Shown: piece by piece, positions 1 to 64,000 of the stretch
Layout of the letters: every line of letters starts with the position of its first letter
Numbering within the stretch: the first letter of the stretch is position 1
Assembly (NCBI GenBank): GCA_945787325.1
Contig: CALZHP010000004.1
Span: 2,262-66,261 of the forward strand
Length of the DNA stretch: 64,000 nucleotides
DNA from: an uncultured Desulfobulbaceae bacterium
GTDB lineage: Bacteria; Desulfobacterota; Desulfobulbia; Desulfobulbales; BM004
Reading direction: 5' to 3'
Translations under genes and position numbers: made by a program
The notes under the pieces: generated by a model
What the model was told of the DNA's origin: nothing
Databases searched by the model: none
What the model saw: only the letters and a program-made list of their open reading frames with translations

Positions 1-1
1 G

Positions 2-988
2 CTTGAAGAAGCAAACCGCCATCTGCAACAACAAGCAGATCATTGCATTTTATTGTGCGGTATGCTTGGTGGATCACCGGCAATGCAGAAGGTGTTTTCT
101 TTCGTCAGAAAAGTGAGTGGTAATGATTATCCGGTTCTTGTCACCGGAGGTTCAGGAACCGGCAAGGAGATGGTCGCCCACGCCATCCATGAGCTCAGTC
201 CCAGAGATAAAAAACCATTTGTAATAATAAACTGTGGGGCAATTCCTGAAAATCTTCTGGAAAGTGAATTGTTTGGTCATGAGAAGGGGTCCTTTACCGG
301 AGCGGTGTCCAGAAACATTGGGAAATTTGAGCAGGCAGATACCGGGACAATATTTCTCGATGAGATAGGAGAACTGCCTCTTGGCATGCAGGTAAAAATT
401 TTACGCTGTCTTCAGGAAGGTACCATTGAACGTGTAGGAGGGAACAAGACACTATCTCTGGATGTCCGCGTTGTAGCAGCAACAAATGTCGACTTGAAAG
501 ATGCTGTATCAAAAGGAACTTTCAGGGAAGATCTTTATTTTCGATTGAATGTAGTTCCTGTAAAATTGCCGCTTTTAAGCGAAAGGCCGGAAGATATTAT
601 TATGCTGGCCCAACATTTTCTTCAAACAGAGGCAAAGGTTCTTAAAGCAGGAAATGTATCTTTTTCTCCAAGTGCTATTGCCGCCCTGTCAGCCCACTCA
701 TGGCCAGGAAATGTCCGCGAGCTGCAGAATCGTATCCGTCGGGCTCTTTCGATTCTCTCTGGCCAGGTGATTACACCAGAAGACTTGGGGTTGGATGAGG
801 GACAGGAGGATACTGAAGAACAAAGACTTCTCACACTGCAGGAAGCACGCGAACAGGCAGAGAAACGGTGTGTTCAACATGCACTGATCCTAACCGGCAA
901 TAATATCAGCCAGGCAGCCAAACTGCTCGCTACCAGCCGCCCCACCCTCCATGATCTGATCAAGAAGCATAAAATTAACCAAGTCTAG
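2..988 (+). CDS. prsR: sigma-54-dependent enhancer-binding response regulator, 5'-truncated by the window edge; PrsR-like (PEP-CTERM-box regulator)
   Basis: The reading frame is open to the window edge. It has Walker A GGSGTGKE, the sigma-54 contact loop GSFTGA, Walker B FLDEIGE and a C-terminal Fis-type HTH (ISQAAKLLATSRPTLHDLIKK). The PrsR assignment rests on context: a PrsK-like kinase and PEP-CTERM genes lie nearby. Confidence 0.8.
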   Translation, partial: LEEANRHLQQQADHCILLCGMLGGSPAMQKVFSFVRKVSGNDYPVLVTGGSGTGKEMVAHAIHELSPRDKKPFVIINCGAIPENLLESELFGHEKGSFTGAVSRNIGKFEQADTGTIFLDEIGELPLGMQVKILRCLQEGTIERVGGNKTLSLDVRVVAATNVDLKDAVSKGTFREDLYFRLNVVPVKLPLLSERPEDIIMLAQHFLQTEAKVLKAGNVSFSPSAIAALSAHSWPGNVRELQNRIRRALSILSGQVITPEDLGLDEGQEDTEEQRLLTLQEAREQAEKRCVQHALILTGNNISQAAKLLATSRPTLHDLIKKHKINQV

Positions 989-1499
989 ACATAATCAATT
1001 GTAAAATTTAATAACGAACCGTCCAAATGTTTTTAATACTGGGATAATATGTGATGGTCCACTGCCCGGACAGTATGTGCATATTAATCGATTTCCCGCA
1101 TGACTAATGTTGATAAGGCTTAACCTGAAACTGTAAAACTTTCTGACAGTAGTTGTTGGTATGCATTTGTTCTGCGGTTCGATATATAATTAGATCTCCA
1201 GCTCTGTTAATGAACAGTCAACACAGGTTTCTTTTGTTTCAGTTATTTCTTAATCTTCACTAAGTTGTTGTAAAATTGTTTTTTTTAAATATGCTCACAG
1301 GGATATAAGTGTATTCCATTTTTCAAAACAAACAGGCCATGTCGACGAAATAGACCTGTCAGTTTTTTTTACACCGGCAGAATTGGCGGTATAGAATTCA
1401 AAATAAAATTTAGTTTATCAATAAATGTTCTAAATCTCATAGCCCATCAATAGCGTGTTTAGAAAGATATTATATGGTTTTCTTGATTACATGGTCAAC

Positions 1500-1514
1500 T
1501 GGCACATCAATTGC
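1500..1514 (+). promoter_or_regulatory. sigma-54 (-24/-12) promoter of PEP-CTERM gene 1
   Basis: TGGCAC-atcaa-TTGC matches the GG-N10-GC consensus exactly. It lies about 85 nt upstream of the ATG at 1598. Confidence 0.75.
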
Positions 1515-1597
1515 TACTCAATCTTTAAATATTGAACAATTAGATATTGCTTTTAAATATATTTAAGGACGAAATAATAACAAATGGAGATAAAACC

Positions 1598-2149
1598 ATG
1601 AAAAAGAAACTTTTTACAGGATTGGTAACCGGGATGTTCCTGGCAGGCATGGTTAGCATGGCGAATGCAAACATCATTGATATGTTTGGATATATTAATG
1701 AAAGCCATAATGTAGATTACCAATATTTTAGTCTTGATACAGCTGGATCGGTAACAGTTGTTATGGAAACATTTGATGCTCAATTTGATCCAGTAATGTA
1801 TCTCTTCCAAGATGATGGATCCTTAGATAGTTCTGATTTAATTGATTCAAATGATGATGGGGGGAGCACTCCAGCAGCAACATTCCGAAATTCATTGATC
1901 ATGCAACCCTTAGCTGCAGGAAACTATCTCACTGCTGTCTCGAGTTTTTTATTTTCTCTAGATGAAGCCATTAGCGGAGTGAACGGTGTTGAATATATTA
2001 ATGATGGCTCATATCGTTTAAATATAATGTCTTCTCAAACATTAACATCAAGATCAGGCTCTGTCCCCGAACCAGCCACCATGCTGCTGATGGGTACCGG
2101 TCTTGTAGGGCTGGCAATTACACGTCGCAGAAAAGCTAATAAAAAATAA
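1598..2149 (+). CDS. PEP-CTERM sorting-domain secreted protein 1
   Basis: Signal peptide MKKKLFTGLVTGMFLAGMVSMANA. The C-terminus VPEPATMLLMGTGLVGLAITRRRKANKK gives the PEP motif, a TM helix and a basic tail. A GGAG sits upstream of the ATG. The ORF-track start at 1547 is an upstream TTG. Confidence 0.9.
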   Translation: MKKKLFTGLVTGMFLAGMVSMANANIIDMFGYINESHNVDYQYFSLDTAGSVTVVMETFDAQFDPVMYLFQDDGSLDSSDLIDSNDDGGSTPAATFRNSLIMQPLAAGNYLTAVSSFLFSLDEAISGVNGVEYINDGSYRLNIMSSQTLTSRSGSVPEPATMLLMGTGLVGLAITRRRKANKK

Positions 2150-2200
2150 AGCGCGACACTTGTTAGCTTTAATGAGCTAACAAGACGAAATCTCTAAAAA

Positions 2201-2234
2201 GCCTGAATCGGAAAACTCCGATTCAGGCTTTTTT
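2201..2234 (+). terminator. intrinsic terminator
   Basis: GCCTGAATCGG-aaaact-CCGATTCAGGC followed by TTTTTTG. The same stem recurs at 6814. Confidence 0.8.
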
Positions 2235-2340
2235 GTGTTAGTTGAGCTTTATTTGTCAAGCAGATTGACAACTTTTAAAAAGATTTCGGTTTGATAAAGT
2301 ATTGGATCAAGAGCTTAAAATGAGTGTCGAAATAATATTC

Positions 2341-2719
2341 TCATTCCCTTCGACGCATTGAGATATTCTGAAAATTCAACTGATTATCAGATGTTGTTAT
2401 TATCGGTACAGACTCTATCCGTGGATTATCACCAAAAAGTATACAGATTTCAGTTGCATTGACTGCTAACTTTTTTTCACCAAATATCGGAAAGAAAGAC
2501 CGCTCTTGCTGATATCAACTACTTGAATTAGTGCCGGTTATGGCCTGTTTGATTTATACGATAATTCGCTCCTTTTCCGAAAAACGTGTATGAACCTTTG
2601 GCTCGTAGATTTCCTTCCATCTCCATACGCCCACCTCTAGAACCTGGGAATCCCCTTACACAATAAAAATGAAATTTCCCATAAACGGGGATCGCAATTA
2701 ACCCGATAAAACTTGTCAT
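2341..2719 (-). pseudogene. decayed PilZ-domain paralogue (copy A)
   Basis: The C-terminal half reads NATEICILFGDNPRIESVPIITTSDNQLNFQNISMRRRE*. The N-terminal half (VDISKSGLSFRYL) lies in another frame, with the shift in an A-run. Both are clearly homologous to the intact PilZ gene at 6968..7342. Confidence 0.7.
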
Positions 2720-3119
2720 CTTGTAATAAAGAATTTATTTGAAAAACTAAGATTTTTCGACACCTTAATTATGCAGTAAAAGAAACCCCAGGAAGGATCA
2801 ATACTTCTAATTATTGAAATCTCCATTTATTCTAAAGACTTAAAGGTTGGACACGTACAATTTTCTTCTGGCGATGATTATATCGAAAACCTCAGTATTG
2901 AGGAGGTTCATACGGAGAAAGATAAGCAGAGACTTCTTGCGTTGCAGTATGCGCTGGTTCAGTCTGAGAAACCCTGTGTACAAAAGGCACTTGCCATGAC
3001 GAGAAAAATACCAACTAGACAGACAAACTGCTTGTCAACATTCGCCTTAAGTCTATAGTCTGAAAGAACTAATCAAAGAACACAAGGTCGACTATCTTAG
3101 AAAAATAGCCAAACAACAA

Positions 3120-3979
3120 ATGATAATGTCATTTTCACAGAAACAAACTTTAACCACTATTGCGGGTACCACTCACTTTGCAAGTCAATGGACTGTAAGC
3201 ATCATTTTATTGTCTGTTATTCTCAGTAGTTCACTCCCCCTGACAGCCGCCGCAGCCAGGTCGGCCGAAGATATTTTGGTGGTTTATAACTCGGCTATAC
3301 TGGCCAGCCAAGAGGTTGCAGAACACTATAAAAAAAAAGAAAAATACCTCCGGAAAACGTGCTGGGCCTTTCCCTTCCTGATGCAGAGCAGATCTCCCGA
3401 CAGGAGTATGATCTGGAACTTGTAAAACCTCTCAGGGCACATATTCAAAAGCTCAGGGCAAAGGGCAGTAAGCCTGTCATTCTGCTGGTCTACGGTATCC
3501 CACTAATAATAAGAGAAGAAGCCGGCCAAGAGGGAAAAGCATCTGACAAGACCTCGGTTGCGGTGGACAGCGAACTTAACTTGATCCTGGATTACCGCTA
3601 TCCGAAGGCCGTCTGACTGCCCAACATGTTTCTCCCCAAATTCCACTCCCTGCCGGAGATCGAGGCCATCCGGTATAATTTAATAATGGTAGCAAGAATC
3701 GACGGACCGACACCGGCCATTGCCAAACGCCTGGTCGACGATGCTATAACAGTTGAAGAGAAGGGGTGACCGCCAACCTGGGTCCAGTACAGGAGCCATA
3801 TCTACAATCCTTCCCTCTGCCCGATGTCTTCTTCCCACTCCTGATGAGCGGACGGCTTCCCTTGGTAGAAGGTCTATTACAACAGCATCCCCAACCTTTC
3901 CTGGAGGCAAGTCCTAATCGGCCACCCGCTTTACACGCCATTTAATAACAAACCAGCCATTGATGAACCGTCAGAGTAA
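3120..3979 (+). pseudogene. decayed secreted protein gene (TIGR03790-like family, name recalled from memory)
   Basis: Signal peptide plus ILVVYNS..EVAEHYKKK, then a frameshift in an A9 tract (3330-3338) into KKRKIPPENVLGLSLPD. There are in-frame TGA codons at 3614 and 3767, and later stops. The original C-terminus GHPLYTPF is still readable near 3917-3979. Confidence 0.65.
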
Positions 3980-4307
3980 TTCTCTTTTACATTCAAGAAA
4001 TCCCAAGGAGCTGTTACAAAATATGCTGAGTGACGATGTGGATACCTTACTCCTGATGGACCCTTTATAACTCCTGAAGTTATCAACAGGGCATAATAAA
4101 ATTCAATACATTACGGGCGCATCACCAGTTCGAATCCGGCTTTTACGCGCCCGAAGGAAGAACCCCTGGAGTGATGCCGACAAAATATGTAATCGAGTAT
4201 TTCCACAGTGATACCTAGTCAAACTGTCAGCCAATCAACAAATAAACGATATCCATAGGTCAAGTGTAAAATATTCTGACATCAACTGTTTTACCTGTGG
4301 CAGCGAC

Positions 4308-4340
4308 AAAAAAATCCCCTGCACCGAAGTACAAGGGATT
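4308..4340 (-). terminator. intrinsic terminator of PEP-CTERM gene 2
   Basis: The minus-strand RNA forms CCCUUGUAC-UUCG-GUGCAGGGG followed by a U7 run. Confidence 0.7.
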
Positions 4341-4364
4341 TAATGATACTATAAAAAAATCAGA

Positions 4365-5093
4365 TTAAGATTTGTTGGATTTTTTTCTGCGGGCCGCGGC
4401 AAGACCAACCAGACCGGTACCGAAGAGAAGCATGGTGGAAGGCTCAGGTACAGAGTTAGATGTAGATTCGTAAGCAACCGCGACTTGTCCGGGAGACGGG
4501 TTGGCATAAGTTACCAGCGCAGTTCCTCCGGTTATACCACCTACATAATTACCACTAAAACTGGTCACGCCGGCCATCAGCGGATCAGCAGCAATGCTCA
4601 CAAGACCAGTAGATGCTACGCCGCCAACATTGAAAGACATTGAGCTGCCAAGATAGGACAGGATTCCGTTGGCATTATTATTGATAGTGTCATAAATTGG
4701 TCCTTCTCCGATTACAACAAGATTGCCACCACCGTCTATAAAAGTCGAAAGCAGTGCAAGTTCAGTAGCGCTCCAGGCGTCATTGGTAGAGGCAACAACC
4801 CACTCCATGTCAACCAAAGCACTCGCAGACATGGCTCCAGAAGAAAAATTGCCACCATTAGCACCGATACGGCTTGACCAGTTGGTAAGAGTCCAATTAC
4901 TGGATGCTGTTCGTCCAAATACGTCATCCCCATTAAAAAGGTTGCTGAAAAACTGATCATTTATGCTACTACCAATATTACTGTCAGCAACGCTAATGAT
5001 GTTTGCGTTCACGCTAGACACCGAAAATATTAACATAGTAGTGATTACTACCAGCATCAATGAAAGCGGTTGGGTTTTTCTTAGTTGGATCAT
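4365..5093 (-). CDS. PEP-CTERM sorting-domain secreted protein 2
   Basis: Signal peptide ending SVNA. The C-terminus is VPEPSTMLLFGTGLVGLAAARRKKSNKS. A strong AAGGAGG RBS precedes the ATG. Confidence 0.9.
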   Translation of the reverse strand: MIQLRKTQPLSLMLVVITTMLIFSVSSVNANIISVADSNIGSSINDQFFSNLFNGDDVFGRTASSNWTLTNWSSRIGANGGNFSSGAMSASALVDMEWVVASTNDAWSATELALLSTFIDGGGNLVVIGEGPIYDTINNNANGILSYLGSSMSFNVGGVASTGLVSIAADPLMAGVTSFSGNYVGGITGGTALVTYANPSPGQVAVAYESTSNSVPEPSTMLLFGTGLVGLAAARRKKSNKS

Positions 5094-5162
5094 GGTGTCC
5101 TCCTTATTATTTTAAATTTTACCAATTTTTTACCAATTTAAATTAAATTATGTCATTTTAAT

Positions 5163-5177
5163 GCATCAAACATGCCA
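5163..5177 (-). promoter_or_regulatory. sigma-54 (-24/-12) promoter of PEP-CTERM gene 2
   Basis: The minus strand reads TGGCAT-gtttg-ATGC, with GG-N10-GC spacing preserved. It lies about 70 nt upstream of the ATG at 5093. Confidence 0.6.
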
Positions 5178-5301
5178 GAATTGTAACATGCCGATTTGCC
5201 TGGATAATTCAAGATATGCATTTAGTTGACTAGCAAAATTGGAAATATTTCCGACACCCAGATACAAACCATGATTATTTGCTTCCTTCTATAATATTGT
5301 G

Positions 5302-5660
5302 TTATTTTGATATGTTAGGCACGTCTCCTATGAAGCAGTTTAAATATATCTCGTATTTTACCAAAACGGGCCCAAATTTGGTGTCGAAATATTTTACACA
5401 TCCCCTTCTACGCATGGAGATATTCTCAAAATTCAATTGATTATCAGATGTTGTTTTCATCGGCACAGACTCAATCCATGGGTTATCACCTAGAAGTCTA
5501 CAGATTTCAGTTGCATTGCCTGCCATCTTTTCTTAACCAAGATACCGGAAAGAAAGTCCACCCTAACTGATATCAATAACATGATACATGGCACCGGTTG
5601 TACTTTGACCCACTAAAACAGTTTTTCGCTTCTTAACCGAAAACAGTGCACAGATTTATA
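5302..5660 (-). pseudogene. decayed PilZ-domain paralogue (copy B)
   Basis: Reads SVKKRKTVLVGQSTTGAMYHVIDIS*GGLSFRYLG*EKMAGNATEICRLLGDNPWIESVPMKTTSDNQLNFENISMRRRG. There are two in-frame stops relative to the intact copy. The native C-terminal roughly 20 codons are deleted and replaced by read-through. Confidence 0.75.
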
Positions 5661-5912
5661 TCTCAGGATTTTTTCCGTCCTACAAGATATCTATTTAAAA
5701 AATACAGGAACTTTGTCACAGTAAGCTTGGCAATTTTCACTGTACTGGATTTGCACAGTTAAGCTGACAAACACTTATTCTGCTGATTAATAAAGCATAA
5801 CACTTAATTACATTTCTCCACGAAACATCCAGATGTGGATTTTTTCAAAATATTTCCTGAGATAAAGTTACATTTTCAGGAAAATACTTACTTATATGAT
5901 GATTTTTTTCGG

Positions 5913-5938
5913 ATATCTGTAATTCAAATTACAGATAT
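5913..5938. promoter_or_regulatory. perfect 12-bp inverted repeat, candidate enhancer (UAS) or operator
   Basis: ATATCTGTAATT-ca-AATTACAGATAT, located about 115-140 nt upstream of the sigma-54 promoter at 6051. Confidence 0.3.
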
Positions 5939-6050
5939 ATGAAAATAAAATGTCCGTGTTTTTTACAACAGCATTAAATGGTATGCTTTACACCTCGTCA
6001 TTAGCGTGATTACAGACTATTCAATAATTTTATTATCTCTTAATTGGAAA

Positions 6051-6066
6051 TGGCATAGTATATGCT
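6051..6066 (+). promoter_or_regulatory. sigma-54 (-24/-12) promoter of PEP-CTERM gene 3
   Basis: TGGCAT-agtat-ATGCT, with GG-N10-GC spacing preserved. It lies about 75 nt upstream of the ATG at 6142. Confidence 0.6.
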
Positions 6067-6141
6067 TAATAATGAACACATATATAATTTGAGATATTTT
6101 ATTTATGATATTGGTAAGCTAATAAAAATTTGGGGATACAG

Positions 6142-6762
6142 ATGAAGAAGGCAATGATTAGTTTAACTTCCATGTTTTTGGTAGTTGGCTTGATTGGAGT
6201 TGCAAATGCGACGTTGATCAATTTCGATTTTACCGGCGGTGACAATACATGGAATACAGACAGTGCAATTTTTACAGGTGATGACGGTTCAACAAGGACT
6301 CGAGCTACTGCTATTCCTTCCAGCAGTAGAAACCTTTATTTAGGTCAAGATGGTCTTGGTGTCTACGGTTTTCGTGACAGCGCTGAATATGATGATGCGC
6401 AAGTCGATGGATATCAAATTAATGAATGGATTAATTTTGACTTTCGTAGTCCTGTCAGATTGGTTTCAGCAAGTTTTAGTCATGTTGGCTCCAACGATGA
6501 TTTTGCCTTTTATGCCAATGGTAGATATTTCCAAAGTACAGACATCCCAAATAGTCATACATATACGTTCCAACAGACATGGATATCGAGTCGCTTTTGG
6601 ATCGGTGCAGTTGCTGATAACGATGATTTTTTCATATCAGGTATACAAATTGACGATGGTGCACATGGTGCCCCTGTTCCCGAACCAGCCACTATGATGC
6701 TGATGGGCACAGGTCTTGCCGGTCTAGCGTTCTCCCGTCGTAAAAAAGCAAATAAAGCGTAA
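6142..6762 (+). CDS. PEP-CTERM sorting-domain secreted protein 3
   Basis: Signal peptide MKKAMISLTSMFLVVGLIGVANA. The C-terminus is VPEPATMMLMGTGLAGLAFSRRKKANKA. The ORF-track start at 6130 is an upstream TTG. Confidence 0.9.
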   Translation: MKKAMISLTSMFLVVGLIGVANATLINFDFTGGDNTWNTDSAIFTGDDGSTRTRATAIPSSSRNLYLGQDGLGVYGFRDSAEYDDAQVDGYQINEWINFDFRSPVRLVSASFSHVGSNDDFAFYANGRYFQSTDIPNSHTYTFQQTWISSRFWIGAVADNDDFFISGIQIDDGAHGAPVPEPATMMLMGTGLAGLAFSRRKKANKA

Positions 6763-6813
6763 TGAATGAAATGAGTTGGCAATACTGAGATGACTTAAAT
6801 ATTCAAAGATAAA

Positions 6814-6847
6814 GCCTGAATCGGAGTAATCCGATTCAGGCTTTTTT
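6814..6847 (+). terminator. intrinsic terminator (paralogous to the one at 2201)
   Basis: GCCTGAATCGG-agtaat-CCGATTCAGGC followed by TTTTTT. Confidence 0.8.
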
Positions 6848-6967
6848 CATATATATTGTAAGATTTTTGGGATAGTCCAATCGATATTCAGCTTTGGGTA
6901 TGGTTGTGATCCGTTTTGTTCTCAAATTTAAAGGTGGCACGTGTGTCAAAATATTTTACACATCCCT

Positions 6968-7342
6968 TTATGTGTCTACCCTTTGCATAAATTCCTCAAG
7001 CTGAGACTTCTGAGCGGAGGTAAGTGAATCGAACTGTAATCCCCTCCGACGCATGGAGATATTGTCAATATTAAAGTGAATATCAGACGTGGTTTTTATC
7101 GGAACCTTCTCCAACCATATATTGTCATTAAGAAGAATGCTAAGTTCACTCACATTGTTAGCCAACTCTTGCTCACCAAGATATCGGAAAGCAAGACCGA
7201 CCTTGCTGATATCAACAACATGATAAAGGGCACCGGTTGTCTTTTGGCCTACTAAAACAAGAATACGCTTCTTTACAGACAAGCGTTTATGGGCCCTTCT
7301 TTCATTGATTTGTTTATTAGCTTCCACAATACCCCCCTTCAT
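6968..7342 (-). CDS. PilZ-domain protein (c-di-GMP receptor family), the intact copy
   Basis: Both PilZ motifs are present: an RxxxR-type ERRAHKR and DISKVGLAF (D/NxSxxG). Confidence 0.8.
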   Translation of the reverse strand: MKGGIVEANKQINERRAHKRLSVKKRILVLVGQKTTGALYHVVDISKVGLAFRYLGEQELANNVSELSILLNDNIWLEKVPIKTTSDIHFNIDNISMRRRGLQFDSLTSAQKSQLEEFMQRVDT

Positions 7343-7721
7343 ATCAGGAAATATGATGCATTCACAACAAACATTGTGCCCATCAACGGGGATTTATAAT
7401 ATTACATTATATCATCGGCACATTACTGCCCGCCCTATGCCTTTTATAATTGCCCGATTGAGATAGACACCCTTACAGGTTACTCTTTTCAGTACCCCAT
7501 AGAGGTATAAATATCGACTTCGAGTACCCATGGGTAATGCCCGCAAATTCCCTTTCTAAAAGTTTAGTTCCAACACCTCAAAACTTTTCATGCAATAATA
7601 TTGCCAGTCATTTATCAGGCTGATATTATTGAATATAACTTATCGAAAACTTAATTTAATTTATGAGGCATAATTCATGTGTAAATATTTCTGACACTAG
7701 TTAACGATTTAGATATAAATC

Positions 7722-8112
7722 GTTGGCGTAGAACGCAGGGCTTAGGGCGCAAGGTCTATAAAATGAAAATTGAATAAATAAATGGCGTAAGGCTTAAGGC
7801 ATAGGGCGTAAGGCAGAATATTGAATATTGAAAAATGAATAATTGGGAGTTAAAGGTGTAGTATCCTGATAACATTCCACTAATATTAGGTACATGCCAT
7901 TTTACAATTCCCCCCTAAACCCTATGCCTTTTATTTATTCAATATTGTCCGCCTCACGCAAAAACGCTCCGCCGAAAGGTATCAAGCCTATACAAAATTT
8001 AATCTCACTTGCCCCGTTAATAACAACGCAACTTTACGTTATTGTAGCAATCTGCAATTTTCAATATTCAATATTCAATTTTCATTATAAAGGCCCTACG
8101 CCATTTAATTAT
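7722..8112. repeat. mosaic of short dispersed repeat modules in both orientations
   Basis: Modules seen: AATATTGAATATTGAA (7817-7832) and its reverse complement (8060-8076); GGCGTA(A/G)GGC (7784, 7805) and its reverse complement GCCCTACGCC (8093); CCTATGCCTTTTA (7435, 7921); ATGAAAATTGAATA (7763) and its reverse complement (8075). Confidence 0.7.
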
Positions 8113-8119
8113 CCATTCT

Positions 8120-10201
8120 TCATTCGTCATTTACAGCCGGTATCTCTACCACAAACCTGGCACCGCCTTCTTCATTATTCCCCGCAGCAATATTGCAGCC
8201 CAGGCTTTCAATAAGCCCTCTCACCTGCCAAAGACCGATGCCGCTGCCCTTAGATTTGGAGGTTTTAAACGGTTCAAATAATCCATCCGGCAGAAGTTCG
8301 GACGGTATACCCGGCCCGTTATCTGTGATTTTAAGTTCTATTATTTCAGTTGTTTTCGGAGCTGCATGAATCCTAACCGAAGTTCCGGCGCCTCCTGCCT
8401 CCAGAGAATTGAGCAGGATATTCTCAAGGATACTTGAAAATATTTCCGGGTCAGTGGTTATCTTCGTTGTATATTTGCACTTCAGATCAACCGTCAGTTC
8501 AGGGAGTTTGCGACCAAGCTTGCCAATGCAGTCTTTCAAAAATTTGCAGAGGACTAATTCCTGCCATTCTGGTGTAATTTCTCCTTTAAGCGAATGCAGG
8601 CGGTTTTGCACTTTGGCCATTCTTTTCAAAGCATCGTCCATCGATTCCAGGAGATCCTGCTGAAACACGGGATTATTGATATGCGCCGGAGCGTTTTCCC
8701 GGGCAAGAGACAGCATGGTGGCCGCGTTTTTAATATCATGGAGGACATAAGCGGAGAGGTTTTCCCAGGCGGATTGCTCGCGGGTATGGGCCAGTTCTTC
8801 GGCCATCCGGGTGGCCAGAAGTGCAGAAGCAGCCTGGGAACCCAGGGCGGCTAGAAGATCGAAATCATCGTGCCCGTAGATTCCACCGGAAAACTCCGGG
8901 CCAAGCCCGATATAACCGACACATTGTTCACCAATTGCCAGGGGCACCAGCAGGACAATTCCAGATGTATCTAAAAACACATGCTCCAGCGTGGCTAATT
9001 CATTTACTGCTTTATCATAATTGGAATCAGCCACATAAAAATGATCGTTTTCTTTAAGATGCAGTACAAGTGGATTGTCAGGGTCCAGGTTAATGTTGGG
9101 CGTTTCGGCAAACCCTTGGTCCCTGAAGGGTTTGTACCCTTGCTGGGCATCTCCAAGCCAGATCTTGATATCAGTCGTATAGAGGCTGTCGGCCAATACC
9201 TGGCGCAATGCGGCGACAACACCTTTTTCACTCAATTCTCCCTGCAGAAGAGAAGAGAATGCAAGCCATTCATCCCTGTACTCGTATTTATTCACATAAA
9301 AATTGGTGCTGATAAAATATTTCACCCGATGACGCACTTTGCCTGATAGCGAAAATATTAAAATCAGCAGTATGCCAATGATAATCAGCAGCCACTGCAG
9401 AATAAAGGGCAGAGACAATCCATAAGCCCGTATTATGAAAGAGACAATACCCACAAAAAAGAGATATGCGCCAAAGACGAGCGGCGCAATTGTCGAATAC
9501 ACAACCTTACGAGATACAAATACCTTGCGATTAAGCAATCTATGGCGGACGATGCCATACACCATCATAGACCAGGCGATCAGTAAAATAACGGACAGCA
9601 ACTGAAAGTGGCGAGGTACCAGTCGCAGATAGGTAATCCGATAGGAAGATGACCAGGCAAAGGTGCCGCTTAAAAGAAAAAAGCCGATGACTACAAATTT
9701 ATACTCCCATCGTCCTTTTAAAGTCAGTGCCCTCCAGAAAGACTCCAGATACCAGGCCAATCTAAGGGCGGCGACAAGCAATAGCAAGGAAGAAAAATAC
9801 AACAGTCCGTATTGAGGGAGGATTATCATATCTTCAACACGGTCATACACCGGCTGGCTGTACACCCAGAAACCGCCCGTACCAAATACGACGGCCGCAA
9901 GTACAACAATTATCATAATAAAAAGATTCGGCTTCTGAGCAGCAGGATTAATAGTATATTGCATCCTGTATGCCATGATAATTATGAGCAGGGAATATAC
10001 ATTTTCAGAAAATACAAGGGAGGGAATCGACTGATCCTGCAGGTGAAAGGAGAAATAGACATATTCCCCGCCAAGCAGCGTTACACTCAATAAGATTCGC
10101 ACCAGCCCGAAGGAAAATTGACGTTCCGCTTCTTTCACCCTCAGATCAAGTAAACATGAAAGCAACAGCGTAAGATTCAGGATGTAAAAAAGTGCAGTCA
10201 T
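8120..10201 (-). CDS. prsK: PEP-CTERM-system-type sensor histidine kinase (PrsK-like)
   Basis: 693 aa. It has a roughly 300-aa polytopic N-terminal membrane domain, a central GAF-like region, an H-box (LHDIKNAATML) and HATPase motifs (LNSLEAG, DNGPGIP, GSGIGLW). The architecture and size match the PrsK family, recalled from memory. Confidence 0.8.
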   Translation of the reverse strand: MTALFYILNLTLLLSCLLDLRVKEAERQFSFGLVRILLSVTLLGGEYVYFSFHLQDQSIPSLVFSENVYSLLIIIMAYRMQYTINPAAQKPNLFIMIIVVLAAVVFGTGGFWVYSQPVYDRVEDMIILPQYGLLYFSSLLLLVAALRLAWYLESFWRALTLKGRWEYKFVVIGFFLLSGTFAWSSSYRITYLRLVPRHFQLLSVILLIAWSMMVYGIVRHRLLNRKVFVSRKVVYSTIAPLVFGAYLFFVGIVSFIIRAYGLSLPFILQWLLIIIGILLILIFSLSGKVRHRVKYFISTNFYVNKYEYRDEWLAFSSLLQGELSEKGVVAALRQVLADSLYTTDIKIWLGDAQQGYKPFRDQGFAETPNINLDPDNPLVLHLKENDHFYVADSNYDKAVNELATLEHVFLDTSGIVLLVPLAIGEQCVGYIGLGPEFSGGIYGHDDFDLLAALGSQAASALLATRMAEELAHTREQSAWENLSAYVLHDIKNAATMLSLARENAPAHINNPVFQQDLLESMDDALKRMAKVQNRLHSLKGEITPEWQELVLCKFLKDCIGKLGRKLPELTVDLKCKYTTKITTDPEIFSSILENILLNSLEAGGAGTSVRIHAAPKTTEIIELKITDNGPGIPSELLPDGLFEPFKTSKSKGSGIGLWQVRGLIESLGCNIAAGNNEEGGARFVVEIPAVNDE

Positions 10202-10441
10202 GGCCTGTTTTTATTATTTTATGTCAAGGTATCAATTCAAGTAAATAATTAATGATACTTAAGGAATTATGGGAACATACTCCCATGTTCTCAGGTTTGT
10301 CAACGTTTGGTGACTTGATGTTTCAAGGGGAAATATGAGTTGATATTTTTCAACAGTTCAAATAAATAAAACAACCATTTAGATGACGATACGAAATATT
10401 GGCTCTGTGTTGAATACGTTTGCTTTATGCTAATCATCAGC

Positions 10442-11347
10442 TTACTCAACAATGACTTGTTCAAAGCTTGATGGAATTTTTATTTTAAAATCATTATCTT
10501 GCAGTGATGCGTCAGGAATTACAGAGTGTAAAGTTATTGCCACCTTGCCGTTATGATCCAGGCCTGAAACAGTTATTCTGCCAGGGAACAAGCAACTTTC
10601 AGCGTTTCGAGAAATGAATTCACCATACCTCACATCCATCTGAGTTCTCCCCTTATCATCCATCACTATATGCCTGGTGATAACTCCCCGCTCCGGATTG
10701 AATAAAATGCTCCTTGCGAATTCCTCCGATTCAAAACGTATATCAAGCCAGTAACTGCCCTCCTCTTCACCACGTCGTAAAGATATGATTTCAAAAAGGA
10801 CAGGCTGAAGCCGGCCGGTTAACCAGCCATAACTCTGTTCAGGGTTGAAGCCCTTCGGGGCATACTTTGTGAAAGTTTTTGAGTGCACTACCCCTATATA
10901 TGCCTTGTTTTCTGGTACAATTACACTGGTAAAAGTTTCTCCACTGGTACCAATAAGAAGCAAGGGCTGGCCAAGTGGGTTTACAGCTATGAATTTGAAG
11001 AATGAGGGGGAAGCGGCAAGCAGATAACCATCGAGGGTACCAGCCCGGTTCCAGAGCATTGTACTTGCAGAAAATGTTACCGAAACTTCTGCGTCTAGGC
11101 AGCAGCCGCAATCTGCCTGACGTTCTAGAACTTCTTTAAAGTCTGATATAATTTCTCTGCTTTCTAGAGCGGGAAGAAGTACGGTCTGTTGAGGAGGGGG
11201 CCTGAAGAGGGCGCACCCATGCAGAAGAAGAGACAGGAGAAAAACTGAAACCAGCGCGTTCAGAGTATTTCTGAAATCCAAACCGGCATCATTGAGGGAT
11301 GGATTTAATTTTCTGCCTGACGATCTCTTTTTTATCCTCTTCCTCAT
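10442..11347 (-). CDS. lipoprotein, LolB/DUF4292-like (function tentative)
   Basis: Lipobox LLLHGC. The ATG at 11347 overlaps the upstream TPR gene by 59 nt. An in-frame TTG at 11281 would give MDFRNTLNALVSVFLLSLLLHGC and remove the overlap. Confidence 0.6.
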   Translation of the reverse strand: MRKRIKKRSSGRKLNPSLNDAGLDFRNTLNALVSVFLLSLLLHGCALFRPPPQQTVLLPALESREIISDFKEVLERQADCGCCLDAEVSVTFSASTMLWNRAGTLDGYLLAASPSFFKFIAVNPLGQPLLLIGTSGETFTSVIVPENKAYIGVVHSKTFTKYAPKGFNPEQSYGWLTGRLQPVLFEIISLRRGEEEGSYWLDIRFESEEFARSILFNPERGVITRHIVMDDKGRTQMDVRYGEFISRNAESCLFPGRITVSGLDHNGKVAITLHSVIPDASLQDNDFKIKIPSSFEQVIVE

Positions 11348-13019
11348 AAATTTCCAATGATTTATTATATACTTCGAGGGCTTTCTGTGGCTTATTTAAC
11401 TTCAGGTAAACATCACCCATGTGTTCGAAAATAACAGCATCACTTTCCACTAGCTCGATGGCCTTTTCAAGCTCTTTTTCAGCACGCTCAATATCACCTA
11501 GTTTGAAGTAAACCCATCCCAGGCTGTCTCTGATAAAGCCATCGTCCGGCCGTGCATCTACCGCTTTCTGGATGTATTGCAATGCTTCATCAAGCCTTAT
11601 ACCTTTATCGGCCCAGGTATATCCAATATAGTTAAGGGCTGCACTGTTCTCCGGATCAAGTTCCAGAACTTTTTCCATCTTGACGATGGCATCATCCTGC
11701 TCTCCTATCCTCTCCAGGAAAAGGGCATATTCAAGATAAATCTCAACGTTATCTTTGAACTTCACTTCGGCAATATCCAGCACCGCCCTCGCTTTGTTGA
11801 GCTGTTCCTGTTCCTTATAGAGAAAGGCAAGCGCTACATGAAATCTCAGCCTCGATGTGTCATCATTTTCAATTCTTTTCTCGAATATGGCTATAGCTTC
11901 AGCGGTCCTTTTTTCCTCCTGCAAAATCCTAATCAGCAACAGGGACGCCTCTTCATACTCCTCAGCAGTAGAAGGGATTACCCTCAGCAATTCAATTGCC
12001 TCATCAGGATTACCGTTTTCATTATGTGCTATTGCCAGCAGCATGCGGGCCAGATCTGAGTCTGGATCGGTTTCCAGGATAGAAGAAAGAATGGCTATGG
12101 CCTCATCATATTTTTTCTGTGCCAAAAGAACACGTGTGATAGTTATATCTACCTTCTGTATATCTGAGGCATAGCCCCTCAGCTCGTTGAGTTCCTCAAG
12201 AGCACGCTCCGGTTCTTCCCGTGATAGGAATAGATTGACCAGCCGCGCCCGTGCCAACTCGTTGGTTTCATCTTCTTCAAGAATCCTGTGATACAAAGCG
12301 ACAGCCTTTTCAGGAAGATCCTGCTGCTCAAAAAAATCGGCCATTTCCAGGGCCAATCTGTTTGACCAGCTGATATTAAGTGCATTCTGGTAGCTTTTTT
12401 CAGCCTTTGAAACGAATTTAAGCTCTCTGTAAAGCCTGGCAAGGTAATAATGCCCCAGGTAGGAATTGGGATCTAATTTTACAAGACGAGTAAGGGCAAC
12501 CTGTGCTTTCTCGTACTGCCTATCCTGCCCATATAGACTTCCAAGCTGCAGCAGTGTCTGGGGATCTTCTTTTTTCTCAAGAATGTCGTTGTATGTTGCA
12601 GCCGCCGAATCTATATCGCCCATGCTGGAATAAATTTTGGCCAACAACAATTTGGTTCCAATGTCTTCCGGCTTTTTAGCACTGATTTTCTTGAGCCATT
12701 CAGCTGCTTCCTGCTTCCTGTCCATCCTGACTAAAAGAATAGCAAGGTCATTTGCTATGGGATCTGCTTCTGGATCACAAACCAGGGCCTTCTCATATGC
12801 TTCTCTTGCTTCATCATAGCGCTGGTCGTACTCGGCAGATTTACCCCAGAGATAATAAAAATAAGAACAGCTTACATCTGCAGGCTCGACAGCTTCCTCC
12901 TCAACAGTGACAGCTGGCTTCACTGAAGGCGCAGGAGCCTGATAGCCGGTCGTTCCAGCACAGGACCAGATGAAAAATAGAAGACATAATATTAAAAGAA
13001 ATTCTCTTTTCATTACCAT
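11289..13019 (-). CDS. TPR-repeat lipoprotein
   Basis: Signal/lipobox MVMKREFLLILCLLFFIWSCAG, followed by more than 10 TPR-like A/Y/L-periodic repeats. Confidence 0.85.
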   Translation of the reverse strand: MVMKREFLLILCLLFFIWSCAGTTGYQAPAPSVKPAVTVEEEAVEPADVSCSYFYYLWGKSAEYDQRYDEAREAYEKALVCDPEADPIANDLAILLVRMDRKQEAAEWLKKISAKKPEDIGTKLLLAKIYSSMGDIDSAAATYNDILEKKEDPQTLLQLGSLYGQDRQYEKAQVALTRLVKLDPNSYLGHYYLARLYRELKFVSKAEKSYQNALNISWSNRLALEMADFFEQQDLPEKAVALYHRILEEDETNELARARLVNLFLSREEPERALEELNELRGYASDIQKVDITITRVLLAQKKYDEAIAILSSILETDPDSDLARMLLAIAHNENGNPDEAIELLRVIPSTAEEYEEASLLLIRILQEEKRTAEAIAIFEKRIENDDTSRLRFHVALAFLYKEQEQLNKARAVLDIAEVKFKDNVEIYLEYALFLERIGEQDDAIVKMEKVLELDPENSAALNYIGYTWADKGIRLDEALQYIQKAVDARPDDGFIRDSLGWVYFKLGDIERAEKELEKAIELVESDAVIFEHMGDVYLKLNKPQKALEVYNKSLEIYEEEDKKEIVRQKIKSIPQ

Positions 13020-13186
13020 AACTTTGAAATTTTCATACTTCTATCTGTCACTGTTATCCAAAATGAAATGCCCAAGGAAACCGATTCTTTGCTACCGCCT
13101 ACAGATAAAGCATTTATATAATATTCACTTACAATAAAACAATATCTATCGCCATAGAATATTTCAGAATTACCGGATTTGAATGT

Positions 13187-13828
13187 TCACAATACGCTCT
13201 TTTCTCCAATAAGCTGCTTTACTTCACGCAAAACATCATGATGTATTTCGTCAATGGTGCGAACAGCATCTATTCTTTTAATATAATCACCATCCAGATT
13301 GTCAAACAGCTCGGATACTTTCTGCAGGGCCTCCTCCTGCTCAAAGCTATTCAGGGACTCTCCCCTCAACTCCTGTATACGGTGGATGCCAAGGGTTGGT
13401 GGCGCTACGAATATCAGCGCCAGATCAGGGCGCGGAGCAAAATTCTCATTGAGCTGTAAAATCTCTACCGGGTTAAGCCCTGCAGCTCCCTGGTAGGCCA
13501 CTGTCGAAAGATAATAACGATCCGTTAGAACAATTTTTCCCTCGGCAAGCGCCGGAGCAATTACTTCATTTACATGCTGTTTCCGGTCTGCCATGAACAG
13601 TTCCAACTCCTCTTCTCTTGAAACACTGGTCCTGTTGACAAAAAGCTCCCTGATCCTCTGCCCGAAAGGTCCATCTGTCGGTTCAAATGTTGTTACTACC
13701 TCATACCCCATACCGGTCAGTTTTTCTGAAAGCAAACGTATCTGAGTTGATTTTCCTGTACCGTCAATACCTTCGAATGCTATCAAAAGACCCGCGTTCC
13801 ACACGCCGTTACTATTAGTAATACTCAT
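13187..13828 (-). CDS. tmk: thymidylate kinase
   Basis: P-loop FEGIDGTGKSTQ and a DRY motif (TDRYYLST). Confidence 0.92.
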   Translation of the reverse strand: MSITNSNGVWNAGLLIAFEGIDGTGKSTQIRLLSEKLTGMGYEVVTTFEPTDGPFGQRIRELFVNRTSVSREEELELFMADRKQHVNEVIAPALAEGKIVLTDRYYLSTVAYQGAAGLNPVEILQLNENFAPRPDLALIFVAPPTLGIHRIQELRGESLNSFEQEEALQKVSELFDNLDGDYIKRIDAVRTIDEIHHDVLREVKQLIGEKSVL

Positions 13829-13847
13829 CGAGAATCGCCGTTAAATT

Positions 13848-14864
13848 TTATAAGTTAACTTTCTTGGTATACTTTTTTCTGTTGCCTGCAATTTCTCCGG
13901 CCAGCATAAAGGCAGCTTTAAGACTTTCAAAGCTCGCTATTCCTTTGCCGGCTATATCATATGCAGTACCGTGATCAACAGATGTCCTTATGATCGGCAG
14001 GCCAATCGTGACATTTACTCCATCTTTAAAGTGAAGAAGTTTAAAGGGTATGAGCCCCTGGTCATGATACATGCACACAACAGCATCATATTTACCTGCA
14101 GCAGCCATGTTAAAAACAGTATCAGGCGGAAAGGGGCCCAGAATATCCCAGTCATCCTGAGCAGAAGCGGAGACTGCTGGAATAATGATATTTTTTTCTT
14201 CCTCCCCGAACATTCCCTCCTCACCAGCGTGAGGATTGAGCCCGGAAACGGCGATTCGCGGTCTTGGTATGCCAAAATCTACCTGCAAGGATTTACCTGT
14301 CAAACGTATAAGACTCTCCACCGAAGATTGGGTGAGTGTCCCCGGTACCTCCGCCAGAGCCTTATGTATAGTCACCAGTGTAACCCTTAAACTGCTCCCG
14401 GCCATCATCATGGCATATTCTGTTGAATTACAAATGGAGGCAATCATTTCAGTATGACCCGGGAAGTTATATCCGGCATTATTCAGAGCCGACTTGGTGA
14501 TCGGGCATGTAACCATGGCGGCAAAAGTTCTATCCAGACAGAGACGTACCGCCTCCTCAATGTACTGGGCCATAGCGTGTCCCGTTTCCCTGGTTGGTTT
14601 TCCCCACTGTAGATTAGTGGGATCGAGGCTTGTAACAGAAATTACTGGAAAAGTTCCGTCAGTTATTTTATTGCCGGGTTCCCATGGAACAAAATCCAAT
14701 TCTGCAGACTGTGCTTCTGCACTCCGTCTCAGAACAGAAATATCCCCCAGAACAACAGGAATATCTTCCTGAAAGTCCTCATGGTTTTTCAGATAGCGTA
14801 TAATAATTTCAGGACCTATTCCCACAGGGCATCCCATGGTTATGCCAATATATTTTTGCTTCAT
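13848..14864 (-). CDS. pdxA: 4-hydroxythreonine-4-phosphate dehydrogenase
   Basis: PdxA motifs GHTEM, NPHAGEEG and IRTSVDHGTAYDIAGKG. Confidence 0.9.
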   Translation of the reverse strand: MKQKYIGITMGCPVGIGPEIIIRYLKNHEDFQEDIPVVLGDISVLRRSAEAQSAELDFVPWEPGNKITDGTFPVISVTSLDPTNLQWGKPTRETGHAMAQYIEEAVRLCLDRTFAAMVTCPITKSALNNAGYNFPGHTEMIASICNSTEYAMMMAGSSLRVTLVTIHKALAEVPGTLTQSSVESLIRLTGKSLQVDFGIPRPRIAVSGLNPHAGEEGMFGEEEKNIIIPAVSASAQDDWDILGPFPPDTVFNMAAAGKYDAVVCMYHDQGLIPFKLLHFKDGVNVTIGLPIIRTSVDHGTAYDIAGKGIASFESLKAAFMLAGEIAGNRKKYTKKVNL

Positions 14865-14879
14865 TTTTTTAATAAAAGT

Positions 14880-15272
14880 TCACACACCATAACAGAGATC
14901 AAATGCATTTTTTAACAGTTCGATTTTAACTTCCCCCGGTTCAGAATGACCGCCACCGTCAAACATGATTCCTACGACATCAAAGCGGGCAGGCTTTTCC
15001 TGAAGTTCATGTTTTGAAATATAATCCAGAGCTGCCTTAGACAACTGACGCTGCTTGTGATGTGTTACAGATTCAAACGGTTCACCAAATTTGTTAATGT
15101 TTCTGGTTTTCACTTCAACAAAAACCAGCGTGCCAGCGTCTTCAGCAATAATATCGACTTCTCCAACCCGCACACGATAATTTTTGGCCAGAATCTTATA
15201 ACCCAAACCCTGAAGATGGAACAATGCCAGTTCCTCTCCTTTTCTGCCCAGGGTCTGCCTTTGTTCGGTCAT
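14880..15272 (-). CDS. yraN: YraN-family (UPF0102) endonuclease
   Basis: GRKGEELA..GYKILAKNYR..GEVDIIA...LVFVEVKTR. Confidence 0.88.
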   Translation of the reverse strand: MTEQRQTLGRKGEELALFHLQGLGYKILAKNYRVRVGEVDIIAEDAGTLVFVEVKTRNINKFGEPFESVTHHKQRQLSKAALDYISKHELQEKPARFDVVGIMFDGGGHSEPGEVKIELLKNAFDLCYGV

Positions 15273-15392
15273 TATTTTTCCTTATCGATTTCATCAGTTG
15301 CGTCAGCTGATTTTCCAAAATATAAAAACAGGTCCAAACAACATAGCAAAGTCTATACTCCCTTGAAAGTATAACGACAATTCTGGCTATGA

Positions 15393-16064
15393 TTATTTGC
15401 AGTCTGAGCAGCCTGATCTCAGATGTTCACGGACTCCTTTAAAGGTTTGCCGGTGAATTTTGCAAGGCCCATATTCCTTTATGGCCTTTCGGTGTTCCGC
15501 GGTTGGGTACCCCTTGTTCTTCTTGAAATTATAAGCGGGAAAACGCTGGTGGTAATCCTCCATCATACGATCACGCATTACTTTGGCAACAATTGAAGCA
15601 GCTGCGATAGATGCACTCTTTGATTCACCTTTAGTAAGCGTTTGCTGGGGAATTGACACGGGTACAGAAAAAGTACCGTCTACCAGGAGATAGTCGGGCT
15701 GGCGGGATAAAGCCTGTACTGCCTTTTTCATGGCGAGCAAAGAAGCCTGAAGAATATTGAATTGTTCGATTTCGGAGACGGAAGAAATGCCAACCGTGAT
15801 CTGGGCACCGATTTGGTGAAGTTTATCGTTAAGCCTGATACGGTTGTTATGTGTGATTTTTTTAGAGTCAACAAACTCTTGGTAATCACAGTCAGTTGGA
15901 AGGATAACGCAGGCAGCTACTACCGGGCCTGCCAGTGGTCCTCTGCCAACTTCGTCAAGACCCGCCACAAGGGAATGTCCTTTCCTGTGAAGACCTTTTT
16001 CAAAAGAAAATGTATCGGTTACAGGGTCAGGCCATAATTTTTCCTGACCCTTCCGTTTAATCAT
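15393..16064 (-). CDS. rnhB: ribonuclease HII
   Basis: AGLDEVGRGPLAGPVVAA, DSKK and ASIVAKV motifs. Confidence 0.92.
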   Translation of the reverse strand: MIKRKGQEKLWPDPVTDTFSFEKGLHRKGHSLVAGLDEVGRGPLAGPVVAACVILPTDCDYQEFVDSKKITHNNRIRLNDKLHQIGAQITVGISSVSEIEQFNILQASLLAMKKAVQALSRQPDYLLVDGTFSVPVSIPQQTLTKGESKSASIAAASIVAKVMRDRMMEDYHQRFPAYNFKKNKGYPTAEHRKAIKEYGPCKIHRQTFKGVREHLRSGCSDCK

Positions 16065-16101
16065 CTCTCAAATGCGATACCCGAAAAATGGACGAAAAGT
16101 A

Positions 16102-16455
16102 TTATACTCTTCCTTTTTCCTTGATTCTCGCAGCCTTGCCACGCAGACTGCGCAGGTAGTATAGTTTGGAACGACGCACTTTACCCTCTGCAACAACCTC
16201 AACCTTTTCTACTCGGGGGTTATGTAGGGCGAAAGTTTTTTCTACTCCAACACCATGGGAGACTTTTCTTACGGTATAAGAGGCGTTCATTTTACCTCTT
16301 TTCTTACGGATAACAACTCCTTCAAATACCTGTACTCTTTCCTTGGTGCCTTCGATAATTCTGATATAAACCTTTACCGTATCACCAACACGGAAATCCG
16401 GCATATCAAAACGCATTTGTTCTCTATCAATTCTGTCGATAATGTTCGTGCTCAT
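16102..16455 (-). CDS. rplS: 50S ribosomal protein L19
   Basis: FRVGDTV.V...I.EG.KERVQ.FEGVVI; 117 aa. Confidence 0.95.
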
Positions 16456-16614
16456 AACTCTGCTTCTCGGAATTTTATATTACTCCGAAGGGTGCCTCCG
16501 TACCACCCATTCTATTATTATAATAATGTGTCGTGTTTCTTATTGGAAACTGACCAAAAGGTCAATCAATTTCTTAAATTTATTACAATTCAGGCGTATA
16601 TGCCCTTTTGCGAA

Positions 16615-17214
16615 TTAGTCTTTTCCCACTCCCAAAAGTCTATCCATCACAATAGCTGCCGCTGACCGAACAGACAGGTGGTTATAACCTGTCATTCCTT
16701 TGATTGGCGGCAATGAACAATCTGCAGCTGCCATTACCTCCGGTGCCAGGCCCCAGGCAGTTCCAAAAAGAATCAGATGACTCTCCCCGGCAAGAACTTT
16801 TTCTCTGACCTTACGATAAGGGTTGGTATCTTCCCGACACTTGGCACATGTGACCAGGACCTTTGGCCGTTCTCCCCATTTCTTTGTCACTAGCCGGTAA
16901 AGCTCATCGAGATCGCTGCATATCCGTACAAGTGAAAGGGCCTCACCTCTTATGCTGTTGTAAGTGGAACCTTCACCAACAAGCCAATGGTCAAGGATTT
17001 CCTTAAAAAGTATCTGCTGATCCTCATAAGGCGTGACTATATAAAAGGTGTCAACTCCATATGTCTTTGCCGCCCTGGCAATATCATGCAAATCCAGGTT
17101 GGTAACAGCAGAACCTATTGTTTCGCCGTTTTTGTTTACCACCGGATAGTGAACAAGCGCTAGATCAATTTTGACAGGCATTACGCCTTCATTGCTGTTT
17201 TCCAGGCTGTTCAC
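16615..17214 (-). CDS. SPOUT-class RNA methyltransferase-like protein (TM1570/Methyltrn_RNA_4-like, recalled from memory)
   Basis: Reads LALVHYPVVNKNGE..TNLDLHDIARAAKTYGV..ILFGTAWGL..GYNHLSVRSAAAIVMDRL. It is not TrmD. It sits exactly where trmD normally lies, between rimM and rplS. The start could be the ATG at 17181 (MPVKIDL). Confidence 0.6.
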   Translation of the reverse strand: MNSLENSNEGVMPVKIDLALVHYPVVNKNGETIGSAVTNLDLHDIARAAKTYGVDTFYIVTPYEDQQILFKEILDHWLVGEGSTYNSIRGEALSLVRICSDLDELYRLVTKKWGERPKVLVTCAKCREDTNPYRKVREKVLAGESHLILFGTAWGLAPEVMAAADCSLPPIKGMTGYNHLSVRSAAAIVMDRLLGVGKD

Positions 17215-17334
17215 AATATATTCATTCTGCAGACCTCATGGTTATCACGACACAATCTTCAACATCCACGCATCAACCAATAGATGACCGAAGTTATAGT
17301 CCATGTCTACGCGCTTTTTTCCATGGTATCTGTT

Positions 17335-17892
17335 TCAATCATTAATTTCGAGCAATCCAGGAGGAGGAGAAATAACCACTGTCCGCTCATGCTCATCCAG
17401 GCGAAGAATGATCTCATTATTGACAGGGATCAAGTATTCAACGCCTTTTCCTTTTACTACTAAAACATCGTGTGCCTTGGTCGTTAAAAAGGTTTTTGCG
17501 GTACCAATTTCCAAGCCGGTGTCTGTTACTACCTTCCTGCCAATTAAATCATGCAGATAAAACTCATTAGGTTCTAGAGTAGGCAGGTCGGTTTTTTTCA
17601 ACCAAACCTCCATGCCGGCAATTTCTTCAGCAGCATTCCTGTCTAACACCCCAGCAAGCTGCAAAACCACCTGATCGCCCTGACTCCTCGCCCGAACAAT
17701 AGAAATTGGTAAAATTCGTCGCGATTCAGTATCCCGAAGAATCACTTTTCTGTACAACTTGAAATTCTCGGGAGAGCGTGAGTAGGGTAAAACCTTAATT
17801 TCACCATGTATCCCATGGGCCTTAACGATTTTGCCTATCGAGACGTACCCATTCTCGAGATCCTGGAAATGCTGTCCGTTGTTGCGGACCAT
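17335..17892 (-). CDS. rimM: 16S rRNA processing protein RimM
   Basis: IGKIVKAHGIHGEIKV plus a PRC-barrel C-terminus. It sits in the conserved rpsP operon position. Confidence 0.9.
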   Translation of the reverse strand: MVRNNGQHFQDLENGYVSIGKIVKAHGIHGEIKVLPYSRSPENFKLYRKVILRDTESRRILPISIVRARSQGDQVVLQLAGVLDRNAAEEIAGMEVWLKKTDLPTLEPNEFYLHDLIGRKVVTDTGLEIGTAKTFLTTKAHDVLVVKGKGVEYLIPVNNEIILRLDEHERTVVISPPPGLLEIND

Positions 17893-17893
17893 C

Positions 17894-18124
17894 TTATTCC
17901 ATTATTTCAAGTCGTGATTTCTTACTACTCTTGCCTGCCACTGCAGTTAACAAGGCTCGCATTGCTTTCGCAGTTCGTCCCTGTTTACCGATCACTTTGC
18001 CCAGATCTTCCTTGGCCACTGTCAGTTCGATAACAATGGTATCATCCTGTTCAACCTCGTTCACCTGAACAGCATCGGGCTGATCAACCAGAGATGTGGC
18101 AATATAGTGTATCAGTTCTTTCAT
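17894..18124 (-). CDS. KH-domain RNA-binding protein (YlqC/UPF0109)
   Basis: KEDLGKVIGKQGRTAKAMR (GxxG KH motif). It lies between rpsP and rimM. Confidence 0.9.
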   Translation of the reverse strand: MKELIHYIATSLVDQPDAVQVNEVEQDDTIVIELTVAKEDLGKVIGKQGRTAKAMRALLTAVAGKSSKKSRLEIME

Positions 18125-18136
18125 GCCGCCCTAATC

Positions 18137-18391
18137 CTATTCTGTCACCGGAGCAGATTTTTGCTTGGCAATCAGGCTTTTCACCGTTGTAGACGGTTGT
18201 GCACCCTTGGAAATCCAGGACTGCAACTTTTCATCATCAATTTTGATCTCGGCCGGATCCTTCAACGGATCATAGGTGCCGACAAGATCAAGGTATCTGC
18301 CATCACGCTTGGACTCGGAATTAACTGCTACAATGCGGTAAAACGGCTTTTTCTTCCTGCCAAGTCTGGTTAACCGAATTTTAACTGCCAT
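18137..18391 (-). CDS. rpsP: 30S ribosomal protein S16
   Basis: [22 protein letters not shown]. Confidence 0.95.
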
Positions 18392-18483
18392 TATCTGAAC
18401 TTCCTCCTCGTTAACTGCAATTGATTATTGTGGTTCGTTTGTGAACAAAAAAAAATCTATTATTTAAATATTATTATTAAAAA

Positions 18484-19836
18484 TTATCTGGCAAGGCCTT
18501 TTGGCAACTTTCTTCTTTTCTTGCCGCTGACCATACCCGGACGACCCTTAAATTTTTTCATCATCTTGAGCATCTGGGTATAACTTTTCAGAACCTTGTT
18601 AACATCCTGCACAGATGTACCACTGCCCTTTGCTATCCGCTGCCTGCGGCTTGCGTTTATTAACATGTGGTTGCGGCGTTCACCCAGTGTCATTGAGCTG
18701 ATAATAGCCTCAGTCCTCACGAGCTCACTTTCATCGGGCTTAGGCATGTTCTTCATCTGCTTCAGCTTCCCCATACCGGGGATCATACCCATAAGTTGCT
18801 CAAGGCTGCCCATCTTTTTAATCTGCTGGATCTGATCAAGAAAATCCTCCAGGGTAAAAGCATTTTTCCTAAGTTTCTGGGCAAGTTTGTCGGCTTTTTT
18901 CTTGTCGACGACTGCTTCGGCCTTCTCAATGAGCGAAAGTACATCACCCATGCCAAGGATTCGTGATGCCAGCCGGTCAGGATGAAAAATTTCCAGGGCA
19001 TCAAGCCCTTCACCGGTTCCGACAAATTTAATCGGCCGCTGTGTAACTTTCTTTATGGAAAGAGCCGCACCGCCACGGGCATCACCCTCCATCTTTGTGA
19101 GGATCACCCCTGAAATTTTAAGATCCTGATTAAATTTATCGGCAACCGTTACCGCATCTTGGCCAGTCATGGAATCTGCAACAAACAGAATTTCAGCAGG
19201 ACTAGTCTCTGCCTTGATCCGTTTTAGCTCGTCCATCAGTTCCTGGTCAACATGCAATCGGCCGGCGGTATCAACAATCAGTGTGTCATGGTTAGCTCTT
19301 ACAGCCTCAATAATCGCCTTACGACAAATTACTTCCGGCTTTTCATCAGACTGCGATGGATGAACAGGTATGCCAATGCTGTCCCCGAGAACATGCAGCT
19401 GTTCGATGGCGGCTGGCCTGTAAATATCGGCAGGAATAAGATAAGGCCGTCTCCCCTTCCCCTTAAGCAGACTGGCGAGCTTAGCCGCCGTAGTCGTTTT
19501 ACCCGAACCCTGAAGACCGGCTAGCATGATGACGACCGGCTGTTTACCGTCCAGCTTCAGATATTCTGTCTGACCGCCTAACAGTCCGACAAGTTCCTCG
19601 TGGACAACCTTAATAACCTGCTGTCCCGGAGAAAGGCTGCTGAGGACTTCTTTTCCGACAGCCCTTTCAGTTATTGAACTAATAAATTCTTTGACAACCT
19701 TGAAGTTAACATCGGCCTCCAGGAGCGCTAAGCGCACTTCACGCATTGCATCCTGAATATTATTTTCAGTGAGCTTGCCATGTCCGCGCAGCTCCTTGAA
19801 AACCGAATTAAGGCGGTCACTTAGATTCTCAAACAT
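18484..19836 (-). CDS. ffh: signal recognition particle protein Ffh
   Basis: NG domain GLQGSGKTTT, DTAGR, TKMEGDARGG, and a Met-rich M domain. Confidence 0.95.
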   Translation of the reverse strand: MFENLSDRLNSVFKELRGHGKLTENNIQDAMREVRLALLEADVNFKVVKEFISSITERAVGKEVLSSLSPGQQVIKVVHEELVGLLGGQTEYLKLDGKQPVVIMLAGLQGSGKTTTAAKLASLLKGKGRRPYLIPADIYRPAAIEQLHVLGDSIGIPVHPSQSDEKPEVICRKAIIEAVRANHDTLIVDTAGRLHVDQELMDELKRIKAETSPAEILFVADSMTGQDAVTVADKFNQDLKISGVILTKMEGDARGGAALSIKKVTQRPIKFVGTGEGLDALEIFHPDRLASRILGMGDVLSLIEKAEAVVDKKKADKLAQKLRKNAFTLEDFLDQIQQIKKMGSLEQLMGMIPGMGKLKQMKNMPKPDESELVRTEAIISSMTLGERRNHMLINASRRQRIAKGSGTSVQDVNKVLKSYTQMLKMMKKFKGRPGMVSGKKRRKLPKGLAR

Positions 19837-20065
19837 AATAACGTATACTAGTTGTTACCTTGTCATTTTGGGCGGATAAAAAAACACCTCGAAAAAACAG
19901 AGAAAGATAATTGGAAATCGCTAGAATGTCAAGCCTTGCGGCAGGCTATGCAAATAATACTTTCACATGTATTTGCACGGTAAAAACTTCGGTAAAACCT
20001 TTAAACAAACAAGGCAGAGCATCCGGCACTACCCTGTCGGTCTGCACATTGAGGATCACATTGTT

Positions 20066-21019
20066 TTAGGAAATAACTTCTGCCAAACATTTAGCCAATG
20101 AATCAGGATTGTCCACCTGAAATTTCCGGTATGAATACCCTTTGGGCACTATTTTTCGCAATAAACCTGTGAGTACTGTCTTGGGCCCTGACTCAATAAA
20201 TATTTGGACACCGTTGGTAGTCAGCTTGTTGATAATCTCATACCACCTTACCCGGGAAGCTATCTGTCGGGCCATTATATCGCGTATCACATCCGGATCG
20301 TCTTCAGTGTCCGCTGTCACGTTGAAATAAACGGGAATAACAGGTTTGTTAAACTGTACTCCTGCCATTACCTTTTCAAAATCAGGTACGGCATTTGCCA
20401 CCAGTGGACTGTGGTTGGCAATGCTGACGTTAAGCGGAATGACCTTGCCTCCTTTTTCGGCAACAATATTAGACACCTTGTCCATTGCAGCAACTTCACC
20501 TGAAATGACCACCTGTTTATCGGAATTATGGTTGGCAGCAGTCACAATATCACCCTCCGACAGACCGTCCAGGATTTCCTGGATCTCATCTAGGGTCATT
20601 CCAAGTACAGCTCGCATGCCCCCAGGATTTTTCTGACCCTCACGTTCCATGAGTCTGCCCCTTTCCGCCACCAGTTTCAAAGTGTCTTCCGTATTGAGAA
20701 CACCGGCAGCATAAAGTGCACTGAATTCTCCAAGGCTATGACCAATAACATAGTCGGGTTGTATCCCACCTTTTCTTAATGCATTCCAGCAGATCAGGTT
20801 CAACACTGTAAAAGCAGGCTGTAGATGAATGGGTCTGGTCAGTTCCTCCATGGGACCTTCCAGGCATAATTTCCGGACGGGAAAGTTCATTATCGATTCG
20901 GCAAGTTCCATCAGCTCGAGCGCTTCGGGATCGGTCTCCAGAAATTCCTTTCCCATACCGATATACTGGGACCCTTGTCCAGGAAACATCACTCCTGTTT
21001 TGTTTTCATTGTTCGACAT
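20066..21019 (-). CDS. fabD: malonyl-CoA:ACP transacylase
   Basis: FPGQGSQYIGMG and the GHSLGEFSA active site. The start is trimmed to the ATG at 21019 (MSNNENK), because the longer ORF-track start overlaps lspA. Confidence 0.9.
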   Translation of the reverse strand: MSNNENKTGVMFPGQGSQYIGMGKEFLETDPEALELMELAESIMNFPVRKLCLEGPMEELTRPIHLQPAFTVLNLICWNALRKGGIQPDYVIGHSLGEFSALYAAGVLNTEDTLKLVAERGRLMEREGQKNPGGMRAVLGMTLDEIQEILDGLSEGDIVTAANHNSDKQVVISGEVAAMDKVSNIVAEKGGKVIPLNVSIANHSPLVANAVPDFEKVMAGVQFNKPVIPVYFNVTADTEDDPDVIRDIMARQIASRVRWYEIINKLTTNGVQIFIESGPKTVLTGLLRKIVPKGYSYRKFQVDNPDSLAKCLAEVIS

Positions 21020-21584
21020 GCCGATTAACTCCATTTTTTTCTTTGTCCATACCCAGTAACATACCCAGCAGAAATAACCCAACACCTACAGTAATTGCGG
21101 AATCAGCAACATTAAAAGCCGGCCAGTGATATCTGCTCACATAGAAATCTAGAAAATCGACCACCGCACCAAAGCGCAAACGGTCTATCAGATTTCCCAC
21201 TGCTCCACCTGCAATGAGTGCGATTGAAAATACAAACAAACGGCCCTGGTTCTTTACATGGCGATATGCGAAAATCATAATAAGCAAAGCTACGATGGCG
21301 ACTGTCACAAAGAATACCTGCCTCCACATGGCCTGTTCACCCGCAAGGAAACCGAACGCCGCTCCGGTGTTAGTCACATAGACAAGATTAAAAAATCCCG
21401 GGATAACAATCTTGTGTTCATGAAGGCTAAAGTTGTCCATTATCAGCTGCTTAGTAAACTGATCAAGCAGAATGACTGCTGAGATTATCAGAATAAATAT
21501 GATGTCGGTAATTCTATGCTTCAAAACAGTCTGCCACCAGGTTCTGCTTATAGTTGAGCTACAACCGATGAACAGCGGCCACAA
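21006..21584 (-). CDS. lspA: lipoprotein signal peptidase II
   Basis: LDQFTKQ, NTGAAFG and FNVADS motifs. The ATG at 21584 overlaps the ileS 3' end. An in-frame TTG at 21524 is an alternative start. Confidence 0.88.
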   Translation of the reverse strand: MWPLFIGCSSTISRTWWQTVLKHRITDIIFILIISAVILLDQFTKQLIMDNFSLHEHKIVIPGFFNLVYVTNTGAAFGFLAGEQAMWRQVFFVTVAIVALLIMIFAYRHVKNQGRLFVFSIALIAGGAVGNLIDRLRFGAVVDFLDFYVSRYHWPAFNVADSAITVGVGLFLLGMLLGMDKEKNGVNRHVEQ

Positions 21585-24361
21585 ATTTGTGGATGTTCAG
21601 CATCCTGACCGACTGTATCGACACGAAGCCAGCAGCGTTCACATTTTTCATTCTCAGCTGGTCCCACAAGAATCTTTAATTCCGGCATTTCTTCGCTGTG
21701 ATAGGCATCCTCACCAAGTTCATCGACCTGTTTTAATTCGGAGACAATGGATATCAGCTTGAGAGTATCCCATTCGTCTTTTAAAAAGTCAGCAATGTCA
21801 CCACTAACCGAAACTTTGACATCAGCTTCAAGAGGATGTCCGACAACTTTGTCCCGTCGGGCAATTTCCAGGGCCTTGGTCACTTCAGCTCTCACACTGA
21901 ATAGACGCTTCCACTTCGCCTCCAGTTTTTCATCGAGCAGTGCATCGTTTTCAGGGGGAAACAGCCCGCAGAATATATTTGATTCAACACGTTCAGGATT
22001 TCCAGCATCGGGAAGATGCTCCCAGGATTCAGCCACGGTGAAACTGAGGATAGGCGCCATCATCCTCAGCAGGCCATCCAGTATATCGTACAGTACCGTC
22101 TGCGCCCCTCTTCTTTGAGCTGACGCCGGCGGAGCTGTATACAGTCTGTCCTTTATAATATCAAGATATAATGAGCTCATGGTCACACCGCAAAACTGGT
22201 GCAGTCCATGAAAGATTGTATGAAATTCAAAATCTTCATACGCCTTGCAAGACTTCCTTTTCAACAATTCAAACTGGTGAAGGGCCCAGCGGTCCAATTC
22301 ATTTAGTTCATTTAATGAGACCCGGTCTCTATCTGGTACGAAATCATACAGGTTGCCAAGTATGTAGCGGATGGTATTTCTGATTTTACGATACGCATCG
22401 GATAACTGCTTCAGGATTTCATCGGATATTTTAATATCATCCCGATAGTCTTCGCTGGCCACCCATAACCTCAGAATTTCAGCGCCGTATTTTTTTATAA
22501 CTTCTTCAGGTGCAATAACATTACCGACACTTTTCGACATTTTCCTGCCATTGCCGTCCACCACAAAGCCATGCGTCAAAACTCCCTTGTACGGTGGTAT
22601 ACCCCTGGTGCCGACAGAAGCCAGCAGAGAGCTCTGAAACCAGCCCCGGTGTTGGTCGCTGCCTTCCAGGTAAAGATCGGCCGGTGCCATGAGTTCTTCC
22701 CTCTCTTCAAGAACGGCGGCATAACTTACCCCAGAATCGAACCAGACATCGAGGATGTCTTCTTCTTTTTCGAATGTTTTGGATCCGCAAGCGTTACAGG
22801 AAGTCCCTTCACCAATAAACGTAGAATTGTCATATTTAAACCAGGCATCAGCCCCTTCCTTGGTGAATATTTCAACTATCCTGTCAGCGACTTCAACATC
22901 CTTGAGCACTTCGCCACAATCCTTGCATGTAAAAACTGTTAAAGGCACGCCCCAGGCACGCTGCCGTGAAAGGCACCAGTCGGGTCTTGCTTCAACCATA
23001 CCGTATATTCGCTCCATACCCCATTTAGGGGTCCACACAACCTCTTTAATACTCTTCAGGCTTTTATCGCGAAGATCATTGTTTTCCATGGATATAAACC
23101 ACTGCTCTGTAGCACGGAAAATAACCGGTTTTTTACAGCGCCAGCAGTGAGGATAGCTGTGTGAAATCTCATTCTCTTTTATCAATACTCCCTTCTTGGC
23201 CATATCATCATTTATAATCCGGTTGGCATCATAAATGTTCATCCCCTCATAGGGGCCGGCTTCATGGGTAAATATTCCATCGTTGTCAACCGGTGACAAA
23301 ACTGGCAGGTCGTATTTCAGGCCACTCTGGTAGTCTTCACGCCCATGGCCAGGTGCTGTATGAACACATCCGGTTCCTGTTTCCAGGGTAACGTATGGGG
23401 CAAGAATGATTAGTGACTCTCTTTCCATAAAAGGATGTCTGCAAGTGCGGCCCTCCAAGGGGACAGCAGAAAAAGTGCTAATGACTTCATAATTTTCTAT
23501 GCCGAATTCAGAAAACGCCTGCGCCACAAGCTCTTCAGCCACTATCCAGATCTCATCATCAGTTGCCACAGCGGCATAGGTATGATCGGGATGAAAAGCT
23601 ACTCCAAGGTTGGCAGGTAAGGTCCAGGGTGTAGTGGTCCAAATCAGCGCAAAGATACTTTTGCCACCTATTTTTTCATGAGCAAGCTCTGGGATAACAT
23701 CGCCAAGGTCTTCAGCAACTTCGAATTTTACATAAATCGATGGTGAGGCATGATCGTAATATTCAACCTCGGCCTCGGCCAGAGCTGTGCGGCAGGAGGA
23801 GCACCAGTAAACGGGCTTTTTGCTCCTGATTACCGAGTCCGACAGTAGAAACTTGTTAAATTCACGGGCTATGGCAGCTTCGTAAGCATAATTAATAGTC
23901 AGGTACGGCTGCTCCCAGTCACCCAGAACGCCAAGGCGCTTAAATTCCTGTTTCTGGGTTTTTATCCATTTCTCTGCGTACTTGCGGCATGCACCACGAA
24001 CAGCCAGCTTGCTTATCTCTTTTTTCTTTGGGCCTAGTTGCTTGTCAACATTGTGTTCAATAGGTAGACCGTGACAATCCCAACCGGGGACATAAGGGCT
24101 ATGGAACCCTGCCATACGTTTTGATTTAAGGATAATGTCTTTCAATATTTTGTTAAAGGCCGTCCCTAGATGAATATGGCCGTTAGCATATGGAGGTCCA
24201 TCATGCAATATATAAGGCGGACGTCCTGCAGTTGCCTCCTGAATTTGAGAATACAGGTTTTCCTTTTCCCAGCGGTCTAAATACATCGGCTCTTTCTGCG
24301 AGAGATTAGCCTTCATCTTGAATTTAGTTTGAGGCAGGTTGAGCGTCTCGCGATAATCCAT
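21548..24361 (-). CDS. ileS: isoleucyl-tRNA synthetase (type 1, with C-terminal zinc finger)
   Basis: HIGH-type PYANGHIHLG, KMSKS, and C-terminal CERCW...CGRC. Confidence 0.97.
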   Translation of the reverse strand: MDYRETLNLPQTKFKMKANLSQKEPMYLDRWEKENLYSQIQEATAGRPPYILHDGPPYANGHIHLGTAFNKILKDIILKSKRMAGFHSPYVPGWDCHGLPIEHNVDKQLGPKKKEISKLAVRGACRKYAEKWIKTQKQEFKRLGVLGDWEQPYLTINYAYEAAIAREFNKFLLSDSVIRSKKPVYWCSSCRTALAEAEVEYYDHASPSIYVKFEVAEDLGDVIPELAHEKIGGKSIFALIWTTTPWTLPANLGVAFHPDHTYAAVATDDEIWIVAEELVAQAFSEFGIENYEVISTFSAVPLEGRTCRHPFMERESLIILAPYVTLETGTGCVHTAPGHGREDYQSGLKYDLPVLSPVDNDGIFTHEAGPYEGMNIYDANRIINDDMAKKGVLIKENEISHSYPHCWRCKKPVIFRATEQWFISMENNDLRDKSLKSIKEVVWTPKWGMERIYGMVEARPDWCLSRQRAWGVPLTVFTCKDCGEVLKDVEVADRIVEIFTKEGADAWFKYDNSTFIGEGTSCNACGSKTFEKEEDILDVWFDSGVSYAAVLEEREELMAPADLYLEGSDQHRGWFQSSLLASVGTRGIPPYKGVLTHGFVVDGNGRKMSKSVGNVIAPEEVIKKYGAEILRLWVASEDYRDDIKISDEILKQLSDAYRKIRNTIRYILGNLYDFVPDRDRVSLNELNELDRWALHQFELLKRKSCKAYEDFEFHTIFHGLHQFCGVTMSSLYLDIIKDRLYTAPPASAQRRGAQTVLYDILDGLLRMMAPILSFTVAESWEHLPDAGNPERVESNIFCGLFPPENDALLDEKLEAKWKRLFSVRAEVTKALEIARRDKVVGHPLEADVKVSVSGDIADFLKDEWDTLKLISIVSELKQVDELGEDAYHSEEMPELKILVGPAENEKCERCWLRVDTVGQDAEHPQICGRCSSVVAQL

Positions 24362-24754
24362 TATAATTCTCCTTTAACGACGGTAAATATCAAAAAATAT
24401 TAAGGCCGGGAATTTAACTGTGACCGGCAGTGTTAAGTTACAGCTTCTATCGAATAGCGATCAATTAAGAATATGAAAATTATAAATCATTTAACAAAAA
24501 CTAAATCCGCTAGAATACCAGTTACGTAGCAAGTTGCAAGGGTAAAGTTTAAAGCTTTAATACAGCTTTGTTACAACACATTAAAACAAGCCTGAGCAAT
24601 AAACAGTTTCTTAATGTTTAATGAGGATTATCCGTTTGACAACCACCAATGATTTATATAGTGTGTCGGCGTTAAATATTCTTTATTAGGATCATTCCTT
24701 ATCATTTCATAAACTATACAAATTTGTCGAAACAAGATCCCATCGGAGAAAAAT

Positions 24755-25513
24755 ATGACCAAAGTAATTGCCATGTCCGGAAAAGGCGGTACCGGCAAAA
24801 CGACCTTGTCGGCTTTGTTAATAAAATATCTTATTGTAAAAAAGCTCACTCCTGTCCTTGCTGTGGATGCCGATTCCAATGCAAATTTAAATGAGCTGCT
24901 GGAACTTGATGTTGATCTTACACTCGGCCAAATAAGAAAAGACCTTAAGGGAGACATGCCGCCAAACATGACCAGGGACCAGTTCATGGAAATGAAGGTT
25001 CATCAGGCACTGATAGAATCATCCGGCTTTGACCTGCTTGTTATGGGGCAGCCCGATGGACCGGGTTGCTACTGTGCGGCCAACCAGCACCTGGCAATGA
25101 CAATGGACCACCTGGCTACCAATTATCGATACATCCTGGTTGACAACGAAGCCGGTATGGAACATTTAAGCCGTATGAACCTCCGAGCTGTTGATACACT
25201 GCTAGTCGTCTCAGATCCTTCCGCAAGAGGAATATTGACTGCCAGACGTATTGCTGATCTCACATCTCCTCTCGGCATTGAGATAAAAAGCAAACAACTG
25301 ATTGTAAATCGGGCCCCTGATCCGGTACCTGAAGCGCTCAATAATAAAATTAATGAAGCCGTTGAGAACTCGGATATGCAGCTGGGTGGAATTCTGCCCA
25401 GCAGCGATACTCTTATTGAGCAGGAATTAAGCGGTAACTCTTATCTGAAACTTGGACATGATGTAGATATCGTTAAAAAGGCATTTAATATTTTTTCACA
25501 TATTATTTCATAA
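24755..25513 (+). CDS. CooC/AcsF-type P-loop NTPase (MinD/ParA superfamily, Ni-insertion accessory family)
   Basis: Deviant Walker A SGKGGTGKTT and the CxC metal motif GPGCYCAAN. Confidence 0.75.
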   Translation: MTKVIAMSGKGGTGKTTLSALLIKYLIVKKLTPVLAVDADSNANLNELLELDVDLTLGQIRKDLKGDMPPNMTRDQFMEMKVHQALIESSGFDLLVMGQPDGPGCYCAANQHLAMTMDHLATNYRYILVDNEAGMEHLSRMNLRAVDTLLVVSDPSARGILTARRIADLTSPLGIEIKSKQLIVNRAPDPVPEALNNKINEAVENSDMQLGGILPSSDTLIEQELSGNSYLKLGHDVDIVKKAFNIFSHIIS

Positions 25514-25614
25514 CAATTTTCCGCATTTCACAATGAGGATTGACAGCAAGAAATGATCAATATACAGTTATATCGTTTATTTAAACCTGAAATGTTTTGA
25601 CCGGCAGATAATAC

Positions 25615-26292
25615 ATGGAAAAACCGATGGTGGAACTAGTCAAGGTCAGCAAAATATATCCACCGGATGTTGTTGCCCTCGAGAATGTTTCCATACTCAT
25701 AGAAAAAGGAGAGATGGTTTTTTTGACCGGAAAAAGCGGGGCCGGCAAAACAACACTCCTCAAACTTATATGTGGTCTGGAACAGCCAGACCAAGGCCTA
25801 ATTGAAGTTGCCGGCAAAGACCTAAGCCGCATCAGACCAAAAGACATGCCTTATATACGACAGAAAACAGGTATGGCTTACCAGGACTTCAAACTCCTGC
25901 CTGATCAAACAGTTGCACAGAATATTGCCATGCCAATGCAGGTTGTATTCAGATCTATACGCTCCATAAAAAACAGGGTCTCTGAGCTCCTCGAAAAATT
26001 GAAGCTGGATGGGAAACACGATACCCTGGCCTGTAATCTTTCAAGAGGAGAACAGCAGCGTGTTGCTCTTGCAAGAGCGGTAGCCAACCTGCCCCCACTC
26101 ATTCTTGCAGACGAGCCCACCGGCAATCTGGACGGTGCAACAACCAGGCTTGTTATGGAACTCCTTGAAGAATGCAATGATGCTGGTTCAACTATTATCC
26201 TGGCCACCCACGACAAGTCCATATACAGCAATACAGCTCACAGGGCCGTTCAAATACGAGATGGTTATTTCGTTCCAACGGAGAACAATTAA
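25615..26292 (+). CDS. ftsE: cell division ABC transporter ATP-binding protein FtsE
   Basis: GKSGAGKTT, LSRGEQQRV and ILADEPTG. Confidence 0.92.
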   Translation: MEKPMVELVKVSKIYPPDVVALENVSILIEKGEMVFLTGKSGAGKTTLLKLICGLEQPDQGLIEVAGKDLSRIRPKDMPYIRQKTGMAYQDFKLLPDQTVAQNIAMPMQVVFRSIRSIKNRVSELLEKLKLDGKHDTLACNLSRGEQQRVALARAVANLPPLILADEPTGNLDGATTRLVMELLEECNDAGSTIILATHDKSIYSNTAHRAVQIRDGYFVPTENN

Positions 26293-26299
26293 GCAAGAT

Positions 26300-27187
26300 A
26301 TGAAATTTTTTTCGTATATTCTATCACAAACAGGAAGAAATTTACTGCAGACTTGGGGATCACAGCTGATGACACTGCTGACTGTCGGTCTTTCGGTTCT
26401 TATTTTTTCTTTTTTTCTTCTCATTAATACGAACATCATTAAAGCAGGGGCAAAACTTGGTGACGACATACGCTTGATACTTTTCCTTGAAAAAGAGCCC
26501 GACCCTGCTATGACAGCACTGTATAGAAAAAAAATCACAGACTTTACCGATGTTAAAGAAATTAGATTTATCAGCCGTGATATGGCATATAAAAAACTTG
26601 CCGACCAACTTGGTAATGATAGTGATGTACTTGCGGATATGGGTTCCGACTTTCTCCCACCTTCGATAGAAGTTTATCCTAATATCGACCTTAAAGGTCT
26701 GTCTGAGATTAAACTTTTTTCAGAGTATCTTGAGAAACTGTCTGGAGTTGTAAAAGTGCAATATGGCCAGGAATGGATAGAACGTTTTCATTATTTCACT
26801 GAACTACTTCGAGTCATTATTATATTGAGCGGCGGCCTGCTTGTACTGACAACAATATTTATGGTTTCCTATACCATCAAACTTTCGGTTGTCGCGCGGC
26901 AGGCGGAACTGAAAATCCTTCGTCTTATTGGAGCTACAAACAGCTATATAAGCACCCCTTTTCTCGTAGAAGGATTTCTGCAGGGCCTTATAGGTGCTGC
27001 AATTGGGCTAACTTCGCTCTATTTTCTTTTTGATTGGATCAAAAAGAACTTTAACAATCCAGGTCTGTTCAATTTCTTTGAATTTTCTTACATACCAACA
27101 TCAACAACTTTGTTAATTCTTGCAGTGAGTGTTATTCTTTGCACCGGCGGCAGCATCGCAGCAATGCGAAAATATCTTCGTATCTGA
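26300..27187 (+). CDS. ftsX: cell division permease FtsX
   Basis: Four-TM permease with a periplasmic domain. The start is taken at ATG 26300, just after the ftsE stop. The ORF-track start at 26105 overlaps ftsE in another frame. Confidence 0.88.
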   Translation: MKFFSYILSQTGRNLLQTWGSQLMTLLTVGLSVLIFSFFLLINTNIIKAGAKLGDDIRLILFLEKEPDPAMTALYRKKITDFTDVKEIRFISRDMAYKKLADQLGNDSDVLADMGSDFLPPSIEVYPNIDLKGLSEIKLFSEYLEKLSGVVKVQYGQEWIERFHYFTELLRVIIILSGGLLVLTTIFMVSYTIKLSVVARQAELKILRLIGATNSYISTPFLVEGFLQGLIGAAIGLTSLYFLFDWIKKNFNNPGLFNFFEFSYIPTSTTLLILAVSVILCTGGSIAAMRKYLRI

Positions 27188-27189
27188 TA

Positions 27190-28809
27190 ATGAAATCAAG
27201 GTGTTTAAAACCATTCAGTTTCGATCGGGAGCAATTGTTACCAGTTAAGTGGACCTTAGGAACATTTATTCCTCTCCCTTACAGGAGCCATAAGTATCCC
27301 GGCACCAACATCATGCTAAATGTTGTGATCCTCGTATTTCTTTTCTCAATATTCAACGCGCCTTTCAGTTCTGCAGCAACAAGCGAAGAGATAAAAGATT
27401 CCGAAAATCAACAAAGTATCATCAAATTAAAATCCAAGAAATTTGATTCACTGATTAATAACAAAAAATCAGAGAAAAAGCGTACCATCAGGATCAAACC
27501 ACTGCTAAAGGAAGAGCAGGATAGTGAACCCGTTACCAATGATGTTAATGAAAAAAAGTCAACTTCAATCACTATCCGTCAGGCTGAACAAATTAAACCT
27601 GTGCAAGAAGAATCTCCTGAAAAGGTTGAGAATCTAAGTAGGAAAGAGTTGCTTGAACAACACCGTATAATCCTTAACAAAGCAGATGTTCTTAAAAAAG
27701 ATGACGTCATCAAATATGTAGGCTCTCAACTTGAGGAAATCAATATTCTTGCAGCAATTGAGAAAATTGATATGAAACTGGCCTCTCAGAGAGCGAGAAT
27801 TATATCTCTCCAGAATAAATACAAGAGCCAGGAGAAACTGCTTCAACAGAGACAGGAATTAATAGATAAAAAAAACAGTGAAAAAGAAAAGGTAAAACAA
27901 CATGTTAAAAAAAGGTTAAGCGCATACTACCATATGGGCGGCACCGGGGTCATGAACGTTATCTTTTCCACTGAATCATTTGCCGACCTTCTGGTTTTTG
28001 AAGAGTATTTTCACCATTTGCTGCTTTATGATCAAAATATAATTCGTTCTTACCTTGATAAAATAGATAAGCTGTCAAAAGCACAGGATTCGCTCATACT
28101 CGAGAGAAAAAAGCTTCCAGAACTGCTTGATCAACTTCAGGAGGAAAAAGAATTCCTGGCGACAACGTTCGATGAAAAATTGGCACTGTTAACAAAGGTT
28201 AAAACTGAAAAGAAACTATATCAGCAGGCCGTTTCAGAAATTGAAAAAGCGGCGGCCGATCTGGCTGTATCAATTGAAAAATTCAAGGAAGATACCCGGA
28301 AGCAAACCTTGGCTTCTTATCCTGATTCTACGGCAAACCAATCGACATCATCAGGAAAAACTAAAAAAGGTAAAACAATTGCCGCCTTCAAAGGTAAGCT
28401 AGATCCTCCTCTTTCTGGATTGGTGATAAAAAATTACGGAAAACATACCAATAAGAAATTCGGTATAAATACTTTTGAAAACGGTATTGATATCAAGGCC
28501 GAACAGGGTACGTTGATTAAGGCTGTTTTTGATGGAAGAATTGTCAATGCCGGTTACCTGCGTGGATATGGCAATATGATCATCATCGACCATGGACAGC
28601 GGTATTATTCCGTCATCTCCCGGGTTGGCACACTTTTACGAGAAGAAGGCGAATCAGTTATTGCCGGTGATACTATCGGCATCATGGGTGAAAATAAAAC
28701 TTTGCTTGGAGAAGGGCTGCATTTTGAGTTTCGTCACGGCTCGGAACCGCAGAATCCTCTGGCATGGCTGAATAAAAAGAAATTAATTGTACGAGCCAAG
28801 ACTAAATAA
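27190..28809 (+). CDS. envC: EnvC-like murein hydrolase activator (coiled coil plus degenerate LytM/M23 domain)
   Basis: Long coiled-coil region. The C-terminal LytM domain is GIDIKA..GYGNMIIIDHG..GLHFEFRH, and it lacks the first catalytic His. It follows ftsEX. The start could be ATG 27313 (MLNVVILVFLF signal). Confidence 0.8.
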   Translation: MKSRCLKPFSFDREQLLPVKWTLGTFIPLPYRSHKYPGTNIMLNVVILVFLFSIFNAPFSSAATSEEIKDSENQQSIIKLKSKKFDSLINNKKSEKKRTIRIKPLLKEEQDSEPVTNDVNEKKSTSITIRQAEQIKPVQEESPEKVENLSRKELLEQHRIILNKADVLKKDDVIKYVGSQLEEINILAAIEKIDMKLASQRARIISLQNKYKSQEKLLQQRQELIDKKNSEKEKVKQHVKKRLSAYYHMGGTGVMNVIFSTESFADLLVFEEYFHHLLLYDQNIIRSYLDKIDKLSKAQDSLILERKKLPELLDQLQEEKEFLATTFDEKLALLTKVKTEKKLYQQAVSEIEKAAADLAVSIEKFKEDTRKQTLASYPDSTANQSTSSGKTKKGKTIAAFKGKLDPPLSGLVIKNYGKHTNKKFGINTFENGIDIKAEQGTLIKAVFDGRIVNAGYLRGYGNMIIIDHGQRYYSVISRVGTLLREEGESVIAGDTIGIMGENKTLLGEGLHFEFRHGSEPQNPLAWLNKKKLIVRAKTK

Positions 28810-28969
28810 CAGGTTGGCAGAGTTTTCCTAGCCGATTTATTATATTGTCCAATAGCCTTTAACATGATAAAAATGAAGTCTTATAAAGAATTTATTTCAT
28901 ATAATTAAACTTTTTGTTGAACTAAACAGTTTATACTGTTTTTTAAAAAACACTTTTGAGTACAGTCTC

Positions 28970-30319
28970 ATGACCCTGAAAAACAAAAGGAAACCTACTT
29001 TAAAAGCATTGCTTACAGCTGCTGTTTTCTGTCTGCCCCTGCTTTTTACTATGCCCTGCTTTTCCAAAGAACAATCTTCAACTGTTCAGGAAACTTATAA
29101 AAATCTGGAAATGTTCTCCAATGTTCTGAGCATAATCCAACAAAATTATGTTGAACCAATAGACACCCAGGATGTTATTGAAGGAGCTATCAGGGGAATG
29201 CTAATGACACTTGATCCCCATTCATCTTTCATGAACCCAGACGACTTTAAGGAACTTCAGGTTGAGACTAAGGGCAGCTTCAGCGGTATAGGCATTGAAA
29301 TAACCATCAAGGATGGAATCCTGACTGTTGTTTCACCAATCGAGGGAACCCCAGCATACGAGAAGGGCATTAAAGCAGGTGACAAAATAATTAAAATTGA
29401 AAATGAGCCGACCAAGGATATGTCCTTGATGGATGCTGTTAAAAGACTGCGAGGTTTCAAGGGTACACCGGTTACTATTTCAGTTCACCGTCAAGGATGG
29501 ACTGAACTTCAAGAGATAACCATCATTAGAGATGTCATTCCAATTCACAGTGTCAAAGCTAAAATTCTTGAGCCGGGTTTCGCTTATGTCCGCATAACAA
29601 ATTTCCAGTCACAGACAAGTAAAGACCTGAAAAAAAGCTTAAAAAGTCTCACCAAAGAAACTGAAATTAAAGGGCTTATTCTCGACCTCAGAAACAACCC
29701 GGGAGGGCTCCTTGATCAATCAGTCAAAATTTCCGATCTATTTCTTGAAGAAGGATTAATTGTTTTCACCAAGGGGCGACATACAAACCAGGACATGGAA
29801 TTCAAAGCGCATTCAACCGGCACTCTCTATTCTTTTCCAATTGTTGTTCTTGTGAATGAAGGTTCCGCAAGTGCTTCGGAAATTGTCGCTGGTGCGCTCC
29901 AGGATAACAAACGAGCCCTTGTTCTTGGTACACAGACTTTTGGTAAGGGTTCTGTACAGACTATAATACCCATGAATGATGGCGCCGGTTTACGCTTAAC
30001 AACCGCGAGATATTATACACCAAGCGGTGTGTCAATTCAGGCCAAGGGTATCACACCGGATATAATTATACCATTTAAGCCAGTCAATGGTGATGAGGAA
30101 GTGGAAACTAAACAGCCAAAATTCCTTCGTGAAAAAGATCTTAAGCGTCACATGGAAAACGATAATGAGTTGAAAAATGGAGATGCTGAAAAAAAAGAAG
30201 AAAATGACACTGGGGAAGAAGAGAAAAAAGCTGACGAGATTAAGAAAGACAACCAGCTATATACAGCACTACTTATTCTAAAAAGTTTAAATGTTTTATC
30301 TGTCGTCACCGGTAACTGA
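28970..30319 (+). CDS. ctpA: carboxy-terminal processing protease (S41)
   Basis: PDZ domain plus the S41 catalytic region GSASASEIVAGALQD and TFGKGSVQ. Confidence 0.9.
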   Translation: MTLKNKRKPTLKALLTAAVFCLPLLFTMPCFSKEQSSTVQETYKNLEMFSNVLSIIQQNYVEPIDTQDVIEGAIRGMLMTLDPHSSFMNPDDFKELQVETKGSFSGIGIEITIKDGILTVVSPIEGTPAYEKGIKAGDKIIKIENEPTKDMSLMDAVKRLRGFKGTPVTISVHRQGWTELQEITIIRDVIPIHSVKAKILEPGFAYVRITNFQSQTSKDLKKSLKSLTKETEIKGLILDLRNNPGGLLDQSVKISDLFLEEGLIVFTKGRHTNQDMEFKAHSTGTLYSFPIVVLVNEGSASASEIVAGALQDNKRALVLGTQTFGKGSVQTIIPMNDGAGLRLTTARYYTPSGVSIQAKGITPDIIIPFKPVNGDEEVETKQPKFLREKDLKRHMENDNELKNGDAEKKEENDTGEEEKKADEIKKDNQLYTALLILKSLNVLSVVTGN

Positions 30320-30353
30320 CGGCTACTTACAGGATTATATGCTAAACAATAAA

Positions 30354-30383
30354 AGAACCCTGGGGAGCAGGGTTCTTTTTTTT
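30354..30383. terminator. intrinsic terminator between convergent ctpA and era
   Basis: GAACCCTG-gggag-CAGGGTTC followed by T8, with an A-rich tract on the other side. Confidence 0.75.
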
Positions 30384-30437
30384 GTGCCAAGTTTTTATAA
30401 TATAAATTAAAGAGCATCTTGTGCTCTGGTAACCCGC

Positions 30438-31349
30438 TCAGAAACCTAGTTCACGAATTATTCGCATATCTTTAGTCCAGTTTTTCTGGACTTTAACCCA
30501 GAGTTTCAATAAAACACGTTGCGCAAGCAGAGCTTCAATGTCATGGCGGGCATTTTTACCTATCTGTTCCAGCTTTGAGCCTCGTTTACCTATAATAATT
30601 CCTTTCTGGGATGATTTCTCCACCATTATAGTTGCATGAATTGTTACGAGTCCTTTTTTTTCATCCTCCTTAAAGCTATCTATAACTACAGCTGTTGAGT
30701 AGGGAATTTCTTGCCCAGTAAGAAGGAATATCTTTTCCCTGATAATTTCTGATGCTATAAAACGTTCAGTTGCATCTGTCGGTATATCCTCAGGGTACAG
30801 GCGCGGACCTTTCGGCAGAATTTTAAGAAGTTCTTTTACCAGAATATCTGTGCCGTCGTTATACAATGCAGATATAGGAATAATTGACGAAAAAGTAAAA
30901 AGATCATTGTATTCGTTGATTAATGAAAGCAGTTTTTCCTTGTCTACCAAATCTATTTTGTTGAGTATCAGAATTGCGGGCTGCTTTCGCCCTTCAAGAT
31001 ATTTGACTGTTGCCTTATGCTTTTCTGGTAGGGGGAGAGATACATCCACCAAAAAGAGAACCGCATCTACTTCGCTAAGACTGTCAAGGGCGATCTTAAC
31101 CATTTCTATGTTAAGTGGCTCTCTTGCCTTGTGGATACCGGGTGTATCGAGGAGGACAACCTGGTAGTCCGTGTCATTCATGATGCCCATGATACGGTTA
31201 CGCGTTGTTTGCGGCTTAGGTGTGACTATTGAAATTTTCTGCCCCAAAAGAGAGTTCATCAGGGTCGATTTACCTGCATTGGGAGGACCTACAATGGCCA
31301 CCATACCTGATATTATATTTTCTTCAGTAAACATTGTATTAACATACAA
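30438..31349 (-). CDS. era: GTPase Era
   Basis: G1 GPPNAGKST, G3 DTPG, G4 NKID, and a C-terminal KH domain. Confidence 0.93.
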   Translation of the reverse strand: MYVNTMFTEENIISGMVAIVGPPNAGKSTLMNSLLGQKISIVTPKPQTTRNRIMGIMNDTDYQVVLLDTPGIHKAREPLNIEMVKIALDSLSEVDAVLFLVDVSLPLPEKHKATVKYLEGRKQPAILILNKIDLVDKEKLLSLINEYNDLFTFSSIIPISALYNDGTDILVKELLKILPKGPRLYPEDIPTDATERFIASEIIREKIFLLTGQEIPYSTAVVIDSFKEDEKKGLVTIHATIMVEKSSQKGIIIGKRGSKLEQIGKNARHDIEALLAQRVLLKLWVKVQKNWTKDMRIIRELGF

Positions 31350-31659
31350 ATATTAATAGTTAGAACAACTTGTTCTGACCAGTTAAAGTTCCACAGTTTA
31401 ATCACAAATGACCATTTTTCAAGTTACTTGTTTTCCATTTAATATGTACTGTTAATTCGTGACAATTCAGATAATACTTGTTACATGAGCTGGCGATGTA
31501 CTTACTTTACAAGTGTATTTCATTTAACGCACAGATATTACGGCTGGAAATAGCAAATTGAAGAAGTTGATCCCTCTTCTATAAAATCATCACCAAGAGT
31601 ATCGTAAATGCTTAACAATTTAGATGCTTGATTAGCGTCAGGAGCCAGGCAAAAACTCA

Positions 31660-33651
31660 ATGTTTATGAAAAACAAAATCATAGAATATCTCGATAATGG
31701 TAAGTTCATAGTCGCTACTGTTGTTGAAGACACTGGCAACCGACTTAAGTTGATCAACCAGAACGGCCGGGAAGTTAATCTTCCACTGTCCAGAATTGTG
31801 CACGCAACGTCCAAACCAAATCCTGCCGGCCAAAGCCGTGAAGACTTACTCAAAAAGCTGAAAAAAACATCCGAGAGTCGTACCTCACTGATGCGTATCG
31901 TAAATCTTCATGAGATATGGGAAATATCTTCTGAAGAACCTGAAAACTCTTATGACCCAAGTTTTCTTGCCGGACTTTGCTTTGGGGAAGACGCAACAGA
32001 TGATCAGGTTGCCTCACTGCTGCGATGCGTATTTGTTGACCCGCTTTACTTTAAATATAAACAAGGGAAAGTAATATCACATTCACCTGAAATAGTTGAA
32101 CAGATCAGGCTGCGGCTTGAAAAAGAGAAACATAGAGAAGCACTGTTGGAGGCTGGCGCCAAAGGGCTCATCCTGCTATCTAAAGGAGATGATATTAGAG
32201 ACTGGCCGGAAAAGGACCGCTGCCTGCAACTTGTAAAAAACTATTATCTATTCGGAAGTGAAGCAGAAGATTACGATACCGCCAGGGACCTTCTGAAAAG
32301 AGCCAACCTAACTGCCCCCCATGATGTCTTTCACTTGCTTGTAAAATGCGGAATCTGGAAGAAAAATGAAAACATTCCACTATTGCGCAGTGGTATACCT
32401 CTTGATTTTTCAGATGAGGCAATTGATCAAATTAAGACAATTATAGATCCCGATGCTGATCAACTTATTAACCATGGACGCAAAGATTTACGCGATTTGT
32501 CTCTCATAACTATAGATGGGGCAGACACAAGGGATTATGACGACGCCCTGCATATAGAAAAACATGGTGATAATTATATGGTCGGGGTTCACATTTCCGA
32601 TGTGGCATTGTATGTAAAGCCAGGCGATCCTCTTTTTGATGAGGCGTTGTCCAGAGGAACATCGATATATTTCCCCGAAGGCCCCCTGCCTATGCTTCCA
32701 AAAGAGCTTTCTGAAGGAGTATGCAGCCTGGTCGCCAACAAGACACGCGCAGTTTTAAGTTGCATGTTTCTTTTTTCACCTGAAGGAGAAGTGCTCCAGT
32801 TCGAAACATTCCCCAGTGTTGTCAAAGTCAAACGTCAATTAAGCTACCAAGACGCAGACAAGCTGATTGGAACAGACTGGGAAATCAGCACCCTATCCAA
32901 ACTCAGTGTGAAACTTAGAGATCAACGCCTTTCGTCCGGCGCTCTTTTACTTCCTTTCCCCGATGTCAATATCCAGATCGGCCCTGATGAATCTACCAAT
33001 GTATACTTGTCAGAGGTAGATACCCCCGGACGCGTACTTATTTCTGAATTCATGATTCTAGCAAATACTTATTGCGCCGGATATCTTGCCGACAGGGAAG
33101 CGCCCGGGTTATACAGGTCACAAAAACCTCCTCGCCAAAGGCTGGTTCATGGACTGGACAAGGACCTTTTCATAAATGCCCGACAGAGAAAAAAGCTGTC
33201 ACCAATGTCATTATCAATTAAACCCGGACCCCACGCAGGGGTCGGCGTGCAGTATTACACGACTGTGACCTCACCAATTAGAAGATTTCTAGACCTAGTC
33301 CTTCAGCACCAGCTATATAGTATCATGGCTGGCAGGGGCATTCTTTTTTCGCCGGCGGAACTTGAAAGATTTGCTGTTAATATTGAGTCAACCAGAAACC
33401 GTGCCAACCAGGTGAGATACCTCAGGCATCGTTATTGGCTGCTTAAACACCTGGAATCTAAAAAAGGCCAGCGCTTTACATCCATAATCGTGGAAAAGGG
33501 GCCCAAACGCGCTCATCTTCTCCTTTCCGATTTTCTTTTGGATGTGGATATGCCGGCAAATCAGGCCATTAATGCGAAACCTGGAGATAGTGTCTCTATT
33601 CGTCTTGAAAAAGTGAATGCACTCAATAACTTTATTCGCTTTGAATGGTAA
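31660..33651 (+). CDS. RNase II/R-family 3'-5' exoribonuclease (RNB domain)
   Basis: RNB motifs TIDGADTRDYDDALH and TSPIRRFLDLVLQHQL. Confidence 0.85.
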   Translation: MFMKNKIIEYLDNGKFIVATVVEDTGNRLKLINQNGREVNLPLSRIVHATSKPNPAGQSREDLLKKLKKTSESRTSLMRIVNLHEIWEISSEEPENSYDPSFLAGLCFGEDATDDQVASLLRCVFVDPLYFKYKQGKVISHSPEIVEQIRLRLEKEKHREALLEAGAKGLILLSKGDDIRDWPEKDRCLQLVKNYYLFGSEAEDYDTARDLLKRANLTAPHDVFHLLVKCGIWKKNENIPLLRSGIPLDFSDEAIDQIKTIIDPDADQLINHGRKDLRDLSLITIDGADTRDYDDALHIEKHGDNYMVGVHISDVALYVKPGDPLFDEALSRGTSIYFPEGPLPMLPKELSEGVCSLVANKTRAVLSCMFLFSPEGEVLQFETFPSVVKVKRQLSYQDADKLIGTDWEISTLSKLSVKLRDQRLSSGALLLPFPDVNIQIGPDESTNVYLSEVDTPGRVLISEFMILANTYCAGYLADREAPGLYRSQKPPRQRLVHGLDKDLFINARQRKKLSPMSLSIKPGPHAGVGVQYYTTVTSPIRRFLDLVLQHQLYSIMAGRGILFSPAELERFAVNIESTRNRANQVRYLRHRYWLLKHLESKKGQRFTSIIVEKGPKRAHLLLSDFLLDVDMPANQAINAKPGDSVSIRLEKVNALNNFIRFEW

Positions 33652-34093
33652 ATTGAATTATTACCGATATGAAACCTTCTCCACATATTCTACATTTGAC
33701 TGATCCTTCTTAGATCACTTACTACCAAATTTACCCCACTTTCTCCCCCAAGACTCTAAACACAATTAATTAATTGTAATAACAGACAAATTTACCAATT
33801 TCATCATTTTCGCTAACTACAGTATTCGTGGTTAAAATGACAGTGAAACATTGATGAAACCATAAAGATTCAAATAACCCCTTCTTTTCAATCCTAGAAA
33901 ACCATCCAAAGAACATAATTATTGAAAAAAAATTCCAATAATTAAACGCTGATTTAAACACAAGATAAAGTATCCATCGATCCCAACACCACAATATGTA
34001 GTACAAGTCCCCTGAAAAAGACGAATAATTTGTCTTTGAACAAATAGGCACACGTTTTTTTTCACTTGACATGTCAGTTTGGTTTCTATAAAA

Positions 34094-34138
34094 AAGGGAC
34101 ATAGTGGTATAAAGTGGGAAAAAGGGGTTCAACGGGGT
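34094..34138 (+). promoter_or_regulatory. candidate MraZ operator: G-rich boxes with 10-bp periodicity
   Basis: GGG (34096), GTGG (34104), GTGGG (34114), GGGG (34124) and GGGG (34134), each separated by an A/T-rich spacer. They lie directly upstream of the mraZ ATG at 34150. Confidence 0.5.
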
Positions 34139-34149
34139 ATCAATTAACC

Positions 34150-34617
34150 ATGAGTGAAAACAGTAGATCGACTGAAAATCGCTTCAGAAGCAGATCAGAA
34201 CACAATCTTGACGCAAAGGGCAGGCTCAGTATACCCAGCCGGTTCCGTGATGTTCTGCGTAGGGAGTATTCTGAAATTCTCATGGTTACCAACTGGCAAA
34301 GTTGCTTAAAAGCCTATCCAGTTCTCGTCTGGGAAGATATTGAAGCAACCCTTCTTGGACAGGGAAAAAAGCAGCCAAACATGGGTGCTTTTGTTCGTTA
34401 CGTTATTTCAGGCGTTACAGAATGTTCTCTGGACAAACAGGGAAGAATTTTACTGCCGCCTGCTCTGAGAACTGATTTTAAGATAAAAAAAACAGTGATG
34501 CTCAGCGGCATGCTTGACCATTTTGAAATATGGGACAAAGCTGCCTGGACTACGGAAACGCAACAGACACGAGACAACTTTAACTCCTTCGATCTTTCAA
34601 CACTGGGAATTTTGTAA
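34150..34617 (+). CDS. mraZ: transcriptional regulator MraZ
   Basis: Two MraZ repeats, DAKGRLSIP and DKQGRILLP. The start is trimmed to ATG 34150 because the longer ORF-track start runs through the repeat boxes. Confidence 0.9.
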   Translation: MSENSRSTENRFRSRSEHNLDAKGRLSIPSRFRDVLRREYSEILMVTNWQSCLKAYPVLVWEDIEATLLGQGKKQPNMGAFVRYVISGVTECSLDKQGRILLPPALRTDFKIKKTVMLSGMLDHFEIWDKAAWTTETQQTRDNFNSFDLSTLGIL

Positions 34618-34621
34618 AAAG

Positions 34622-35497
34622 GTGATTCATTATCCGGTTCTGCTTAAGGAAACAATCGAATACTTGGCGCCCAAAAATAATGAGATCTACGTTGACGGAA
34701 CAATGGGAATGGGGGGCCATACAGCTGAGATCCTCGAAAAAAGCAAACCGGACGGGCGGGTAATAGGACTTGATTGGGATGAAGAAGCTTTGGCCCTGGC
34801 CCGTGAAAGGCTTTCAGTATATGGGGACAGGCTCAGGACATTTCGAAGAAATTATGCGGAAATCAGTGAATGTCTGAAAGAACTTGGGATATCAAAGTTA
34901 AACGGTATCGTTCTAGACCTGGGAATGTCTTCATACCAGCTGGATTTAAGCAGTCGCGGCTTTACTTTCAAGGGAAGTGAACCCCTTGATATGAGGATGG
35001 ATAATCGCGGCAAGACAACAGCCGCGGAACTATTAAACTCAAGGAGCGCAGATGAATTGGCAGACATTTTTTTCTATTACGGTGAGGAACGGCAGTCTAG
35101 AAGAATCGCTGCTCGAATCGTGGAAGAGCGAAAGAACGATCGGATTGAAACCACGGACAGGCTTGCCGGCATTGTGGCACAAGCTGTCCCCAAACGTTTT
35201 CACCCGAAAAAAATCCACGTTGCGACAAAGGTCTTCCAGGCACTACGAATTGCCGTCAACCGTGAACTGGAAAATCTGAAAAATATTCTGGATGAAGCAC
35301 CGGCACTCATTGTTCCTGGGGGGAGGTTGTGCATAATTTCGTTCCATTCACTTGAAGATCGGCTGATCAAATGGAAATTCCGTGAGCATTCATCATTTAA
35401 TATCCTCACCAAAAAGCCGGTTATAGCAAGCGAAATTGAATGCCGTGAAAACCCACGATCCAGAAGTGCAAAGCTGAGAGCAGCCACAATAAAGTAA
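34622..35497 (+). CDS. rsmH: 16S rRNA m4C1402 methyltransferase RsmH
   Basis: HYPVLLKE, DGTMGMGGH and DLGMSSYQLD. The start is the GTG at 34622, just after the mraZ stop. The ORF-track start at 34514 overlaps mraZ. Confidence 0.9.
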   Translation: MIHYPVLLKETIEYLAPKNNEIYVDGTMGMGGHTAEILEKSKPDGRVIGLDWDEEALALARERLSVYGDRLRTFRRNYAEISECLKELGISKLNGIVLDLGMSSYQLDLSSRGFTFKGSEPLDMRMDNRGKTTAAELLNSRSADELADIFFYYGEERQSRRIAARIVEERKNDRIETTDRLAGIVAQAVPKRFHPKKIHVATKVFQALRIAVNRELENLKNILDEAPALIVPGGRLCIISFHSLEDRLIKWKFREHSSFNILTKKPVIASEIECRENPRSRSAKLRAATIK

Positions 35498-35589
35498 GAA
35501 ATTGAAACATAAAGTTAGCCGCTGAAAGGGAAACACTTAACCAAACAAAGATCAAACAAGGCCGTAATTATTAAATTGGAGGATTTGCA

Positions 35590-35955
35590 ATGATAAATGA
35601 TTATGCCGGGCACTACTTCAATACTGCTATTAGGAAGCAGCATCCCGTCAGAAGAAACTCATCATATAAGAAACTCCTCGGGGTTAACGGCACTTGGATG
35701 ATGTGGAAAAGTATTGGTGTAATGCTCGTAATGACTATGACAATAGGAATTACTTCCACTGTCTGGTTCGGCTGGCAGATTAAAAATTCACTCAGCAGTA
35801 TTGGCATTGAAAGAACGACTCAACACAACATCGTAACGGAAAACAATCAACTGGCTGCTAAGCGCGATCGGCTGCTGGTAAGAGAACAGATTGAAGCTGC
35901 GGCAAAAAAACTGGGCCTTGTTACTCCCACAGCACGTCAGCTTCGCAAACCGTAG
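35590..35955 (+). CDS. ftsL: cell division protein FtsL
   Basis: A single TM segment followed by a coiled coil, ending in QIEAAAKKLGLVTP. It sits in the conserved dcw position. Confidence 0.75.
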   Translation: MINDYAGHYFNTAIRKQHPVRRNSSYKKLLGVNGTWMMWKSIGVMLVMTMTIGITSTVWFGWQIKNSLSSIGIERTTQHNIVTENNQLAAKRDRLLVREQIEAAAKKLGLVTPTARQLRKP

Positions 35956-35966
35956 GATCAACATGA

Positions 35967-37913
35967 ATGAAATTCCGGCCTCATCGGCATAAACTGCCTG
36001 AGCTCAAAAGGAAACTTTTACTGGTAACCGGGTTAACTGTTTTCCTGGTTCTGGCCGGTATTTCTACAGCCTTCCTAAAGACACATCCTGACTCTTTGTC
36101 CGGTTTTATTAACCGGCAGGACCATCAACCGAAAAAAGAACTGAAAAACTACCGCGGCAAGATTTACGATAGGAACTTCAGGGAGTTAGCCGGCAGTTAT
36201 CAGACTTGTGCGGTTTACGCCCGCCCTTTAGAAATTGAGAATACAGAATTTGTTGCGGACCGCCTCACACAGACACTTGATCTGGATAAAGCTAAACTTC
36301 TGTCTGATCTTAAGTCAGAAAGGGGTTTCGTTTGGCTGATAGAAGCTCTTGACACTGAGAGTGCCTCAATTATATCAGATCTCAATTTGAAAGGAATTTA
36401 CGTAACAGACAAAACGAGACGGCTTTATTCGAACAACAAAACTGCAGCTCATATACTTGGTTTTACTGAAAACGAACAGGGATTGGATGGCGTTGAACTG
36501 CAATACAACAGTATTCTTAAAGGTGACACACTGCAGACAATTGATCTGCCTATGATTGAAGTTGAAGAAAATAACGGGCTCCCTAAAGGTGCTGAACTCA
36601 TATTAACACTGGATCTTAAAATCCAGAATATACTGGAGTCAAATCTCAGTAAAGTTATGAAAAAAAATGGTGCTACATCCGCCAAAGCAATAATTATGGA
36701 TCCGAACAACGGTGCCATTCTGGCAATGGCTAGCCTGCCTTCCTATGACCCCAACCGTTACTGGGAATACAGTGCTGGAGAAAGAAGTAATCGAGCAATA
36801 AATGAGCTTTTATTTACCAAAGGACTTGATGGTTTTATAAACAGCGTAATCCAAAAAGAAGCCATATTGAAGGAATTACCATCCAAGAAGAACCGAAAAG
36901 ATAAACCAAGTGAATATATAGTATTAGCTCCACGAAAAATTAAGAAAAAAATTACTGACAGAAGAGCTGCCTTTTATGCTGAGAATTTACAAGATAAGGT
37001 TGTCAGTTTTGCTGGAAACAGCAAATTCAATATTGATCTTCCAGCAGGTACAGATTCTTCTGACAGCAGTTACTCCACTTCTTTCTGGGTCGATACATTA
37101 AAACATTCATCCGCACTACAGCTTCTCTCAGATTTCGCTATCCTCATAAATAGCGGAAAAAATGTAGGCCCACACATGCTGGCCGGCATTCTGGACAAAT
37201 CGACCGGACAAACTCTGCAAACAAAATTCAGCAAATTGAATCGAACAATTTTAGACAATGAATCAGGGGAGTCTGCTTTAAACTTTATCACCGAACTTGG
37301 TACAGCCGGACCCAAAAAATCCTTTTTTTTGGAAGCCATTTTAGAACACGAGCCGGCCAAAACTTCACAAACTGAAGCAGATAGTCAAAATCAAAAAGTG
37401 AAAGATTTTCAAGAATCAAAATATAACAGTGTCATGTTGGCCGCCATTCCGTCAGAGAAGCCGGAACTAATTATGATTACAGCCTTTGATGGCTTAAATG
37501 TCCAGCGGAACAAAGGGGCCAAATTCAAATCACCTTCATTAAATATCGGTAAAAAAATATTACCGAAAGTTCTGCCTCTCAGCCAAACAAAAATTGTTTC
37601 AGCAAACCAGCCTGTTGGGGATATGGAGAACGCTGCGATTCTAGAAGCTTCTTTACACAAAATAAAAGCGAAACGAAAAGCTGGCAATAAATTAGTTCAA
37701 AAAGATAAGCCTGTTAACTTCAAAATGCCTGATGTTACAGGAAAAAGTTTACGCGGCGCCCTCCAGTCATTACAGCAGTATAGCTTGACAATTAACATTA
37801 ATGGTTCAGGAAAAATTACAGAACAATACCCCGAGGCCGGAACTACAACAGTGAGTGGGCAAAGTTGCAGTCTCAAACTGAAGACGCAAACGAAATTTCA
37901 GCCAGCACATTAA
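35967..37913 (+). CDS. ftsI: FtsI/PBP3-like protein with a degenerate (non-catalytic) transpeptidase domain and a C-terminal PASTA domain
   Basis: N-terminal TM anchor and PBP dimer domain (YRGKIYDRN, HILGF). IIMDPNNGAILAMASLPSYDPN aligns to the transpeptidase entry region. The SxxK position reads FTKGLDGF (nt 36813-36836) and the KTG position reads ELGTAG. PASTA domain: MPDVTGKSLRGALQSLQ. Confidence 0.8.
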   Translation: MKFRPHRHKLPELKRKLLLVTGLTVFLVLAGISTAFLKTHPDSLSGFINRQDHQPKKELKNYRGKIYDRNFRELAGSYQTCAVYARPLEIENTEFVADRLTQTLDLDKAKLLSDLKSERGFVWLIEALDTESASIISDLNLKGIYVTDKTRRLYSNNKTAAHILGFTENEQGLDGVELQYNSILKGDTLQTIDLPMIEVEENNGLPKGAELILTLDLKIQNILESNLSKVMKKNGATSAKAIIMDPNNGAILAMASLPSYDPNRYWEYSAGERSNRAINELLFTKGLDGFINSVIQKEAILKELPSKKNRKDKPSEYIVLAPRKIKKKITDRRAAFYAENLQDKVVSFAGNSKFNIDLPAGTDSSDSSYSTSFWVDTLKHSSALQLLSDFAILINSGKNVGPHMLAGILDKSTGQTLQTKFSKLNRTILDNESGESALNFITELGTAGPKKSFFLEAILEHEPAKTSQTEADSQNQKVKDFQESKYNSVMLAAIPSEKPELIMITAFDGLNVQRNKGAKFKSPSLNIGKKILPKVLPLSQTKIVSANQPVGDMENAAILEASLHKIKAKRKAGNKLVQKDKPVNFKMPDVTGKSLRGALQSLQQYSLTININGSGKITEQYPEAGTTTVSGQSCSLKLKTQTKFQPAH

Positions 37914-37944
37914 TATTTTTTTCAGTTTTAGAGTAGATACCAAA

Positions 37945-39582
37945 ATGACTGCACACTTGACAGATAGTTACCATAATACCCTCAAACATGTCCTGGATGG
38001 CATTCAACACCATCTGACTGCAAAGGAGGGGAATATAAGAATATCCGGTATTTCAATTGATTCTCGTAAAATTACATCTGGCAATATTTTTGTTGCTGTT
38101 TCCGGTAATAACGTTGACGGCCATATGTTTATTGAAAAAGCAATAAAAGCAGGCTGCAAAGCTATACTTGCGGATAGAGGAAAAGTCCCAAGAGGCGTTC
38201 GTAAAAAAACTGTTGTGGTTGAAGTAGAAAACACCCGAGCTGTTCTCGGGCACATTGCCTCTAATTTTTATAATCACCCAGCACGTTTAATGAAAATGAT
38301 TGGCATTACTGGAACCAACGGCAAGACAACTGTTTCGTACCTGATTGAATCAATTATCAGGGCCGGCGGTGGTAACCCTGGTGTAATTGGAACAGTTTCA
38401 TACCGCTATTCTGGCAGGAGCGGTAAAAATATTGAAATGCCGGCGGACTTCACTACTCCAGAAGCCCCTGATTTGCACAAACTTCTTAAGAAAATGTCTG
38501 ATAATGGTGTCAGCCATGTGGTTATGGAAGTTTCTTCACATGCTCTGGCTCAGCAACGAATTGAGGGGCTGAAATTTGACGTGGCCCTGTTTACCAACTT
38601 AAGCAGGGATCATCTCGATTTCCATAAGGATATGAACAGATATTACGACAGCAAAAAAAAGCTGTTTTGTGAATACTTGCACCCCAATGGACAGGCCATA
38701 GTCGTAATCGACAAAAACAAGGCGCAGCATAAAGGCCCTGACAGCATTCAGGATAATTCTACCAATTGGGGACATAAAATGGCTGCTGAGGTAGAGCATG
38801 AACTCTGCTCTCAAAGCAATAAAATTTCGGTCATGACATGTTGTCTTGACAAGGATTGCAGCATACATCCATCCAAATACAGTTTCACTCTTGCCGGCAC
38901 CAGTGCCGAGATAGTGAACCCGAAAGGATCTTTCCAGATTTACTCCGAGCTGACGGGTGAATTTAATCTGAGAAACATCCTTGCAGCTACAGGTGCAACA
39001 GCATCCCTGGGATATAAAAATACTGAAATATTTAAAGGCATTAGTGCTGTAAAAAATATTCCTGGCAGACTCGAAAAAATTCGTTCATCCAACCAAGCTA
39101 CCTTCTTTGTTGATTATGCACACACGCCAGATGCCATGGAAAATGTTCTTCAAACTCTAAAACAGCTGCAGTCCGGAAGGCTTATATGTGTGTTTGGATG
39201 CGGTGGAGACAGAGACCCGGGCAAAAGACCCATGATGGGGAAAATTGCAGGTGATTATTGTGATGTCGTACTGGCAACATCTGATAACCCCAGAACAGAA
39301 TCTCCCATAAAAATCCTCAATGAAATCGAAATAGGTCTTAAACGCTCGCATCTTGGCAGAAATCGTGCCGAAATCATTCTAACAGAGAATAAACGGCAAG
39401 GTTATGACATCATTCAGTCTCGGAGGGAAGCGATCGCTGTTGCTGTTCGCTACAGCCGTTCCGGTGACATTGTTCTGATTAGCGGTAAAGGTCACGAGTC
39501 ATATCAGATTACCATCACAGGAGTGAAGTATTTTGATGATCGTGAAGAAGTGAGAAAGCAAATGGGGGTAATACAATGGTAA
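37945..39582 (+). CDS. murE: UDP-MurNAc-tripeptide synthetase MurE
   Basis: GITGTNGKTT, DYAHTPDA and DNPR motifs. Confidence 0.93.
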   Translation: MTAHLTDSYHNTLKHVLDGIQHHLTAKEGNIRISGISIDSRKITSGNIFVAVSGNNVDGHMFIEKAIKAGCKAILADRGKVPRGVRKKTVVVEVENTRAVLGHIASNFYNHPARLMKMIGITGTNGKTTVSYLIESIIRAGGGNPGVIGTVSYRYSGRSGKNIEMPADFTTPEAPDLHKLLKKMSDNGVSHVVMEVSSHALAQQRIEGLKFDVALFTNLSRDHLDFHKDMNRYYDSKKKLFCEYLHPNGQAIVVIDKNKAQHKGPDSIQDNSTNWGHKMAAEVEHELCSQSNKISVMTCCLDKDCSIHPSKYSFTLAGTSAEIVNPKGSFQIYSELTGEFNLRNILAATGATASLGYKNTEIFKGISAVKNIPGRLEKIRSSNQATFFVDYAHTPDAMENVLQTLKQLQSGRLICVFGCGGDRDPGKRPMMGKIAGDYCDVVLATSDNPRTESPIKILNEIEIGLKRSHLGRNRAEIILTENKRQGYDIIQSRREAIAVAVRYSRSGDIVLISGKGHESYQITITGVKYFDDREEVRKQMGVIQW

Positions 39583-41042
39583 CCTGCGCATCGAACTCAG
39601 ACATTGACTGGACTCTCGACCAGGTTCTGCTTGCAACCGGGGGCAGATACATTGCAAGGAAGAATGCTAAACTTAGAAATGACGGCATGAGTGGTAGCTC
39701 GGTACATTTTCACTGTATTTCCACGGACTCACGTGCCATTCACCCAGGGGATATATTCCTGGGGCTTTCAGGTGAAAATTTCGACGGTGCCTCTTTTGCC
39801 CCGGATGCTGTCAAGAAAGGAGCAGCCGGGCTTATTTTAAACCAAGCCATTAATTCAGATATCGAGGAACCTACTCCCTCTATACCGGTAGTGGTTGTGA
39901 AGGATCCGCTCCTTGCGCTTGGCGATCTCGCAGCATACCGTCGTTCGCGAATGAAACACCTGAAAGTTGTCGCTATCACTGGAAGCTCTGGTAAGACCAC
40001 GGTCAAAGAAATGACCTCTTCCGTTGTCTCAAAAAAATTCAATATCGTTAAAACGCAAGGGAATTTCAACAACTTGGTCGGATTACCGCTTTCCTTGCTA
40101 CCTGTTAAAAGCCAACATGAAGTTGCAGTCCTGGAAATGGGGATGAACCAACCGGGTGAAATAGCACGGCTTACAGAAATCGCGGACCCTGATATTGCCT
40201 GCATCAATAACATACAGGAAGCCCATCTCGCTGGGCTCGGATCAATAAAGGGTGTTGCAAAAGCTAAGGGTGAGCTTTTTGCCGGCACAAAATCCTGGGG
40301 AACGCTTGTTGTTAATGTTGATGATCCACAGGTCCGAATTCTAGCGAGGAAATACCGGCACAGAAAAATCACCTTCGGCAGAAGAAAAGGTGCTGATATT
40401 CGGGCAACACATATCAGGGACAACGGTGAAAATGGCATGACTTTCACCCTTCATATCGGAAACAGACGCGTTCGCCTTCAGATCAAGGCTTTCGGAACTC
40501 ATAATGTAATGAACAGCCTTGCTGCAGCCGCAATAGCAAGTGGATTAGGAATTTCCATGTCAACAATCGTTAAAGGGCTTTCAACATTTAAGCCGTACGA
40601 CAAGCGTTCCCAAATTATTCATCTTGCATCGGGCCTGAAAGTCATAAACGACTCATATAATGCAAACCCTGCTTCAATGCAGGCTGCTCTGAGTGCTCTT
40701 CATAATCTGAAGCGAGAACGCAAAACCATGGCCGTTCTGGGTGATATGTTTGAACTTGGCGACAAGAGCAAAGACGCTCACAGTAAACTGGGGCAGGCCG
40801 CATTCGATTCCGGCGTTGATTACCTTGCAGCAACTGGTGAATATGCCGGGGATATTATTAAAACTGCCCTGCAGTCAGGTTTACCCAAAGAAAGAGCAAA
40901 AGTATTCAAGAATAAAAATGAAATATCGAAGTGGATAAAAAGACTTATAAAATCCGGAGATCTCCGACCAAATGATTGGCTGCTTATAAAAGGTTCCAGA
41001 GGAATGGAAATGGAAACCGTTCTTGAAGAGCTTAATAAATAA
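39576..41042 (+). CDS. murF: UDP-MurNAc-pentapeptide synthetase MurF
   Basis: ITGSSGKTT and NDSYNANP. It overlaps the murE stop by 7 nt. Confidence 0.93.
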
Positions 41043-41068
41043 CAACAAAATATTCTGTAAAAAGTAAT

Positions 41069-42148
41069 ATGCTTTACCACTTACTATATCCACTCAGCAG
41101 CTTCTTCAGCGGATTTAACGTATTCCGCTATATAACTTTCAGGTGCATAGGTGCATCTATCACAGCCTTTCTGATCGTGATATATGTCGGACCGGCATTT
41201 ATACGGTTAATTAAGAAACACCAGATCGGCCAGGTAATCAGAGAGGACGGCCCGGAAACACATTTCGATAAACAGGGTGTACCAACCATGGGCGGTGTGT
41301 TAATCCTCCTTACCATCGCCTTGGTAACTCTATTGTGGGTTGATTTGAGTAATCGATATGTGTGGCTGGTATTGTCCGTCACTCTCTGGTTCGGTCTGGT
41401 GGGTACGATTGATGATCTACGCAAAATAAAGAAAAAGAACAGTTCTGGTCTCAGTGCTCGAGCGAAATTTATCCTGCAGATAGTTGGTGCCTCAATTGTA
41501 GGAATTTTTCTTTTCCTGCACCCGCAGTTCGACGGTCACCTCAATTTCCCGTTTTTCAAGAACATCCGCCCTGATCTAGGTTGGTGGTACATTTTATTTG
41601 CTGTTCTCGTCATAGTCGGAGCTTCTAACGCGGTTAATCTAACAGATGGACTGGACGGATTGGTTACCGGCCCCACTGTTATCACTGGCAGTGTATATCT
41701 TATCTTTTCCTACCTCGCAGGCCACGCGGTACTGGCTGATTACCTGCAAATTGTTTTTGTTCCCGGCGCCGGTGAAGTAGCCGTTTTTTGCGGCGCACTG
41801 GTAGGCAGTTGCCTTGGTTTTCTCTGGTTTAACTCATTTCCTGCCCAAATATTTATGGGTGACGTTGGTTCATTGGCGCTTGGAGGAGCACTGGGAACTA
41901 TAGCAATAATAACAAAACAGGAATTCCTTCTCGCCATTGTAGGCGGGATTTTTGTAATGGAAGCGGTCTCAGTAATTTTACAGGTTGGTTTTTTTAAGTT
42001 AAGCGGTGGAAAAAGGATTTTTTTAATGGCTCCTTTCCATCACCATTTTGAGAAAAAAGGGTGGGCAGAACCAAAGGTGGTTGTCCGCTTCTGGATTGTT
42101 TCAATAATTCTAGGCCTTGTGGCCCTGGCAACACTTAAATTGAGATAA
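41069..42148 (+). CDS. mraY: phospho-MurNAc-pentapeptide translocase MraY
   Basis: Polytopic membrane protein with [21 protein letters not shown] and PFHHHFE. Confidence 0.95.
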
Positions 42149-43638
42149 TGACTGAAATATTTCGACAAAACAAGTGCAGGATTTCACCAAACACCCACAT
42201 TGTAGTTGTTGGTCTGGGTAAGTCTGGGATTGCAGCTGTCCGGTTTTTTTTAAATCGGGGGTGCCAGGTTTCCGTCTCTGATTCGAGTCCAATAGATTCT
42301 TGGGACCAAAAGCTGATATGCGAATTGAAGGAAAAGAATGTTTTCATTGAAGGTGGGAAACACACCTCTGAGCTGTTCTGCTCAGCTGACATAATTATGG
42401 TGAGTCCCGGCGTTCCCCTCGATTTGCCTGTTCTTAAAGAAGCTCGAACACACTCTATACCTGTTGTAGGAGAAATGGCATTCACAGCACAATTTATGAA
42501 AACACCAATTGTAGCTGTAACAGGAACCAACGGTAAGACAACAGTTACTACTTTACTGGGGGATATTTTCAAGGCGAGTGGTCAAAACGTGTTTGTCGGC
42601 GGCAACATAGGAACTCCACTCTTTGAATACATGGATAGTCCACAAGACAAAGACATTGCTGTTATTGAAGTCAGCAGTTTCCAACTTGATACGGCTGGTG
42701 GAGAGGGCTGTTTCAGGCCAAAAGCTGCCGTTTTACTTAATATTTCTCAAGATCACCTCGATCGATATGAATCTTTCAATGCCTATGCTCGTTCAAAGTT
42801 CAGTATCTTCGCGGCCCAGAAAGAATCTGACTTTTCCGTGATCAACGTCGATGACCCGGAAATCACTTCCCGTATTCATCTCTTACCGCCCAGCAAACAT
42901 CTATCATTCGGTCATGAGAAAATTACCAATGCTGGTTCCTCAGTAAGAGGCTACAAAGTATTTCTTTCAGAAAAAGTCACTCCTTCAGGATTGCAGGAAA
43001 AATATGATCTGGAAGATAGCAGCCTAAGTGAATTGCCAAACTCACTGAATGCTGCAGCTGCAATCCTAATAGCCAGGGTTATGGGTTGTAGTGAAGAGTG
43101 TATAAACAAAGGCATTAAGAGTTTTAGTCCCCTTCCCCATCGGTTAAGTCTCGTCGATGATATCGGAGGTGTCAGCTACTATGATGACTCGAAAGCAACC
43201 AACATAGGCGCCACACTTTCAGCTCTCAACTCTATAAAAAAACCGGTAATACTCATTGCTGGCGGCCGGGACAAGGGGGGAGATTACAGGCAACTGCACA
43301 AAGCCATAAAGAAAAAAGTAAAAGCCCTTGTGCTTTTAGGTGAAGCCAGAGGCAAAATGATTGATTCCTTTAAAGGCCTGACTTTGATCGAATCTGCTGA
43401 CACCATGGCAGATGCGGTAAATTCAGCTGCAACTCTTGCTCAACAGGGGGATGTGGTTCTGCTATCCCCCGCATGTTCCAGTTTTGACATGTTCTCCAGT
43501 TATGCAGAACGGGGAGAAATCTTCAAAAAAGCTGTCAATGATCTAAAAAAAAAACTGGCGGGTAGCCAATTGCCTGCTGCAGTTTGGGGGATGTCCGCAG
43601 CCAAGTGTCGAATCGCAAATGAAGCGACACAAAACTAA
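42148..43638 (+). CDS. murD: UDP-MurNAc-L-Ala:D-Glu ligase MurD (with a roughly 30-aa C-terminal extension)
   Basis: VVGLGKSGIAA, VTGTNGKTT and DDSKATN. It shares 1 nt with the mraY stop. Confidence 0.92.
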   Translation: MTEIFRQNKCRISPNTHIVVVGLGKSGIAAVRFFLNRGCQVSVSDSSPIDSWDQKLICELKEKNVFIEGGKHTSELFCSADIIMVSPGVPLDLPVLKEARTHSIPVVGEMAFTAQFMKTPIVAVTGTNGKTTVTTLLGDIFKASGQNVFVGGNIGTPLFEYMDSPQDKDIAVIEVSSFQLDTAGGEGCFRPKAAVLLNISQDHLDRYESFNAYARSKFSIFAAQKESDFSVINVDDPEITSRIHLLPPSKHLSFGHEKITNAGSSVRGYKVFLSEKVTPSGLQEKYDLEDSSLSELPNSLNAAAAILIARVMGCSEECINKGIKSFSPLPHRLSLVDDIGGVSYYDDSKATNIGATLSALNSIKKPVILIAGGRDKGGDYRQLHKAIKKKVKALVLLGEARGKMIDSFKGLTLIESADTMADAVNSAATLAQQGDVVLLSPACSSFDMFSSYAERGEIFKKAVNDLKKKLAGSQLPAAVWGMSAAKCRIANEATQN

Positions 43639-43676
43639 GGACAAATCAACATCAATTACGAGAAAGGAGAAAAATT

Positions 43677-43877
43677 ATGACGAAGGCAAAATGCTGCATC
43701 TGTAAACAGGAAAAAGATATATTTGGCTGGGTATTGATGACACAACACAAAAGCCTGTCACTGGCATATTGTCCGGAATGTTATCAGGACAAAAAAGGAG
43801 ATGAGCAGGAGCAACTGGTCGATTGTTCAAACTTTATCGACGATACGAGTGATCTGCTTTTTTGCTTTAAAAGCTGA
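43677..43877 (+). CDS. mini zinc-ribbon protein, paralogue 1 (CxxC...CPxC), function unknown
   Basis: 66 aa reading KCCICKQEKDIFGW..LSLAYCPECY. A strong AAAGGAG RBS lies 8 nt upstream. No TM segment. Confidence 0.7.
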   Translation: MTKAKCCICKQEKDIFGWVLMTQHKSLSLAYCPECYQDKKGDEQEQLVDCSNFIDDTSDLLFCFKS

Positions 43878-43941
43878 TTCCAAAGATCCAGTATCAATTT
43901 TGCATCAGATTTTCAAATCACCAGCCTAGAGGAGGGGCAGC

Positions 43942-44160
43942 ATGAGTGTAAGAACTATTTGCTGTGTTTGCCGAAAAACAAAAGACCTAAACGGGTGGAT
44001 CGACAAATTTATTTCTCAATACAAAACGCTTTCTCATGGATATTGCCCGGAGTGTTATGAAGAAACTATCAAAAAAATTGATAAGGCAAAAGCAAAAGGA
44101 AAGCACAAACCAAATATCTCAGAAACTTTTGATATGACTGGTGAAGATTTTTTAAGTTAG
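43942..44160 (+). CDS. mini zinc-ribbon protein, paralogue 2 (CxxC...CPxC), function unknown
   Basis: 72 aa reading ICCVCRKTKDLNGW..LSHGYCPECY, with a Lys-rich tail. A strong GAGGAGG RBS precedes it. Confidence 0.7.
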   Translation: MSVRTICCVCRKTKDLNGWIDKFISQYKTLSHGYCPECYEETIKKIDKAKAKGKHKPNISETFDMTGEDFLS

Positions 44161-44263
44161 AGGCCATAATATTTCTGATGTTAGCTATTAATCATATAGC
44201 ATCATAGTAGTTATACTGTGCATATATAAGGAATTATTATTGTAAATTTACGAGTTACAAAAC

Positions 44264-45421
44264 TTGAATAAATCAGACAAGGACCCAATACGAATGGTTG
44301 TTACCGGAGGTGGAACCGGTGGGCATCTTTTTCCCGGTATTGCAGTAGCAGAAGAAATATTGCGGCGGTTTCCGGATGGGCGTGTTCTTTTCATTGGAAC
44401 TAACCGCCTTGTTGATAGCAGTATCCTTAATGATCAGTCATTTGAAACTACCAGTATCAAAAGCAGCGGTATAAAGGGCATGAGTTTTATCTCCCGTTTA
44501 AAAGCACTTTTGCAAATACCTTACAGTGTCATTCAGGCAGCAGGCATTTTACGGAGGTTCAAAGCTGATCTTGTACTCGGAGTAGGAGGTTATGTGACAG
44601 GTCCCGTTGTACTTGCAAGCCGGATAATGGGCGTACCTGCATGCATACATGAACAGAATTCTGTGCCGGGAATGGCCAATCGATTACTTGGTCATATTTG
44701 CAATAAAGTATTCCTTTCAATACCCGGCAGTGAAAAATATTTTCCTTCCGGAAAAACTCTTTTAACTGGCAATCCCGTTAGGCAAGAATTGCTTAAATCA
44801 ATAAACACTCAAATTTCAGAAATTTCAAGTAATGACAGGAAGGTGCCTACCCTTCTTATCCTGGGCGGAAGCCAGGGGGCTCACAGGGTAAATATATTAA
44901 TGCTTGAATGTGTAAAAAAGCTCTTGTCTGACATGCCGAACAGCTTTAATATAGTCCACCAAACCGGCAGTGCCGATAAAGATTATGTGAAAAAAACCTA
45001 TAGTGAATTGGGTATATCAGCAGATGTCTCTGCATTCATTAAAAATATGAATGAGGTCTACCAAAAGGCGGACCTCATAATCTCAAGAGCTGGGGCCACA
45101 ACTCTCGCCGAGCTTGCCGTGCTCGGCAAGCCCTCGATATTAATTCCATACCCCTACGCCGCTGATAATCATCAGGAAAAAAATGGGCAATATCTCTGCA
45201 ATTCCGGTGGGGCCAGAATGTTTATTGAAGCAGGTCTAACTGGTGAAAAACTGGCAGGAGAAATTTCCAAACTCCTACAGGACCCTGAATCTCTCAAGAT
45301 AATGGGTGAAAAAATCAAGCAAATGGGAAAACCTGAAGCAACCGACGCAATTGTAAACCAAAGCCTTACTTTACTGGGCATCAAATATAACAAAACTACT
45401 TCTGCAAACACTGATGTATAA
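44264..45421 (+). CDS. murG: lipid II GlcNAc transferase MurG
   Basis: [10 protein letters not shown] and RAGATTLAE. The start is TTG 44264, or possibly ATG 44294. Confidence 0.92.
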
Positions 45422-46799
45422 AAAAACAAAGCATATTCATTTCGTGGGAATCGGCGGCATAGGTATGAGCGGTATTGCCGAAGTGCTGATAAATCTTGGA
45501 TATAAAGTAAGCGGTTCCGATCTCAGGGAATCTGAAATAACTAAAAGTCTCAAGAAACTCGGTGGAACAATCCATAAAGGACATAACAGCGAATGGGTAG
45601 ATGGTGCAGATGTTGTGGTAACATCTTCAGCTGTAAAGGAAGATAACCCGGAAGTCCTTGCAGCAACTGACGCCCATATACCGGTAATTCCTAGGGCGGA
45701 GATGCTAGCAGAACTTATGCGCCTGAAAAAATACGGTATAGCAATTGCCGGCAGTCATGGAAAGACAACCACTACATCAATTGTGGGCTGGCTCCTTGCT
45801 CAAGCCGATCTCGATCCCACAGTGGTTATAGGTGGTAAGGTTAACAGCTTTGGTGGCAGCAACGCCAAACTTGGCGAGGGAGAATTCCTGGTTGCTGAAG
45901 CTGATGAAAGTGACGGATCTTTCTTGAACCTGTCTCCAGTAATAGAAGTTGTCACCAATATAGACCTAGAGCACCTGGATTTTTATAGTGACCTTGACGA
46001 CATAAAAAGTATTTTCCTGAGATTCATAGACAAAATACCTTTTTATGGAGCAGCAATTCTTTGCCTTGATGACCCGAACGTTGCTGACATATTACCCTTT
46101 GTAAAGAAAAGAATTATCACTTACGGCATGACCGCTCAAGCGGATGTACATGCCAGGGAGATTTCGACTTCTGGGTTGACTTCTCACTTTGAAGTATGCC
46201 TTGGAGATCAATCACTGGGCGTAATTGAACTATCTTTGCCTGGTACTCATAATATCTATAACGCCCTGGCTGCCATCACCGTTGGACTGGAGCTTGACAT
46301 CCCGTTTGAAACAATTGCATCTGCACTGAAAAGTTTTTCCGGAGTCCAACGAAGGCTACAGATAAAAGGTGAAAAAAAGGGAATAACTGTAATTGATGAT
46401 TATGGCCATCATCCTACAGAAGTAAGAGCTACCCTCTCAGCCCTTCGTGATGCGTGGCCGGGAAGACGGCTGGTAGTCCTTTTTCAACCGCACCGCTATT
46501 CCCGTACCAAAGGTCTTATGAAAGAGTTCCATACCGCATTTCATGCTGCAGATGTTTTAGTTCTTACTAACATTTATGCGGCAAGTGAAGAACCGATTAA
46601 AGGAGTAACTTCCGAGGCATTATTAAACGGTATCAAGATGCACGGACAGAAAAACACTTTACTGGTTCCAGATATTGAAAACCTGCCTGAAGAAATATTA
46701 CCTATCTTACATAGTGAGGATATCGTTCTCACCCTCGGTGCCGGTAATATCTGGAGATCGGGAGAGCAATTGTTGAGCATGCTTGAAGGAAACTCATAA
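45414..46799 (+). CDS. murC: UDP-MurNAc:L-Ala ligase MurC
   Basis: [20 protein letters not shown] and DDYGHHP. It overlaps murG by 8 nt. Confidence 0.94.
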
Positions 46800-46814
46800 G
46801 GAGAAATAACATTC

Positions 46815-47768
46815 GTGCCGTCACTGCAACATTTATCACAAGAGTTAACGCAGTTCTGGCAAGGTAAGATTTTATGGGATTTTCCCATGGCCCGATTCTC
46901 TACATTTAAGGTTGGCGGGCCTGCCGAAGCTGTACTCGTAGCTGAGAGCCAGGATGAGCTGGTCATGCTGGTACAATGGCTTCATAAAAACAAAATCCAC
47001 AGTTATGTTATCGGCAAGGGAAGCAATATTCTGGTGCCGGACACAGGATTGAAGGGCGCTGTAATAGTTCTTGGGAATAAATTTGCTTCCCTTGAAATAG
47101 AGCCGAATGATGATCAAGAAACGAAAAAATCTACTACACTGGTTAATGCTGGGGCAGCCTGCTTGCTTAATAAACTTGTAAAGTATTCAACTGAAAACAA
47201 TTTAAGCGGTTTGGAGTTTGCGGCAGGCATTCCAGGAAGTGTGGGCGGAGCAATAGTAATGAATGCAGGAGCATGGGGTGGTGAAATGAGTGATGCCATC
47301 CACTCTGTTACTTTTATGGACCCAGAAGGTATTATAATGAGTCCCGGGAAAGAGCAACTTCAATTTGCTTACAGAAAATGGGGCGGCAGCAAAAAAAGTA
47401 TTGTGCTGTCCGGTGTCTTTTCTTTAACAAAAGGAGAAAAAAATAAGATATCAGCAACCTGCAAGAAGTATCAAAAAGCTCGAAAAATTAAACAACCCCT
47501 GGGAATACCCAGTGCAGGTTCTTTTTTTAAAAACCCTCAGAGTCTGCCGGCAGGAAAACTTATTGAAGATGCAGGTTTGAAGGGTTTCAGTATTGGCGGA
47601 GCTATGGTCTCTCCAGTACATGCCAACTTCATTGTTAACACAGGGAAAGCCACTGCAGACGATGTTTTTGCCGTTATGCAGGAAGTACAGGATAAAGTTC
47701 TTCATAGCTCAGGTATCATGCTGGAACCGGAAGTCCATATTCTTGGAGAGGAGGGCTGTCAGGCATGA
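46815..47768 (+). CDS. murB: UDP-N-acetylenolpyruvoylglucosamine reductase MurB
   Basis: FAD-binding region FKVGGPAE, GKGSNIL and SAGSFFKNP. GTG start. Confidence 0.9.
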   Translation: MPSLQHLSQELTQFWQGKILWDFPMARFSTFKVGGPAEAVLVAESQDELVMLVQWLHKNKIHSYVIGKGSNILVPDTGLKGAVIVLGNKFASLEIEPNDDQETKKSTTLVNAGAACLLNKLVKYSTENNLSGLEFAAGIPGSVGGAIVMNAGAWGGEMSDAIHSVTFMDPEGIIMSPGKEQLQFAYRKWGGSKKSIVLSGVFSLTKGEKNKISATCKKYQKARKIKQPLGIPSAGSFFKNPQSLPAGKLIEDAGLKGFSIGGAMVSPVHANFIVNTGKATADDVFAVMQEVQDKVLHSSGIMLEPEVHILGEEGCQA

Positions 47769-48628
47769 AATCTTTCCGTTTAAGAAAAAGGCAGAAAACA
47801 TACAGGAGCTCATCTCGACCTACAGATTATAATACGAGAAAACGTACTAGAATCACGACATACTTTAATAAAAAACATATATTCCAGCTTCTGTCGATAT
47901 TGCTTCTGTTCTGTGTCGGAAGTGTTGCATCGATGGTTATATACCAGAAGCTCTGCAAGTCTGATTTTTTTAGAATAACAAACACATATATTAAAGGTTG
48001 TGAACATACAAACAAGACTGAAATACTTGAGCAGTCGGGTATTGACATACACACTAACCTGCTGGCCTTGGATGTATCAGCTGTTAAATCTAAGCTTGAA
48101 GAACACATTTGGGTGCACCACGTGGACATTTCACGGGTCTGGCCGAATCAGCTGAAATTTATTGTTTAAGAGAGAAAACCTTTGGCACTTCTCAACACCA
48201 GTAATGGGCTCTATTACATTGATAAATACGGCAAAAAAATAACTCATGTAAATATGCCCGGAGACCTTGATTTCCCTGTCATAACTGGTATAAATGAAAA
48301 CACTATGACTGCTCGGTCGAATGAGGTAAAATCCACTGTGCTTGACAACGCTCTCACCTTTTTACGATACGCAGGTCGCGGCAATCCAATATTACCGAAG
48401 CAGAACATTTCTGAAATCCATATTACAGAAAAAGGCGGTATGGTTCTTTATCTTCTGGATCACACTTTTCCCATTTATCTTGGACAGGAGAAAATAAGCG
48501 GTCAATACAACCGTCTCATCAAGGTCCTCAAGGGTCTGTATAAGAAAGATGAACTCTCAAATATTGCCTATATCGATATGGATTATCAGGAAGATAAAGT
48601 CCTGGTTGGCAAAACGAAATCTGGTTAA
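47765..48628 (+). pseudogene. ftsQ: ftsQ interrupted by a single in-frame TAA (48170-48172); otherwise full length
   Basis: The two ORF-track pieces (47765..48169 and 48182..48628) are in the same frame. The junction reads VWPNQLKFIV*ERKPLALL, which matches the conserved FtsQ POTRA motif WPxxL.I.V.ER.P.A. Confidence 0.75.
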
Positions 48629-48639
48629 ACGAACCATAT

Positions 48640-49881
48640 ATGAAAGACATGAAAAACGAACAGCGTGGTAAAATAATAGTCGGACTTGATATTGGTACGA
48701 CAAAAATCTGTGCCGTGATCGGTGAAGTTCTAAATAGCGAAATAGATATTATCGGCATTGGTACACACCCATCTGTCGGCCTTAAGAAGGGTGTTGTTGT
48801 CAATATTGATAGTACAGTTAATTCAATCCGTGCCGCGATTGAAGAAGCGGAAGAGATGGCCGACTGCGTAGTCGACACTGTTTGTGTCGGCATCGCTGGG
48901 AGCCATATCAAAGGATTCAACAGCCCCGGTATAGTAGGCATAAAAAACCGGGAGATAAAGCAGGATGACATAGATCGCGTCATAGACGCTGCCCGTGCTG
49001 TAAATATCTCACAGAACCAGGAAATAATCCATGTTCTGCCGCAGGAATTCATGGTTGACGATCATACCGGCATACAGGATCCCCTCGGCATGACCGGTGT
49101 ACGGCTTGTCACCAACGTGCATATCGTCACAGGGGATGCCACTTCTGTACATAACCTTGTCATGTGTTGCAATCGAGCCGGTCTGAAAGTTGCGGATATA
49201 GTACTAGAATCACTTGCTTCGGCCAATTCAGTTCTTACAGTAGAAGACATGGAACTTGGCGTTGCTCTGCTCGAAATAGGCGGCGGCACCTCTGATCTTG
49301 CCATATTTTCCGGTGGGACTATCAAACACACTTTCGAGCTTGGTCTGGGAGGAAACAATCTGACTAACGACTTGTCAGTCGGTCTCAGAACTCCATTACA
49401 GGAAGCTGAAAAACTGAAAATTAATTACGGAAGTGCACTCACGTCAATGATAAACAAGGATCATACTATTGAAGTTCCCGCAGTTGGGGATCGTAAACCA
49501 AGAAAGTTGTCCAGGAAAATCATGGGGGAAATTCTGGAGCCGCGTATTGAGGAAATGCTGATCCTTATAAATCAGGAAATGATTGATTCATCTTATAAGG
49601 AAAGACTGACGGCTGGAATAGTAATAACAGGCGGTACAGCCCTGCTCAACAATATAGTTGACCTTGCAGAGCAGATCTTCGATCTTCCTGTACGTATAGG
49701 GTACCCTCACCATGTTGGGGGGCATACCAATACGATTGATTCACCACAGTTTGCAACCGGTGTTGGGCTGGTAATATATAACAGCAGAAATGTATCCGGC
49801 CGCAAATACCGTGTAAAAGATAAAAAAGTTTTTAACCGTTTCGGCGGTTGGATGAAAAACATATTTACCAATCATATGTAA
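48640..49881 (+). CDS. ftsA: cell division protein FtsA
   Basis: Actin-fold motifs GLDIGTTKICAVIGE and EIGGGTSDLAIF. Confidence 0.95.
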   Translation: MKDMKNEQRGKIIVGLDIGTTKICAVIGEVLNSEIDIIGIGTHPSVGLKKGVVVNIDSTVNSIRAAIEEAEEMADCVVDTVCVGIAGSHIKGFNSPGIVGIKNREIKQDDIDRVIDAARAVNISQNQEIIHVLPQEFMVDDHTGIQDPLGMTGVRLVTNVHIVTGDATSVHNLVMCCNRAGLKVADIVLESLASANSVLTVEDMELGVALLEIGGGTSDLAIFSGGTIKHTFELGLGGNNLTNDLSVGLRTPLQEAEKLKINYGSALTSMINKDHTIEVPAVGDRKPRKLSRKIMGEILEPRIEEMLILINQEMIDSSYKERLTAGIVITGGTALLNNIVDLAEQIFDLPVRIGYPHHVGGHTNTIDSPQFATGVGLVIYNSRNVSGRKYRVKDKKVFNRFGGWMKNIFTNHM

Positions 49882-50043
49882 AAATACTGTAAAAACGGGC
49901 GTTATAAATATGGCTAAGTAAAATGTTTGATGTAATGACAGCAATCACTGCAATATTTGCGTTACTTTTAGATAAGACAATCTAAATCGAACCTTTTACG
50001 AAGTCATCAATATGTAAAACTAGAGTTCAATAAGGGGGGAAAC

Positions 50044-51219
50044 ATGTCATTCAGAATGGCGGAAACTGAGTCAATGGCCAGAATTAAGGTCATAGGTGTA
50101 GGTGGTGGAGGAGGAAACGCCGTCAACACCATGGTGGACAACAATCTGCAAGGCATCGAGTTCATTGCTGCAAATACCGATATCCAAGCCCTGGAAAATT
50201 CCAAGGCGGACATCAGACTGCAGCTGGGACCAGGTGTCACCAAGGGGCTTGGCGCAGGAGCCGACCCCGAACGCGGAAGAGACGCAGCTGAAGAAAGTGT
50301 CGAGGATATCCGTAAACTTCTGAAAGATACGGATATGGTTTTTGTTACTGCCGGACTGGGAGGAGGTACGGGCACTGGAGCGGCTCCGATTGTATCCCGG
50401 GTCAGCCGGGAAGCAGGAGCTCTCACTGTGGCAGTTGTCACCAAACCTTTTTTCTTTGAAGCTAAAACCCGTATGAATAAAGCGGAAGAAGGCTGGGAAG
50501 AACTCAAGGAACATGTTGATACAATAATCACCATACCAAACGACCGCCTTTTATCCATTATGCAGAAAGGCAGCAAACTGATGGATATGATGAAAAAGGC
50601 AGACGATGTCCTGCTACAGGCAGTGAAAGGCATCACCGACCTCATCAATCTTCCTGGCCATATGAATGTCGACTTCGCTGATCTTCGAACTGTAATGAGA
50701 CAGGTTGGGCCCGCAATAATGGGTGCCGGAGTCGGTGTTGGAGAGAACAGAGCAGTAGAGGCCGCTAAAAAAGCAATAGATAACCCCCTGCTTCAAGACG
50801 TCGGTATCGACGGTGCCAAAGGTGTTCTTATAAATATATCCGCCAGTGAAGACTCGCTTACCATGACTGAATTCATGGAAGCATCTACCCTGATTCAGGA
50901 AAAAGCCCATGTTGATGCTAATATCATTGTAGGTGCCCTTTTCGATGAAAGCCTCGGTGATGAACTTCGGGTTACCGTTATTGCAACGGGAATAAATGAA
51001 GAAGAGGAACTTTTTGCCGTCCCTGAACCTGTACTACCGATAAATAGGGTTAAGGAAGAAAAAGCAAATGAGTCCGATGATAAAACTACTGAAAGAACAT
51101 CAAACAGGCCTTCCTACCGAAAAAATAAAGGTGATGTGAGAAGACCTGTACCAGTTCCAAGGTTTCTGGACGAGTCGGAACTTGAAACACCGACCTATTT
51201 GAGACAAGCGGCAGACTGA
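50044..51219 (+). CDS. ftsZ: cell division protein FtsZ
   Basis: GVGGGGGNAVN, the GGGTGTGAAP tubulin signature, and the C-terminal peptide ELETPTYLRQ. Confidence 0.97.
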   Translation: MSFRMAETESMARIKVIGVGGGGGNAVNTMVDNNLQGIEFIAANTDIQALENSKADIRLQLGPGVTKGLGAGADPERGRDAAEESVEDIRKLLKDTDMVFVTAGLGGGTGTGAAPIVSRVSREAGALTVAVVTKPFFFEAKTRMNKAEEGWEELKEHVDTIITIPNDRLLSIMQKGSKLMDMMKKADDVLLQAVKGITDLINLPGHMNVDFADLRTVMRQVGPAIMGAGVGVGENRAVEAAKKAIDNPLLQDVGIDGAKGVLINISASEDSLTMTEFMEASTLIQEKAHVDANIIVGALFDESLGDELRVTVIATGINEEEELFAVPEPVLPINRVKEEKANESDDKTTERTSNRPSYRKNKGDVRRPVPVPRFLDESELETPTYLRQAAD

Positions 51220-51279
51220 TCAGGACATGCAGATTGATGGATTTACACATGCCGGGTTTATATGATGTAAAGGAGTTAA

Positions 51280-53055
51280 ATGGGCCGAAAGAATTCTTCT
51301 GCCGCTAAAGCCTCAGAGCATAATGATTATCTGTCGCGCGAAGCAGGAGGATGGAAGAAAAAATGGAAAGGAAAGCTTCCTGTAGCTCTTATCTACCCCA
51401 ACACGTACCCGGTCGGCATGTCAAATCTGGGCTACCAACTGGTATACGGCCTGCTAAATGAACATCCTGATATTGTCGCGGAAAGAATTTTTCTAACGGA
51501 TGGGGATAAAAGGCCTGTATCAGTTGAATCCTGCAGGCCTTTACTGGATTTCCCTATACTCCTCTGTTCAATAAGTTTTGAACATGATTATCTTCAACTC
51601 CTGAAATTGCTCGATCTCGGCGGGCTTCCCCCCTTAGCCGCAGATCGAGCAAGGACAGGATTTAATTTTTCAGGTTCTTCCCAAAAGCCTCCAGGCACCG
51701 GACCACTTGTGATTGCCGGCGGCGTTGCCACCTTTATTAACCCCGAACCACTCGCCCCCTTTATCGACCTGTTCATCATCGGTGAAGCAGAACCAATATT
51801 ACCGCAAGTTATGGAATTTCTTCGTTCAAAAACCGGTCCTGTCGATAGAAATACATTACTCAGGGAACTGGCCGTAAAGTACCAGGGATGCTACGTGCCT
51901 GAATTATATGAGGAAACCTATAACGATGATGGCACTCTTTCACCAACTACAGCTTCTTCTGGACTGCCTAAAAGAATAAAAAAAATTACACTATCCAGCC
52001 TACAGGACAAAGCCGGTCATTCGCTTGTAATGAGTCCTGACGCTGAGTTTGCCAACCTGTATATGACCGAACTTGGACGCGGATGCAGCAGGGGCTGCCG
52101 CTTCTGCGCAGCTGGATTTGTCTACAGACCTCCACGCCTGTGGAGCGCTGATACAATAATCAGCGCGCTTAATGAACGCCTTCCCGGCAGTAAACGAGTT
52201 GGTCTTCTGGGCATGGAAATGGCCAGGCGTGAAGACCTTGTATCCATCGCCGACTATCTGCTAAAAGATTCCTGTTCCCTTTCATTTTCCTCATTGAGGG
52301 CTGATGTCATAACCCCTGAACTGCTTGATCTGTTGGGTCAGAGCGGACTCAAATCAGCAGCAATCGCACCCGACGGAGGATCTGAACGTCTAAGAAAAGT
52401 CATCAACAAAAATATTACTGAAAAAGATCTGCTAACTGCCGCTGGAGCACTTGTCAATGCTGGGGTAATGAATCTCAAGCTCTATTTCATGATTGGCCTT
52501 CCAACTGAAACCGATGATGACATTCTGGAAATGGTTGAATTGACACGCAGGATAAAGAAGAAAATTCTTAAAATCGGGCAGCAAAAGAAAAAGCTCGCGA
52601 CACTTACTTTAAGTGTTAACAATTTCATTCCAAAACCATGGACACCATTCCAGTACGAATCCTTTACACCCATTTCTCTATTGAAAAAAAGGATAAAACT
52701 CCTACGAAGTAAGCTGGCAGGTGAATCTAATATTAAAATTACGGTCGACAGCCCAGAAAAGGCGTATTTCCAGGCCGTTCTTGCCCGCGGAGACCGTAAG
52801 GTAGGACGCGTACTTCTTCAAATTGCCAGATCAGGCAAAAACTGGCGCCAGGTTTTTAAACAGGAGGGAATAAAGCCAGAAGATTATGCCATGCGGAAAA
52901 GGGAACAATTTGAAGTCTTTCCTTGGGAAATCATTGACCATGGTATTGATCGGCAGTATCTTTGGGCCGAATACAAAAAAGCATTGATTGGAAAAGCAAC
53001 CGGTCCTTGCGATACGGAAATATGTAAACGCTGCGGAGTATGTAATGACCAGTGA
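51280..53055 (+). CDS. B12-binding-domain radical SAM protein (TIGR03960-like, name recalled from memory)
   Basis: CxxxCxxC cluster GCSRGCRFCAAG. The N-terminal region YPNTYPVGMSNLGYQ is typical of this family. Confidence 0.8.
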   Translation: MGRKNSSAAKASEHNDYLSREAGGWKKKWKGKLPVALIYPNTYPVGMSNLGYQLVYGLLNEHPDIVAERIFLTDGDKRPVSVESCRPLLDFPILLCSISFEHDYLQLLKLLDLGGLPPLAADRARTGFNFSGSSQKPPGTGPLVIAGGVATFINPEPLAPFIDLFIIGEAEPILPQVMEFLRSKTGPVDRNTLLRELAVKYQGCYVPELYEETYNDDGTLSPTTASSGLPKRIKKITLSSLQDKAGHSLVMSPDAEFANLYMTELGRGCSRGCRFCAAGFVYRPPRLWSADTIISALNERLPGSKRVGLLGMEMARREDLVSIADYLLKDSCSLSFSSLRADVITPELLDLLGQSGLKSAAIAPDGGSERLRKVINKNITEKDLLTAAGALVNAGVMNLKLYFMIGLPTETDDDILEMVELTRRIKKKILKIGQQKKKLATLTLSVNNFIPKPWTPFQYESFTPISLLKKRIKLLRSKLAGESNIKITVDSPEKAYFQAVLARGDRKVGRVLLQIARSGKNWRQVFKQEGIKPEDYAMRKREQFEVFPWEIIDHGIDRQYLWAEYKKALIGKATGPCDTEICKRCGVCNDQ

Positions 53056-54472
53056 TGCAGTTAAAACAGATCTGGCAAGCCTGAAACCATTCAGGCTTGT
53101 TAAATTTTTCTCATTCACGGGCCTGAGTGTTGTTCTTGTTTTCACAATGGTCCTTTCGTGGGTTATTTCCAACAACGCCCAGAAAGTATTGTTGGAACGA
53201 AGCGAGTCATATGCTCTTCTTCTTGCTGAAAACCTCAACAAACAGGTCTTCCTTCAGTTCGTGCTACCGACTGCATTACGTTACGGCGGTATCGCTCTAA
53301 GGAATCCCAAACAGTTTGAGAGGCTTGATAATGTTGTGCGCAATACAACCCTGGGATTGAACGTGGATTCTGTGACTATCTTTGACTCGCAGGAAAATAT
53401 CATTTCTTACAGCACAATTCAGGAGCAAGTTGGCAAGGAAGATGTGGGTGGTATGGAATATAAAAAAGCTCTAGCGGGCGAAAATTCCACTATCCTGATT
53501 TCGAGAGGGAATCTGCTCGACCTGTTTCCCGGTTCTTCAGACATTTCGTGTAAATTGAAAACGTATATTCCCTTCCGCCAGGAACACAATCCTGACAAAG
53601 AACTCATAGGTGTTACAGAAATTGTCCTCGATCTGTCAGACGACCTCAGGGCTATTATTAAACTTCAGGGCACGATTATTATTGTTTCATTACTTGTAAT
53701 GAGCATGTTGTTTGTCGTTCTGCGACTCATAGTGGAACGAGCAGACCGCATTATTGAGGCGAGGGCGCAGGAAAGACGAAAACTTGAAATCAAACTGCAT
53801 GATGCCGAAAGGCTGGCAACACTTGGAAAAATGGTTGCTGCTGTTTCACATGAGATAAAAAGCCCATTGGGGATCATCAGAAGTACTGCTGAAATACTAA
53901 ACAAACGAGCAAAAAGCGAAAGCATTGGTAGTGATAACCTTACAAATATAATAATCGAAGAAACTACGCGGCTGAATGGGATTGTCATGGAGTTTCTGGA
54001 CTTCGCAAGACCGCATATTCCTCAATTAAAACTTTCTTCAATCAATGATATTCTCTTGAAAGTCATACAGTTTATGGAACCGGAGTTCAACAAGAACGAC
54101 ATTAAGCTGGTCAGCAATCTTGATCCTTCGCTTAACCCGCTTGAAGTGGACCAGAACCTACTGCATAGAGGCTTTCTGAATATATTAGTCAATGCCGTCC
54201 AGGCTATGCCGGAAGGCGGGACTTTAACGGTTTCCTCCAAAAGATTGAGTAGAAAAGGCTCCGCTCTTATAGAAATTACAGATACCGGGTCCGGCATGTC
54301 CCCGGAAAAGCAGGAAAAGATATTCACGCCCTTTTTCACAGATAAAAACCGGGGCACTGGCCTCGGCCTTCCCATTGTAAGAAACATTATCGACAGTCAC
54401 AGCGGGACGATAGAAGTGGTCAGCAAAGAAGGTGAAGGAACAACCTTTTCTATTGTTCTAGGAAATCAGTAG
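53045..54472 (+). CDS. sensor histidine kinase
   Basis: Two TM segments flank a periplasmic domain. H-box SHEIKSPLG, N-box LVNAVQAM, G-boxes DTGSGM and GTGLGL. The ATG at 53045 overlaps the radical-SAM stop by 11 nt. Confidence 0.88.
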   Translation: MTSDAVKTDLASLKPFRLVKFFSFTGLSVVLVFTMVLSWVISNNAQKVLLERSESYALLLAENLNKQVFLQFVLPTALRYGGIALRNPKQFERLDNVVRNTTLGLNVDSVTIFDSQENIISYSTIQEQVGKEDVGGMEYKKALAGENSTILISRGNLLDLFPGSSDISCKLKTYIPFRQEHNPDKELIGVTEIVLDLSDDLRAIIKLQGTIIIVSLLVMSMLFVVLRLIVERADRIIEARAQERRKLEIKLHDAERLATLGKMVAAVSHEIKSPLGIIRSTAEILNKRAKSESIGSDNLTNIIIEETTRLNGIVMEFLDFARPHIPQLKLSSINDILLKVIQFMEPEFNKNDIKLVSNLDPSLNPLEVDQNLLHRGFLNILVNAVQAMPEGGTLTVSSKRLSRKGSALIEITDTGSGMSPEKQEKIFTPFFTDKNRGTGLGLPIVRNIIDSHSGTIEVVSKEGEGTTFSIVLGNQ

Positions 54473-54504
54473 AATTGAAGTTCGGATCCTTCTTTATTTT
54501 CAAC

Positions 54505-57030
54505 TTATTCCGGATTAAAAAAACGCAGACGAAGTGCATTTGTCACCACCGAAACGGAGCTCATGGCCATGGCGCCACCGGCAATCATCGGATTCAGGGT
54601 CGGACCTCCGAATATATAAAGAAGCCCTGCCGCCACAGGGATGCCGACAATATTATAGATAAAGGCCCAAAAGAGGTTTTGCTTGATATTGCGCATGGTT
54701 GCGCGACTCAAGGATAAAGCGGTAAGCACCCCTTCAAGTTCCCCCCGCATCAACACAATGTCACCAGATTCGATGGCTACATCAATTCCCGTGCCCATGG
54801 CAATGCCGACATCAGCTTTGGCAAGTGCCGGTGCATCATTGATGCCGTCACCTACCATGGCTACCGTGTGTCCCTCTTCCTGCAGGTCTGCCACTTTTGC
54901 AGCCTTATGTTCCGGCATTACCTGGGCTATTACCTCGGTTATTCCAGCCTGACCGGCAATAGCCCTGGCCGTTTCTTCATTGTCTCCGGTCAGCATAACA
55001 AGCTTCAGTCCCATTTTCTTGAGCCTGCTTATGGTCTTGTCCACTTTCGGTTTTATCTGATCTGCTATAGCAAGCAGTGAGCTGAGCCTGTTATCAATAG
55101 CCAGAAACAACACCGTTTTTCCTTGCCGCGACAGGCCAGAAACAACTTCATTGCCAGCCTCTGGGATATCAGTTCCAATAACTCCTGATTCCTCCATAAA
55201 TTCCCTGTTGCCGAGTAGCAGGTCATGATTGTCAACACGGGCACGAATGCCGCGTCCGGGAACTGCCTCAAATGTTTCAGGGTCTGGCAGGGCCAGCTTC
55301 TTTTCTATTCCTGCATTCACAATGGCCTCGGCAAGAGGATGTTCGGAAGATTGTTCTGCACCGGCCACAATTGAAAGAATATCGGCGTCGGAAAGGTTCT
55401 GGCCGGGAAGAACTATATGGTCGGTCAGGGCCGGTTTTCCATATGTCAGCGTCCCGGTCTTATCAAACACAATGGCCTGTACCTTCTGTGCCATCTCCAG
55501 GGCCTCACCGCTTTTGATCAGGACTCCAAGCTGGGCTCCCCTGCCTGTCCCGACCATTATTGATGTGGGAGTGGCAAGCCCCATGGCACATGGGCAGGCA
55601 ATAACAAGCACGGCTACAAATATACGCAGCGCAAAGGGAAAGTCTGCAGTCCCGATATAATACCAGGCCAGACCTGAAAGAACAGCGATGACCATGACTA
55701 TGGGTACGAAATAAAAACTGATCCTGTCGGCCAGGTTAGCGATCGGTGCTTTGGACCCCTGCGCCTCCTGCACCATACGGATAATTCTCGACAAGACAGT
55801 ATCCTGCCCCACTCTTTCGGCCTGAACTCTCAGTGCCCCATTCTTATTAAGTGTACCGCCGATAACTTTGTCACCTTCTTCTTTTGACACCGGCAGACTT
55901 TCACCGGTCAGCATCGACTCATCGACACTGGAACGACCCTTTATGATAACGCCGTCCATGGGGACCCGTTCGCCTGGACGGACGAGGATAACATCTTCAG
56001 CTTCGATTTCCTCGGCCAGAATTTTCACCATCTCTTCGACCCCTTTTTCATCTACCCTAACCAGGGTCGCTTCATCGGGCGTAAGCTGCATCAATTGGCT
56101 GATGGCATCTGAAGTTTTTGCCTTGGAACGTGTTTCTAGGTATTTCCCTAAAGAAACGAGAGCGATCAATACACCTGCTGATTCGAAATACAGGTCCATA
56201 ACTCTAGCCATAGGATCAATGCCGAGAGCTATCTCGACAAGATTCCAGGTGCTGTAAGTAAACGCTGCTCCTGTCCCAACGGCGATAAGTGAATCCATGT
56301 TGGGCGACCCCCTGAACAGGCTCGGGAAACCAACCTGGTAGAATCTGCGACCGGACCACATAACCGGCAGCACCAGAAAAAATTGGGCCAATGCAAAATT
56401 GAAAGGCGAATGATGGGGATCAAGCATCTTCGGCAGGGGCATGCCAACCATTTCACCCATGGACAGAACAAGGAGGATAAAAGCAAAACAGAAGGCCGGG
56501 ACCAGATCCCTCTTCATTTTTGCAAGTTTTTCCAGATTCTCCTGCTGTTTTTTGGCTAGTGCCGAGCCCCCCGTAGATGTATCTATAAAAGCTTCGAAAC
56601 CTATCCTGTTTATTGCTTCCCGTATTTTACGCTGACTGGTTTTACCGCGCTCAAAATGCACCACGGCTGTTTCCATGGGCAGGTTAACGGAAGCACTGGT
56701 AACGCCAGGCATTTTAGAAACGACCCTTTCAATACGCGAAGAACACGACGCACAGGTCATACCCTTAATAGCAAGGTCAAGTTTTACATCGGTTGATGGT
56801 TTAACCAGCTCAAAACCAAGCCCTTTAACCTTGTCGGCAATTTCATCGATGTTTAATTTCTCTGGATCCCATTCGAGATCCATACTCTCAGCAGCAAGAT
56901 TCACTGAGGCTTTAACAACACCATCCTGCGCCGACAGAACCCTTTCAATACGTGAGGAACAGGAAGCACAGGTCATCCCCTTAACGGCAACCTGAGCCTT
57001 CTGCGTTTCAATTTCTTCTGAATGATCCAA
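54505..57030 (-). CDS. copA: copper-translocating P1B-type ATPase
   Basis: Two N-terminal HMA domains (GMTCASC twice), the CPC motif, DKTGT and [11 protein letters not shown] start. Confidence 0.93.
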
Positions 57031-57094
57031 TTTGTTATCCTAAATAACTAGTTCTTAGTACTTCAATGTAGTTGCTTAAATTATTAATTTAATC

Positions 57095-57245
57095 TTTTTC
57101 TCATTAAATATTCATTATTGAATCTTCAATATTCAATATTTAGCAATCATTTTTCAATTTCTATTCCATATGCCATGCGCCCAGAGTCTTATGCCTTTTA
57201 ATTTTTCATTATTCAATAGTCATTATTCATTCAATATTCTCGATC
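57095..57245. repeat. second locus of the dispersed short-repeat family seen at 7722-8112
   Basis: TTCAATATTCAATATT (57125-57140), a TATGCCTTTTA module near 57190, and TTCATTATTCAATA-type modules. Confidence 0.6.
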
Positions 57246-57466
57246 GGCAGAGATTATAATCACTATATTGCTATTAAGCAAAATCACCGCCCATTTTAAA
57301 AAAACATACCACAGCGTGCCAGCCCATCGTGCATCAGACTTTTCATCATGTGCACTACCCACCGGAAATATTTGACACACCACATGATTCAATATATTTT
57401 GCAGCCTGTTTTTTTAAGTAAACTATAAAAAAATTTCAAATAAATATATACAGAAGGAAAACTACC

Positions 57467-59206
57467 ATGAGTACAAAAATAGTTATCATTGGTGGGGTCG
57501 CGGCCGGTCCCAAGACAGCCTGCAGAGTAAAAAGGCTCATGCAGGATTCCCAAGTCACAATTATCGATCAGGACAGCCTCATCTCATACGGCGGCTGTGG
57601 TATTCCATATTATGTTTCAGGCGATGTCTCTGATGAAAAGGAGCTGCGATCTACCAGCTTCCACATGGTACGCGACGAAGCTTTTTTTGAGAACGCCAAG
57701 GGTGTTACGGTACGCACTAGAACGCGCGCCCTTTCAGTTGATCGCAAATCTAAAACAGTAGAAGTGGAAAATATTGAAAATGGCGAAAAAGATAAAATAT
57801 CGTTCGACAAGCTCGTCCTTGCCACCGGCAGCCGTCCCAATCGGCTCCCTATAGATGGAGCCGATCTGCAGGGTGTCTACACCATTAGCGATATGCATAA
57901 GGCTATCGCTATCAAAGAAGACCTGGCCCAGGGAAAAGTTGGCCGTGCCGTGGTTATCGGCGGTGGCGCCATCGGTATCGAGATGGCTGAAGCCCTCGGG
58001 GACCTATGGGGTGTTGAGACTACCGTGGTCGAATACATGCCGCAGCTTCTGCCCAGAATTGTTGATAAAACTTTCGCTGGCATGGTTGAAAAACACCTGC
58101 GGGATAAAGGTGTTACTGTCCTCACAAGTGAAAGCGCCACCCGCCTGGAAAGAGATGACAATGGCTGGGTATGCAGAGTGGTTACAGGTGAAAGATCAAT
58201 TGATACAGATCTTGTCGTCATGTCGGTAGGGGTTCGGGCGCGAAGCGAACTTGCCAGAGAAGCCGGATTATTAGTATCTCCGCAAGGCGGCATTGTCGTC
58301 AATAACCGTCTACAGACCTCCGATCCTGATATCTACGCGGCCGGTGACTGTATTGAAACAATTAATCTAGTCACCGGTAAAAAAAGTCATGCCCCCATGG
58401 GTTCCCTGGCAAACCGCCAGGGCCGTGTCGTCGCGGACAATCTAGCGGGCATAGCAAGCACATTTGATGGTTGGATAGGCACTTTTATCTTAAAGGCATT
58501 CAATGTTAGCATTGGCGCCACTGGTCTTTCGCTGGAAGCCGCTAAAGCTGAAGGATACGATGCAGATATTGCCATAACAGCCCAGTCCGACCGGGCTCAT
58601 TTTTTCCCTACTCAGACAGTTGTACTCCTGCAGATGGTTTTTGACAGGAAAAACAGAAGAGTCCTCGGCCTGCAGGGATTTTCATCCATGGGTGAAGAAG
58701 TTAACGACAATGTGCTGGCCCGTATTAATGCCTCGGCCGCTCTTATTGCCAAAGGGGCAACCATAGAGGATTTCATCGATCTGGAAATGGCATATGCACC
58801 ACCTTTTGCTACCGCGCTCGATGCTCTGAACGCCACTGCCAACGTTGCTGATAACGTGGCAACCGGCCGACTGCGAACAGTATCCGTTGAAGACTTTCTT
58901 TCATGGATGGACAACCGTGACAGCCGCAAGGAGTGGGCCGCACTCGATATAAGGCATCCCGCAGAGGCGCAAGTCTTTGTAGATACTTTCGGTAAAGAAC
59001 AGTGGGTGTCGGTACCCTATGTTGAAATACGCAAGCGCTATAAAGAATTGCCAACCGATAAAAAACTGATCATTATCTGCGACGCCGGCACCCGCTCATC
59101 GGAAACCCAGAGTTTCCTAGACAGCATTGGCATGGAAAATAATCTGGTGCTGGGCGGCGGGTTTAATGTAATTCGAAGACTCCCAATCAACTGGTGGCCT
59201 GATTAA
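57467..59206 (+). CDS. FAD-dependent pyridine nucleotide-disulfide oxidoreductase with a C-terminal rhodanese domain (CoA-disulfide/persulfide reductase-like)
   Basis: IIGGVAAGPK, the redox Cys in YGGCGIPYY, VVIGGGAIGIEMAE, and the rhodanese active-site loop CDAGTRS. Confidence 0.85.
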   Translation: MSTKIVIIGGVAAGPKTACRVKRLMQDSQVTIIDQDSLISYGGCGIPYYVSGDVSDEKELRSTSFHMVRDEAFFENAKGVTVRTRTRALSVDRKSKTVEVENIENGEKDKISFDKLVLATGSRPNRLPIDGADLQGVYTISDMHKAIAIKEDLAQGKVGRAVVIGGGAIGIEMAEALGDLWGVETTVVEYMPQLLPRIVDKTFAGMVEKHLRDKGVTVLTSESATRLERDDNGWVCRVVTGERSIDTDLVVMSVGVRARSELAREAGLLVSPQGGIVVNNRLQTSDPDIYAAGDCIETINLVTGKKSHAPMGSLANRQGRVVADNLAGIASTFDGWIGTFILKAFNVSIGATGLSLEAAKAEGYDADIAITAQSDRAHFFPTQTVVLLQMVFDRKNRRVLGLQGFSSMGEEVNDNVLARINASAALIAKGATIEDFIDLEMAYAPPFATALDALNATANVADNVATGRLRTVSVEDFLSWMDNRDSRKEWAALDIRHPAEAQVFVDTFGKEQWVSVPYVEIRKRYKELPTDKKLIIICDAGTRSSETQSFLDSIGMENNLVLGGGFNVIRRLPINWWPD

Positions 59207-59239
59207 CGAGGCGATAAGGCCGAATCTACGGCGTCATCA

Positions 59240-59273
59240 GGCGCACCACATACCTATCGTATAGTGGTGCGCC
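59240..59273 (+). terminator. 10-bp GC-rich hairpin downstream of the oxidoreductase (terminator-like, weak T-run)
   Basis: GGCGCACCAC-14 nt-GTGGTGCGCC followed by CTCTTCCTT. Confidence 0.4.
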
Positions 59274-59444
59274 CTCTTCCTTGTATCTTCGTCCATCTCA
59301 CCTCGATAATTAGTTAATTTTAAGAGTACATAATACATAATTTTATCCATTACTTTTTCCAATTAATCTAATCATTTCAACAACAAAAATTCTGAAATTT
59401 GTTAATCCTTGAACACCATAATCCGCATGGAGGTCAGTCAAAAG

Positions 59445-60038
59445 CTACTCACAATTGTTATGCCGCTTCCACATTACCGGGTCGTGTCCCGGGGGGATGT
59501 TCTCACAGGGATCATTGTCACCATACCCGCGTAGATCGTTGTATAGATTCACCTGAGCTTTGCTTACGACAGGCAGTGCTTTTAAATGTGTCACGAGGTG
59601 AACATACCGCAACTGTTTTTTTATCTCATAAATGTCAGTCAAAAGCCTGTCCAGTTTCTTCTCGTCGATGTTGTTTGAAGCAAAAGAATAGTTAAGTGCT
59701 TTCTCTGCTTCGATGAGCTTATTGCCAAGTGGTACTGCTCCCGATTTCATCTCGAAAAATAATTCTTCAAGTTGAAGCACCTGTTTATCATTAAGATCAA
59801 TTTCTTTTTTCATCTCCAAGAGATGTTTAGGGCCCGGCACACCATTCAGTTCCGCCGCTTTTGCCAACCCCCAACCCTCACCGTTTTTCAGGGCTTTCAT
59901 ATCTGATTGTGAAAGGGTCTTGATCGGTCTTGTTTCCTGGCCGGCGTACTTTGAATGATACTTTGGCTGGTTGGTATCCTGTGCGTAACAATTTATAGAA
60001 AAGGCCAGCAGACTCACAAGAATAATTACTGATTTCAT
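59445..60038 (-). CDS. periplasmic helical protein with a Cys/His-rich C-terminal tail, function unknown
   Basis: Signal peptide MKSVIILVSLLAFSINCYA. C-terminal tail DPCENIPPGHDPVMWKRHNNCE. Confidence 0.6.
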   Translation of the reverse strand: MKSVIILVSLLAFSINCYAQDTNQPKYHSKYAGQETRPIKTLSQSDMKALKNGEGWGLAKAAELNGVPGPKHLLEMKKEIDLNDKQVLQLEELFFEMKSGAVPLGNKLIEAEKALNYSFASNNIDEKKLDRLLTDIYEIKKQLRYVHLVTHLKALPVVSKAQVNLYNDLRGYGDNDPCENIPPGHDPVMWKRHNNCE

Positions 60039-60125
60039 AATAAATCTCCTTTCTTGTATTCATAATATAAACTCTGGTTCTTGTGGGATTATGAACCAGA
60101 ACTGAGGAGTTTCATATGATTTCGA

Positions 60126-60728
60126 TCATACCACTTTCATTATCAAAATTTTACTTCGAAAACGTTTTATCAGCTTTTCACTTTCAAGTTTCGCAAGTTC
60201 CCGATAAAACGTTTCATGGGCCAGGCCGAGATCGGCAGCAGTCTCTTTATGAGATTTTTCTAATTGGACTTCAGCACTTTCAGGATCTGCAGCCAGGTAA
60301 AGATAGTGAAGTATCCGCTCTCTGGCGGAAAGAATATTTCTGAGTTCAAGTTTTGAGCGTAACGATCTTATTTGAGCTGATAAAAGAGCTATGTACCCTT
60401 CAGATATTTCAGGTTGGGTCCTCAATACTCCTAAAATGTGCTGCTTAGGATAGATATGTATTACAGAAGCTTTCAGTGCAATAGCACTACAATGGTATAT
60501 TTCAGAAAAAAGAGCGGCCTCCGCGAAACTTTCACCTTCGTTGGCGGTATGCATTGAAACCACCCTGCCCTCAACGGTATATCTTTCCAGCTGGATTTGT
60601 CCCTTCTCAACTGCAAAGATATTTCTGGCCTCATCGCCTTGTGAAAAAACATACTCTCCAGGCTTGAGAGTCATTTTTTTTACTGGATTAGTGGTGAAGA
60701 AAATATGTTCTAATGAACTAATAGTCAT
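60126..60728 (-). CDS. Crp/Fnr-family transcriptional regulator
   Basis: N-terminal cNMP-binding-type beta-barrel (GEYVFSQGDEARNIFAVEKGQI) and C-terminal HTH (HKETAADLGLAHETFYRELAKL). Confidence 0.85.
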   Translation of the reverse strand: MTISSLEHIFFTTNPVKKMTLKPGEYVFSQGDEARNIFAVEKGQIQLERYTVEGRVVSMHTANEGESFAEAALFSEIYHCSAIALKASVIHIYPKQHILGVLRTQPEISEGYIALLSAQIRSLRSKLELRNILSARERILHYLYLAADPESAEVQLEKSHKETAADLGLAHETFYRELAKLESEKLIKRFRSKILIMKVV

Positions 60729-60760
60729 TTAAAGAACTTATCCTTTTCTCTTACTATTTA

Positions 60761-61882
60761 TCAAAACCTGAAAGATATATTTATGGAGCCGAACTCATCA
60801 GCCTCTTTCTGACCTTCATACTCACGGGAGCGGAAAATATTGGTAAACGAGATTTGGGCACGGTCGAAAGTAAGTACAATTCCTGCCTGTATATCACCTA
60901 CAAAATGCTTTTTATCGACACTATGACTGTCTCTGAAGGTGTTACCGTCCAGAAAGATATTGCGGGCTACTGCCCTGCCCTCTGCTCCGGCAAACAGGTA
61001 CCATCCGAAACCTGAGTGGGGCTCAAAAAAACCGGAACCCATCAGCCCCGGTCTTATACGCGGCGGTCCGTAATCGTTGGGCAGGTCTCTTCCGAACCTC
61101 ATCATGCCGCCAACTGAAAGATAAGTATACACATTACCCAGCGCTCCACCGACGCTCGGCGTGAAGTCGAGCTCCGCATCAAAAAGCCAATTGTCCGTGT
61201 TCAAAGGCTTCGGCCACTTACGCTCATAATTCATAAGAATGCCAAGTTCGTCCTTCAACTGGTTATCCCATCCTTCGGGCTGCTCTACATCAATTACACG
61301 GTGCCATTCACTCTGCACCTGATCACCCAGTGAAGTTGGGCCTATGTATCCGATATCCAGTTCCAGGTTTTCCAGATACGGAAGATCCTTGTTTTTTTCC
61401 ACCGTCACCAGGCCCACCCCGATATACAACCATCCAGCATATGGTTGTTCAGATGGTATAAGCTCACGAACAGTGATGTCTTCCGGTGTATAAATATTTT
61501 GGCCCATGATAAAACTCAGCCGTCTGGCCTTTTTATCGGTCAGGTACTTCTTGGATATAAGAGGAGTTCTGTCAACGGTGTTAACCACCTGTTTGGCAAT
61601 TTTCCTGGTTGCCTTATCTATAATAGGAAACTTCTTTCTGGCATCTTCCTCCTTAAAAGGAACCAGGAATGATATTCGTGAACCATGCGTATAATGACGG
61701 TCCGTGCCCTTTCCAAACAAGTCATTTTCCATCTGCACGTTGAATACACGTTTAGGAGGTTTATTGTTACTCCCATCAGAGTGATTCGCGTGTGCTATGT
61801 GAGAAATAGCTGCAAATGATAAAGCAATGAACATAAAAACTGTTACTTTGCGATATTTAGTAGTTATAAGAATCACATTCAA
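60761..61882 (-). CDS. LpxR-family (DUF2219) outer-membrane lipid A deacylase-like protein
   Basis: Signal peptide followed by FNVQMENDLFGKGTDRHYTHGSRISF, typical of the family (recalled from memory). The C-terminus is a beta-barrel ending in F. TTG start. Confidence 0.7.
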   Translation of the reverse strand: MNVILITTKYRKVTVFMFIALSFAAISHIAHANHSDGSNNKPPKRVFNVQMENDLFGKGTDRHYTHGSRISFLVPFKEEDARKKFPIIDKATRKIAKQVVNTVDRTPLISKKYLTDKKARRLSFIMGQNIYTPEDITVRELIPSEQPYAGWLYIGVGLVTVEKNKDLPYLENLELDIGYIGPTSLGDQVQSEWHRVIDVEQPEGWDNQLKDELGILMNYERKWPKPLNTDNWLFDAELDFTPSVGGALGNVYTYLSVGGMMRFGRDLPNDYGPPRIRPGLMGSGFFEPHSGFGWYLFAGAEGRAVARNIFLDGNTFRDSHSVDKKHFVGDIQAGIVLTFDRAQISFTNIFRSREYEGQKEADEFGSINISFRF

Positions 61883-62007
61883 AATATTCTTCCCAATGTT
61901 AATTTTATTGGCATTTCATGTGCGGGGCACCCAATTCCGTACCACTACAATTACAGTTTTTCAATATATTGTGCATAAAAGTTTCAAGAAAATATGCAGC
62001 AAATAAT

Positions 62008-62045
62008 AAAAAACCCCCAACCCTCTATCAAAGAGTGGCTGGAGG
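62008..62045 (-). terminator. intrinsic terminator of the 62073..62444 gene
   Basis: The minus-strand RNA forms CCUCCAGCC(A)CUCU-UUGAU-AGAGGGUUGGGGG followed by U6. Confidence 0.65.
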
Positions 62046-62072
62046 TTTTTATAACTAATGTAGGAATCTGGA

Positions 62073-62444
62073 TTAAGTATCCATTGGTGGAGATGGAGCT
62101 GGAGTTGGTGGAGGTGGATCATCACCATCATCTGTTGCTTTTATTGTAATAATCGTCGCACCGCCTATGAGTAAAATAGCTGCACCGATCTCTTGACCCG
62201 TAAGGTTGGCTGTTGGGACATTATTAAATTTCTTTACTGCCTTATATTTTTTTGAACCACCAAAAGAAAAAGACAGCATGAAGGATGGAATAGGTTTCTG
62301 GTAAGGATCGTCAAAATCCTGTTGGTAGCCGAAATTGGCGCCCTCGAAGTGGATACCACCAGCTTGTGCAATTGCTGAAAGCCCCGGCGCTAATAGTAGT
62401 GAGGCGACAATTAAAGAAATAACGTACTGCTTAATTCTTCCCAT
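62073..62444 (-). CDS. small secreted protein with an acidic, proline-rich tail, hypothetical
   Basis: Signal peptide ..APGLSAIAQA, an internal hydrophobic segment, and the tail DDGDDPPPPTPAPSPP. Confidence 0.55.
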   Translation of the reverse strand: MGRIKQYVISLIVASLLLAPGLSAIAQAGGIHFEGANFGYQQDFDDPYQKPIPSFMLSFSFGGSKKYKAVKKFNNVPTANLTGQEIGAAILLIGGATIITIKATDDGDDPPPPTPAPSPPMDT

Positions 62445-62555
62445 ATTCCTTTCTCCTTTTTCAGATTTAAAATGAATTTTCCCTTCTTGGTAATAAGAAT
62501 TAAGCTACTAATTTTTTTTGAGATTTTCAATTACTAAAATGAAGCTCAATACGGT

Positions 62556-62855
62556 TTAAAGCAGAAAATAGAATAATACGCAGATGATAATTTCAATTAC
62601 GAACTGCACTTGAGGACATTTTTTAATTATTGAATGGATCAGGAATCCGGTTGAAAATAATGCCGCTATAAATATGTACCGTACAGCGTTAACGCCAAAA
62701 CGCCAAAGAATGTCACGTGTTATTGGAAAGAAGTTGGAGATGGCTTCATATAAATAATCAGAAAATCCAAATATCATTATTACCCCAACAAATGCAAGAA
62801 GCATTGTGCTTGCCCTGATGGAAAACCGTTGCTTAAACGACCATGCTGTTCTCAT
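62556..62855 (-). CDS. small integral membrane protein, hypothetical
   Basis: 99 aa with three predicted hydrophobic helices. No recognisable motif. Confidence 0.4.
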   Translation of the reverse strand: MRTAWSFKQRFSIRASTMLLAFVGVIMIFGFSDYLYEAISNFFPITRDILWRFGVNAVRYIFIAALFSTGFLIHSIIKKCPQVQFVIEIIICVLFYFLL

Positions 62856-63081
62856 AATAATCTGATGTAAATTAATTGATTATATTATTCAAACAATTAT
62901 ACAATTGCTCAAAATGCAATCCCAATTTTTCTTTATACTACTGGGCTTTACACGTTGTTACATATAGATTTTACATAAAGATGTAAAGATTTGATTAACA
63001 ATTGACGATAATTGTTAATCAGAGTTTTACTTGGTTCAAATAGTGTATGTTTTCAGTATACTTTTACTGGGAGAATCATTG

Positions 63082-63720
63082 ATGCGACTCACCAAAACAG
63101 GCATTTTGTTAAGTATGTTTATGTTCTCGAACATTGTATACGGACCAACTCTGTTGAAAGCTGAACAGACTGCTACAATGACACCCGAGTCGAAAATTGC
63201 TGAGGCAGCAAAAATATTCAATACAGGAAACAATTTATCAGAACGCCTTTCCAAATCGCTGCATGAAGCTCGCCGAGAAAAAGATATAATAAAGGTAACC
63301 TGTCTGCATGATAAACTGACACAGGTTAATGCCAACTTGCGCACCACAACTCAAAGAACTAAGGCATTGCTTGAAGCAAAACAGATGAATGATGTTGGAA
63401 GGACCAATCACGAGTTTACGGTTCTTTCCGTTCTTTCTCAGAAGTTTAACCTCTTGGATCAGGAAGCAAATCTATGTGTGGGACAGGATTTTTTTGAGCC
63501 TGAAACTTCTCAAGTAGTAACAGACTCTGCTGCTGTCGATATTCCTCATGATCAAATCATGCCTATGGAGATTTCGATGAACCTTCAACCTTCTTCTCCA
63601 TCAGTTTCTGCTGTTAATGCACCACCGCCTATCAATGATACAGAGGCAGTTCCAACAAAGTCAGACATTCCCCCTTCCGGTATACAATCAACCATGCCAC
63701 CGTGGGTGAACAGCCGTTGA
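63082..63720 (+). CDS. secreted protein with a Pro/Ser-rich C-terminus, hypothetical
   Basis: The ATG at 63082 gives the signal peptide MRLTKTGILLSMFMFSNIVYG. The ORF-track start at 63031 is an upstream TTG. Confidence 0.55.
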   Translation: MRLTKTGILLSMFMFSNIVYGPTLLKAEQTATMTPESKIAEAAKIFNTGNNLSERLSKSLHEARREKDIIKVTCLHDKLTQVNANLRTTTQRTKALLEAKQMNDVGRTNHEFTVLSVLSQKFNLLDQEANLCVGQDFFEPETSQVVTDSAAVDIPHDQIMPMEISMNLQPSSPSVSAVNAPPPINDTEAVPTKSDIPPSGIQSTMPPWVNSR

Positions 63721-64000
63721 TAAAAGTCTTATACATATTAGGGATCATACTACTGCTCAATGGTTGTACCAGTATGATTCATAATCAACCTGCAAGCATG
63801 GGACTGGCCATACCTCCTGAAGTAGAGCTATGGTTGGAACCTGGTGAGCAAAGCAAAATCACACCCCGCATTGCTGACCTTGCCCGGGAAATTGATTCGG
63901 CAAATACCTCGCCGATGATAAATGTTCTGCAGGTATTCCACACCTTGTCGACCCTGTTCAAGTACGATATCGAAAAAAGTTCCACAGCACTGGAGCTGAC
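63717..64000 (+). CDS. lipoprotein, 3'-truncated by the window edge (not in the ORF track)
   Basis: The TTG at 63717 overlaps the previous stop (TTGA). It reads LIKVLYILGIILLLNGC (lipobox), and the frame stays open to position 64000. Confidence 0.4.
   Translation, partial: MIKVLYILGIILLLNGCTSMIHNQPASMGLAIPPEVELWLEPGEQSKITPRIADLAREIDSANTSPMINVLQVFHTLSTLFKYDIEKSSTALEL

Follow-up and report, generated by a model that had tools for sequence, protein, structure and literature searches.

How do three dissimilar secreted-protein genes come to lie between two regulator genes, and do they answer to those regulators? The question is posed by region 989-8119 of the window (the whole stretch of DNA analyzed, 64 kb). 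With a probability of roughly 0.85, the sequence points to a regulatory locus of the PrsK/PrsR (XrtA-type PEP-CTERM) kind in an uncultured Desulfobacterales-like bacterium, with this region as its cargo slot, operating by the mechanism proposed below.

Regulators, cargo genes and the layout of the locus

The genes of the locus and the cargo terminators are as follows.

2-988, + strand: truncated prsR (its 3' two-thirds, with the sigma-54 AAA+ domain and a Fis-type HTH), top family TIGR02915
1598-2149, + strand: cargo A, 183-aa PEP-CTERM protein with a DVUA0089/PPC-like domain (NF038127, TIGR02595, PF07589)
2196-2233, + strand: intrinsic terminator of cargo A (17-bp stem, then T-run)
4312-4341, - strand: intrinsic terminator of cargo B
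5093-4365, - strand: cargo B, 242-aa PEP-CTERM protein (PF07589 35.2, TIGR02595 29.0)
6142-6762, + strand: cargo C, 206-aa PEP-CTERM protein (PF07589 36.4, TIGR02595 27.1)
6811-6844, + strand: intrinsic terminator of cargo C
6968-7342, - strand: intact single-domain PilZ gene, 124 aa (PF07238 25.4, cut-off 22.5)
8120-10201, - strand: prsK, XrtA/PEP-CTERM-system histidine kinase (TIGR02916)
11347-10442, - strand: DUF4292 protein (PF14125 28.4), upstream of prsK on the same strand
13019-11289, - strand: TPR protein of 576 aa, upstream of prsK on the same strand

The prsR ORF (2-988) is cut at the window edge, and its receiver domain lies beyond the window. Its top family match is TIGR02915 (PrsR; 401.6 bits, model positions 122-444), it carries the domains Sigma54_activat (PF00158), AAA_lid_14 (PF25601) and HTH_8 (PF02954), and it is 58-81% identical to those prsR genes of relatives that are convergent to prsK. 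ORF 10201-8120 scores 325.2 bits against TIGR02916 (PrsK; cut-off 300), with HATPase_c above its cut-off and weak, sub-threshold GAF matches. The TPR protein falls below the PrsT cut-off: TIGR02917 is its best NCBIfam match, at 171 against a cut-off of 312. Between the truncated prsR and prsK there are three intact PEP-CTERM genes and the one intact PilZ gene. Family matches and coordinates thus agree with an earlier note on this DNA, which had placed cargo genes between prsR-like and prsK-like regulators.

That note had also described the cargo as three unrelated proteins with only a signal peptide and a tail in common, and the proteins bear this out. All three ORFs pass the cut-offs of PF07589 and TIGR02595 (for cargo A, NF038127 scores 54.2 with cut-off 29, TIGR02595 29.2 with cut-off 16, and PF07589 33.4 with cut-off 20.7), their N-termini are signal-peptide-like and end in ANA or VNA, and the tail VPEP[AS]TM[LM]L[MF]GTGL.GLA..RR.K.NK fits each of them; cargo-versus-cargo tblastn confines the likeness to the last ~22-33 residues. 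Cargo B probably has a GIFT/DUF4350-like alpha/beta domain: there is a weak sequence match to the IFT52 N-terminal domain and a fold match (E = 2e-3) from a low-confidence model, and PF14258 is on record for its homologue P0003 (67% identity). Cargo C is modeled with an all-beta AF2 core (pLDDT ~65-90), suggesting a beta-sandwich resembling a carbohydrate-binding module; its best Foldseek matches are CBM32, discoidin and CBM35 (E = 7e-4 to 1e-2, with low TM-scores). Each cargo gene is followed by a strong terminator, that of cargo A being 92-94% identical to that of cargo C. As the note had reported, no exosortase gene was found, here among window ORFs of ≥120 aa. Since neither xrtA nor rpoN lies within the 64 kb, the downstream machinery is assumed to be present outside it.

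Is the region a horizontally acquired island that split a formerly adjacent prsK-prsR pair? Its GC content is below that of the flanks (38.8% vs. 43.5%), its cargo domains have almost no relatives, the closest homologue of cargo B (67% identity) comes from a gammaproteobacterial Sedimenticola MAG, and cargo domains of the slot are highly diverse across loci (49 proteins in 30 BLAST clusters). However, convergent prsK and prsR with an occupied gap are the ancestral state of the clade. The two genes are convergent in 41/44 informative loci, and the gap measures 0.9-7.0 kb in 31 of those 41, nearly always with one or more PEP-CTERM genes inside; of the 41, at least 28 have a PEP-CTERM gene in the gap. 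The earlier premise that these regulators are usually adjacent, which would make a 7-kb convergent layout unusual, therefore fails in this clade. The closest relative, L001, already has the order prsK-pilZ-cargo-prsR with equal motif spacings, and a search for an integrase, a transposase or a tRNA gene found none. The description of the DNA as AT-richer stands, but not as the mark of an insert: intact genes make up only 32% of the region, other intergenic regions of the window have 30-40% GC, and this low coding density, from long regulatory regions and pseudogenes, fully accounts for the GC deficit. The low GC is a matter of coding density, not of foreign DNA. Individual cargo genes may have moved horizontally, but an acquired island is quite unlikely, and we keep to the resident cargo slot. 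Within the clade, the window has the largest and most rearranged prsK/prsR gap.

Predicted sigma-54 promoters and PrsR sites

Each cargo gene is preceded by a -24/-12 element and by one or two copies of a second motif, motif 1 (TGTCGGAATTTTTTACA), which was rebuilt from 80 related Desulfobacterales loci.

1132-1148, - strand: motif 1, inverted distal, promoter A, CTGTCAGAAAGTTTTACAG; 19.4 bits, 208 nt from the proximal site
1357-1373, + strand: motif 1, proximal, promoter A, TGTCAGTTTTTTTTACA; 21.9 bits, 126 nt before TGG
1500-1514, + strand: -24/-12 element of cargo A, TGGCAC-ATCAA-TTGC; 14.9 bits, 83 nt before ATG
5177-5163, - strand: -24/-12 element of cargo B, TGGCAT-GTTTG-ATGC; 14.6 bits, 69 nt before ATG
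5240-5256, - strand: motif 1, proximal, promoter B, TGTCGGAAATATTTCCA; 16.7 bits, canonical 62 nt before TGG
5382-5398, + strand: motif 1, inverted distal, promoter B; 24.2 bits, canonical 125 nt from the proximal site
5951-5967, + strand: motif 1, proximal, promoter C, TGTCCGTGTTTTTTACA; 16.3 bits, 83 nt before TGG
6051-6065, + strand: -24/-12 element of cargo C, TGGCAT-AGTAT-ATGC; 16.5 bits, 76 nt before ATG

The earlier claim of a -24/-12 element 65-85 nt before each cargo ATG holds at the positions given; our distances (83, 69 and 76 nt) are counted from the element end. The -12 variant ATGC of cargo B and C, in place of TTGC, is found in 1 of the 30 relatives' boxes used for the PWMs.

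Motif 1 has the form TGTCGG-N7-TTACA, that is, TGT-N11-ACA. The upstream activator sequence of NifA is TGT-N10-ACA. The likeness to NtrC/NifA-type promoters extends to a dyad-like TGT...ACA sequence in multiple sites, to a fixed helical relation with the -24/-12 element, and to an activator of the AAA+ class that carries a Fis-type HTH. Motif 1 differs in its N11 spacing with an asymmetric TGTCGG half, and its proximal copy sits unusually near the promoter, separated from the -24 TGG by a rigid 62 nt.

With a PWM derived from the related loci only, the top eight matches in the 64 kb (16.3-24.2 bits) all fall within 1132-7696, inside the slot, and the ninth reaches 12.3 bits. At an 8-bit threshold the region has 13 matches, where dinucleotide shuffles give 1.8 +/- 1.3. 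A strong proximal site is present at every cargo promoter. We found 45 bipartite boxes, 36 of them directly before PEP-CTERM ORFs; the spacer from motif 1 to the sigma-54 element is 59-64 nt in 40/45, and an inverted distal motif 1 is present in 33/45, at a modal distance of 125 nt. By the same PWM, the cargo B homologue of Sedimenticola is also preceded by a box. Promoter B has the exact 125/62 spacing, whereas the spacers of promoter A (126 nt) and promoter C (83 nt) lie outside the clade's rigid 59-64 nt. Promoter A could be weakened or use a different looping geometry, since its spacer exceeds the 92-nt maximum of Haft et al. (PMC1569441).

Might motif 1 instead be bound by another sigma-54 activator, the prsK/prsR-cargo neighborhood being synteny without direct regulation? 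NtrC-type activators are numerous in Desulfobacterales, and the assignment of motif 1 to PrsR is itself a prediction. However, the phylogenetic profile of the element matches those of PrsK, PrsR and PrsT only (PMC1569441), all eight strong motif-1 sites of the 64 kb lie between prsR and prsK, and motif 1 is associated with prsK/prsR in dozens of genomes. Another activator is thus a very remote prospect. The predicted PrsR site at every promoter and the recurrence of the arrangement in these genomes lend support to the PrsK/PrsR-to-sigma-54 cargo regulon that the earlier note had suggested.

The strict pattern TGGCAY-N5-WTGC occurs four times in the 64 kb, where 0.69 is expected (~6-fold), and three of the four are correctly placed cargo promoters. 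The fourth (9975-9961, - strand) we take as coincidence because it lies inside the prsK coding sequence, in the codons of the conserved peptide IMAYRMQY, with no motif 1 upstream. Across the 80 related loci and the window, 28/47 PEP-CTERM ORFs have the strict motif within 250 nt upstream, compared with 7/1664 other ORFs (Fisher p = 5e-42); in relatives it is ~140-fold enriched before PEP-CTERM ORFs. That the -24/-12 matches are chance in AT-rich intergenic DNA, with the cargo served by ordinary sigma-70 promoters, is hardly credible: the region has 24 sigma-70-like hexamer pairs throughout and the prsK match is clearly fortuitous, but the hexamer pairs are no more frequent than in shuffles (23.6 +/- 5), whereas the sigma-54 pattern shows both enrichments above and keeps a fixed distance of 62 nt from a second conserved motif.

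The PilZ gene and the debris of the slot

The earlier note did not mention pilZ with its box, the PilZ pseudogenes (two copies), the pseudogene of the TIGR03790 family or five of the motif-1 sites, two of which are the distal sites given above. The remaining features of the slot are these.

2324-2340, + strand: degenerate version of the motif 1 found after every PilZ copy (repeat family D3)
2347-2616, - strand: PilZ pseudogene copy 1 (tblastn 44% identity, PilZ residues 10-100)
3120-3950, + strand: TIGR03790-family pseudogene (conceptual translation 102.5 bits, cut-off 67)
4265-4281, - strand: orphan motif 1 past the cargo B terminator; 20.3 bits
5401-5643, - strand: PilZ pseudogene copy 2 (tblastn 64% identity, PilZ residues 21-101)
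6944-6960, + strand: orphan motif 1 directly after the pilZ stop; 19.8 bits
7591-7606, - strand: candidate sigma-54 element of pilZ, TGGCAA-TATTA-TTGC; 14.9 bits, ~250 nt before ATG
7680-7696, - strand: motif 1 of the pilZ box; 17.2 bits, 73 nt before TGG
7715-8125: nested inverted repeats of heptamer arrays (GGCGTAA, GAATATT/CAATATT), an insertion separating the pilZ box from the prsK stop

The PilZ translation contains the c-di-GMP-binding motifs RxxxR (R16-R20) and DxSxxG (D44-G49), and orthologues are present in L001, L029, L045, L049 and L070. From its own box, pilZ appears to be a member of the PrsK/PrsR regulon. The candidate promoter has A at -21; upstream of pilZ in L001 there is TGGCAG-N5-TTGC with motif 1 at the identical 73-nt spacing, and the L029 box has a 61-nt spacer. 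The bipartite box is found in only 3 of the 6 genomes with this PilZ.

PilZ copy 1 has no intact ORF, and its DNA is 85% identical to copy 2. The TIGR03790 pseudogene matches the model over positions 2-165 of 316; its reading frame shifts near 3335 and is broken by in-frame stops, and its C-terminal half has decayed. The D3 copy at 2324-2340 has 81% identity with 5381-5407. The orphan at 4265-4281 is part of a 29-nt inverted repeat with 5378-5406 and has no usable -24/-12 element downstream. The 19-mer at 5382-5398 (the site plus one flanking base on each side) also follows pilZ in L001. In L001 and in module B, a co-directional cargo promoter has its distal site at the position after pilZ; the site at 6944-6960 would be orphaned because cargo C is inverted. 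The slot probably grew when a [cargo tail - terminator - motif 1 - pilZ] module was duplicated and inverted and then decayed, which would account for the two PilZ pseudogenes, the TIGR03790 pseudogene and the orphan motif-1 sites. The heptamer repeats at 7715-8125 were not found in the 80 related loci; related sequence occurs at 57106-57231.

Known systems and the proposed mechanism

The bipartite "PEP-CTERM box" was first described by Haft, Paulsen, Ward and Selengut (2006, BMC Biol 4:29; PMC1569441): motif 1, 17 nt long with TTTACA at its end, is separated by 62.8 +/- 10.6 nt from a sigma-54 -24/-12 motif, and the ATG follows after another 71 nt. The present locus shares the single-gene PEP-CTERM operons with large upstream regions, the diverse cargo with only signal peptide and tail in common, the 17-nt motif 1 with terminal TTTACA ~62 nt before a -24/-12 element that itself precedes the ATG by ~70-80 nt, and nearby PrsK (TIGR02916) and PrsR (TIGR02915). 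It differs in its convergent prsK/prsR with cargo between them (in tandem in 12/13 of the 2006 genome set), in having no protein at the PrsT cut-off in the window, with the exosortase and EPS locus outside view, and in the atypical spacers of two of its three cargo genes (83 and 126 nt). Moreover, this clade has a second, inverted motif 1 at a fixed ~125 nt, and the PilZ gene of the window carries a box.

Experimental evidence comes from Aquincola tertiaricarbonis RN12, where transcription of pepA is RpoN1-dependent with its start mapped behind TGGCAC/CTGCTT, and where a prsK transposon mutant is floc-deficient (PMC9850573; BMC Microbiol 2023;23:20). Related floc-formation work in Zoogloea enters here as far as it is cited in PMC9850573. 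Both systems have a PEP-CTERM gene with a sigma-54 promoter and a predicted upstream enhancer, and prsK is needed for the Aquincola phenotype. Aquincola belongs to the betaproteobacteria, has prsK and prsR in tandem next to EPS genes, and was studied by experiment, whereas our locus is known from its sequence.

Given the architecture, family memberships, and statistical and comparative support established above, the cargo slot would work as follows. Each PEP-CTERM gene would be a single-gene operon running from motif 1 through the sigma-54 promoter, a 5' UTR of ~55-70 nt with a Shine-Dalgarno sequence and the gene to an intrinsic terminator. An envelope or matrix signal would act through PrsK to yield phosphorylated PrsR, whose oligomers would bind the motif-1 sites, reach the sigma-54 holoenzyme by DNA looping and open the promoter by ATP hydrolysis; we infer that the cargo of this organism depends on RpoN and PrsK/PrsR. 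The proteins would be exported through Sec, and an exosortase from elsewhere in the genome would process them at the PEP-CTERM tail, so that they are displayed in the exopolysaccharide matrix. The single-domain PilZ, probably a c-di-GMP-binding protein given its intact motifs, would belong to the same regulon.

Because single-gene PEP-CTERM operons and the bipartite element were already described in 2006 (PMC1569441), the cargo/box arrangement is a rediscovery: a textbook case of the PEP-CTERM box in a new bacterial lineage. To this the locus makes modest additions, namely the distal inverted motif 1 ~125 nt upstream of the proximal site, conserved in the clade; pilZ with its predicted box, also seen in two relatives; and the two PilZ pseudogenes and the TIGR03790 pseudogene.

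PEP-CTERM genes between convergent prsR and prsK

The 7,131 nt between the prsR stop codon and prsK (the island) hold four intact genes in the ORF map: three encoding candidate PEP-CTERM proteins (cargo A, B, and C) and a pilZ gene.

Genes of the island and its flanks
left window edge to stop at 988, +: sigma-54 activator gene, prsR (ORF map, raw sequence)
1598-2149, +: cargo A
5093-4365, -: cargo B
6142-6762, +: cargo C
7342-6968, -: intact pilZ, 124 aa; PF07238 25.4 against a cut-off of 22.5
10201-8120, -: histidine kinase gene, prsK (ORF map)
11347-10442, -: DUF4292 protein (ORF map)
13019-11289, -: TPR protein, 576 aa (ORF map)

The prsK product scores 325.2 bits with the NCBIfam model TIGR02916 (cut-off 300) over model positions 67-679 of 679. 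For the prsR ORF, TIGR02915 is the top model among 27 families, with 401.6 bits over positions 122-444; the full-length cut-off of 502.6 is not reached because the window does not include the receiver domain (positions 1-121). The Pfam domains of the activator are Sigma54_activat, AAA_lid_14, and HTH_8. As a comparison sample, we assembled 80 loci around PrsK homologues of 41-68% identity, from Desulfobacterales and other Thermodesulfobacteriota, mostly MAGs, and including Desulfonema magnum, Desulfosarcina variabilis, Desulfatitalea alkaliphila, and Desulfopila. The window prsR is 58-81% identical to the prsR of relatives in which it is convergent with prsK, supporting orthology.

The TPR protein has some resemblance to PrsT but was rejected as such: it scores 171.4 bits with TIGR02917 against a cut-off of 312.2, and has 576 aa against 899 model positions. 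A true PrsT may be encoded elsewhere. The other 51 kb of the window is housekeeping, including tmk, pdxA, rnhB, rimM, ffh, fabD, lspA, ileS, ftsEX, copA, lpxR, and the mraZ-to-ftsZ dcw cluster. Family searches of the ORFs found neither an exosortase (EpsH/XrtA), as the earlier note had stated, nor EPS biosynthesis genes within the 64-kb window, from which rpoN is also absent. A CPBP intramembrane protease of the TIGR03008 'pepcterm_CAAX' family adjoins prsR or prsK in 23 of the 80 relatives (for example, a 227-aa protein at 13047-13730 of locus L031, 195 bits against a cut-off of 81); there is no trace of this gene anywhere in the window.

The earlier note had taken the three cargo ORFs for PEP-CTERM proteins on the strength of a common tail pattern; all three do show it and lie above both family cut-offs: 29.2, 29.0, and 27.1 bits for A, B, and C with TIGR02595 (cut-off 16), and 33.4, 35.2, and 36.4 with PF07589 (cut-off 20.7). 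Their predicted N termini have basic residues, then a hydrophobic stretch, and then a putative ANA or VNA site. It had also been claimed that they share nothing but this signal-like segment and the tail, in keeping with a mutual tblastn similarity limited to the last ~22-33 residues. Cargo A can tentatively be placed in the DVUA0089 family (NF038127, 54 bits; cut-off 29), with a weak match to the PPC pre-peptidase C-terminal domain as well. Cargo B has a weak sequence match to the IFT52 N-terminal (GIFT) domain (E = 0.033); the top PDB matches of its low-confidence AF2 model (pLDDT 52, core 60-80) are 5fms (IFT52-N) and folds of class I glutamine amidotransferases, and a homologue at 67% identity carries PF14258. 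The sequence of cargo C found no match in the PDB, and its all-beta AF2 model (core pLDDT ~65-90) resembles the carbohydrate-binding modules CBM32, discoidin, and CBM35 with low TM-scores. The fold assignments of B and C, which come from models of low to moderate confidence, are tentative. As is typical of PEP-CTERM proteins, the three cargo products appear to be small binding modules without enzymatic activity.

BLAST clustering sorts the mature domains of 49 slot-associated PEP-CTERM proteins into 30 groups, in which the three from the window are all singletons. In a set of 5.8 billion proteins, cargo B is found with three other clusters and cargo C with one. The sole named homologue of cargo B, 67% identical, is from a gammaproteobacterial Sedimenticola MAG (GCA_040507105.1). 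Another homologue (P0004, 58% identity) has a VPDSG-CTERM rather than a PEP-CTERM tail.

The insert had been described as AT-richer, and its GC content is 38.8% versus 43.5% elsewhere; other intergenic regions of the window have 30-40%. The low value is explained by a coding density of 32%. No tRNA gene, Rfam family, or mobility gene was found in the island; the Rfam search for riboswitches or sRNAs, which also covered the 250-nt pilZ leader, returned only two sub-threshold chance matches, both on the cargo A terminator.

Sigma-54 elements and predicted PrsR sites

Haft et al. (2006; PMC1569441) reported that single-gene operons with long upstream regions account for >65% of PEP-CTERM genes. 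The proteobacterial upstream regions contain a 17-nt motif 1, which has TTTACA at its end and is "sometimes repeated," and a 17-nt motif 2, which fits the sigma-54 -24/-12 consensus and lies on average 71 nt from the start codon; the two are separated by 62.8 +/- 10.6 nt (range 32-92). Only three proteins, named PrsK, PrsR, and PrsT, have a phylogenetic profile that matches that of this DNA element (PMC1569441). In Aquincola, pepA is RpoN1-dependent and its mapped transcription start lies behind TGGCAC/CTGCTT; transposon insertion in prsK abolishes floc formation (PMC9850573).

Promoter elements in the island (motif 1, predicted PrsR site; motif 2, sigma-54 element; both together, a box)
Promoter A: motif 1 at 1357-1373, +; 126-nt spacer, outside the published range of 32-92; TGGCAC-N5-TTGC ending 83 nt before the ATG
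Promoter B: motif 1 at 5256-5240, -; 62-nt spacer, canonical and within that range; TGGCAT-N5-ATGC ending 69 nt before the ATG
Promoter C: motif 1 at 5951-5967, +; 83-nt spacer, inside that range; TGGCAT-N5-ATGC ending 76 nt before the ATG
pilZ: motif 1 at 7696-7680, -, 17.2 bits; sigma-54 candidate TGGCAA-TATTA-TTGC at 7606-7592, -, 14.9 bits, 73 nt after motif 1

The pattern TGGCAY-N5-WTGC occurs four times in the 64 kb, against 0.69 expected. Three of these strict copies stand 69-83 nt before the ATGs of the cargo genes, so that the -24/-12 elements the earlier note had read ahead of each gene hold up. The fourth, 9975-9961 (-), TGGCATACAGGATGC, was rejected as a promoter: it falls on conserved prsK codons (IMAYRMQY), has no motif 1 upstream, and is probably a coding coincidence. 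In the 80 loci plus the window, the strict pattern lies <=250 nt upstream of 28 of the 47 PEP-CTERM ORFs and of only 7 of 1,664 other ORFs of >=100 aa (Fisher p = 5e-42). The island shows no enrichment of sigma-70-like promoters. A strong terminator, consisting of a hairpin and a T-run, lies after every cargo gene, making each a single-gene operon. The 5' UTR of cargo B contains a perfect 11-nt tandem duplication at 5117-5139 (TTTTACCAATT x2.1).

Alignment of the DNA upstream of the relatives' sigma-54 matches reveals a motif 1 of sequence TGTCGGAATTTTTTACA, of the form TGT-N11-ACA. Position weight matrices for both motifs were built from 30 boxes, all from the related loci. The eight top motif-1 matches of the whole window, at 16.3-24.2 bits (training range, 13.3-27.2), all lie within 1132-7696, and the next best anywhere in the window reaches 12.3 bits. 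With a threshold of 8 bits, the island has 13 matches, compared with 1.8 +/- 1.3 in its dinucleotide shuffles. The cargo sites, TGTCAGTTTTTTTTACA (A), TGTCCGTGTTTTTTACA (C), and the one-base variant TGTCGGAAATATTTCCA (B), score 16.3-21.9 bits and agree with the published description of 17 nt with TTTACA at the end; the sigma-54 elements of A-C, with ends 83, 69, and 76 nt before the ATG, likewise agree with motif 2, published as GG at -24 and GC at -12 at ~71 nt from the start.

The same matrix finds a box, with a 65-nt spacer, before the Sedimenticola homologue of cargo B, which identifies the element as that of Haft et al. rather than a look-alike restricted to this clade. This homologue (5850-6702 of L081, the Sedimenticola locus) lies by itself in a flagellar cluster, flanked by flhB-like and fliJ genes, and has a motif 1 and sigma-54 box of its own; a motif 1 is also found upstream of the following gene (7147-7728). 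Joint transfer of cargo B and its promoter from or to Sedimenticola is unsupported, as the upstream DNA can be aligned only at the motifs. The earlier reading of the island as a sigma-54 cargo regulon is correct, but the system is of a known kind, in a new lineage.

Layout and promoter geometry among relatives

Of the 44 loci in which prsR could be placed, 41 have it downstream of prsK and on the other strand. The gap between them is 24-187 bp in 10 loci and 0.87-7.0 kb in 31, and at least 28 of these 31 long gaps contain one or more PEP-CTERM ORFs. Convergent prsK and prsR with cargo between them is therefore the normal state of the clade, of which the window slot, with 7,131 nt and three cargo genes, is the largest instance. 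Cultured bacteria that share the layout are Desulfosarcina variabilis, Desulfatitalea alkaliphila, and Desulfopila sp. IMCC35006.

Bipartite boxes directly precede PEP-CTERM ORFs in 36 of 45 cases, and most of the others precede truncated or variant-tail ORFs. The spacer from motif 1 to the TGG is 59-64 nt in 40 of the 45; the five deviant spacers are 51, 73, 83, 126, and 138 nt. In four of these five, the difference from 62 nt comes within 0.1 turn of an integral number of helical turns (post hoc p ~0.007), which fits a face-of-helix dependence, a reading of our own from few spacer variants. An inverted motif 1 lies upstream of the proximal one in 33 of the 45 boxes, with a modal gap of 125 nt (121-128 nt in 19), and a handful have a third motif 1, in direct orientation, ~290-305 nt upstream. 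Whereas Haft et al. describe motif 1 merely as "sometimes repeated," this clade has a fixed inverted distal site, for which we infer a role from few genomes. The distal and proximal spacings are exactly 125 and 62 nt in promoter B and expanded to 208 and 126 nt in promoter A; promoter C has the proximal motif 1 only. Just upstream of the latter, at 5903-5948, is a near-perfect palindrome with 22-nt arms (TTTTTTTCGGATATCTGTAATT / AATTACAGATATATGAAAATAA). Many relatives share a conserved ATTACA ~55 nt upstream of motif 1.

The pilZ gene, slot history, and the PrsK/PrsR circuit

The product of the intact pilZ exceeds the PF07238 gathering score and has, in translation, both motifs expected of PilZ c-di-GMP receptors, RxxxR (R16-AHK-R20) and [D/N]xSxxG (D44-ISKV-G49). 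Its candidate sigma-54 element lies ~250 nt before the ATG. In the closest relative (L001), prsK is followed by motif 1, 73 nt, TGGCAG-N5-TTGC, and pilZ, and then by an inverted motif 1, 124 nt, motif 1, 62 nt, a sigma-54 element, and a PEP-CTERM gene; prsR closes the order in the opposite direction. When one flanking base is included on either side, the site after the pilZ stop in L001 is identical over 19 nt to window 5381-5399. A second relative (L029) also has a box before its PilZ gene. This type of PilZ adjoins prsK in only 5 of the 80 relatives, and a literature search found no paper tying PilZ to PEP-CTERM systems. These boxes, from few genomes, suggest that pilZ belongs to the PrsR/sigma-54 regulon.

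Decayed genes and repeats in the island
2616-2347, -: decayed pilZ copy, 44% aa identity, same strand as the intact gene
5643-5401, -: decayed pilZ copy, 64% aa identity, same strand as the intact gene
3120-3950: TIGR03790-family gene, frameshifted and truncated, 102.5 bits against a cut-off of 67
7715-8125: nested inverted-repeat block of heptamers, 410 nt, between the prsK stop and the pilZ box

Modules A and C, meaning cargo genes A and C with their surroundings, have in common the tail-coding DNA (~80% identity), a near-identical terminator, the post-pilZ motif 1, and a PilZ copy. Their cargo is inverted relative to L001, whereas module B keeps the L001 arrangement. From these shared parts and the inverted cargo, it follows that the slot grew by inversion and duplication, followed by decay. 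The mid-island TIGR03790 pseudogene has no tblastn homologue in the 80 related loci. A 29-nt inverted repeat (4257-4285 / 5378-5406, 79% complementary), with a motif 1 in both arms, brackets the whole cargo B module of terminator, gene, and promoter. In relatives, brackets of this kind are uncommon (5 of 43), and that cargo modules might be invertible cassettes bounded by inverted motif 1 is a low-probability speculation.

The heptamer block (GGCGTAA x4.4, GAATATT x3.7, CAATATT x4.9) comes directly after the prsK stop, which its right arm overlaps, and has no counterpart in the 80 related loci. Between copA and the CoA-disulfide-reductase gene, at 57106-57231, there is related AT-heptamer and 'TATGCCTTTT' sequence. 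The repeat may be a small genome-specific or MITE-like family.

For a locus whose architecture, family memberships, statistics, and conservation were observed directly, the established PrsK/PrsR-sigma-54-PEP-CTERM model is the best supported. PrsK would phosphorylate PrsR, which would assemble on motif-1 sites and activate sigma-54 holoenzyme at each box; Sec would export the cargo products, and an exosortase encoded elsewhere would sort them. PrsR binding, RpoN dependence, and cargo sorting are drawn from family knowledge and two papers. What is unusual here is quantitative: the slot is the largest, it contains three cargo genes, and spacers are atypical. The boxed PilZ, the fixed inverted distal site, and the clade-wide prsK/prsR convergence are minor additions.

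A more specific proposal for the Desulfobacterales goes beyond this model. The convergent prsK-prsR gap may be a dedicated, fast-turnover expression slot; the PrsR enhancer may be rigid and multi-site, with a prsK-proximal site and, 125 nt upstream of a promoter-proximal site, an inverted one; the promoter-proximal site may lie exactly 61-64 nt from the -24 element, or depart from this by whole helical turns; unrelated PEP-CTERM cargo may be swapped, duplicated, and inverted behind the enhancer by recombination at conserved box, tail, and terminator sequences; and in one sub-lineage, a PrsR/sigma-54-controlled PilZ may couple c-di-GMP signalling to PEP-CTERM/exosortase matrix assembly. As one joint claim, we regard this as rather unlikely.

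The locus does not overturn current understanding of the system. The established circuit nonetheless gains, in relatives of sulfate reducers, a group absent from the 2006 genome set, a clean example that can be read from sequence. The motif-1 and motif-2 matrices identify regulon members nearly free of background, which should make the entire PrsR regulon of any Desulfobacterales genome predictable. The natural spacers of 62, 73, 83, and 126 nt and the inverted distal site are ready constructs for work on the contact between activator and sigma-54, and the boxed pilZ suggests a link from c-di-GMP to exosortase-dependent matrix proteins.

Follow-up and report, generated by a model that had tools for sequence, protein, structure and literature searches.

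A PilZ gene in an amplified, partly decayed PEP-CTERM cassette with predicted PrsR and sigma-54 sites in an uncultured Desulfobulbaceae bacterium

RESULTS

We analyzed a window of 64,000 nucleotides from an uncultured Desulfobulbaceae bacterium and found that it holds a ~7-kb island, bounded by prsR and prsK, which derives by expansion, rearrangement, and partial decay from a compact unit of four genes that related Desulfobacterota-like genomes carry as a single copy. Amplification and partial decay of a PrsK-PilZ-PEP-CTERM cassette under predicted PrsR/sigma-54 control is very probably the best explanation of the locus. Three PilZ-like sequences are present, one intact gene (PilZ-C) and two pseudogenes (A and B), and the intact gene appears, from its predicted upstream sites, to be activated from the same PrsR/sigma-54 enhancers as the PEP-CTERM genes. 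The genes, remnants, and terminators are as follows.

1..988, plus strand: prsR, sigma-54 activator, of which the window start leaves the 3' two-thirds (TIGR02915; Pfam Sigma54_activat, HTH_8)
1598..2149, plus strand: PEP-CTERM gene 1 (PEP1), 183 aa (PF07589 33.4 bits, TIGR02595 29.2 bits)
2196..2233, plus strand: PEP1 intrinsic terminator, 17-bp stem then T-run
2343..~2620, minus strand: PilZ pseudogene A, with stops, frameshifts, and a 77-nt 3' deletion (75% nucleotide identity to C)
2885..3092, plus strand: prsR C-terminus fragment, pseudogene debris (40% amino acid identity to PrsR residues 243-309, two frames)
3120..3945, plus strand: TIGR03790-family pseudogene with several frameshifts (three ORF pieces, model positions 32-115, 123-165, and 273-306)
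4312..4341, minus strand: PEP2 intrinsic terminator, 13-bp stem then T-run
4365..5093, minus strand: PEP-CTERM gene 2 (PEP2), 242 aa (PF07589 35.2 bits)
5400..5643, minus strand: PilZ pseudogene B, with two in-frame stops and a 77-nt 3' deletion
6142..6762, plus strand: PEP-CTERM gene 3 (PEP3), 206 aa (PF07589 36.4 bits)
6811..6844, plus strand: PEP3 intrinsic terminator, 15-bp stem then T-run
6968..7342, minus strand: intact PilZ gene (PilZ-C; PF07238 25.4 bits versus a cutoff of 22.5)
8120..10201, minus strand: prsK histidine kinase (TIGR02916 325 bits versus a cutoff of 300; 69% identical to the PrsK of related locus L003)

The best NCBIfam match of prsR is TIGR02915 (PEP-CTERM-box response regulator), and its 391 bits stay under the cutoff of 502.6 because the gene is truncated by the window start. 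A PrsT-like protein was also identified in the context, and the window contains no exosortase gene.

Haft et al. (2006; PMC1569441) described the regulation of PEP-CTERM genes by PrsK, PrsR, and PrsT via an upstream site, in which motif 1, a sometimes repeated 17-nt sequence ending in TTTACA, lies 32 to 92 nt upstream of a sigma-54 motif (motif 2). Taking motif 1 as TGTC-N7-TTTACA (the PrsR box), we found eight copies of this predicted PrsR site in the island. With a position weight matrix built only from the boxes of relatives, all eight score at least 15 bits and lie within 1132-7696, whereas the other 56 kb of the window yield only two matches, of 12 to 13 bits, and the maximum in shuffled sequence averages 14.2 bits. 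The island also carries four predicted sigma-54 promoters: each PEP-CTERM gene is preceded by one, and so is PilZ-C. The strict pattern TGGCAY-N5-WTGCW gives 4 matches against 0.37 expected, three of which precede PEP-CTERM genes; the PilZ-C promoter (TGGCAA) was found once one mismatch was permitted, and its score is the joint highest of the four promoters. The predicted sites, listed with one decayed box, are as follows.

1132..1148, minus strand: distal box, PEP1 promoter (TGTCAGAAAGTTTTACA, 15.0 bits)
1357..1373, plus strand: proximal box, PEP1 promoter (TGTCAGTTTTTTTTACA, 16.2 bits, 126-nt spacer)
1500..1515, plus strand: sigma-54 promoter of PEP1 (TGGCACATCAATTGCT; ATG 82 nt on)
2325..2341, plus strand: decayed box abutting copy A (TGTCGAAATAATATTCT, 11.1 bits; of its halves, only the left is intact)
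4265..4281, minus strand: orphan box just past the PEP2 terminator (TGTCAGAATATTTTACA, 19.8 bits)
5162..5177, minus strand: sigma-54 promoter of PEP2 (TGGCATGTTTGATGCA; ATG 68 nt on)
5240..5256, minus strand: proximal box, PEP2 (TGTCGGAAATATTTCCA, 16.3 bits; 62-nt spacer as in relatives)
5382..5398, plus strand: distal box, PEP2, joined to copy B at its truncated end (TGTCGAAATATTTTACA, 25.7 bits, top score of the whole window)
5951..5967, plus strand: box of PEP3 (TGTCCGTGTTTTTTACA, 16.3 bits, 83-nt spacer)
6051..6066, plus strand: sigma-54 promoter of PEP3 (TGGCATAGTATATGCT; ATG 75 nt on)
6944..6960, plus strand: box 8 nt past the PilZ-C stop codon (TGTCAAAATATTTTACA, 21.0 bits)
7591..7606, minus strand: sigma-54 promoter of PilZ-C (TGGCAATATTATTGCA; 10/11 specified positions of TGGCAC-N5-TTGCA)
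7680..7696, minus strand: box of PilZ-C (TGTCAGAAATATTTACA, 15.5 bits, 73-nt spacer)

The 126-nt spacer of the PEP1 proximal box is outside the published range. No sigma-54 promoter lies downstream of the box at 4265, and none lies within 150 nt of the box at 6944.

The organization from which the island derives can be read from five related loci (L001, L003, L004, L005, and L006), which carry single copies of PrsK, PilZ, and PEP-CTERM genes in this order, with PrsR convergent wherever the contig extends far enough; the PrsK and PrsR of L003 score above the curated cutoffs. The cassette runs from prsK through a box and sigma-54 promoter, PilZ, a distal box at the PilZ stop codon, ~141 nt, a proximal box, ~62 nt, and a sigma-54 promoter to the PEP-CTERM gene with its terminator and the convergent prsR. 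TGTC-N7-TTTACA occurs exactly three times per cassette locus, at equivalent positions, and is absent from six noncassette loci. In all five cassette loci, a box lies at the PilZ stop codon, overlapping or abutting it; its equivalent here, the box at 6944, is the orthologue of the ancestral distal box but now has no partner promoter. Promoters equivalent to that of PilZ-C precede PilZ in L001, L003, L005, and L006, with the box 73 nt away in the window, L003, L005, and L006 and 85 nt away in L001. The distance from promoter to start codon is 66 to 68 nt in relatives versus 263 nt to the GTG start of PilZ-C, for which reason the PilZ-C promoter may be impaired in this genome.

The ancestral unit is thus the tandem of PrsK, PilZ, and PEP-CTERM genes, not a convergent arrangement of cargo, terminator, and PilZ. 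Copy B and PEP2 keep the tandem layout and reproduce its geometry exactly, with 142 nt from distal to proximal box (141 to 144 nt in the five relatives) and 62 nt from proximal box to promoter (62 to 64 nt in relatives). The PilZ gene thus died there while the predicted enhancer flanking it survived, with the distal box perfectly preserved. Beside copy A, the box is half decayed and the same-strand PEP-CTERM gene of the cassette is missing. The PilZ/PEP-CTERM part is present three times, and the intact PilZ is the only copy orthologously placed next to prsK. It keeps its own box and promoter, while A and B have lost the promoter and gathered stops and frameshifts.

That PilZ is triplicated, with one copy intact and two decayed, had been proposed in an earlier note on this DNA, and blastn, a repeat search that placed A, B, and C in one family (D1), and the lesions seen by tblastn all agree. 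With 6700-7500 searched against the window by blastn, copy B matches C at 74.6% identity over 244 ungapped nt (E, 1e-41) and copy A at 75.1% over 185 nt at 2343-2526 (E, 2e-30); this similarity is not a matter of low-complexity sequence, a possibility that had been raised beforehand against the idea. At the protein level (tblastn), copy B is 64% identical to PilZ-C residues 21 to 101 and has precisely the two in-frame stops proposed for it (DIS*GG and YLG*EK); its N-terminal RxxxR region is not alignable. Copy A (2347-2616) is 44% identical to residues 10 to 100, with stops and frame breaks. The frameshift expected in an A-run of copy A is real, but the 1-nt gap, at CGATAT-TTGG, just precedes the A-run, and a second gap, of 2 nt, lies further 5'. 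Clear homology spans 5400-5643 for B, in place of the 5302-5660 first given, and 2343 to about 2620 for A, in place of about 2341-2719. We found no promoter upstream of B and neither box nor sigma-54 promoter upstream of A.

The proposed common 3' deletion proved to be an identical 77-nt loss in A and B with the same junction, visible as a shift in the offset to C between the gene body and the following motif (4696 to 4619 for A, 1639 to 1562 for B). A GGGAT direct repeat flanks the junction in C, and the loss ends exactly at the distal PrsR box. It is a deletion in A and B rather than an insertion in C, since the C-terminal tail is present in the homologue P0002 and in every other relative. 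In the gene body, the grouping of A with B is supported by 34 sites and the two alternatives by 17 and 25; this tree conflicts with the flanks, where A is laid out like C and B like the outgroup, so that gene conversion or independent events are required. In tests of only 45 to 81 codons, dN/dS was 0.36 for C-B (P = 0.006) and 0.34 for B-A (P = 0.03). Because substitutions between copies are thus mostly synonymous, the extra copies seem to have once been functional paralogues rather than duplicates that were dead on arrival.

The intact gene probably starts at a GTG at 7327, preceded by the Shine-Dalgarno sequence AAGGGGGG, giving a 119-aa product (P0001) with both canonical binding motifs, RRAHKR (RxxxR) and DISKVG (DxSxxG). 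PF07238 is matched by 7/8 members of the PilZ subgroup. No solved structure matches the protein significantly in sequence, and a fold search was likewise not significant, its weak matches including PA0012 (8u0i), MrkH, PlzA, and the BcsA PilZ domain.

DISCUSSION

The earlier note had read the locus as a convergent PEP-CTERM gene, terminator, and PilZ gene duplicated as one block, with later divergence or replacement of the cargo and decay of the PilZ copies. Much of this stands: besides the triplication, decay, and 3' deletion, A and C are each convergent with a PEP-CTERM gene, and PEP1 and PEP3, whose terminators are the two strongest predictions in the region, do end in homologous stems (34/37 positions identical, 2196-2233 versus 6811-6847, all three differences in the 4-nt loop). 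A and C are also collinear, at an offset of 4613 to 4619 from the PEP-CTERM coding end via the terminator to the box, with spacers of similar length (89 versus 95 nt). The single continuous homologous block and the convergent ancestral unit are not borne out as proposed. The likeness of the two modules is confined to four parts, namely the coding end of the PEP-CTERM domain (69/89 nt), the stems of the terminators, the box of 17 nt, and the body of PilZ, and the coding-end part reflects the protein family, since PEP2 has it too (59 to 60/89). No similarity extends to the 3' UTR (z, 1.6) or the spacer (z, -1.1), although with a dS of about 0.7 between PilZ copies, and about 0.75 for A versus C, unselected flanks are expected to be saturated and their dissimilarity is compatible with a block. 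Copy B is instead in tandem, upstream of PEP2, as in the outgroup, the gene body of A is sister to B rather than C, and the block takes no account of the PrsR boxes and promoters by which the unit is defined. Duplication as one block is therefore only partly supported, and we consider it doubtful as the account of the locus. The link between PilZ and PEP-CTERM biology drawn in that note is retained; PrsR, PrsK, the PrsR boxes, and the sigma-54 promoters had been missed.

Other readings fare worse. That A and B still function, as a recoded truncated PilZ protein, a noncoding RNA, or enhancer-spacer DNA, would fit the dN/dS of 0.34, which suggests selection after their split, and the lack of indels over 244 nt in B; yet past function followed by recent decay explains the low ratio equally well, B has an in-frame TAG and TAA and no N-terminal RxxxR region, A is broken by stops and two frameshifts, no box or sigma-54 promoter precedes either copy, Rfam gives no match, and both bodies lie outside the box-to-promoter interval and so are not spacer DNA. 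We regard continued function as very improbable. It is slightly harder still to see the palindromic 17-nt motifs as terminal inverted repeats of a small mobile element carrying PilZ or PEP-CTERM genes, even though the locus is clearly rearranged and inverted motif pairs flank PilZ-C (6944/7680), PEP2 (4265/5382), and PEP1 (1132/2325; repeats I5, I15, I16, and I19): the motif fits published motif 1, keeps a fixed 62 to 85 nt from sigma-54 promoters in the single-copy cassettes of five relatives of differing GC content (56% versus 43%), and is absent both from the remaining 56 kb of the window and from the flanks in the 20-kb relatives, and neither transposase nor target-site duplications were seen. 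Least credible is that sequencing or assembly errors in a metagenome-assembled genome disguise three intact PilZ genes. The source appears to be an assembly contig, homopolymer indels are a common error type, and the 1-nt gap of A adjoins an A-run, but the lesions of B are two substitutions and a deletion that matches A at the identical junction, the copies are 25% diverged and hence not collapsed repeats, and the neighboring PrsR fragment and TIGR03790-family gene decayed independently while the housekeeping genes of the window are intact.

The amplified cassette resembles the PrsK/PrsR/PrsT system in that PrsK and PrsR flank the island, each PEP-CTERM gene stands alone as a unit behind a long upstream region, and the TTTACA-ending motif, sometimes repeated, sits 62 to 83 nt upstream of a GG/GC sigma-54 promoter, itself 68 to 82 nt before the start codon. 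Dependence of a PEP-CTERM gene on RpoN has been shown in Aquincola (PMC9850573). The amplified cassette differs from the known system in that prsK and prsR, reported as usually tandem (PMC1569441), are convergent, with a cassette between them that was amplified and partly pseudogenized; that a non-PEP-CTERM gene, PilZ, with its own box and promoter stands between prsK and the cargo; and that a box lies over or directly beside the PilZ stop codon, always 141 to 144 nt from the proximal box. Three local copies with one retained and two decayed, a deletion at GGGAT microhomology, and signs of gene conversion are what ordinary duplication and pseudogenization produce, but here the decay is patterned by an embedded cis-regulatory element, the box being kept before a PEP-CTERM promoter (B/PEP2) and decayed at A, where it no longer stands before one.

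PilZ proteins typically bind c-di-GMP, and PA4608/MapZ and PA0012 are stand-alone, single-domain PilZ receptors of it (PF07238). PilZ-C resembles them in its length of about 120 aa, its N-terminal RxxxR followed by DxSxxG, its predicted beta-barrel with a C-terminal helix, and its Pfam score above the gathering threshold; unlike them, the PrsK-linked orthologues mostly have DxAxxG (Ala for Ser in 6/7). FleQ of Pseudomonas and VpsR of Vibrio are sigma-54 enhancer-binding proteins for biofilm and EPS genes that bind c-di-GMP themselves. As with these, sigma-54-dependent matrix or surface genes and a putative c-di-GMP-sensing component would share one circuit, but the latter would here be a distinct PilZ protein whose gene is a predicted target of the activator.

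We propose that PrsK would phosphorylate PrsR, which would bind the 17-nt boxes and activate the sigma-54 promoters of the three PEP-CTERM genes and PilZ, all of these regulatory roles being assigned from motif matches and conserved geometry. We found no description of a linkage of PilZ to PrsK/PEP-CTERM in the searchable literature, and the inclusion of PilZ in the PrsR regulon would vary the known system only modestly, in a way apparently not described before. Since PilZ has its own box and sigma-54 promoter, the evidence places it as a probable output of the PrsK/PrsR system rather than a demonstrated input. As a single-domain protein with canonical c-di-GMP-binding motifs, it would be coinduced with the exosortase cargo and probably couples the c-di-GMP level to a downstream step, be it cargo sorting, EPS anchoring, or feedback on PrsK/PrsR.

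A PilZ gene family between prsR and prsK

The PilZ/PEP-CTERM island sits between prsR and prsK, with a PrsT-like TPR protein encoded beyond prsK, and contains the following genes and gene remnants.

Genes and gene remnants of the island and its borders
to 988, plus strand: prsR, cut by the window edge; best match TIGR02915 ("PEP-CTERM-box response regulator")
1598-2149, plus strand: PEP1, PEP-CTERM gene
about 2343-2620, minus strand: copy A, PilZ pseudogene
2885-3092, plus strand: frameshifted fragment of the prsR C-terminal HTH, 40% amino acid identity to PrsR residues 243-309
3120-3945, plus strand: TIGR03790-family pseudogene, in at least three frames and with internal loss
4365-5093, minus strand: PEP2, PEP-CTERM gene
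5400-5643, minus strand: copy B, PilZ pseudogene
6142-6762, plus strand: PEP3, PEP-CTERM gene
6968-7342, minus strand: PilZ-C (copy C), intact PilZ gene
8120-10201, minus strand: prsK; TIGR02916, 325 bits against a cut-off of 300

All three PEP-CTERM genes score above the TIGR02595 and PF07589 cut-offs, and hydrophobic N termini are visible in their translations. No exosortase (EpsH/XrtA) gene was found in the 64-kb window, the remainder of which consists of the dcw cluster and housekeeping genes.

The earlier note had described a triplicated PilZ gene with one intact and two decayed copies, and this description holds. A blastn search of the window with nucleotides 6700-7500 returned matches at 5400-5643 (74.6% identity over 244 nt, gapless, E = 1e-41) and at 2343-2526 (75.1%, E = 2e-30), and a repeat search of the window joined copies A, B, and C into one three-copy family. 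The tblastn alignment of copy B to PilZ-C spans residues 21-101 and contains both in-frame stops claimed for this copy; that of copy A spans residues 10-100 and is interrupted by stops and frame breaks. The 3' deletion said to be common to both is indeed the same one: homology of A and B to C ends at the same nucleotide, after ISMRRRG, and alignment offsets give an identical 77-nt loss, which takes out the C-terminal helix together with the stop codon. Given that the C-terminal tail is present in all homologues from elsewhere, A and B have lost this segment, as opposed to C having gained it; in C, a GGGAT direct repeat flanks the segment. Copy B lacks the N-terminal RxxxR motif, which is scrambled in copy A, and reads DIS*GG at the (D/N)xSxxG position. 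Upstream of copies A and B, we found neither a σ54 promoter nor the 17-nt predicted PrsR site TGTC-N7-TTTACA (referred to as the box here). With disabling lesions and the loss of expression signals, both copies are classed as pseudogenes.

The intact PilZ gene belongs to a conserved cassette

PilZ-C matches PF07238 with 25.4 bits (gathering threshold, 22.5) over profile positions 1-100 of 102. Profile searches placed it in a subgroup of eight proteins scoring above 160 bits, seven of which match PF07238; a broad Desulfobacterales PilZ family follows at 124 bits or less. The RxxxR motif of PilZ-C reads ERRAHKR (RRAHKR), with R15, R16, H18, K19, and R20 invariant in the subgroup and conserved in the broader family. 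Its (D/N)xSxxG motif is DISKVG, compared with D[IM]SxGG in the broader family, and 6 of the 7 PrsK-linked orthologues have DIA[QE]GG, with Ser replaced by Ala. Because both RxxxR and DxSxxG motifs are present, c-di-GMP binding by PilZ-C is plausible. The AlphaFold2 model is of moderate quality (pLDDT, 71.8) and consists of β-strands and a C-terminal helix; a Foldseek comparison with the PDB gave no match at an E value of ≤1e-3, with PilZ structures among the weak hits only, and a sequence search with PilZ-C returned no solved structures. Two metagenome scans, one with a protein pattern and one with back-translated VVDIxxxGLAFRYLG, gave no matches. The sole return of a genome scan was locus L002, with a PilZ protein 40% identical in an unrelated context.

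The related loci L001, L003, L004, L005, and L006 share the order PrsK, PilZ, one PEP-CTERM gene, and a convergent PrsR, and this arrangement holds for every subgroup member with a contig long enough to judge. In L003, PrsK and PrsR exceed curated cut-offs. Each cassette locus contains exactly three copies of TGTC-N7-TTTACA, one ahead of PilZ, one that overlaps or abuts the stop codon of PilZ (distal box), and one ahead of the PEP-CTERM gene (proximal box), and the motif is absent from six loci with more distant PilZ genes. Within the cassettes, distances are 73 to 85 nt from box to PilZ promoter, 66 to 68 nt from this promoter to the PilZ start, 141 to 144 nt from distal to proximal box, and 62 to 64 nt from proximal box to PEP-CTERM promoter. 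These spacings barely differ despite a GC content of 56% in L003 versus 43% in the window. PilZ itself changes faster than PrsK, with identities between the window and L003 of 49% versus 69%.

We also considered PrsK linkage for the broader PilZ family, but its members P0015, P0048, and P0008 lie outside PrsK/PEP-CTERM contexts and lack boxes, so that only the tight subgroup shows this linkage. Among the more distant relatives, the PilZ gene of L002 (9983-10347), whose ORF seems truncated or frameshifted against the tblastn match, has a GAF-type σ54 activator (11293-12699) within ∼1 kb, and that of L009 (6001-6378) has a receiver protein and a σ54 activator (7049-8475) within ∼1 kb, hinting at a broader partnership of PilZ proteins with enhancer-binding proteins. 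In L007 and L008, no σ54 enhancer-binding protein adjoins PilZ.

Predicted PrsR boxes and σ54 promoters

Haft et al. (2006; PMC1569441) predicted a 17-nt PrsR binding site (motif 1) with TTTACA at its end, located 32 to 92 nt (mean, 63) upstream of the σ54 motif before PEP-CTERM genes, and placed the −24 GG/−12 GC promoter 23 to 221 nt ahead of the start codon. The near-palindrome abutting every PilZ copy, TGTCAAAATATTTTACA, has the same length of 17 nt and the same TTTACA end. We scored the window with a box position weight matrix trained solely on the boxes of the related loci. Eight sites reached at least 15 bits, all within 1132-7696, whereas the other 56 kb held only two matches of 12 to 13 bits.

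Predicted PrsR boxes (at least 15 bits with the relatives' matrix) and the PilZ-C promoter
1132 and 1357: boxes of PEP1
5240 and 5382: boxes of PEP2
5951: box of PEP3
7680: box of PilZ-C
7591-7606, minus strand: σ54 site of PilZ-C (fifth), TGGCAATATTATTGCA, separated by 73 nt from the box upstream (7680-7696)

The σ54 consensus TGGCAY-N5-WTGCW has four matches in the window, against 0.37 expected, and the promoters lie 82, 68, and 75 nt from the start codons of PEP1, PEP2, and PEP3, respectively. The spacers between box and σ54 site are 73 nt for PilZ-C, 62 nt for PEP2, and 83 nt for PEP3, all inside the published range of 32 to 92 nt; the exception is PEP1, with 126 nt. Since it has its own box (7680-7696) and σ54 site (7591-7606) upstream, the intact PilZ gene looks like a member of the PrsR/σ54 regulon. 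The distance from its predicted promoter to the start codon is 263 nt for GTG and 248 nt for ATG, which exceeds the published 23 to 221 nt; in four relatives it is 66 to 68 nt. Experiments in Aquincola have demonstrated RpoN dependence for a PEP-CTERM gene (PMC9850573).

The sites at 4265-4281, just past the PEP2 terminator, and at 6944-6960, orthologous to the distal box of the cassette, rank among the strongest PrsR boxes in the window. No σ54 promoter was found on the expected strand within 150 nt downstream of either one (box 6944 is antisense to PilZ-C). A perfect palindrome, TGTCAAGCAGATTGACA, directly follows the PEP1 terminator at 2254-2270 and has a weak box score on both strands. A match to the σ54 consensus, TGGCATACAGGATGCA at 9960-9975 (minus strand), lies within the prsK coding sequence and is probably due to chance.

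The PilZ-C leader (7343-7590) is ∼200 nt longer than in the relatives (263 versus 66 to 68 nt), and the distance from the prsK stop to the PilZ box is ∼370 nt, with nested inverted repeats (7700-8119; for example, 7816-7834 and 8058-8076, 19/19), compared with 30 to 100 nt in the relatives. Both stretches contain CCCTATGCCTTTTAT (at 7432 and 7921), and the extra sequence may represent small inserted repeat elements. Rfam gave no matches at the gathering threshold in the whole window, indicating that the long leader contains no riboswitch or known RNA. Comparison of the leader with the sequence upstream of copies A and B revealed no significant similarity; a short leader match, ATCCCCGTT.ATGGG, was rejected as not significant.

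Origin and decay of the extra copies

When the island is read against the cassette, PilZ-C occupies the orthologous place beside prsK and is accompanied by the first box, its promoter, and the box at its stop codon (6944), but has no cargo gene downstream on the same strand, PEP3 being convergent. Copy B and PEP2 make up another cassette, arranged in tandem like the ancestral one, with 142 nt between distal and proximal boxes and 62 nt from proximal box to promoter. Decay of the PilZ body in copy B extends as far as the distal box, which itself has the top score of the window (25.7 bits). Copy A ends at the same truncated junction, but its box is half-decayed (11.1 bits); it lacks the same-strand PEP-CTERM gene of the cassette, and its neighbor PEP1 is convergent. 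The prsR fragment and the TIGR03790-family pseudogene both lie between copy A and PEP2, a further sign of repeated rearrangement and decay; elsewhere in the window, housekeeping genes are intact.

Given that 34 sites join A with B, versus 17 and 25 for the alternative groupings, and that the two share the deletion, A and B are sisters on the alignment. The dS value is 0.31 for the A/B pair and 0.72 to 0.76 for either of them against C. The dN/dS ratio is 0.36 to 0.39 against C and 0.34 between the two pseudogenes (P ∼ 0.03, 45 codons), suggesting that the additional copies spent some time as genes under selection and that their loss is relatively recent.

The earlier note had explained the island by duplication of one block of cargo gene, terminator, and PilZ gene. 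This does not describe copy B, which retains the ancestral tandem layout, and the case for the pair of A and C is divided. The terminators of PEP1 (2196-2233) and PEP3 (6811-6844), the two strongest terminator predictions of the region, are shared as had been claimed: they agree at 34 of 37 positions, stem arms and T-tracts are the same, and all three differences fall in the 4-nt loop (AAAC versus GTAA). The 3' untranslated regions and the 89/95-nt spacers between terminator and box show no similarity, which fits the saturation of unselected flanks expected at such synonymous divergence. With the terminator differences restricted to the loop, the pattern suggests that the hairpin is under selection and speaks against recent copying. 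In addition, bodies and flanks are incongruent, since the bodies join A with B, while the flanks join A with C, through the convergent layout and homologous terminators, and B with the outgroup. This pattern requires either gene conversion involving A and B or independent events. The triplication and decay as such are ordinary genome turnover.

A predicted PrsK/PrsR output with a possible c-di-GMP link

PEP-CTERM/exosortase systems are widespread among sediment and biofilm bacteria, and the targets described for PrsK/PrsR are essentially the cargo genes. We found no paper in the literature searched that joins PilZ to PrsK/PrsR or PEP-CTERM, and the conserved PrsK-PilZ-PEP-CTERM cassette, in which a predicted PrsR enhancer site is embedded at the stop codon of PilZ, is apparently undescribed. 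The evidence from gene order, boxes, and promoters places PilZ as a predicted output of PrsK/PrsR that would be co-induced with the exosortase cargo. A further, rather unlikely idea is that the PrsK-linked PilZ serves PrsK/PrsR as a dedicated partner for sensing c-di-GMP. This PilZ would be induced by PrsR and act back on PrsR, PrsK, or the exosortase, allowing cargo expression or sorting only at high c-di-GMP, and the box at its stop codon would couple its transcription to the activation of the cargo promoter downstream.

With its own predicted box and σ54 promoter, the cassette PilZ is a candidate c-di-GMP link to exosortase cargo or EPS biology. The embedded predicted enhancer also shapes pseudogene decay, in that the coding part has degenerated as far as the border of the predicted binding site, while the site itself persists where it still lies ahead of a PEP-CTERM promoter, as in copy B, and is half-decayed beside copy A.

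Follow-up and report, generated by a model that had tools for sequence, protein, structure and literature searches.

The window, by which we mean the whole 64-kb stretch of DNA that was analyzed, carries a dcw cluster whose genes all lie on the + strand in the order mraZ to ftsZ (34114-51219 by ORF calls; Table 1). Neighboring genes are tightly coupled, with overlaps of 7 nt for murE/murF, 1 nt for mraY/murD, 8 nt for murG/murC, and 4 nt for murB/ftsQ. Apart from ftsI and ftsQ, the dcw genes are full length compared to their homologues, in agreement with the first-pass annotation of this DNA. The same is true of the upstream neighbors, which were searched by tblastn with proteins of the relative L001; this block, from ftsE to RNase II, has the same gene order in L001 and L002. 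The ftsL gene matches NCBIfam FtsL models weakly (E 0.01-0.05) and aligns with the L001 ORF at the corresponding place with 39% identity across all 122 aa. The window also encodes LpxR, an outer-membrane function. Its lineage is known from a single assembly, and all proteins of the lineage that were looked up were singletons. A placement with the Electrothrix clade was not found, and the lineage is not a cable bacterium.

Table 1. Genes and features of the dcw region in the window
Feature	Position	Strand	Description
ftsE, ftsX, M23 peptidase, ctpB, era (- strand), RNase II	25612..33651		conserved upstream synteny block, all intact
mraZ	34114..34617	+	intact; 69% identity to L001 MraZ over 156 aa
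rsmH (mraW)	34514..35497	+	intact; 58% identity to L001 RsmH
ftsL	35590..35955	+	intact; one TM segment, then coiled coil
ftsI-like pseudo-transpeptidase (FtsI*)	35967..37913	+	TM anchor, pedestal, degenerate transpeptidase fold, PASTA
murE	37945..39582	+	intact, separate from murF
murF	39576..41042	+	intact
mraY	41069..42148	+	intact; ~72-75% identity to relatives
murD	42148..43638	+	intact; Pfam MurD N-terminal, Mur ligase M, Mur ligase C
sm1	43677..43877	+	66-aa Cys4 mini-protein, sm2 paralogue, in usual ftsW slot
sm2	43942..44160	+	72-aa Cys4 mini-protein between murD and murG
murG	44264..45421	+	intact; Pfam GT28 N- and C-terminal domains
murC	45414..46799	+	intact
murB	46815..47768	+	intact; Pfam FAD_binding_4 and MurB_C; 4-nt overlap with ftsQ
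ftsQ	47765..48628	+	single reading frame broken by one TAA (48167..48169)
ftsA	48640..49881	+	intact; Pfam FtsA and SHS2_FTSA
ftsZ	50044..51219	+	intact; ~60-66% identity to relatives

Absence of ftsW and ddl across Desulfobulbales

Two genes are missing from the cluster, as the annotation had pointed out. In place of ftsW, a 625-bp spacer containing only two small ORFs separates murD from murG, and no SEDS gene was detected in the 64-kb window when two outgroup FtsW proteins were used as tblastn queries. ddl is absent between murB and ftsQ because these genes overlap. How widespread are these absences? Neither ftsW nor ddl was present in the dcw cluster of any of ~80 Desulfobulbales species-representative loci centered on murG, and tblastn with outgroup FtsW detected no SEDS gene within 10 kb of murG in any of them. 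In these loci, murD adjoins murG or a homologue of sm2 stands alone between the two; the cable-bacteria loci differ in carrying unrelated inserts at this site. ftsQ directly follows murB, and ddl lies outside the cluster, as does murB in some loci. The ftsW-less architecture is found in loci of Desulfobulbus, Desulfocapsa, Desulfotalea, and Desulfurivibrio as well as cable bacteria, and four metagenome relatives (L001, L002, L084, and L085) have the same layout as the window. ftsW was found by tblastn beside murG in three outgroups (L079, L083, and L077) and was confirmed by Pfam in L079 and L083.

The absence of ftsW from four Desulfobulbaceae genomes is already published (Geerlings et al. 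2021, PMC7873302). That study found ftsW, zipA, and ftsN to be absent from Ca. Electrothrix and Desulfobulbus genomes, and located rodA/pbpA in the mre cluster of two genomes of each. Both the clade and the missing gene match those of the present analysis, which extends the pattern to ~80 species across the order; genome-wide absence of ftsW comes from the homology search of the four genomes in that study. The study also described additional genes in the mraY-murD-murG stretch of a cable bacterium, and mentioned a single small hypothetical gene lying inside the clusters.

The ORFs in the ftsW slot of the window are two copies of a conserved Cys4 mini-protein. The first copy, sm1, is preceded by an AGGAG Shine-Dalgarno site and aligns with the family of the second copy, sm2. 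The sm2 family has the motif CCxC...HGYCPxC[FY], is kept between murD and murG in 24 Desulfobulbales loci, and has omega values of 0.22-0.43. It matched no Pfam or NCBIfam family. Its AF2 model consists of a beta-ribbon and a helix and had no significant fold match in the PDB.

Catalytic loss and purifying selection in FtsI*

The annotation had also stated that FtsI lacks catalytic residues, and alignment bears this out. In the FtsI of the window, referred to as FtsI*, Gly286 and Gly289 (nt 36822-36833) stand where SxxK has its Ser and Lys, the residues of SxN and KTG have undergone substitution or deletion, and a K[ST]G motif occurs nowhere in the protein. Pfam identified PBP_dimer, PASTA, and a stub of the transpeptidase model at residues 241-279 (model positions 3-37 of 299), and NCBIfam class B PBP models reached only the N-terminal ~280-325 residues, far under their cut-offs. 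This state is not peculiar to the window. Among 50 Desulfobulbales FtsI proteins recovered, none had the Ser or Lys of SxxK, and most had lost the KTG region by deletion. Over its entire length, a profile of the family aligned with P. aeruginosa PBP3, and GSTVK faces 'gelal' in this alignment. In L079, the outgroup with ftsI in range, FtsI is intact and has a complete transpeptidase domain and PASTA by Pfam. Since SxxK, SxN, and KTG are all lost, FtsI* cannot be the septal transpeptidase. We found no report of a dead FtsI in Desulfobulbales in the literature; PMC7873302 regards FtsI as the active septal synthase and makes no mention of motif loss.

FtsI* is nevertheless no pseudogene: it is under purifying selection, has kept the class B PBP fold, and has an unbroken ORF in every species. 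In nine species pairs, dN/dS was 0.07-0.34 for the N-terminus and pedestal, 0.10-0.57 for the transpeptidase remnant, and 0-0.25 for PASTA, similar to murG (0.09-0.22). The remnant exceeded the pedestal in most pairs, suggesting that part of this domain may be weakly constrained. Further evidence comes from the AF2 model (pLDDT 79.8, pTM 0.74), which matched full-length class B PBPs including SpoVD and PBP3 in Foldseek over ~550 columns (E 1e-31 to 1e-26). The divergence of the window copy is typical for the order. Judging from omega within the order (0.09-0.30 for FtsQ, 0.16-0.42 for FtsL), FtsQ and FtsL are under purifying selection in Desulfobulbales as well.

The ftsQ stop codon

The third lesion of the annotation, a nonsense codon in ftsQ, is likewise present. 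A single in-frame TAA lies between the POTRA half (residues 72-131, Pfam E 6e-14) and the FtsQ/DivIB C-terminal half (E 5.5e-11). Both halves are in one frame, and tblastn with L001 FtsQ spans the stop as a single HSP with 45% identity. The conserved motifs WPNxL and ER.P.A flank the TAA column, which is itself variable in relatives (K in 19, R in 13, Q in 6, V in 6, H in 6, Y in 4, and others). All 63 relatives have a sense codon there, making the stop unique among 64 sequences. The part 3' of the TAA shows no excess divergence or decay: the ratio of C-domain to POTRA identity was 1.22 for the window ftsQ compared to 1.24 for other pairs, ranking 26th of 64. A unique stop at a variable column with no decay after it is either a very young event or an error of the assembly. 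The synteny block and the window's larger ORFs showed no further broken gene.

The annotation had proposed that the lesions be dated by comparison across the clade. Only the ftsQ stop turned out to be specific to the window, and it is the sole feature peculiar to this genome; the losses of ftsW, ddl, and the FtsI motifs are order-wide.

Interpretation of the cluster and likeness to known systems

The window very probably holds a normal Desulfobulbales dcw cluster from which ftsW has been lost, with ddl located outside and FtsI* retained in a non-catalytic form; the ftsQ TAA is a separate matter. The first-pass annotation had instead read ftsW, ftsI, and ftsQ as a septal synthase module eroding together through three independent lesions. 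All three features do occur in the window, and the sole nonsense codon seen in 64 kb hits a divisome gene. However, two of the three lesions, along with the absence of ddl, are common to every Desulfobulbales locus examined, indicating that they are ancient and co-inherited and did not arise independently of each other in this lineage. Purifying selection acts on FtsI*, whose window copy is no more diverged than expected for the order; FtsQ and FtsL are constrained, and the part of ftsQ after the stop is undecayed. Joint erosion in this genome is thus highly improbable. In other words, the missing ftsW, the dead FtsI, and the missing ddl are a stable, selected, order-wide design and not decay. 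Nor is the suggestion of filamentous growth or a shared envelope supported, because the same architecture occurs in loci other than those of cable bacteria, including Desulfobulbus, D. propionicus and D. japonicus are described as non-filamentous (PMC7873302), and the window falls outside Electrothrix.

A different reading is that a functional ftsW and a catalytic division class B PBP have relocated elsewhere in the genome, leaving FtsI* as a redundant paralogue. Genes of the dcw cluster do move, as the positions of ddl and, in some loci, murB illustrate. Yet the four published Desulfobulbaceae genomes have no ftsW, just rodA/pbpA in the mre cluster (PMC7873302), no Desulfobulbales locus has a SEDS gene within 10 kb of murG, and a redundant leftover is not expected to remain intact in 50 species across the order with an omega of about 0.1-0.3. 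Relocation is therefore unlikely, and a second canonical ftsW-ftsI-ftsQ set is not expected.

What is the ftsQ TAA? It is quite possible, though short of probable, that an error in sequencing or consensus building produced it, or that the assembler fixed a minority allele, and that the genome has an intact FtsQ and is ordinary for the order. The TAA amounts to a single-base change where relatives have codons for K, R, Q, Y, or E; the flanking motifs are perfectly conserved, the downstream domain has no excess divergence, and FtsQ is under purifying selection in all relatives. On the other hand, substitution errors are rare in consensus sequences, and with no other broken gene seen the assembly does not look error-prone. 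It is also possible, if more tentatively held, that the stop, which is there in the sequence, is real and recent, so that a TM and POTRA stub alone is made as a first step toward further reduction of the divisome. The stop removes the C-terminal domain, which in E. coli FtsQ binds FtsB and FtsL. In an order already without FtsW and a catalytic FtsI, the stub may be tolerated because the FtsQLB client, the catalytic FtsW-FtsI pair, no longer exists. Against this, all 63 relatives with the same ftsW-less architecture keep FtsQ conserved and under constraint, so that it is evidently still needed there, and secondary decay is not seen. Restarting at a TTG four codons past the stop would yield an anchorless C-terminal fragment on the wrong side of the membrane.

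The retained-but-non-catalytic reading suggests the following course. At or before the base of Desulfobulbales, ftsW would have been lost from the cluster, and also from the genome going by published inventories; ddl would have shifted outside it, and the dcw-encoded FtsI would have lost all three transpeptidase motifs. FtsI* was probably retained as a non-catalytic class B PBP alongside FtsL and FtsQ, and may be a subunit with a scaffolding or regulatory role in a divisome core of FtsQ, FtsL, and FtsI*, in which its PASTA domain may bind nascent peptidoglycan. Polymerization and cross-linking of septal glycans would fall to synthases whose genes lie elsewhere: RodA-PBP2, or else a class A PBP as described for Clostridioides difficile. 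Division by synthases encoded elsewhere is the likeliest of the two consequences that the annotation had drawn. On top of this stable architecture, the ftsQ TAA would be a separate single-nucleotide event, very young, or a base-calling error.

Compared to the canonical FtsW-FtsI pair with FtsQLB (E. coli; P. aeruginosa FtsWIQBL, PDB 8bh1), ftsI* likewise follows ftsL, its product shares the TM anchor, pedestal, and class B PBP fold (8bh1_B is among the Foldseek matches), and FtsL, FtsQ, FtsA, and FtsZ are present. The differences are that the cluster has no ftsW, SxxK/SxN/KTG are lost, FtsI* has a C-terminal PASTA, and no cognate SEDS partner is encoded adjacent to it. C. difficile also lacks a canonical FtsW/FtsI and makes septal peptidoglycan with the class A PBP1 (Shrestha et al. 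2023, PMC10693644; PMC12539705). In both cases the FtsW-FtsI pair, supposed to be universal, is not the vegetative septum builder, while FtsQ, FtsL, and related components persist. However, C. difficile is a monoderm spore former whose dcw SEDS-class B PBP pair, SpoVE-SpoVD, remains catalytically intact and has been co-opted for sporulation, whereas Desulfobulbales is an order with outer-membrane functions, no dcw SEDS, a dead class B PBP, and a putative replacement enzyme.

B. subtilis PBP2B offers a precedent for a structural or regulatory role of a division class B PBP that does not depend on catalysis: the protein is described as essential, its transpeptidase activity as dispensable (Sassine et al. 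2017, as cited in PMC12516126). PBP2B is naturally active and paired with FtsW, whereas FtsI* has undergone a natural inactivation that is ancient and fixed, and FtsW has been lost. A survey reported 2572 proteins from many phyla with a pedestal but without a recognizable transpeptidase domain (Garcia-del Portillo et al. 2025, PMC12516126). Desulfobacterota is not among the taxa named in its passage on these proteins, and 'Desulfo' does not occur in the text of the paper. FtsI* would resemble the pedestal-only proteins in a domain scan, yet it keeps a degenerate transpeptidase fold.

A dcw cluster without ftsW and ddl

The dcw cluster of the window keeps the canonical gene order, minus ftsW and ddl. 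The spacer between murD and murG is 625 bp long and codes only for ORFs of 66 and 72 aa, both preceded by a Shine-Dalgarno sequence; a promoter and terminator scan of this spacer gave nothing above shuffled expectation. Since the spacer holds these two small ORFs only, the first-pass annotation was right that the cluster lacks ftsW. It was also right that ddl is missing between murB and ftsQ, because these two genes overlap by 4 nt. The rest of the 64-kb window likewise yielded no SEDS gene, no second bPBP, and no ddl.

Is this gene content particular to one genome? Two long metagenomic contigs of relatives (L001 and L002) show the window's gene order from ftsE/ftsX to the end of the stretch inside ftsQ, with murG abutting murD and ftsQ abutting murB, and the same layout was found in two more distant metagenomic homologues (L084 and L085). 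A wider comparison came from a MurG-alignment scan of one genome per GTDB species, which returned 80 loci reaching up to 10 kb on each side of murG. Almost all of them were Desulfobulbales, including Desulfobulbus, Desulfocapsa, Desulfopila, Desulfotalea, Desulfurivibrio, Desulfogranum, Ca. Electrothrix, and Ca. Electronema. ORFs were called in all loci and compared by BLAST with the window proteins. Directly after murD, every Desulfobulbales locus had either murG itself or an sm2 homologue (sm2 being the second small ORF), apart from the cable bacteria, whose loci carried a few kb of unrelated genes at this place. Between murB and ftsQ, ddl was missing from all loci of the set. When outgroup FtsW sequences were used as tblastn queries, a SEDS gene was detected in three outgroup loci only, L079 (Myxococcota), L083 and L077 (Desulfobacteraceae), and in all three ftsW lay directly upstream of murG. 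In other words, a cognate SEDS partner was found neither in the window nor in any Desulfobulbales locus.

In Ca. Electrothrix and its relatives, ~4-5 kb of unrelated ORFs separate murD from murG, in agreement with the insertion that Geerlings et al. 2021 (PMC7873302) described, and in one cable-bacteria locus (L075) there was no murD within 10 kb of murG. These inserts were considered as a hiding place for a SEDS gene, but no ORF in the ~5-kb Electrothrix inserts resembles a SEDS protein. Two further rearrangements were observed among the relatives. In four loci of the Desulfopila/Desulfosediminicola type (L038, L043, L046, and L059), murB lies outside the cluster and ftsQ comes next after murC, indicating that relocation of dcw genes is ongoing within the order. 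Moreover, the window and the Desulfurivibrio-like loci have murE and murF as two genes that overlap by 7 nt, and in many other Desulfobulbales, the sister clade of the window included, the two are fused into a single ORF of ~1030 aa. MurE-MurF chimeras are a known phenomenon (PMC10214165).

Coordinates of features in the window and in loci of relatives (L numbers)
Feature	Sequence	Coordinates	Strand	Content
dcw cluster	window	34094-51219	+	mraZ, rsmH, ftsL, ftsI-like, murE, murF, mraY, murD, two small ORFs, murG, murC, murB, ftsQ, ftsA, ftsZ
ftsI* gene	window	35967-37913	+	
murE and murF	window	37945-41042	+	
murD-murG spacer	window	murD end 43638, murG start 44264	+	
Cys4 mini-protein sm1	window	43677-43877	+	66 aa
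Cys4 mini-protein sm2	window	43942-44160	+	72 aa, tandem paralogue of sm1
murB	window	46815-47768	+	
ftsQ	window	47765-48628	+	
In-frame TAA of ftsQ	window	48167-48169	+	
PEP-CTERM region genes	window	53-988, 1547-2149, 4365-5093, 6130-6762		three proteins and regulator
ParA/MinD-type ATPase gene	window	24755-25513		
lpxR	window	60761-61882	-	
Cys4 homologues	L006, L008-L015, L017, L021-L024, L026, L028, L030, L031, L033, L035, L036, L045, L068, L076			
murE/murF region	L001	12036-15140		also in many other loci
murE/murF region	L002	12028-15141		also in many other loci
murD-murG insert	L037	4831-9704		unrelated ORFs
murD-murG insert	L044	4549-9953		unrelated ORFs
murD-murG insert	L051	6055-9947		unrelated ORFs
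Cable-bacteria locus lacking nearby murD	L075	upstream of 9959		

The two small ORFs of the window belong to a family of Cys4 mini-proteins that sits exactly between murD and murG, the usual place of ftsW, in 24 Desulfobulbales loci. Members are 58-89 aa long (mostly 60-75) and share the pattern CCxC ... HGYCPxC[FY] followed by a helix. Values of omega between 0.22 and 0.43 indicate purifying selection on the family. Neither sm1 nor sm2 matched a Pfam or NCBIfam family, a word-indexed homologue search on the small ORFs returned only 7 relatives, and a comparison of the AF2 model with the PDB gave no significant match, the best being Cys4 sites of Fur-family proteins (E ~1). The distribution of the family is patchy. 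It is missing in the closest relatives of the window (L001, L002, L005, L007, L016, and L018), and the closest copy, at 69% identity, is found in a more distant locus (L017).

Loss of catalytic residues and selection in FtsI*

The dcw-encoded FtsI-like protein of the window and its homologues across the order are here called FtsI*. In the window, FtsI* is 648 aa long, has a well-recognised pedestal domain, and carries PASTA at its C-terminus. The N-terminal membrane anchor and pedestal are present (Pfam PF03717, E 1.5e-14), and in the AlphaFold2 model (pLDDT 79.8, pTM 0.74) residues 13-39 form a helix, after which comes the pedestal with pLDDT >90. The Pfam transpeptidase model covers only 39 residues of the protein, and the NCBIfam bPBP models match only its N-terminal ~280-325 residues. 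The transpeptidase (penicilloyl-serine transferase) fold is nevertheless retained. Foldseek aligned the model with full-length SpoVD, PBP3, and PBP2x over ~550 columns (E down to 1.8e-31), and the FtsI* family profile aligns end to end with residues 15-528 of P. aeruginosa PBP3.

The statement of the first-pass annotation that FtsI lacks catalytic residues was confirmed. The Ser and Lys of the SxxK motif are replaced by Gly286 and Gly289, at the SxN position there is an Ala and then a gap, a deletion has removed the KTG region, and K[ST]G occurs nowhere in the protein. This loss extends across the order. In a homologue search, the best identity after the window's own protein was no higher than 36%, and the next ~60 matches were Desulfobulbales-type bacteria, judging from the few named ones; the SxxK motif was missing in 18/18 aligned matches, which read EPVYPGELxxIFQQAAA versus YEPGSTFK in SpoVD. 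When 50 Desulfobulbales FtsI sequences were aligned with SpoVD and the outgroup L079, not one had Ser in the catalytic Ser column (0/50) or Lys in the Lys column (0/50), and the KTG region was deleted in most of them, whereas L079 keeps all three motifs. The L079 protein combines a complete TPase domain (E 7e-80) with PASTA, indicating that PASTA is likely ancestral and that catalysis alone was lost.

Is FtsI* a gene in decay? Its ORF is intact, at about 590-700 aa, in all 50 species compared. In nine species pairs, simple pairwise Nei-Gojobori estimates, some of them from pairs with saturated dS (>1), gave dN/dS of 0.07-0.34 for the N-terminus and pedestal, 0.10-0.57 for the TPase remnant, and 0-0.25 for PASTA, which is comparable to murG (0.09-0.22). 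FtsQ and FtsL are likewise constrained within the order (omega 0.09-0.30 and 0.16-0.42, respectively). The intact ORFs together with omega values of 0.07-0.57 by domain rule out a decaying pseudogene. Extra erosion of the window's own copy is ruled out as well because its divergence follows the order-wide trend, the norm being an FtsI identity of 0.24-0.28 at a MurG identity of 0.45-0.55. The first-pass annotation had proposed that FtsW, FtsI, and FtsQ form a module eroded together in one genome. Comparative genomics argues against this proposal, because the absence of ftsW and ddl and the loss of the FtsI motifs are found throughout the order. The best-supported reading is that the window carries a normal, ancient Desulfobulbales dcw design in which ftsW and ddl are not in the cluster and FtsI* is a conserved pseudo-transpeptidase.

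The in-frame stop codon of ftsQ

The nonsense codon reported for ftsQ is present as one in-frame TAA between the POTRA and C-terminal domains. The TM segment, POTRA, and the FtsQ/DivIB C-terminal domain all lie in a single frame that is split by this codon, and tblastn with the FtsQ of a relative gave one HSP straight through it. In the alignment, the TAA falls in a variable column (K, R, Q, V, H, Y, and others) between the conserved motifs WPNxL.I.V and ER.P.A, both perfectly kept in the window, and it is reachable by a single base change from AAA, CAA, GAA, or TAY. In the relatives, ftsQ is one unbroken ORF in 63/63 loci in which both halves were recognised. There is no sign of secondary decay 3' of the stop by either of two measures. 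The ratio of C-domain to POTRA identity is 1.22 in the window versus 1.24 in other pairs (rank 26th of 64), and Pfam FtsQ_DivIB_C is recognised after the stop with an E value of 5.5e-11.

How did the stop arise? Because the downstream part is not decayed, the neighbouring genes of ftsQ are all intact, and family matches cover most of the length of the larger ORFs elsewhere in the window, the stop is either a very recent mutation or a consensus error, in both cases a single-base event unrelated to the design of the dcw cluster. Recoding of TAA, which is not known in bacteria, is ruled out since no other conserved gene in the block has an interrupted ORF. If the stop is real, a restart at the TTG four codons 3' of it could yield an FtsQ fragment without the membrane anchor. 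FtsI*, both FtsQ halves, FtsZ, sm1, and sm2 were singletons at 90% identity among ~15 billion public sequences, and the 185,579 species representatives covered by the scan did not include the genome. Its lineage seems to be known from one assembly.

Septal synthesis, filamentous growth, and other features of the window

Beyond the demonstrated distribution, loss of catalysis, selection, and retained fold, we infer that FtsI* most likely works with FtsQ and FtsL in a scaffolding or regulatory role. Which enzymes would then build the septum? Septal peptidoglycan may be the product of RodA-PBP2 or of a class A PBP with genes elsewhere in the genome. The suggestion in the first-pass annotation of a different SEDS/bPBP pair encoded elsewhere points in a likely direction, and a second ftsW-ftsI-ftsQ set is not expected, judging from published inventories that list rodA and pbpA only (PMC7873302). 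In that study, two Ca. Electrothrix genomes and two Desulfobulbus genomes had no zipA, ftsW, or ftsN, rodA and pbpA were found in the mre cluster of all four, and FtsI was assumed to be the active septal synthase (Geerlings et al. 2021, PMC7873302). Among the papers searched, none describes a catalytically dead FtsI in this clade, and the main text of a 2025 survey of bPBP/SEDS architectures (PMC12516126) names no 'Desulfo...' taxon.

Recent papers present FtsW-FtsI as essential for septation, and the pair is considered universally conserved, with C. difficile, in which the class A PBP1 acts at the septum, as an exception (Shrestha et al. 2023, PMC10693644). The comparative data point to a further exception, an entire order of sulfur-cycling bacteria with environmental importance. 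The full form of this proposal, with a probability that we put a little below even, is that all Desulfobulbales, bacteria with outer-membrane functions and cable bacteria included, divide without FtsW and that their FtsI has been catalytically dead ever since the order arose and has been preserved by selection all the same. In that case, an FtsQ-FtsL-FtsI* scaffold would recruit or license RodA-PBP2 and/or class A PBPs to make the septal peptidoglycan, the Cys4 mini-protein often present where ftsW used to lie could be a divisome factor specific to the lineage, and the order would stand beside C. difficile as a second exception, phylogenetically independent of it and far larger. This setting makes it directly testable what a division bPBP does beyond catalysis and which synthase builds a septum without FtsW, and cultivable members exist (Desulfobulbus, Desulfotalea, and Desulfurivibrio). 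For annotation, 'FtsI' calls in Desulfobulbales should not be taken as active PBP3, and ftsW or ddl missing from Desulfobulbales MAGs reflects neither an assembly gap nor decay.

A change of septation toward filamentous or chain growth, also raised in the first-pass annotation, is not borne out. The trait occurs in Desulfobulbus, Desulfocapsa, Desulfotalea, and Desulfurivibrio loci as well as in the filamentous cable bacteria, and the two Desulfobulbus species compared by Geerlings et al. are described as non-filamentous (PMC7873302). The trait is thus uncorrelated with filamentous growth. A neighbour-joining tree of six concatenated dcw proteins placed the window inside Desulfobulbales as sister to an uncultured clade (L005/L007/L016/L018), apart from the Electrothrix and Desulfobulbus groups. 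Electrothrix (L044) clustered with L045/L056 inside a larger clade that also holds Desulfobulbus loci. This position outside the Electrothrix clade rules out a cable-bacterium origin (Ca. Electrothrix/Electronema) of the window.

Outside the dcw cluster, the gene of a ParA/MinD-type P-loop ATPase lies directly upstream of ftsE-ftsX and an M23 peptidase and heads a conserved division-related synteny block. A full-length LpxR, an outer-membrane lipid A 3'-O-deacylase (Pfam E 2e-103), is encoded on the minus strand, which points to an outer membrane whose lipid A is remodelled. PEP-CTERM sorting motifs stand at the C-termini of three small proteins that adjoin a sigma-54 PEP-CTERM-box response regulator, of which only the C-terminal two-thirds are present because the gene is cut by the window edge. 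These genes suggest an exosortase/exopolysaccharide locus, and they lie in a stretch of lower GC content (0.38-0.42).

Follow-up and report, generated by a model that had tools for sequence, protein, structure and literature searches.

Putative zinc-ribbon genes occupy the ftsW position of the dcw cluster in a Desulfobulbaceae-like clade with a degenerate FtsI

In most bacteria, the slot between murD and murG of the dcw cluster is the home of the septal polymerase gene ftsW, and FtsW-FtsI, which is considered a drug target, is generally taken to be the synthase of septal peptidoglycan in all bacteria. In the 64-kb stretch of DNA analyzed here (the window), which derives from an uncultured Desulfobulbaceae bacterium, this slot contains two tandem short genes, mini1 and mini2. 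Their products are ordinary-looking, predicted zinc ribbons of an unstudied family in an extraordinary place, found in a clade with a decayed septal synthase. On balance, we favor a joint reading in which selectively maintained zinc-ribbon genes of a signaling-module family reside in the dcw cluster of a clade that has lost FtsW-FtsI, and in which their products would act as modulators through a cytoplasmic partner. The clade, a diderm, sulfur-cycling group of cable-bacteria relatives with no ftsW in the cluster and none at all in its published genomes, is a natural experiment on alternative ways of building a septum.

Results

Organization of the dcw cluster

The genes of the cluster in the window are arranged in the order mraZ, rsmH, a ftsL-like ORF, ftsI, murE, murF, mraY, murD, mini1, mini2, murG, murC, murB, ftsQ, ftsA, and ftsZ; in the E. 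coli reference cluster, ftsW lies between murD and murG. The coordinates of the features discussed here are given in Table 1. An earlier reading of this interval, made from the sequence only, had pointed out a strong Shine-Dalgarno sequence in front of each mini gene, and these were located 8 nt (AAAGGAG) and 6 nt (GAGGAGG) 5' of the ATG codons of mini1 and mini2, respectively. The same sequence-only reading had placed two ORFs in a gap of 626 nt ending at a murG start at 44264. The two ORFs were found as described, but position 44264 is a TTG codon that represents the earliest possible start of murG, and the database MurG (P0308, 375 aa) begins at the ATG codon at 44294, which is the likely start. 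The murD-murG gap is therefore 625-655 nt long, depending on which of these codons is used.

A promoter/terminator scan detected no intrinsic terminator in the murD-murG gap, and an Rfam search of the window gave zero matches. Judging from the shared strand, the tight spacing, the absence of a terminator, and the conserved position, the mini genes are predicted to be members of the dcw operon. A DNA alignment with locus L095, a 750-nt contig of a related organism that carries the same tandem mini pair 3' of murD, indicated that the murD copy of the window has a short C-terminal extension.

Table 1. Features of the window discussed in this study
Feature	Position	Strand	Description
ftsI homologue, same cluster	35967..37913	+	PBP_dimer + PASTA + degenerate transpeptidase-like domain
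murD (UDP-MurNAc-L-Ala--D-Glu ligase)	42148..43638	+	Pfam MurD-like_N, Mur_ligase_M, Mur_ligase_C
murD-mini1 spacer	43639..43676	+	contains Shine-Dalgarno AAAGGAG; strong conservation vs L095
mini1, 66 aa, diverged paralogue	43677..43877	+	ORF; L095 orthologue P0011
mini1-mini2 spacer	43878..43941	+	contains Shine-Dalgarno GAGGAGG; weak conservation vs L095
mini2, 72 aa, orthologous to the single slot gene of relatives	43942..44160	+	ORF
mini2-murG spacer	44161..44293	+	AT-rich, ~30% GC
murG	44294..45421	+	Pfam Glyco_transf_28 N- and C-terminal domains

Absence of ftsW

A SEDS protein is expected to be a polytopic membrane protein with a length of about 350-420 aa and a match to PF01098, and the slot contains no ORF for such a protein. 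PF01098 was unmatched in Pfam scans of the mini ORFs, the dcw genes, and 28 further ORFs. The latter, selected from an ORF list with a lower limit of 100 aa, were 117 aa or longer and included all non-nested ORFs of 185 aa or more. In a tblastn search of the window, the best E value obtained with E. coli FtsW was 2.7, and neither a SEDS gene nor a remnant of one was found in the 64 kb. The two approaches thus agree with the original claim that ftsW is missing from its canonical position and from the entire window, and no SEDS ORF had been overlooked in the interval. When the same query was run against 96 loci, no SEDS match was obtained, and ftsW or another SEDS gene was present in none of the 27 dcw loci examined. 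The notion that a mini gene represents the leftover tail of ftsW was rejected, as tblastn revealed no FtsW similarity.

The absence of ftsW is lineage-wide, and it has already been noted for Desulfobulbaceae. Geerlings et al. (2021; PMC7873302) reported that ftsW, zipA, and ftsN are absent from two Ca. Electrothrix and two Desulfobulbus genomes, in which mreBCD-pbpA-rodA is present, and mentioned at most one small hypothetical gene inside the clusters. Their report contains no description of the small gene, its family, its duplication, or a loss of FtsI motifs, and it treats FtsI as active. As far as our literature searches reach, both the identity of the slot gene and the pseudo-enzyme state of FtsI in this clade are new.

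Loss of the catalytic motifs of FtsI

The FtsI homologue of the window matched PBP_dimer and PASTA, and its match to the Pfam Transpeptidase domain reached only 35 bits over aa 241-279; the NCBIfam matches end near aa 325. A MAFFT alignment was made of the FtsI sequences of 25 clade members and of L006, L010, and L011 together with seven canonical references (E. coli FtsI and six homologues). All seven references keep the three catalytic motifs. SxxK, SxN, and K(T/S)G, the motifs of an active class B PBP (bPBP), are absent at the aligned positions of the product of 35967-37913 and of 27 relatives; for example, VYPGELxxIF or VFPGGLxxxF stands in place of the canonical YEPGSTFK. The same catalytic motifs have been lost in the FtsI proteins of L096, L097, and L099. 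The FtsI relatives form a separate clade (E values of 1e-93 to 1e-58, 30-36% identity), and a gap separates them from the canonical FtsI/SpoVD proteins (E <= 1e-42).

Because SxxK, SxN, and KTG are all missing, the dcw-encoded FtsI of this clade is considered to be a pseudo-transpeptidase. FtsW works with its cognate bPBP, and FtsI is that partner. The degeneration of FtsI alongside the missing ftsW, its cognate gene, argues from sequence that the FtsW-FtsI synthase was lost rather than relocated. Construction of the division wall in this lineage is therefore probably unusual.

Conservation of the slot gene

Dcw loci were collected through genomic look-ups and a metagenome scan. A mini gene is present in the murD-murG slot of 24 of the 27 loci, the window included, a proportion that overstates its frequency because most of the loci were retrieved by a search with the mini protein. 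These slot genes represent 19 distinct protein sequences that have diverged to about 30% identity. A single copy occurs in 22 further loci of diverse uncultured Desulfobulbaceae-like bacteria (L005-8, L010, L011-13, L014-17, L020-22, L025/26, L030, L034, L099, and L100/101), all of which have murD on the 5' side, murG 4-80 nt on the 3' side, and no ftsW. The relatives bear the database names Desulfobulbaceae bacterium, Desulfobacterales bacterium SG8_35, and Thermodesulfobacteriota bacterium.

A comparison of murD-murG spacers among relatives had been suggested. It showed that stand-alone copies at this position are not peculiar to the genome of the window, the slot being likewise occupied, and ftsW likewise absent, in the 22 loci named above. 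It had also been held that duplicated stand-alone copies are unexpected at this position. A single copy is in fact usual in the whole clade; the duplication is specific to the lineage of the window, and two copies were seen in only the window and L095 among the 27 dcw loci.

Three lineages were retrieved by way of FtsI or MurG, and one of them (L099) has a mini gene. In the other two, L096 and L097/L098, murD abuts murG, and neither ftsW nor a mini gene is present. The mini gene is consequently not an obligatory substitute for ftsW, and the proposal that it is required wherever ftsW has been lost was rejected. In a neighbor-joining tree of MurG, L096 nests among the mini-bearing loci; this placement in a star-like, weakly supported tree suggests that the absence of the mini gene from L096 is a secondary loss.

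Paralogy and selection of mini1 and mini2

The two mini proteins share 45% identity over 38 aa (BLASTP, E = 5e-14), and a 57-nt direct repeat with 72% identity (43733-43789/44007-44063) is the DNA trace of the gene duplication. These results are in accord with the first description of the pair as paralogues. mini1 has 70% identity to P0011 of L095, and mini2 has 56-70% identity to the slot genes of L010, L011, L014, and L015. The dN/dS ratios between the window and L095 (Nei-Gojobori) were 0.20 for mini1 and 0.105 for mini2, and over the core, represented by the first 40 codons, they were 0.08 and 0.024, respectively.

The core of mini2 reads ICCVCxKTKxxxGW(x12)SHGYCPECY and is followed by a helix and a disordered tail. 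mini1 keeps the four Cys residues (CCIC...CPEC), the Trp, and the Ser; its near-invariant SHG has been replaced by SLA, with the loss of His-Gly, and it has gained an acidic tail. The calculated pI is 4.9 for mini1, which is acidic overall, and 8.6 for mini2. No transmembrane segment was detected in either protein, the maximum Kyte-Doolittle values in a 19-aa window being 0.63 for mini1 and 0.16 for mini2. It is well supported, from the sequence comparisons, that mini1 and mini2 are real, selectively maintained, and expressed-looking genes. It is equally well supported that the single-copy slot gene has its conserved orthologue in mini2, mini1 being a diverged copy.

Predicted fold and residue pattern

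In the alignment of the mini proteins, C7, C10, W19, S31, Y34, C35, P36, E37, and C38 are invariant, and C8, K14, H32, and G33 are nearly so; the two knuckles, C7-x2-C10 and C35-P-x-C38, are invariant in 35 sequences. The AF2 model of mini2 (pLDDT 74.8 overall, 82-94 over the core) comprises four short strands with both knuckles on them, one helix (residues 36-51), and a tail (residues 58-72) that is disordered. Structure prediction of both proteins had been called for; it gave a confident core for mini2, whereas the model of mini1 was of low confidence (pLDDT 54). In the former, two CxxC-type knuckles lie at the turns of beta-hairpins and make up one predicted Cys4 site, as in zinc ribbons. 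There is good support, from the residue pattern and the model, for regarding the mini proteins as small soluble proteins of zinc-ribbon type with a putative Cys4(+His) site.

No significant match to the mini proteins was found in Pfam, NCBIfam, PADLOC, or PHROGs, nor in the PDB at the sequence level, and Foldseek searches against the PDB and BFVD gave no significant fold. A weak sequence echo of eL42 (E = 0.02-0.2) was set aside together with echoes of HNH/EndoVII and Fur/Zur proteins, all of which are non-significant and reflect generic zinc-knuckle similarity. The classical zinc ribbons and rubredoxin knuckles (eL42/L44e; CxxCG...CPxCG) resemble the modeled mini proteins in having two CxxC/CPxC knuckles on short beta-hairpins, whereas three features set the mini family apart: the conserved Trp, the C-terminal helix, and the Ser-His-Gly before the second knuckle. 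The mini proteins do not qualify as rubredoxins (PF00301), to which there was no Pfam match at E <= 1, and neither knuckle is followed by Gly. The placement of a His just before CxxC, together with a distant Cys, is reminiscent of the ZAS motif (zf-HC2) and may indicate a redox-sensitive zinc site. The spacing is H-x2-C-x2-C in the mini proteins, in contrast to H-x3-C-x2-C in ZAS proteins, and PF13490 was not matched at E <= 1. Unlike ZAS proteins, the mini proteins have no anti-sigma domain, and the ECF sigma/anti-sigma pair found beside one family member (L019) is a matter of neighborhood only.

The module family and its other contexts

A HMMER search with a profile of 35 mini proteins against 1.84 billion cluster representatives yielded 5135 representatives at E <= 1e-3, of which 175 reached E <= 1e-10. 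Nearly all of the best 150 of the 5135 are stand-alone proteins of 52-92 aa, and a Pfam scan of the 10 longest of these 150 revealed no SEDS fusion, which likewise speaks against a leftover ftsW tail. A word-indexed search gave 43 homologues, 42 of them stand-alone (56-74 aa). A metagenome scan with the mini profile and the pattern SHGYCPEC detected 360 loci, and in most of the best 80 of these the module makes up the C-terminal ~60 residues of proteins that are 180-980 aa long. The long, fused form has the pattern LPICxxCKKIRDDxGYWxQIExYIxxHSxAxFSHGYCPEC. The parts N-terminal to it include REC, HAMP, CHASE, MASE3, ABM+PAS, and CheB-CheR-PAS, and further architectures combine PAS with one or two modules.

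A resemblance of the mini proteins to a module with the pattern CxxCKK.RDD.G.W...SHG.CPxC at the C-termini of signaling proteins had been pointed out when the interval was first read. It proved to be real, since the mini profile retrieves the fused proteins and the motif skeleton is shared: CxxC, K, G-W, S-H-G-aromatic-C-P-x-C, and then a helix. The mini proteins differ from the signaling module in being stand-alone, in a linker between Trp and SHG that is shorter by ~8 residues, in an extra Cys (CCxC), and in the lack of a preceding signaling helix; in mini1, the His-Gly is also lost. They are thus not C-terminal parts of multidomain proteins and constitute a short-linker, stand-alone subfamily. 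Because the HAMP-, CHASE-, and MASE3-module proteins offer no other output, we infer that the module is their transmitter or output element. The statement that the module is uncharacterized also held, as there was no match in Pfam, NCBIfam, or the PDB, and the motif strings were not matched in the searchable literature. The domain family to which the slot gene belongs comprises thousands of clusters, with the output position in many sensors, and has no name, structure, or function.

A distinct clade of stand-alone members is located 22-150 nt 3' of dnaA (L001-4, L027/28, and L102/103). Other stand-alone members adjoin the ECF sigma/anti-sigma pair, a MacB-type ABC transporter gene, an ATP-grasp gene, or an Imm5-like gene, and a tblastn search of plasmids gave a single, unannotated match. 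Since stand-alone members also adjoin dnaA or unrelated genes, the association with dcw is a property of one clade and not of the family, and a division-specific role is not generalizable to members in unrelated neighborhoods. The two recurrent operonic positions, dcw and dnaA, are both cell-cycle loci.

Discussion

Most likely, the mini proteins serve as metal-binding adaptors and represent the signaling output module in a free-standing form. In the mechanism that we propose, the module would bind one metal ion through CxxC...CPxC, and the face formed by the invariant Trp and Ser-His, together with the following helix, would be presented to a conserved cytoplasmic partner. When fused to a sensor, the module would serve as a transmitter and engage this partner in a signal-dependent manner. 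The free protein encoded in the dcw operon, or in the dnaA operon of the other clade, would engage the same partner in step with the expression of cell-cycle genes and thereby tune the activity of peptidoglycan-precursor synthesis or of the divisome. The mini protein would be a dispensable modulator and not a replacement for the FtsW glycosyltransferase, and mini1 may act with or against mini2, e.g., as a heterodimer or a competitor. A division-linked regulatory role is possible, and the mechanistic step itself, in which a metal-binding adaptor engages a cytoplasmic partner and tunes division or peptidoglycan synthesis, is put forward tentatively. Identification of the partner would assign a function to thousands of signaling proteins and would test a link between signaling and the cell cycle.

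An alternative that we regard as unlikely is that the mini proteins are nucleic-acid-binding zinc ribbons that regulate their own operons (dcw and dnaA), the fused module being a DNA-binding output. The REC-module and PAS-module architectures are similar to those of one- and two-component regulators, which as a rule act by binding DNA, and a location inside the regulated operons would suit autoregulation. The cores have a slightly basic character, and a Lys-rich segment follows the helix of mini2 (pI 8.6), whereas mini1 is acidic. The structural echoes of Fur/Zur C-terminal domains and HNH/EndoVII-like folds would point in the same direction, but they are weak and non-significant; a helix-turn-helix is lacking, and none of the known DNA- or RNA-binding zinc ribbons was matched significantly. 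Moreover, some of the proteins that carry the module in direct fusion are membrane sensors (HAMP, CHASE, and MASE3), for which a DNA-binding output is uncommon. It is quite unlikely that the mini proteins are instead general metal or redox proteins, such as a Zn/Fe buffer or a thiol switch, that are unrelated to division and merely use the dcw operon, at the junction that the loss of ftsW had opened, as a convenient site of strong constitutive expression. A Cys4 site combined with H-x2-C-x2-C is reminiscent of redox-sensitive zinc sites and rubredoxin knuckles, family members occur in many unrelated neighborhoods, and L096 and L097 do without the mini gene, all of which would suit such a protein. 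Against it, the slot has been kept across lineages in which the mini proteins diverged to ~30% identity, a second recurrent position adjoins dnaA, and a module that is the sole possible output of a sensor suggests engagement of a partner rather than metal storage.

That the mini proteins compensate for the lost FtsW-FtsI, e.g., by bringing RodA-PBP2 or a class A PBP to the septum or activating it there, appears very improbable. They replace ftsW exactly in position, and FtsI is dead in every mini-bearing cluster with a readable FtsI (the window, L006, L010, L011, and L099). Yet L096 and L097/L098 have no mini gene although ftsW and FtsI catalysis are lost there too, which indicates that the function of the mini protein is dispensable or supplied from elsewhere in these lineages; furthermore, the proteins are soluble and cytoplasmic, and the family is mostly unrelated to dcw. 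The suggestion in the sequence-only reading that the ORFs might be fill left after a deletion, or a scar or remnant of ftsW, is scarcely credible. The ORFs are short and lie exactly where the deletion must have occurred, but their conservation and purifying selection (core dN/dS of 0.02-0.08) refute this reading, as do the invariant Cys/Trp/Ser pattern of 19 distinct sequences and the 5135 representatives of the family.

A bolder version of the adaptor reading, which we consider a long shot, is that the mini ribbons are the free form of an unrecognized output domain that targets the cell-cycle machinery and would place septal peptidoglycan synthesis, carried out by a non-canonical synthase, under the influence of a metal or redox signal, amounting to a new divisome design. 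Such a domain would explain the recurrent placement in dcw and after dnaA.

Division without a canonical, active FtsW-FtsI pair has precedents. Clostridioides difficile has a dcw cluster without the canonical pair (PMC10693644), and B. subtilis and C. difficile tolerate a catalytically inactive division bPBP, as summarized in PMC12516126, the dead enzyme being kept as a scaffold. The present clade differs from both in that ftsW is physically absent and a small gene for a putative zinc ribbon lies in its slot, and in that the three catalytic motifs of its bPBP have been lost by evolution across a whole diderm clade.

The dcw-encoded FtsI homologue and the ftsQ and ftsL positions

The SxxK, SxN, and KTG catalytic motifs are gone from the FtsI homologue encoded in the dcw cluster, and this loss extends throughout its clade, comprising the window, the related loci L006, L010, L011, L096, L097, and L099, and the database proteins P0189-P0247. 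The dcw FtsI homologue is therefore a conserved pseudo-transpeptidase. The window ftsQ is broken by a single in-frame TAA, past which the same frame resumes, and the FtsQ proteins of relatives have Lys, Arg, or Gln at the aligned position. The TAA is either a nonsense mutation of one base or an error in the sequencing. The ORF at the ftsL position gave only weak matches to FtsL models (E = 0.01-0.05) and no match in a Pfam scan. According to the literature, ftsL frequently goes undetected in Desulfobulbaceae.

Features of the window and of related loci
Feature	Locus	Coordinates	Strand	Remark
Three PEP-CTERM-tagged proteins near sigma-54 activator	window	53-988, 1547-2149, 4365-5093, 6130-6762	- (4365-5093)	
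ftsE, ftsX, M23 (EnvC-like) peptidase, CtpA-type S41 protease	window	25615-30319		
Same block	L096	8-4537		
ORF at ftsL position	window	35590-35955		121 aa
ftsI homologue	window	35967-37913	+	PBP_dimer, transpeptidase-like scaffold, C-terminal PASTA domain
murD-mini1 spacer	window	43639-43676		
mini2-murG spacer	window	44161-44293		133 nt, about 30% GC
ftsQ	window	47765-48628		in-frame TAA at 48167-48169
Radical SAM (Radical_SAM_N2 type), then histidine kinase	window	51280-54472		directly after ftsZ
Post-ftsZ radical SAM/histidine kinase region	L010	17175-20219		
Same region	L097	16140-19149		
Same region	L005	12611-12955		
murE-murF fusion	L096	12036-15140		
murE-murF fusion	L097	3314-6400		

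Spacers around the mini genes and loci lacking them

The spacer between mini2, the second of the tandem mini zinc-ribbon genes, and the annotated murG start has a GC content far below that of the flanking sequence; the distance from a mini gene to murG in relatives is only 4-80 nt. An internal promoter or operator may lie within this spacer. In a comparison with L095, a relative carrying the same mini pair, the murD-mini1 spacer was much more conserved than the mini1-mini2 spacer. The murD stop in L095 occurs about 40 nt earlier; therefore, the window MurD has a short C-terminal extension. In the related lineages without a mini gene (L096 and L097), the murD stop directly abuts the murG start, and a single fused murE-murF gene encodes about 1030 aa.

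Genes flanking the dcw cluster

The order of a Radical_SAM_N2-type gene followed by a histidine kinase gene immediately past ftsZ is common to the window and distant relatives, and this pair appears to extend the dcw cluster as a conserved feature. On the other side, era and an RNase II-family gene follow the ftsE-ftsX-M23-S41 block, just 5' of mraZ, and L096 retains this gene order. Close to a sigma-54 activator at the window's left end are three PEP-CTERM-tagged proteins.

Other contexts of the zinc-ribbon module

Stand-alone mini zinc-ribbon genes of a distinct clade occur in Thermodesulfobacteriota MAGs (loci L001-L004, L027/L028, and L102/L103), where they lie 22-150 nt 3' of dnaA and are co-oriented with it. 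Some family members contain two module copies within a single protein: P0101 (343 aa) is arranged as PAS-module-linker-module, and P0173 (554 aa) repeats a unit consisting of a membrane domain plus the module. These double-module proteins echo the tandem duplication of the mini genes in the window.
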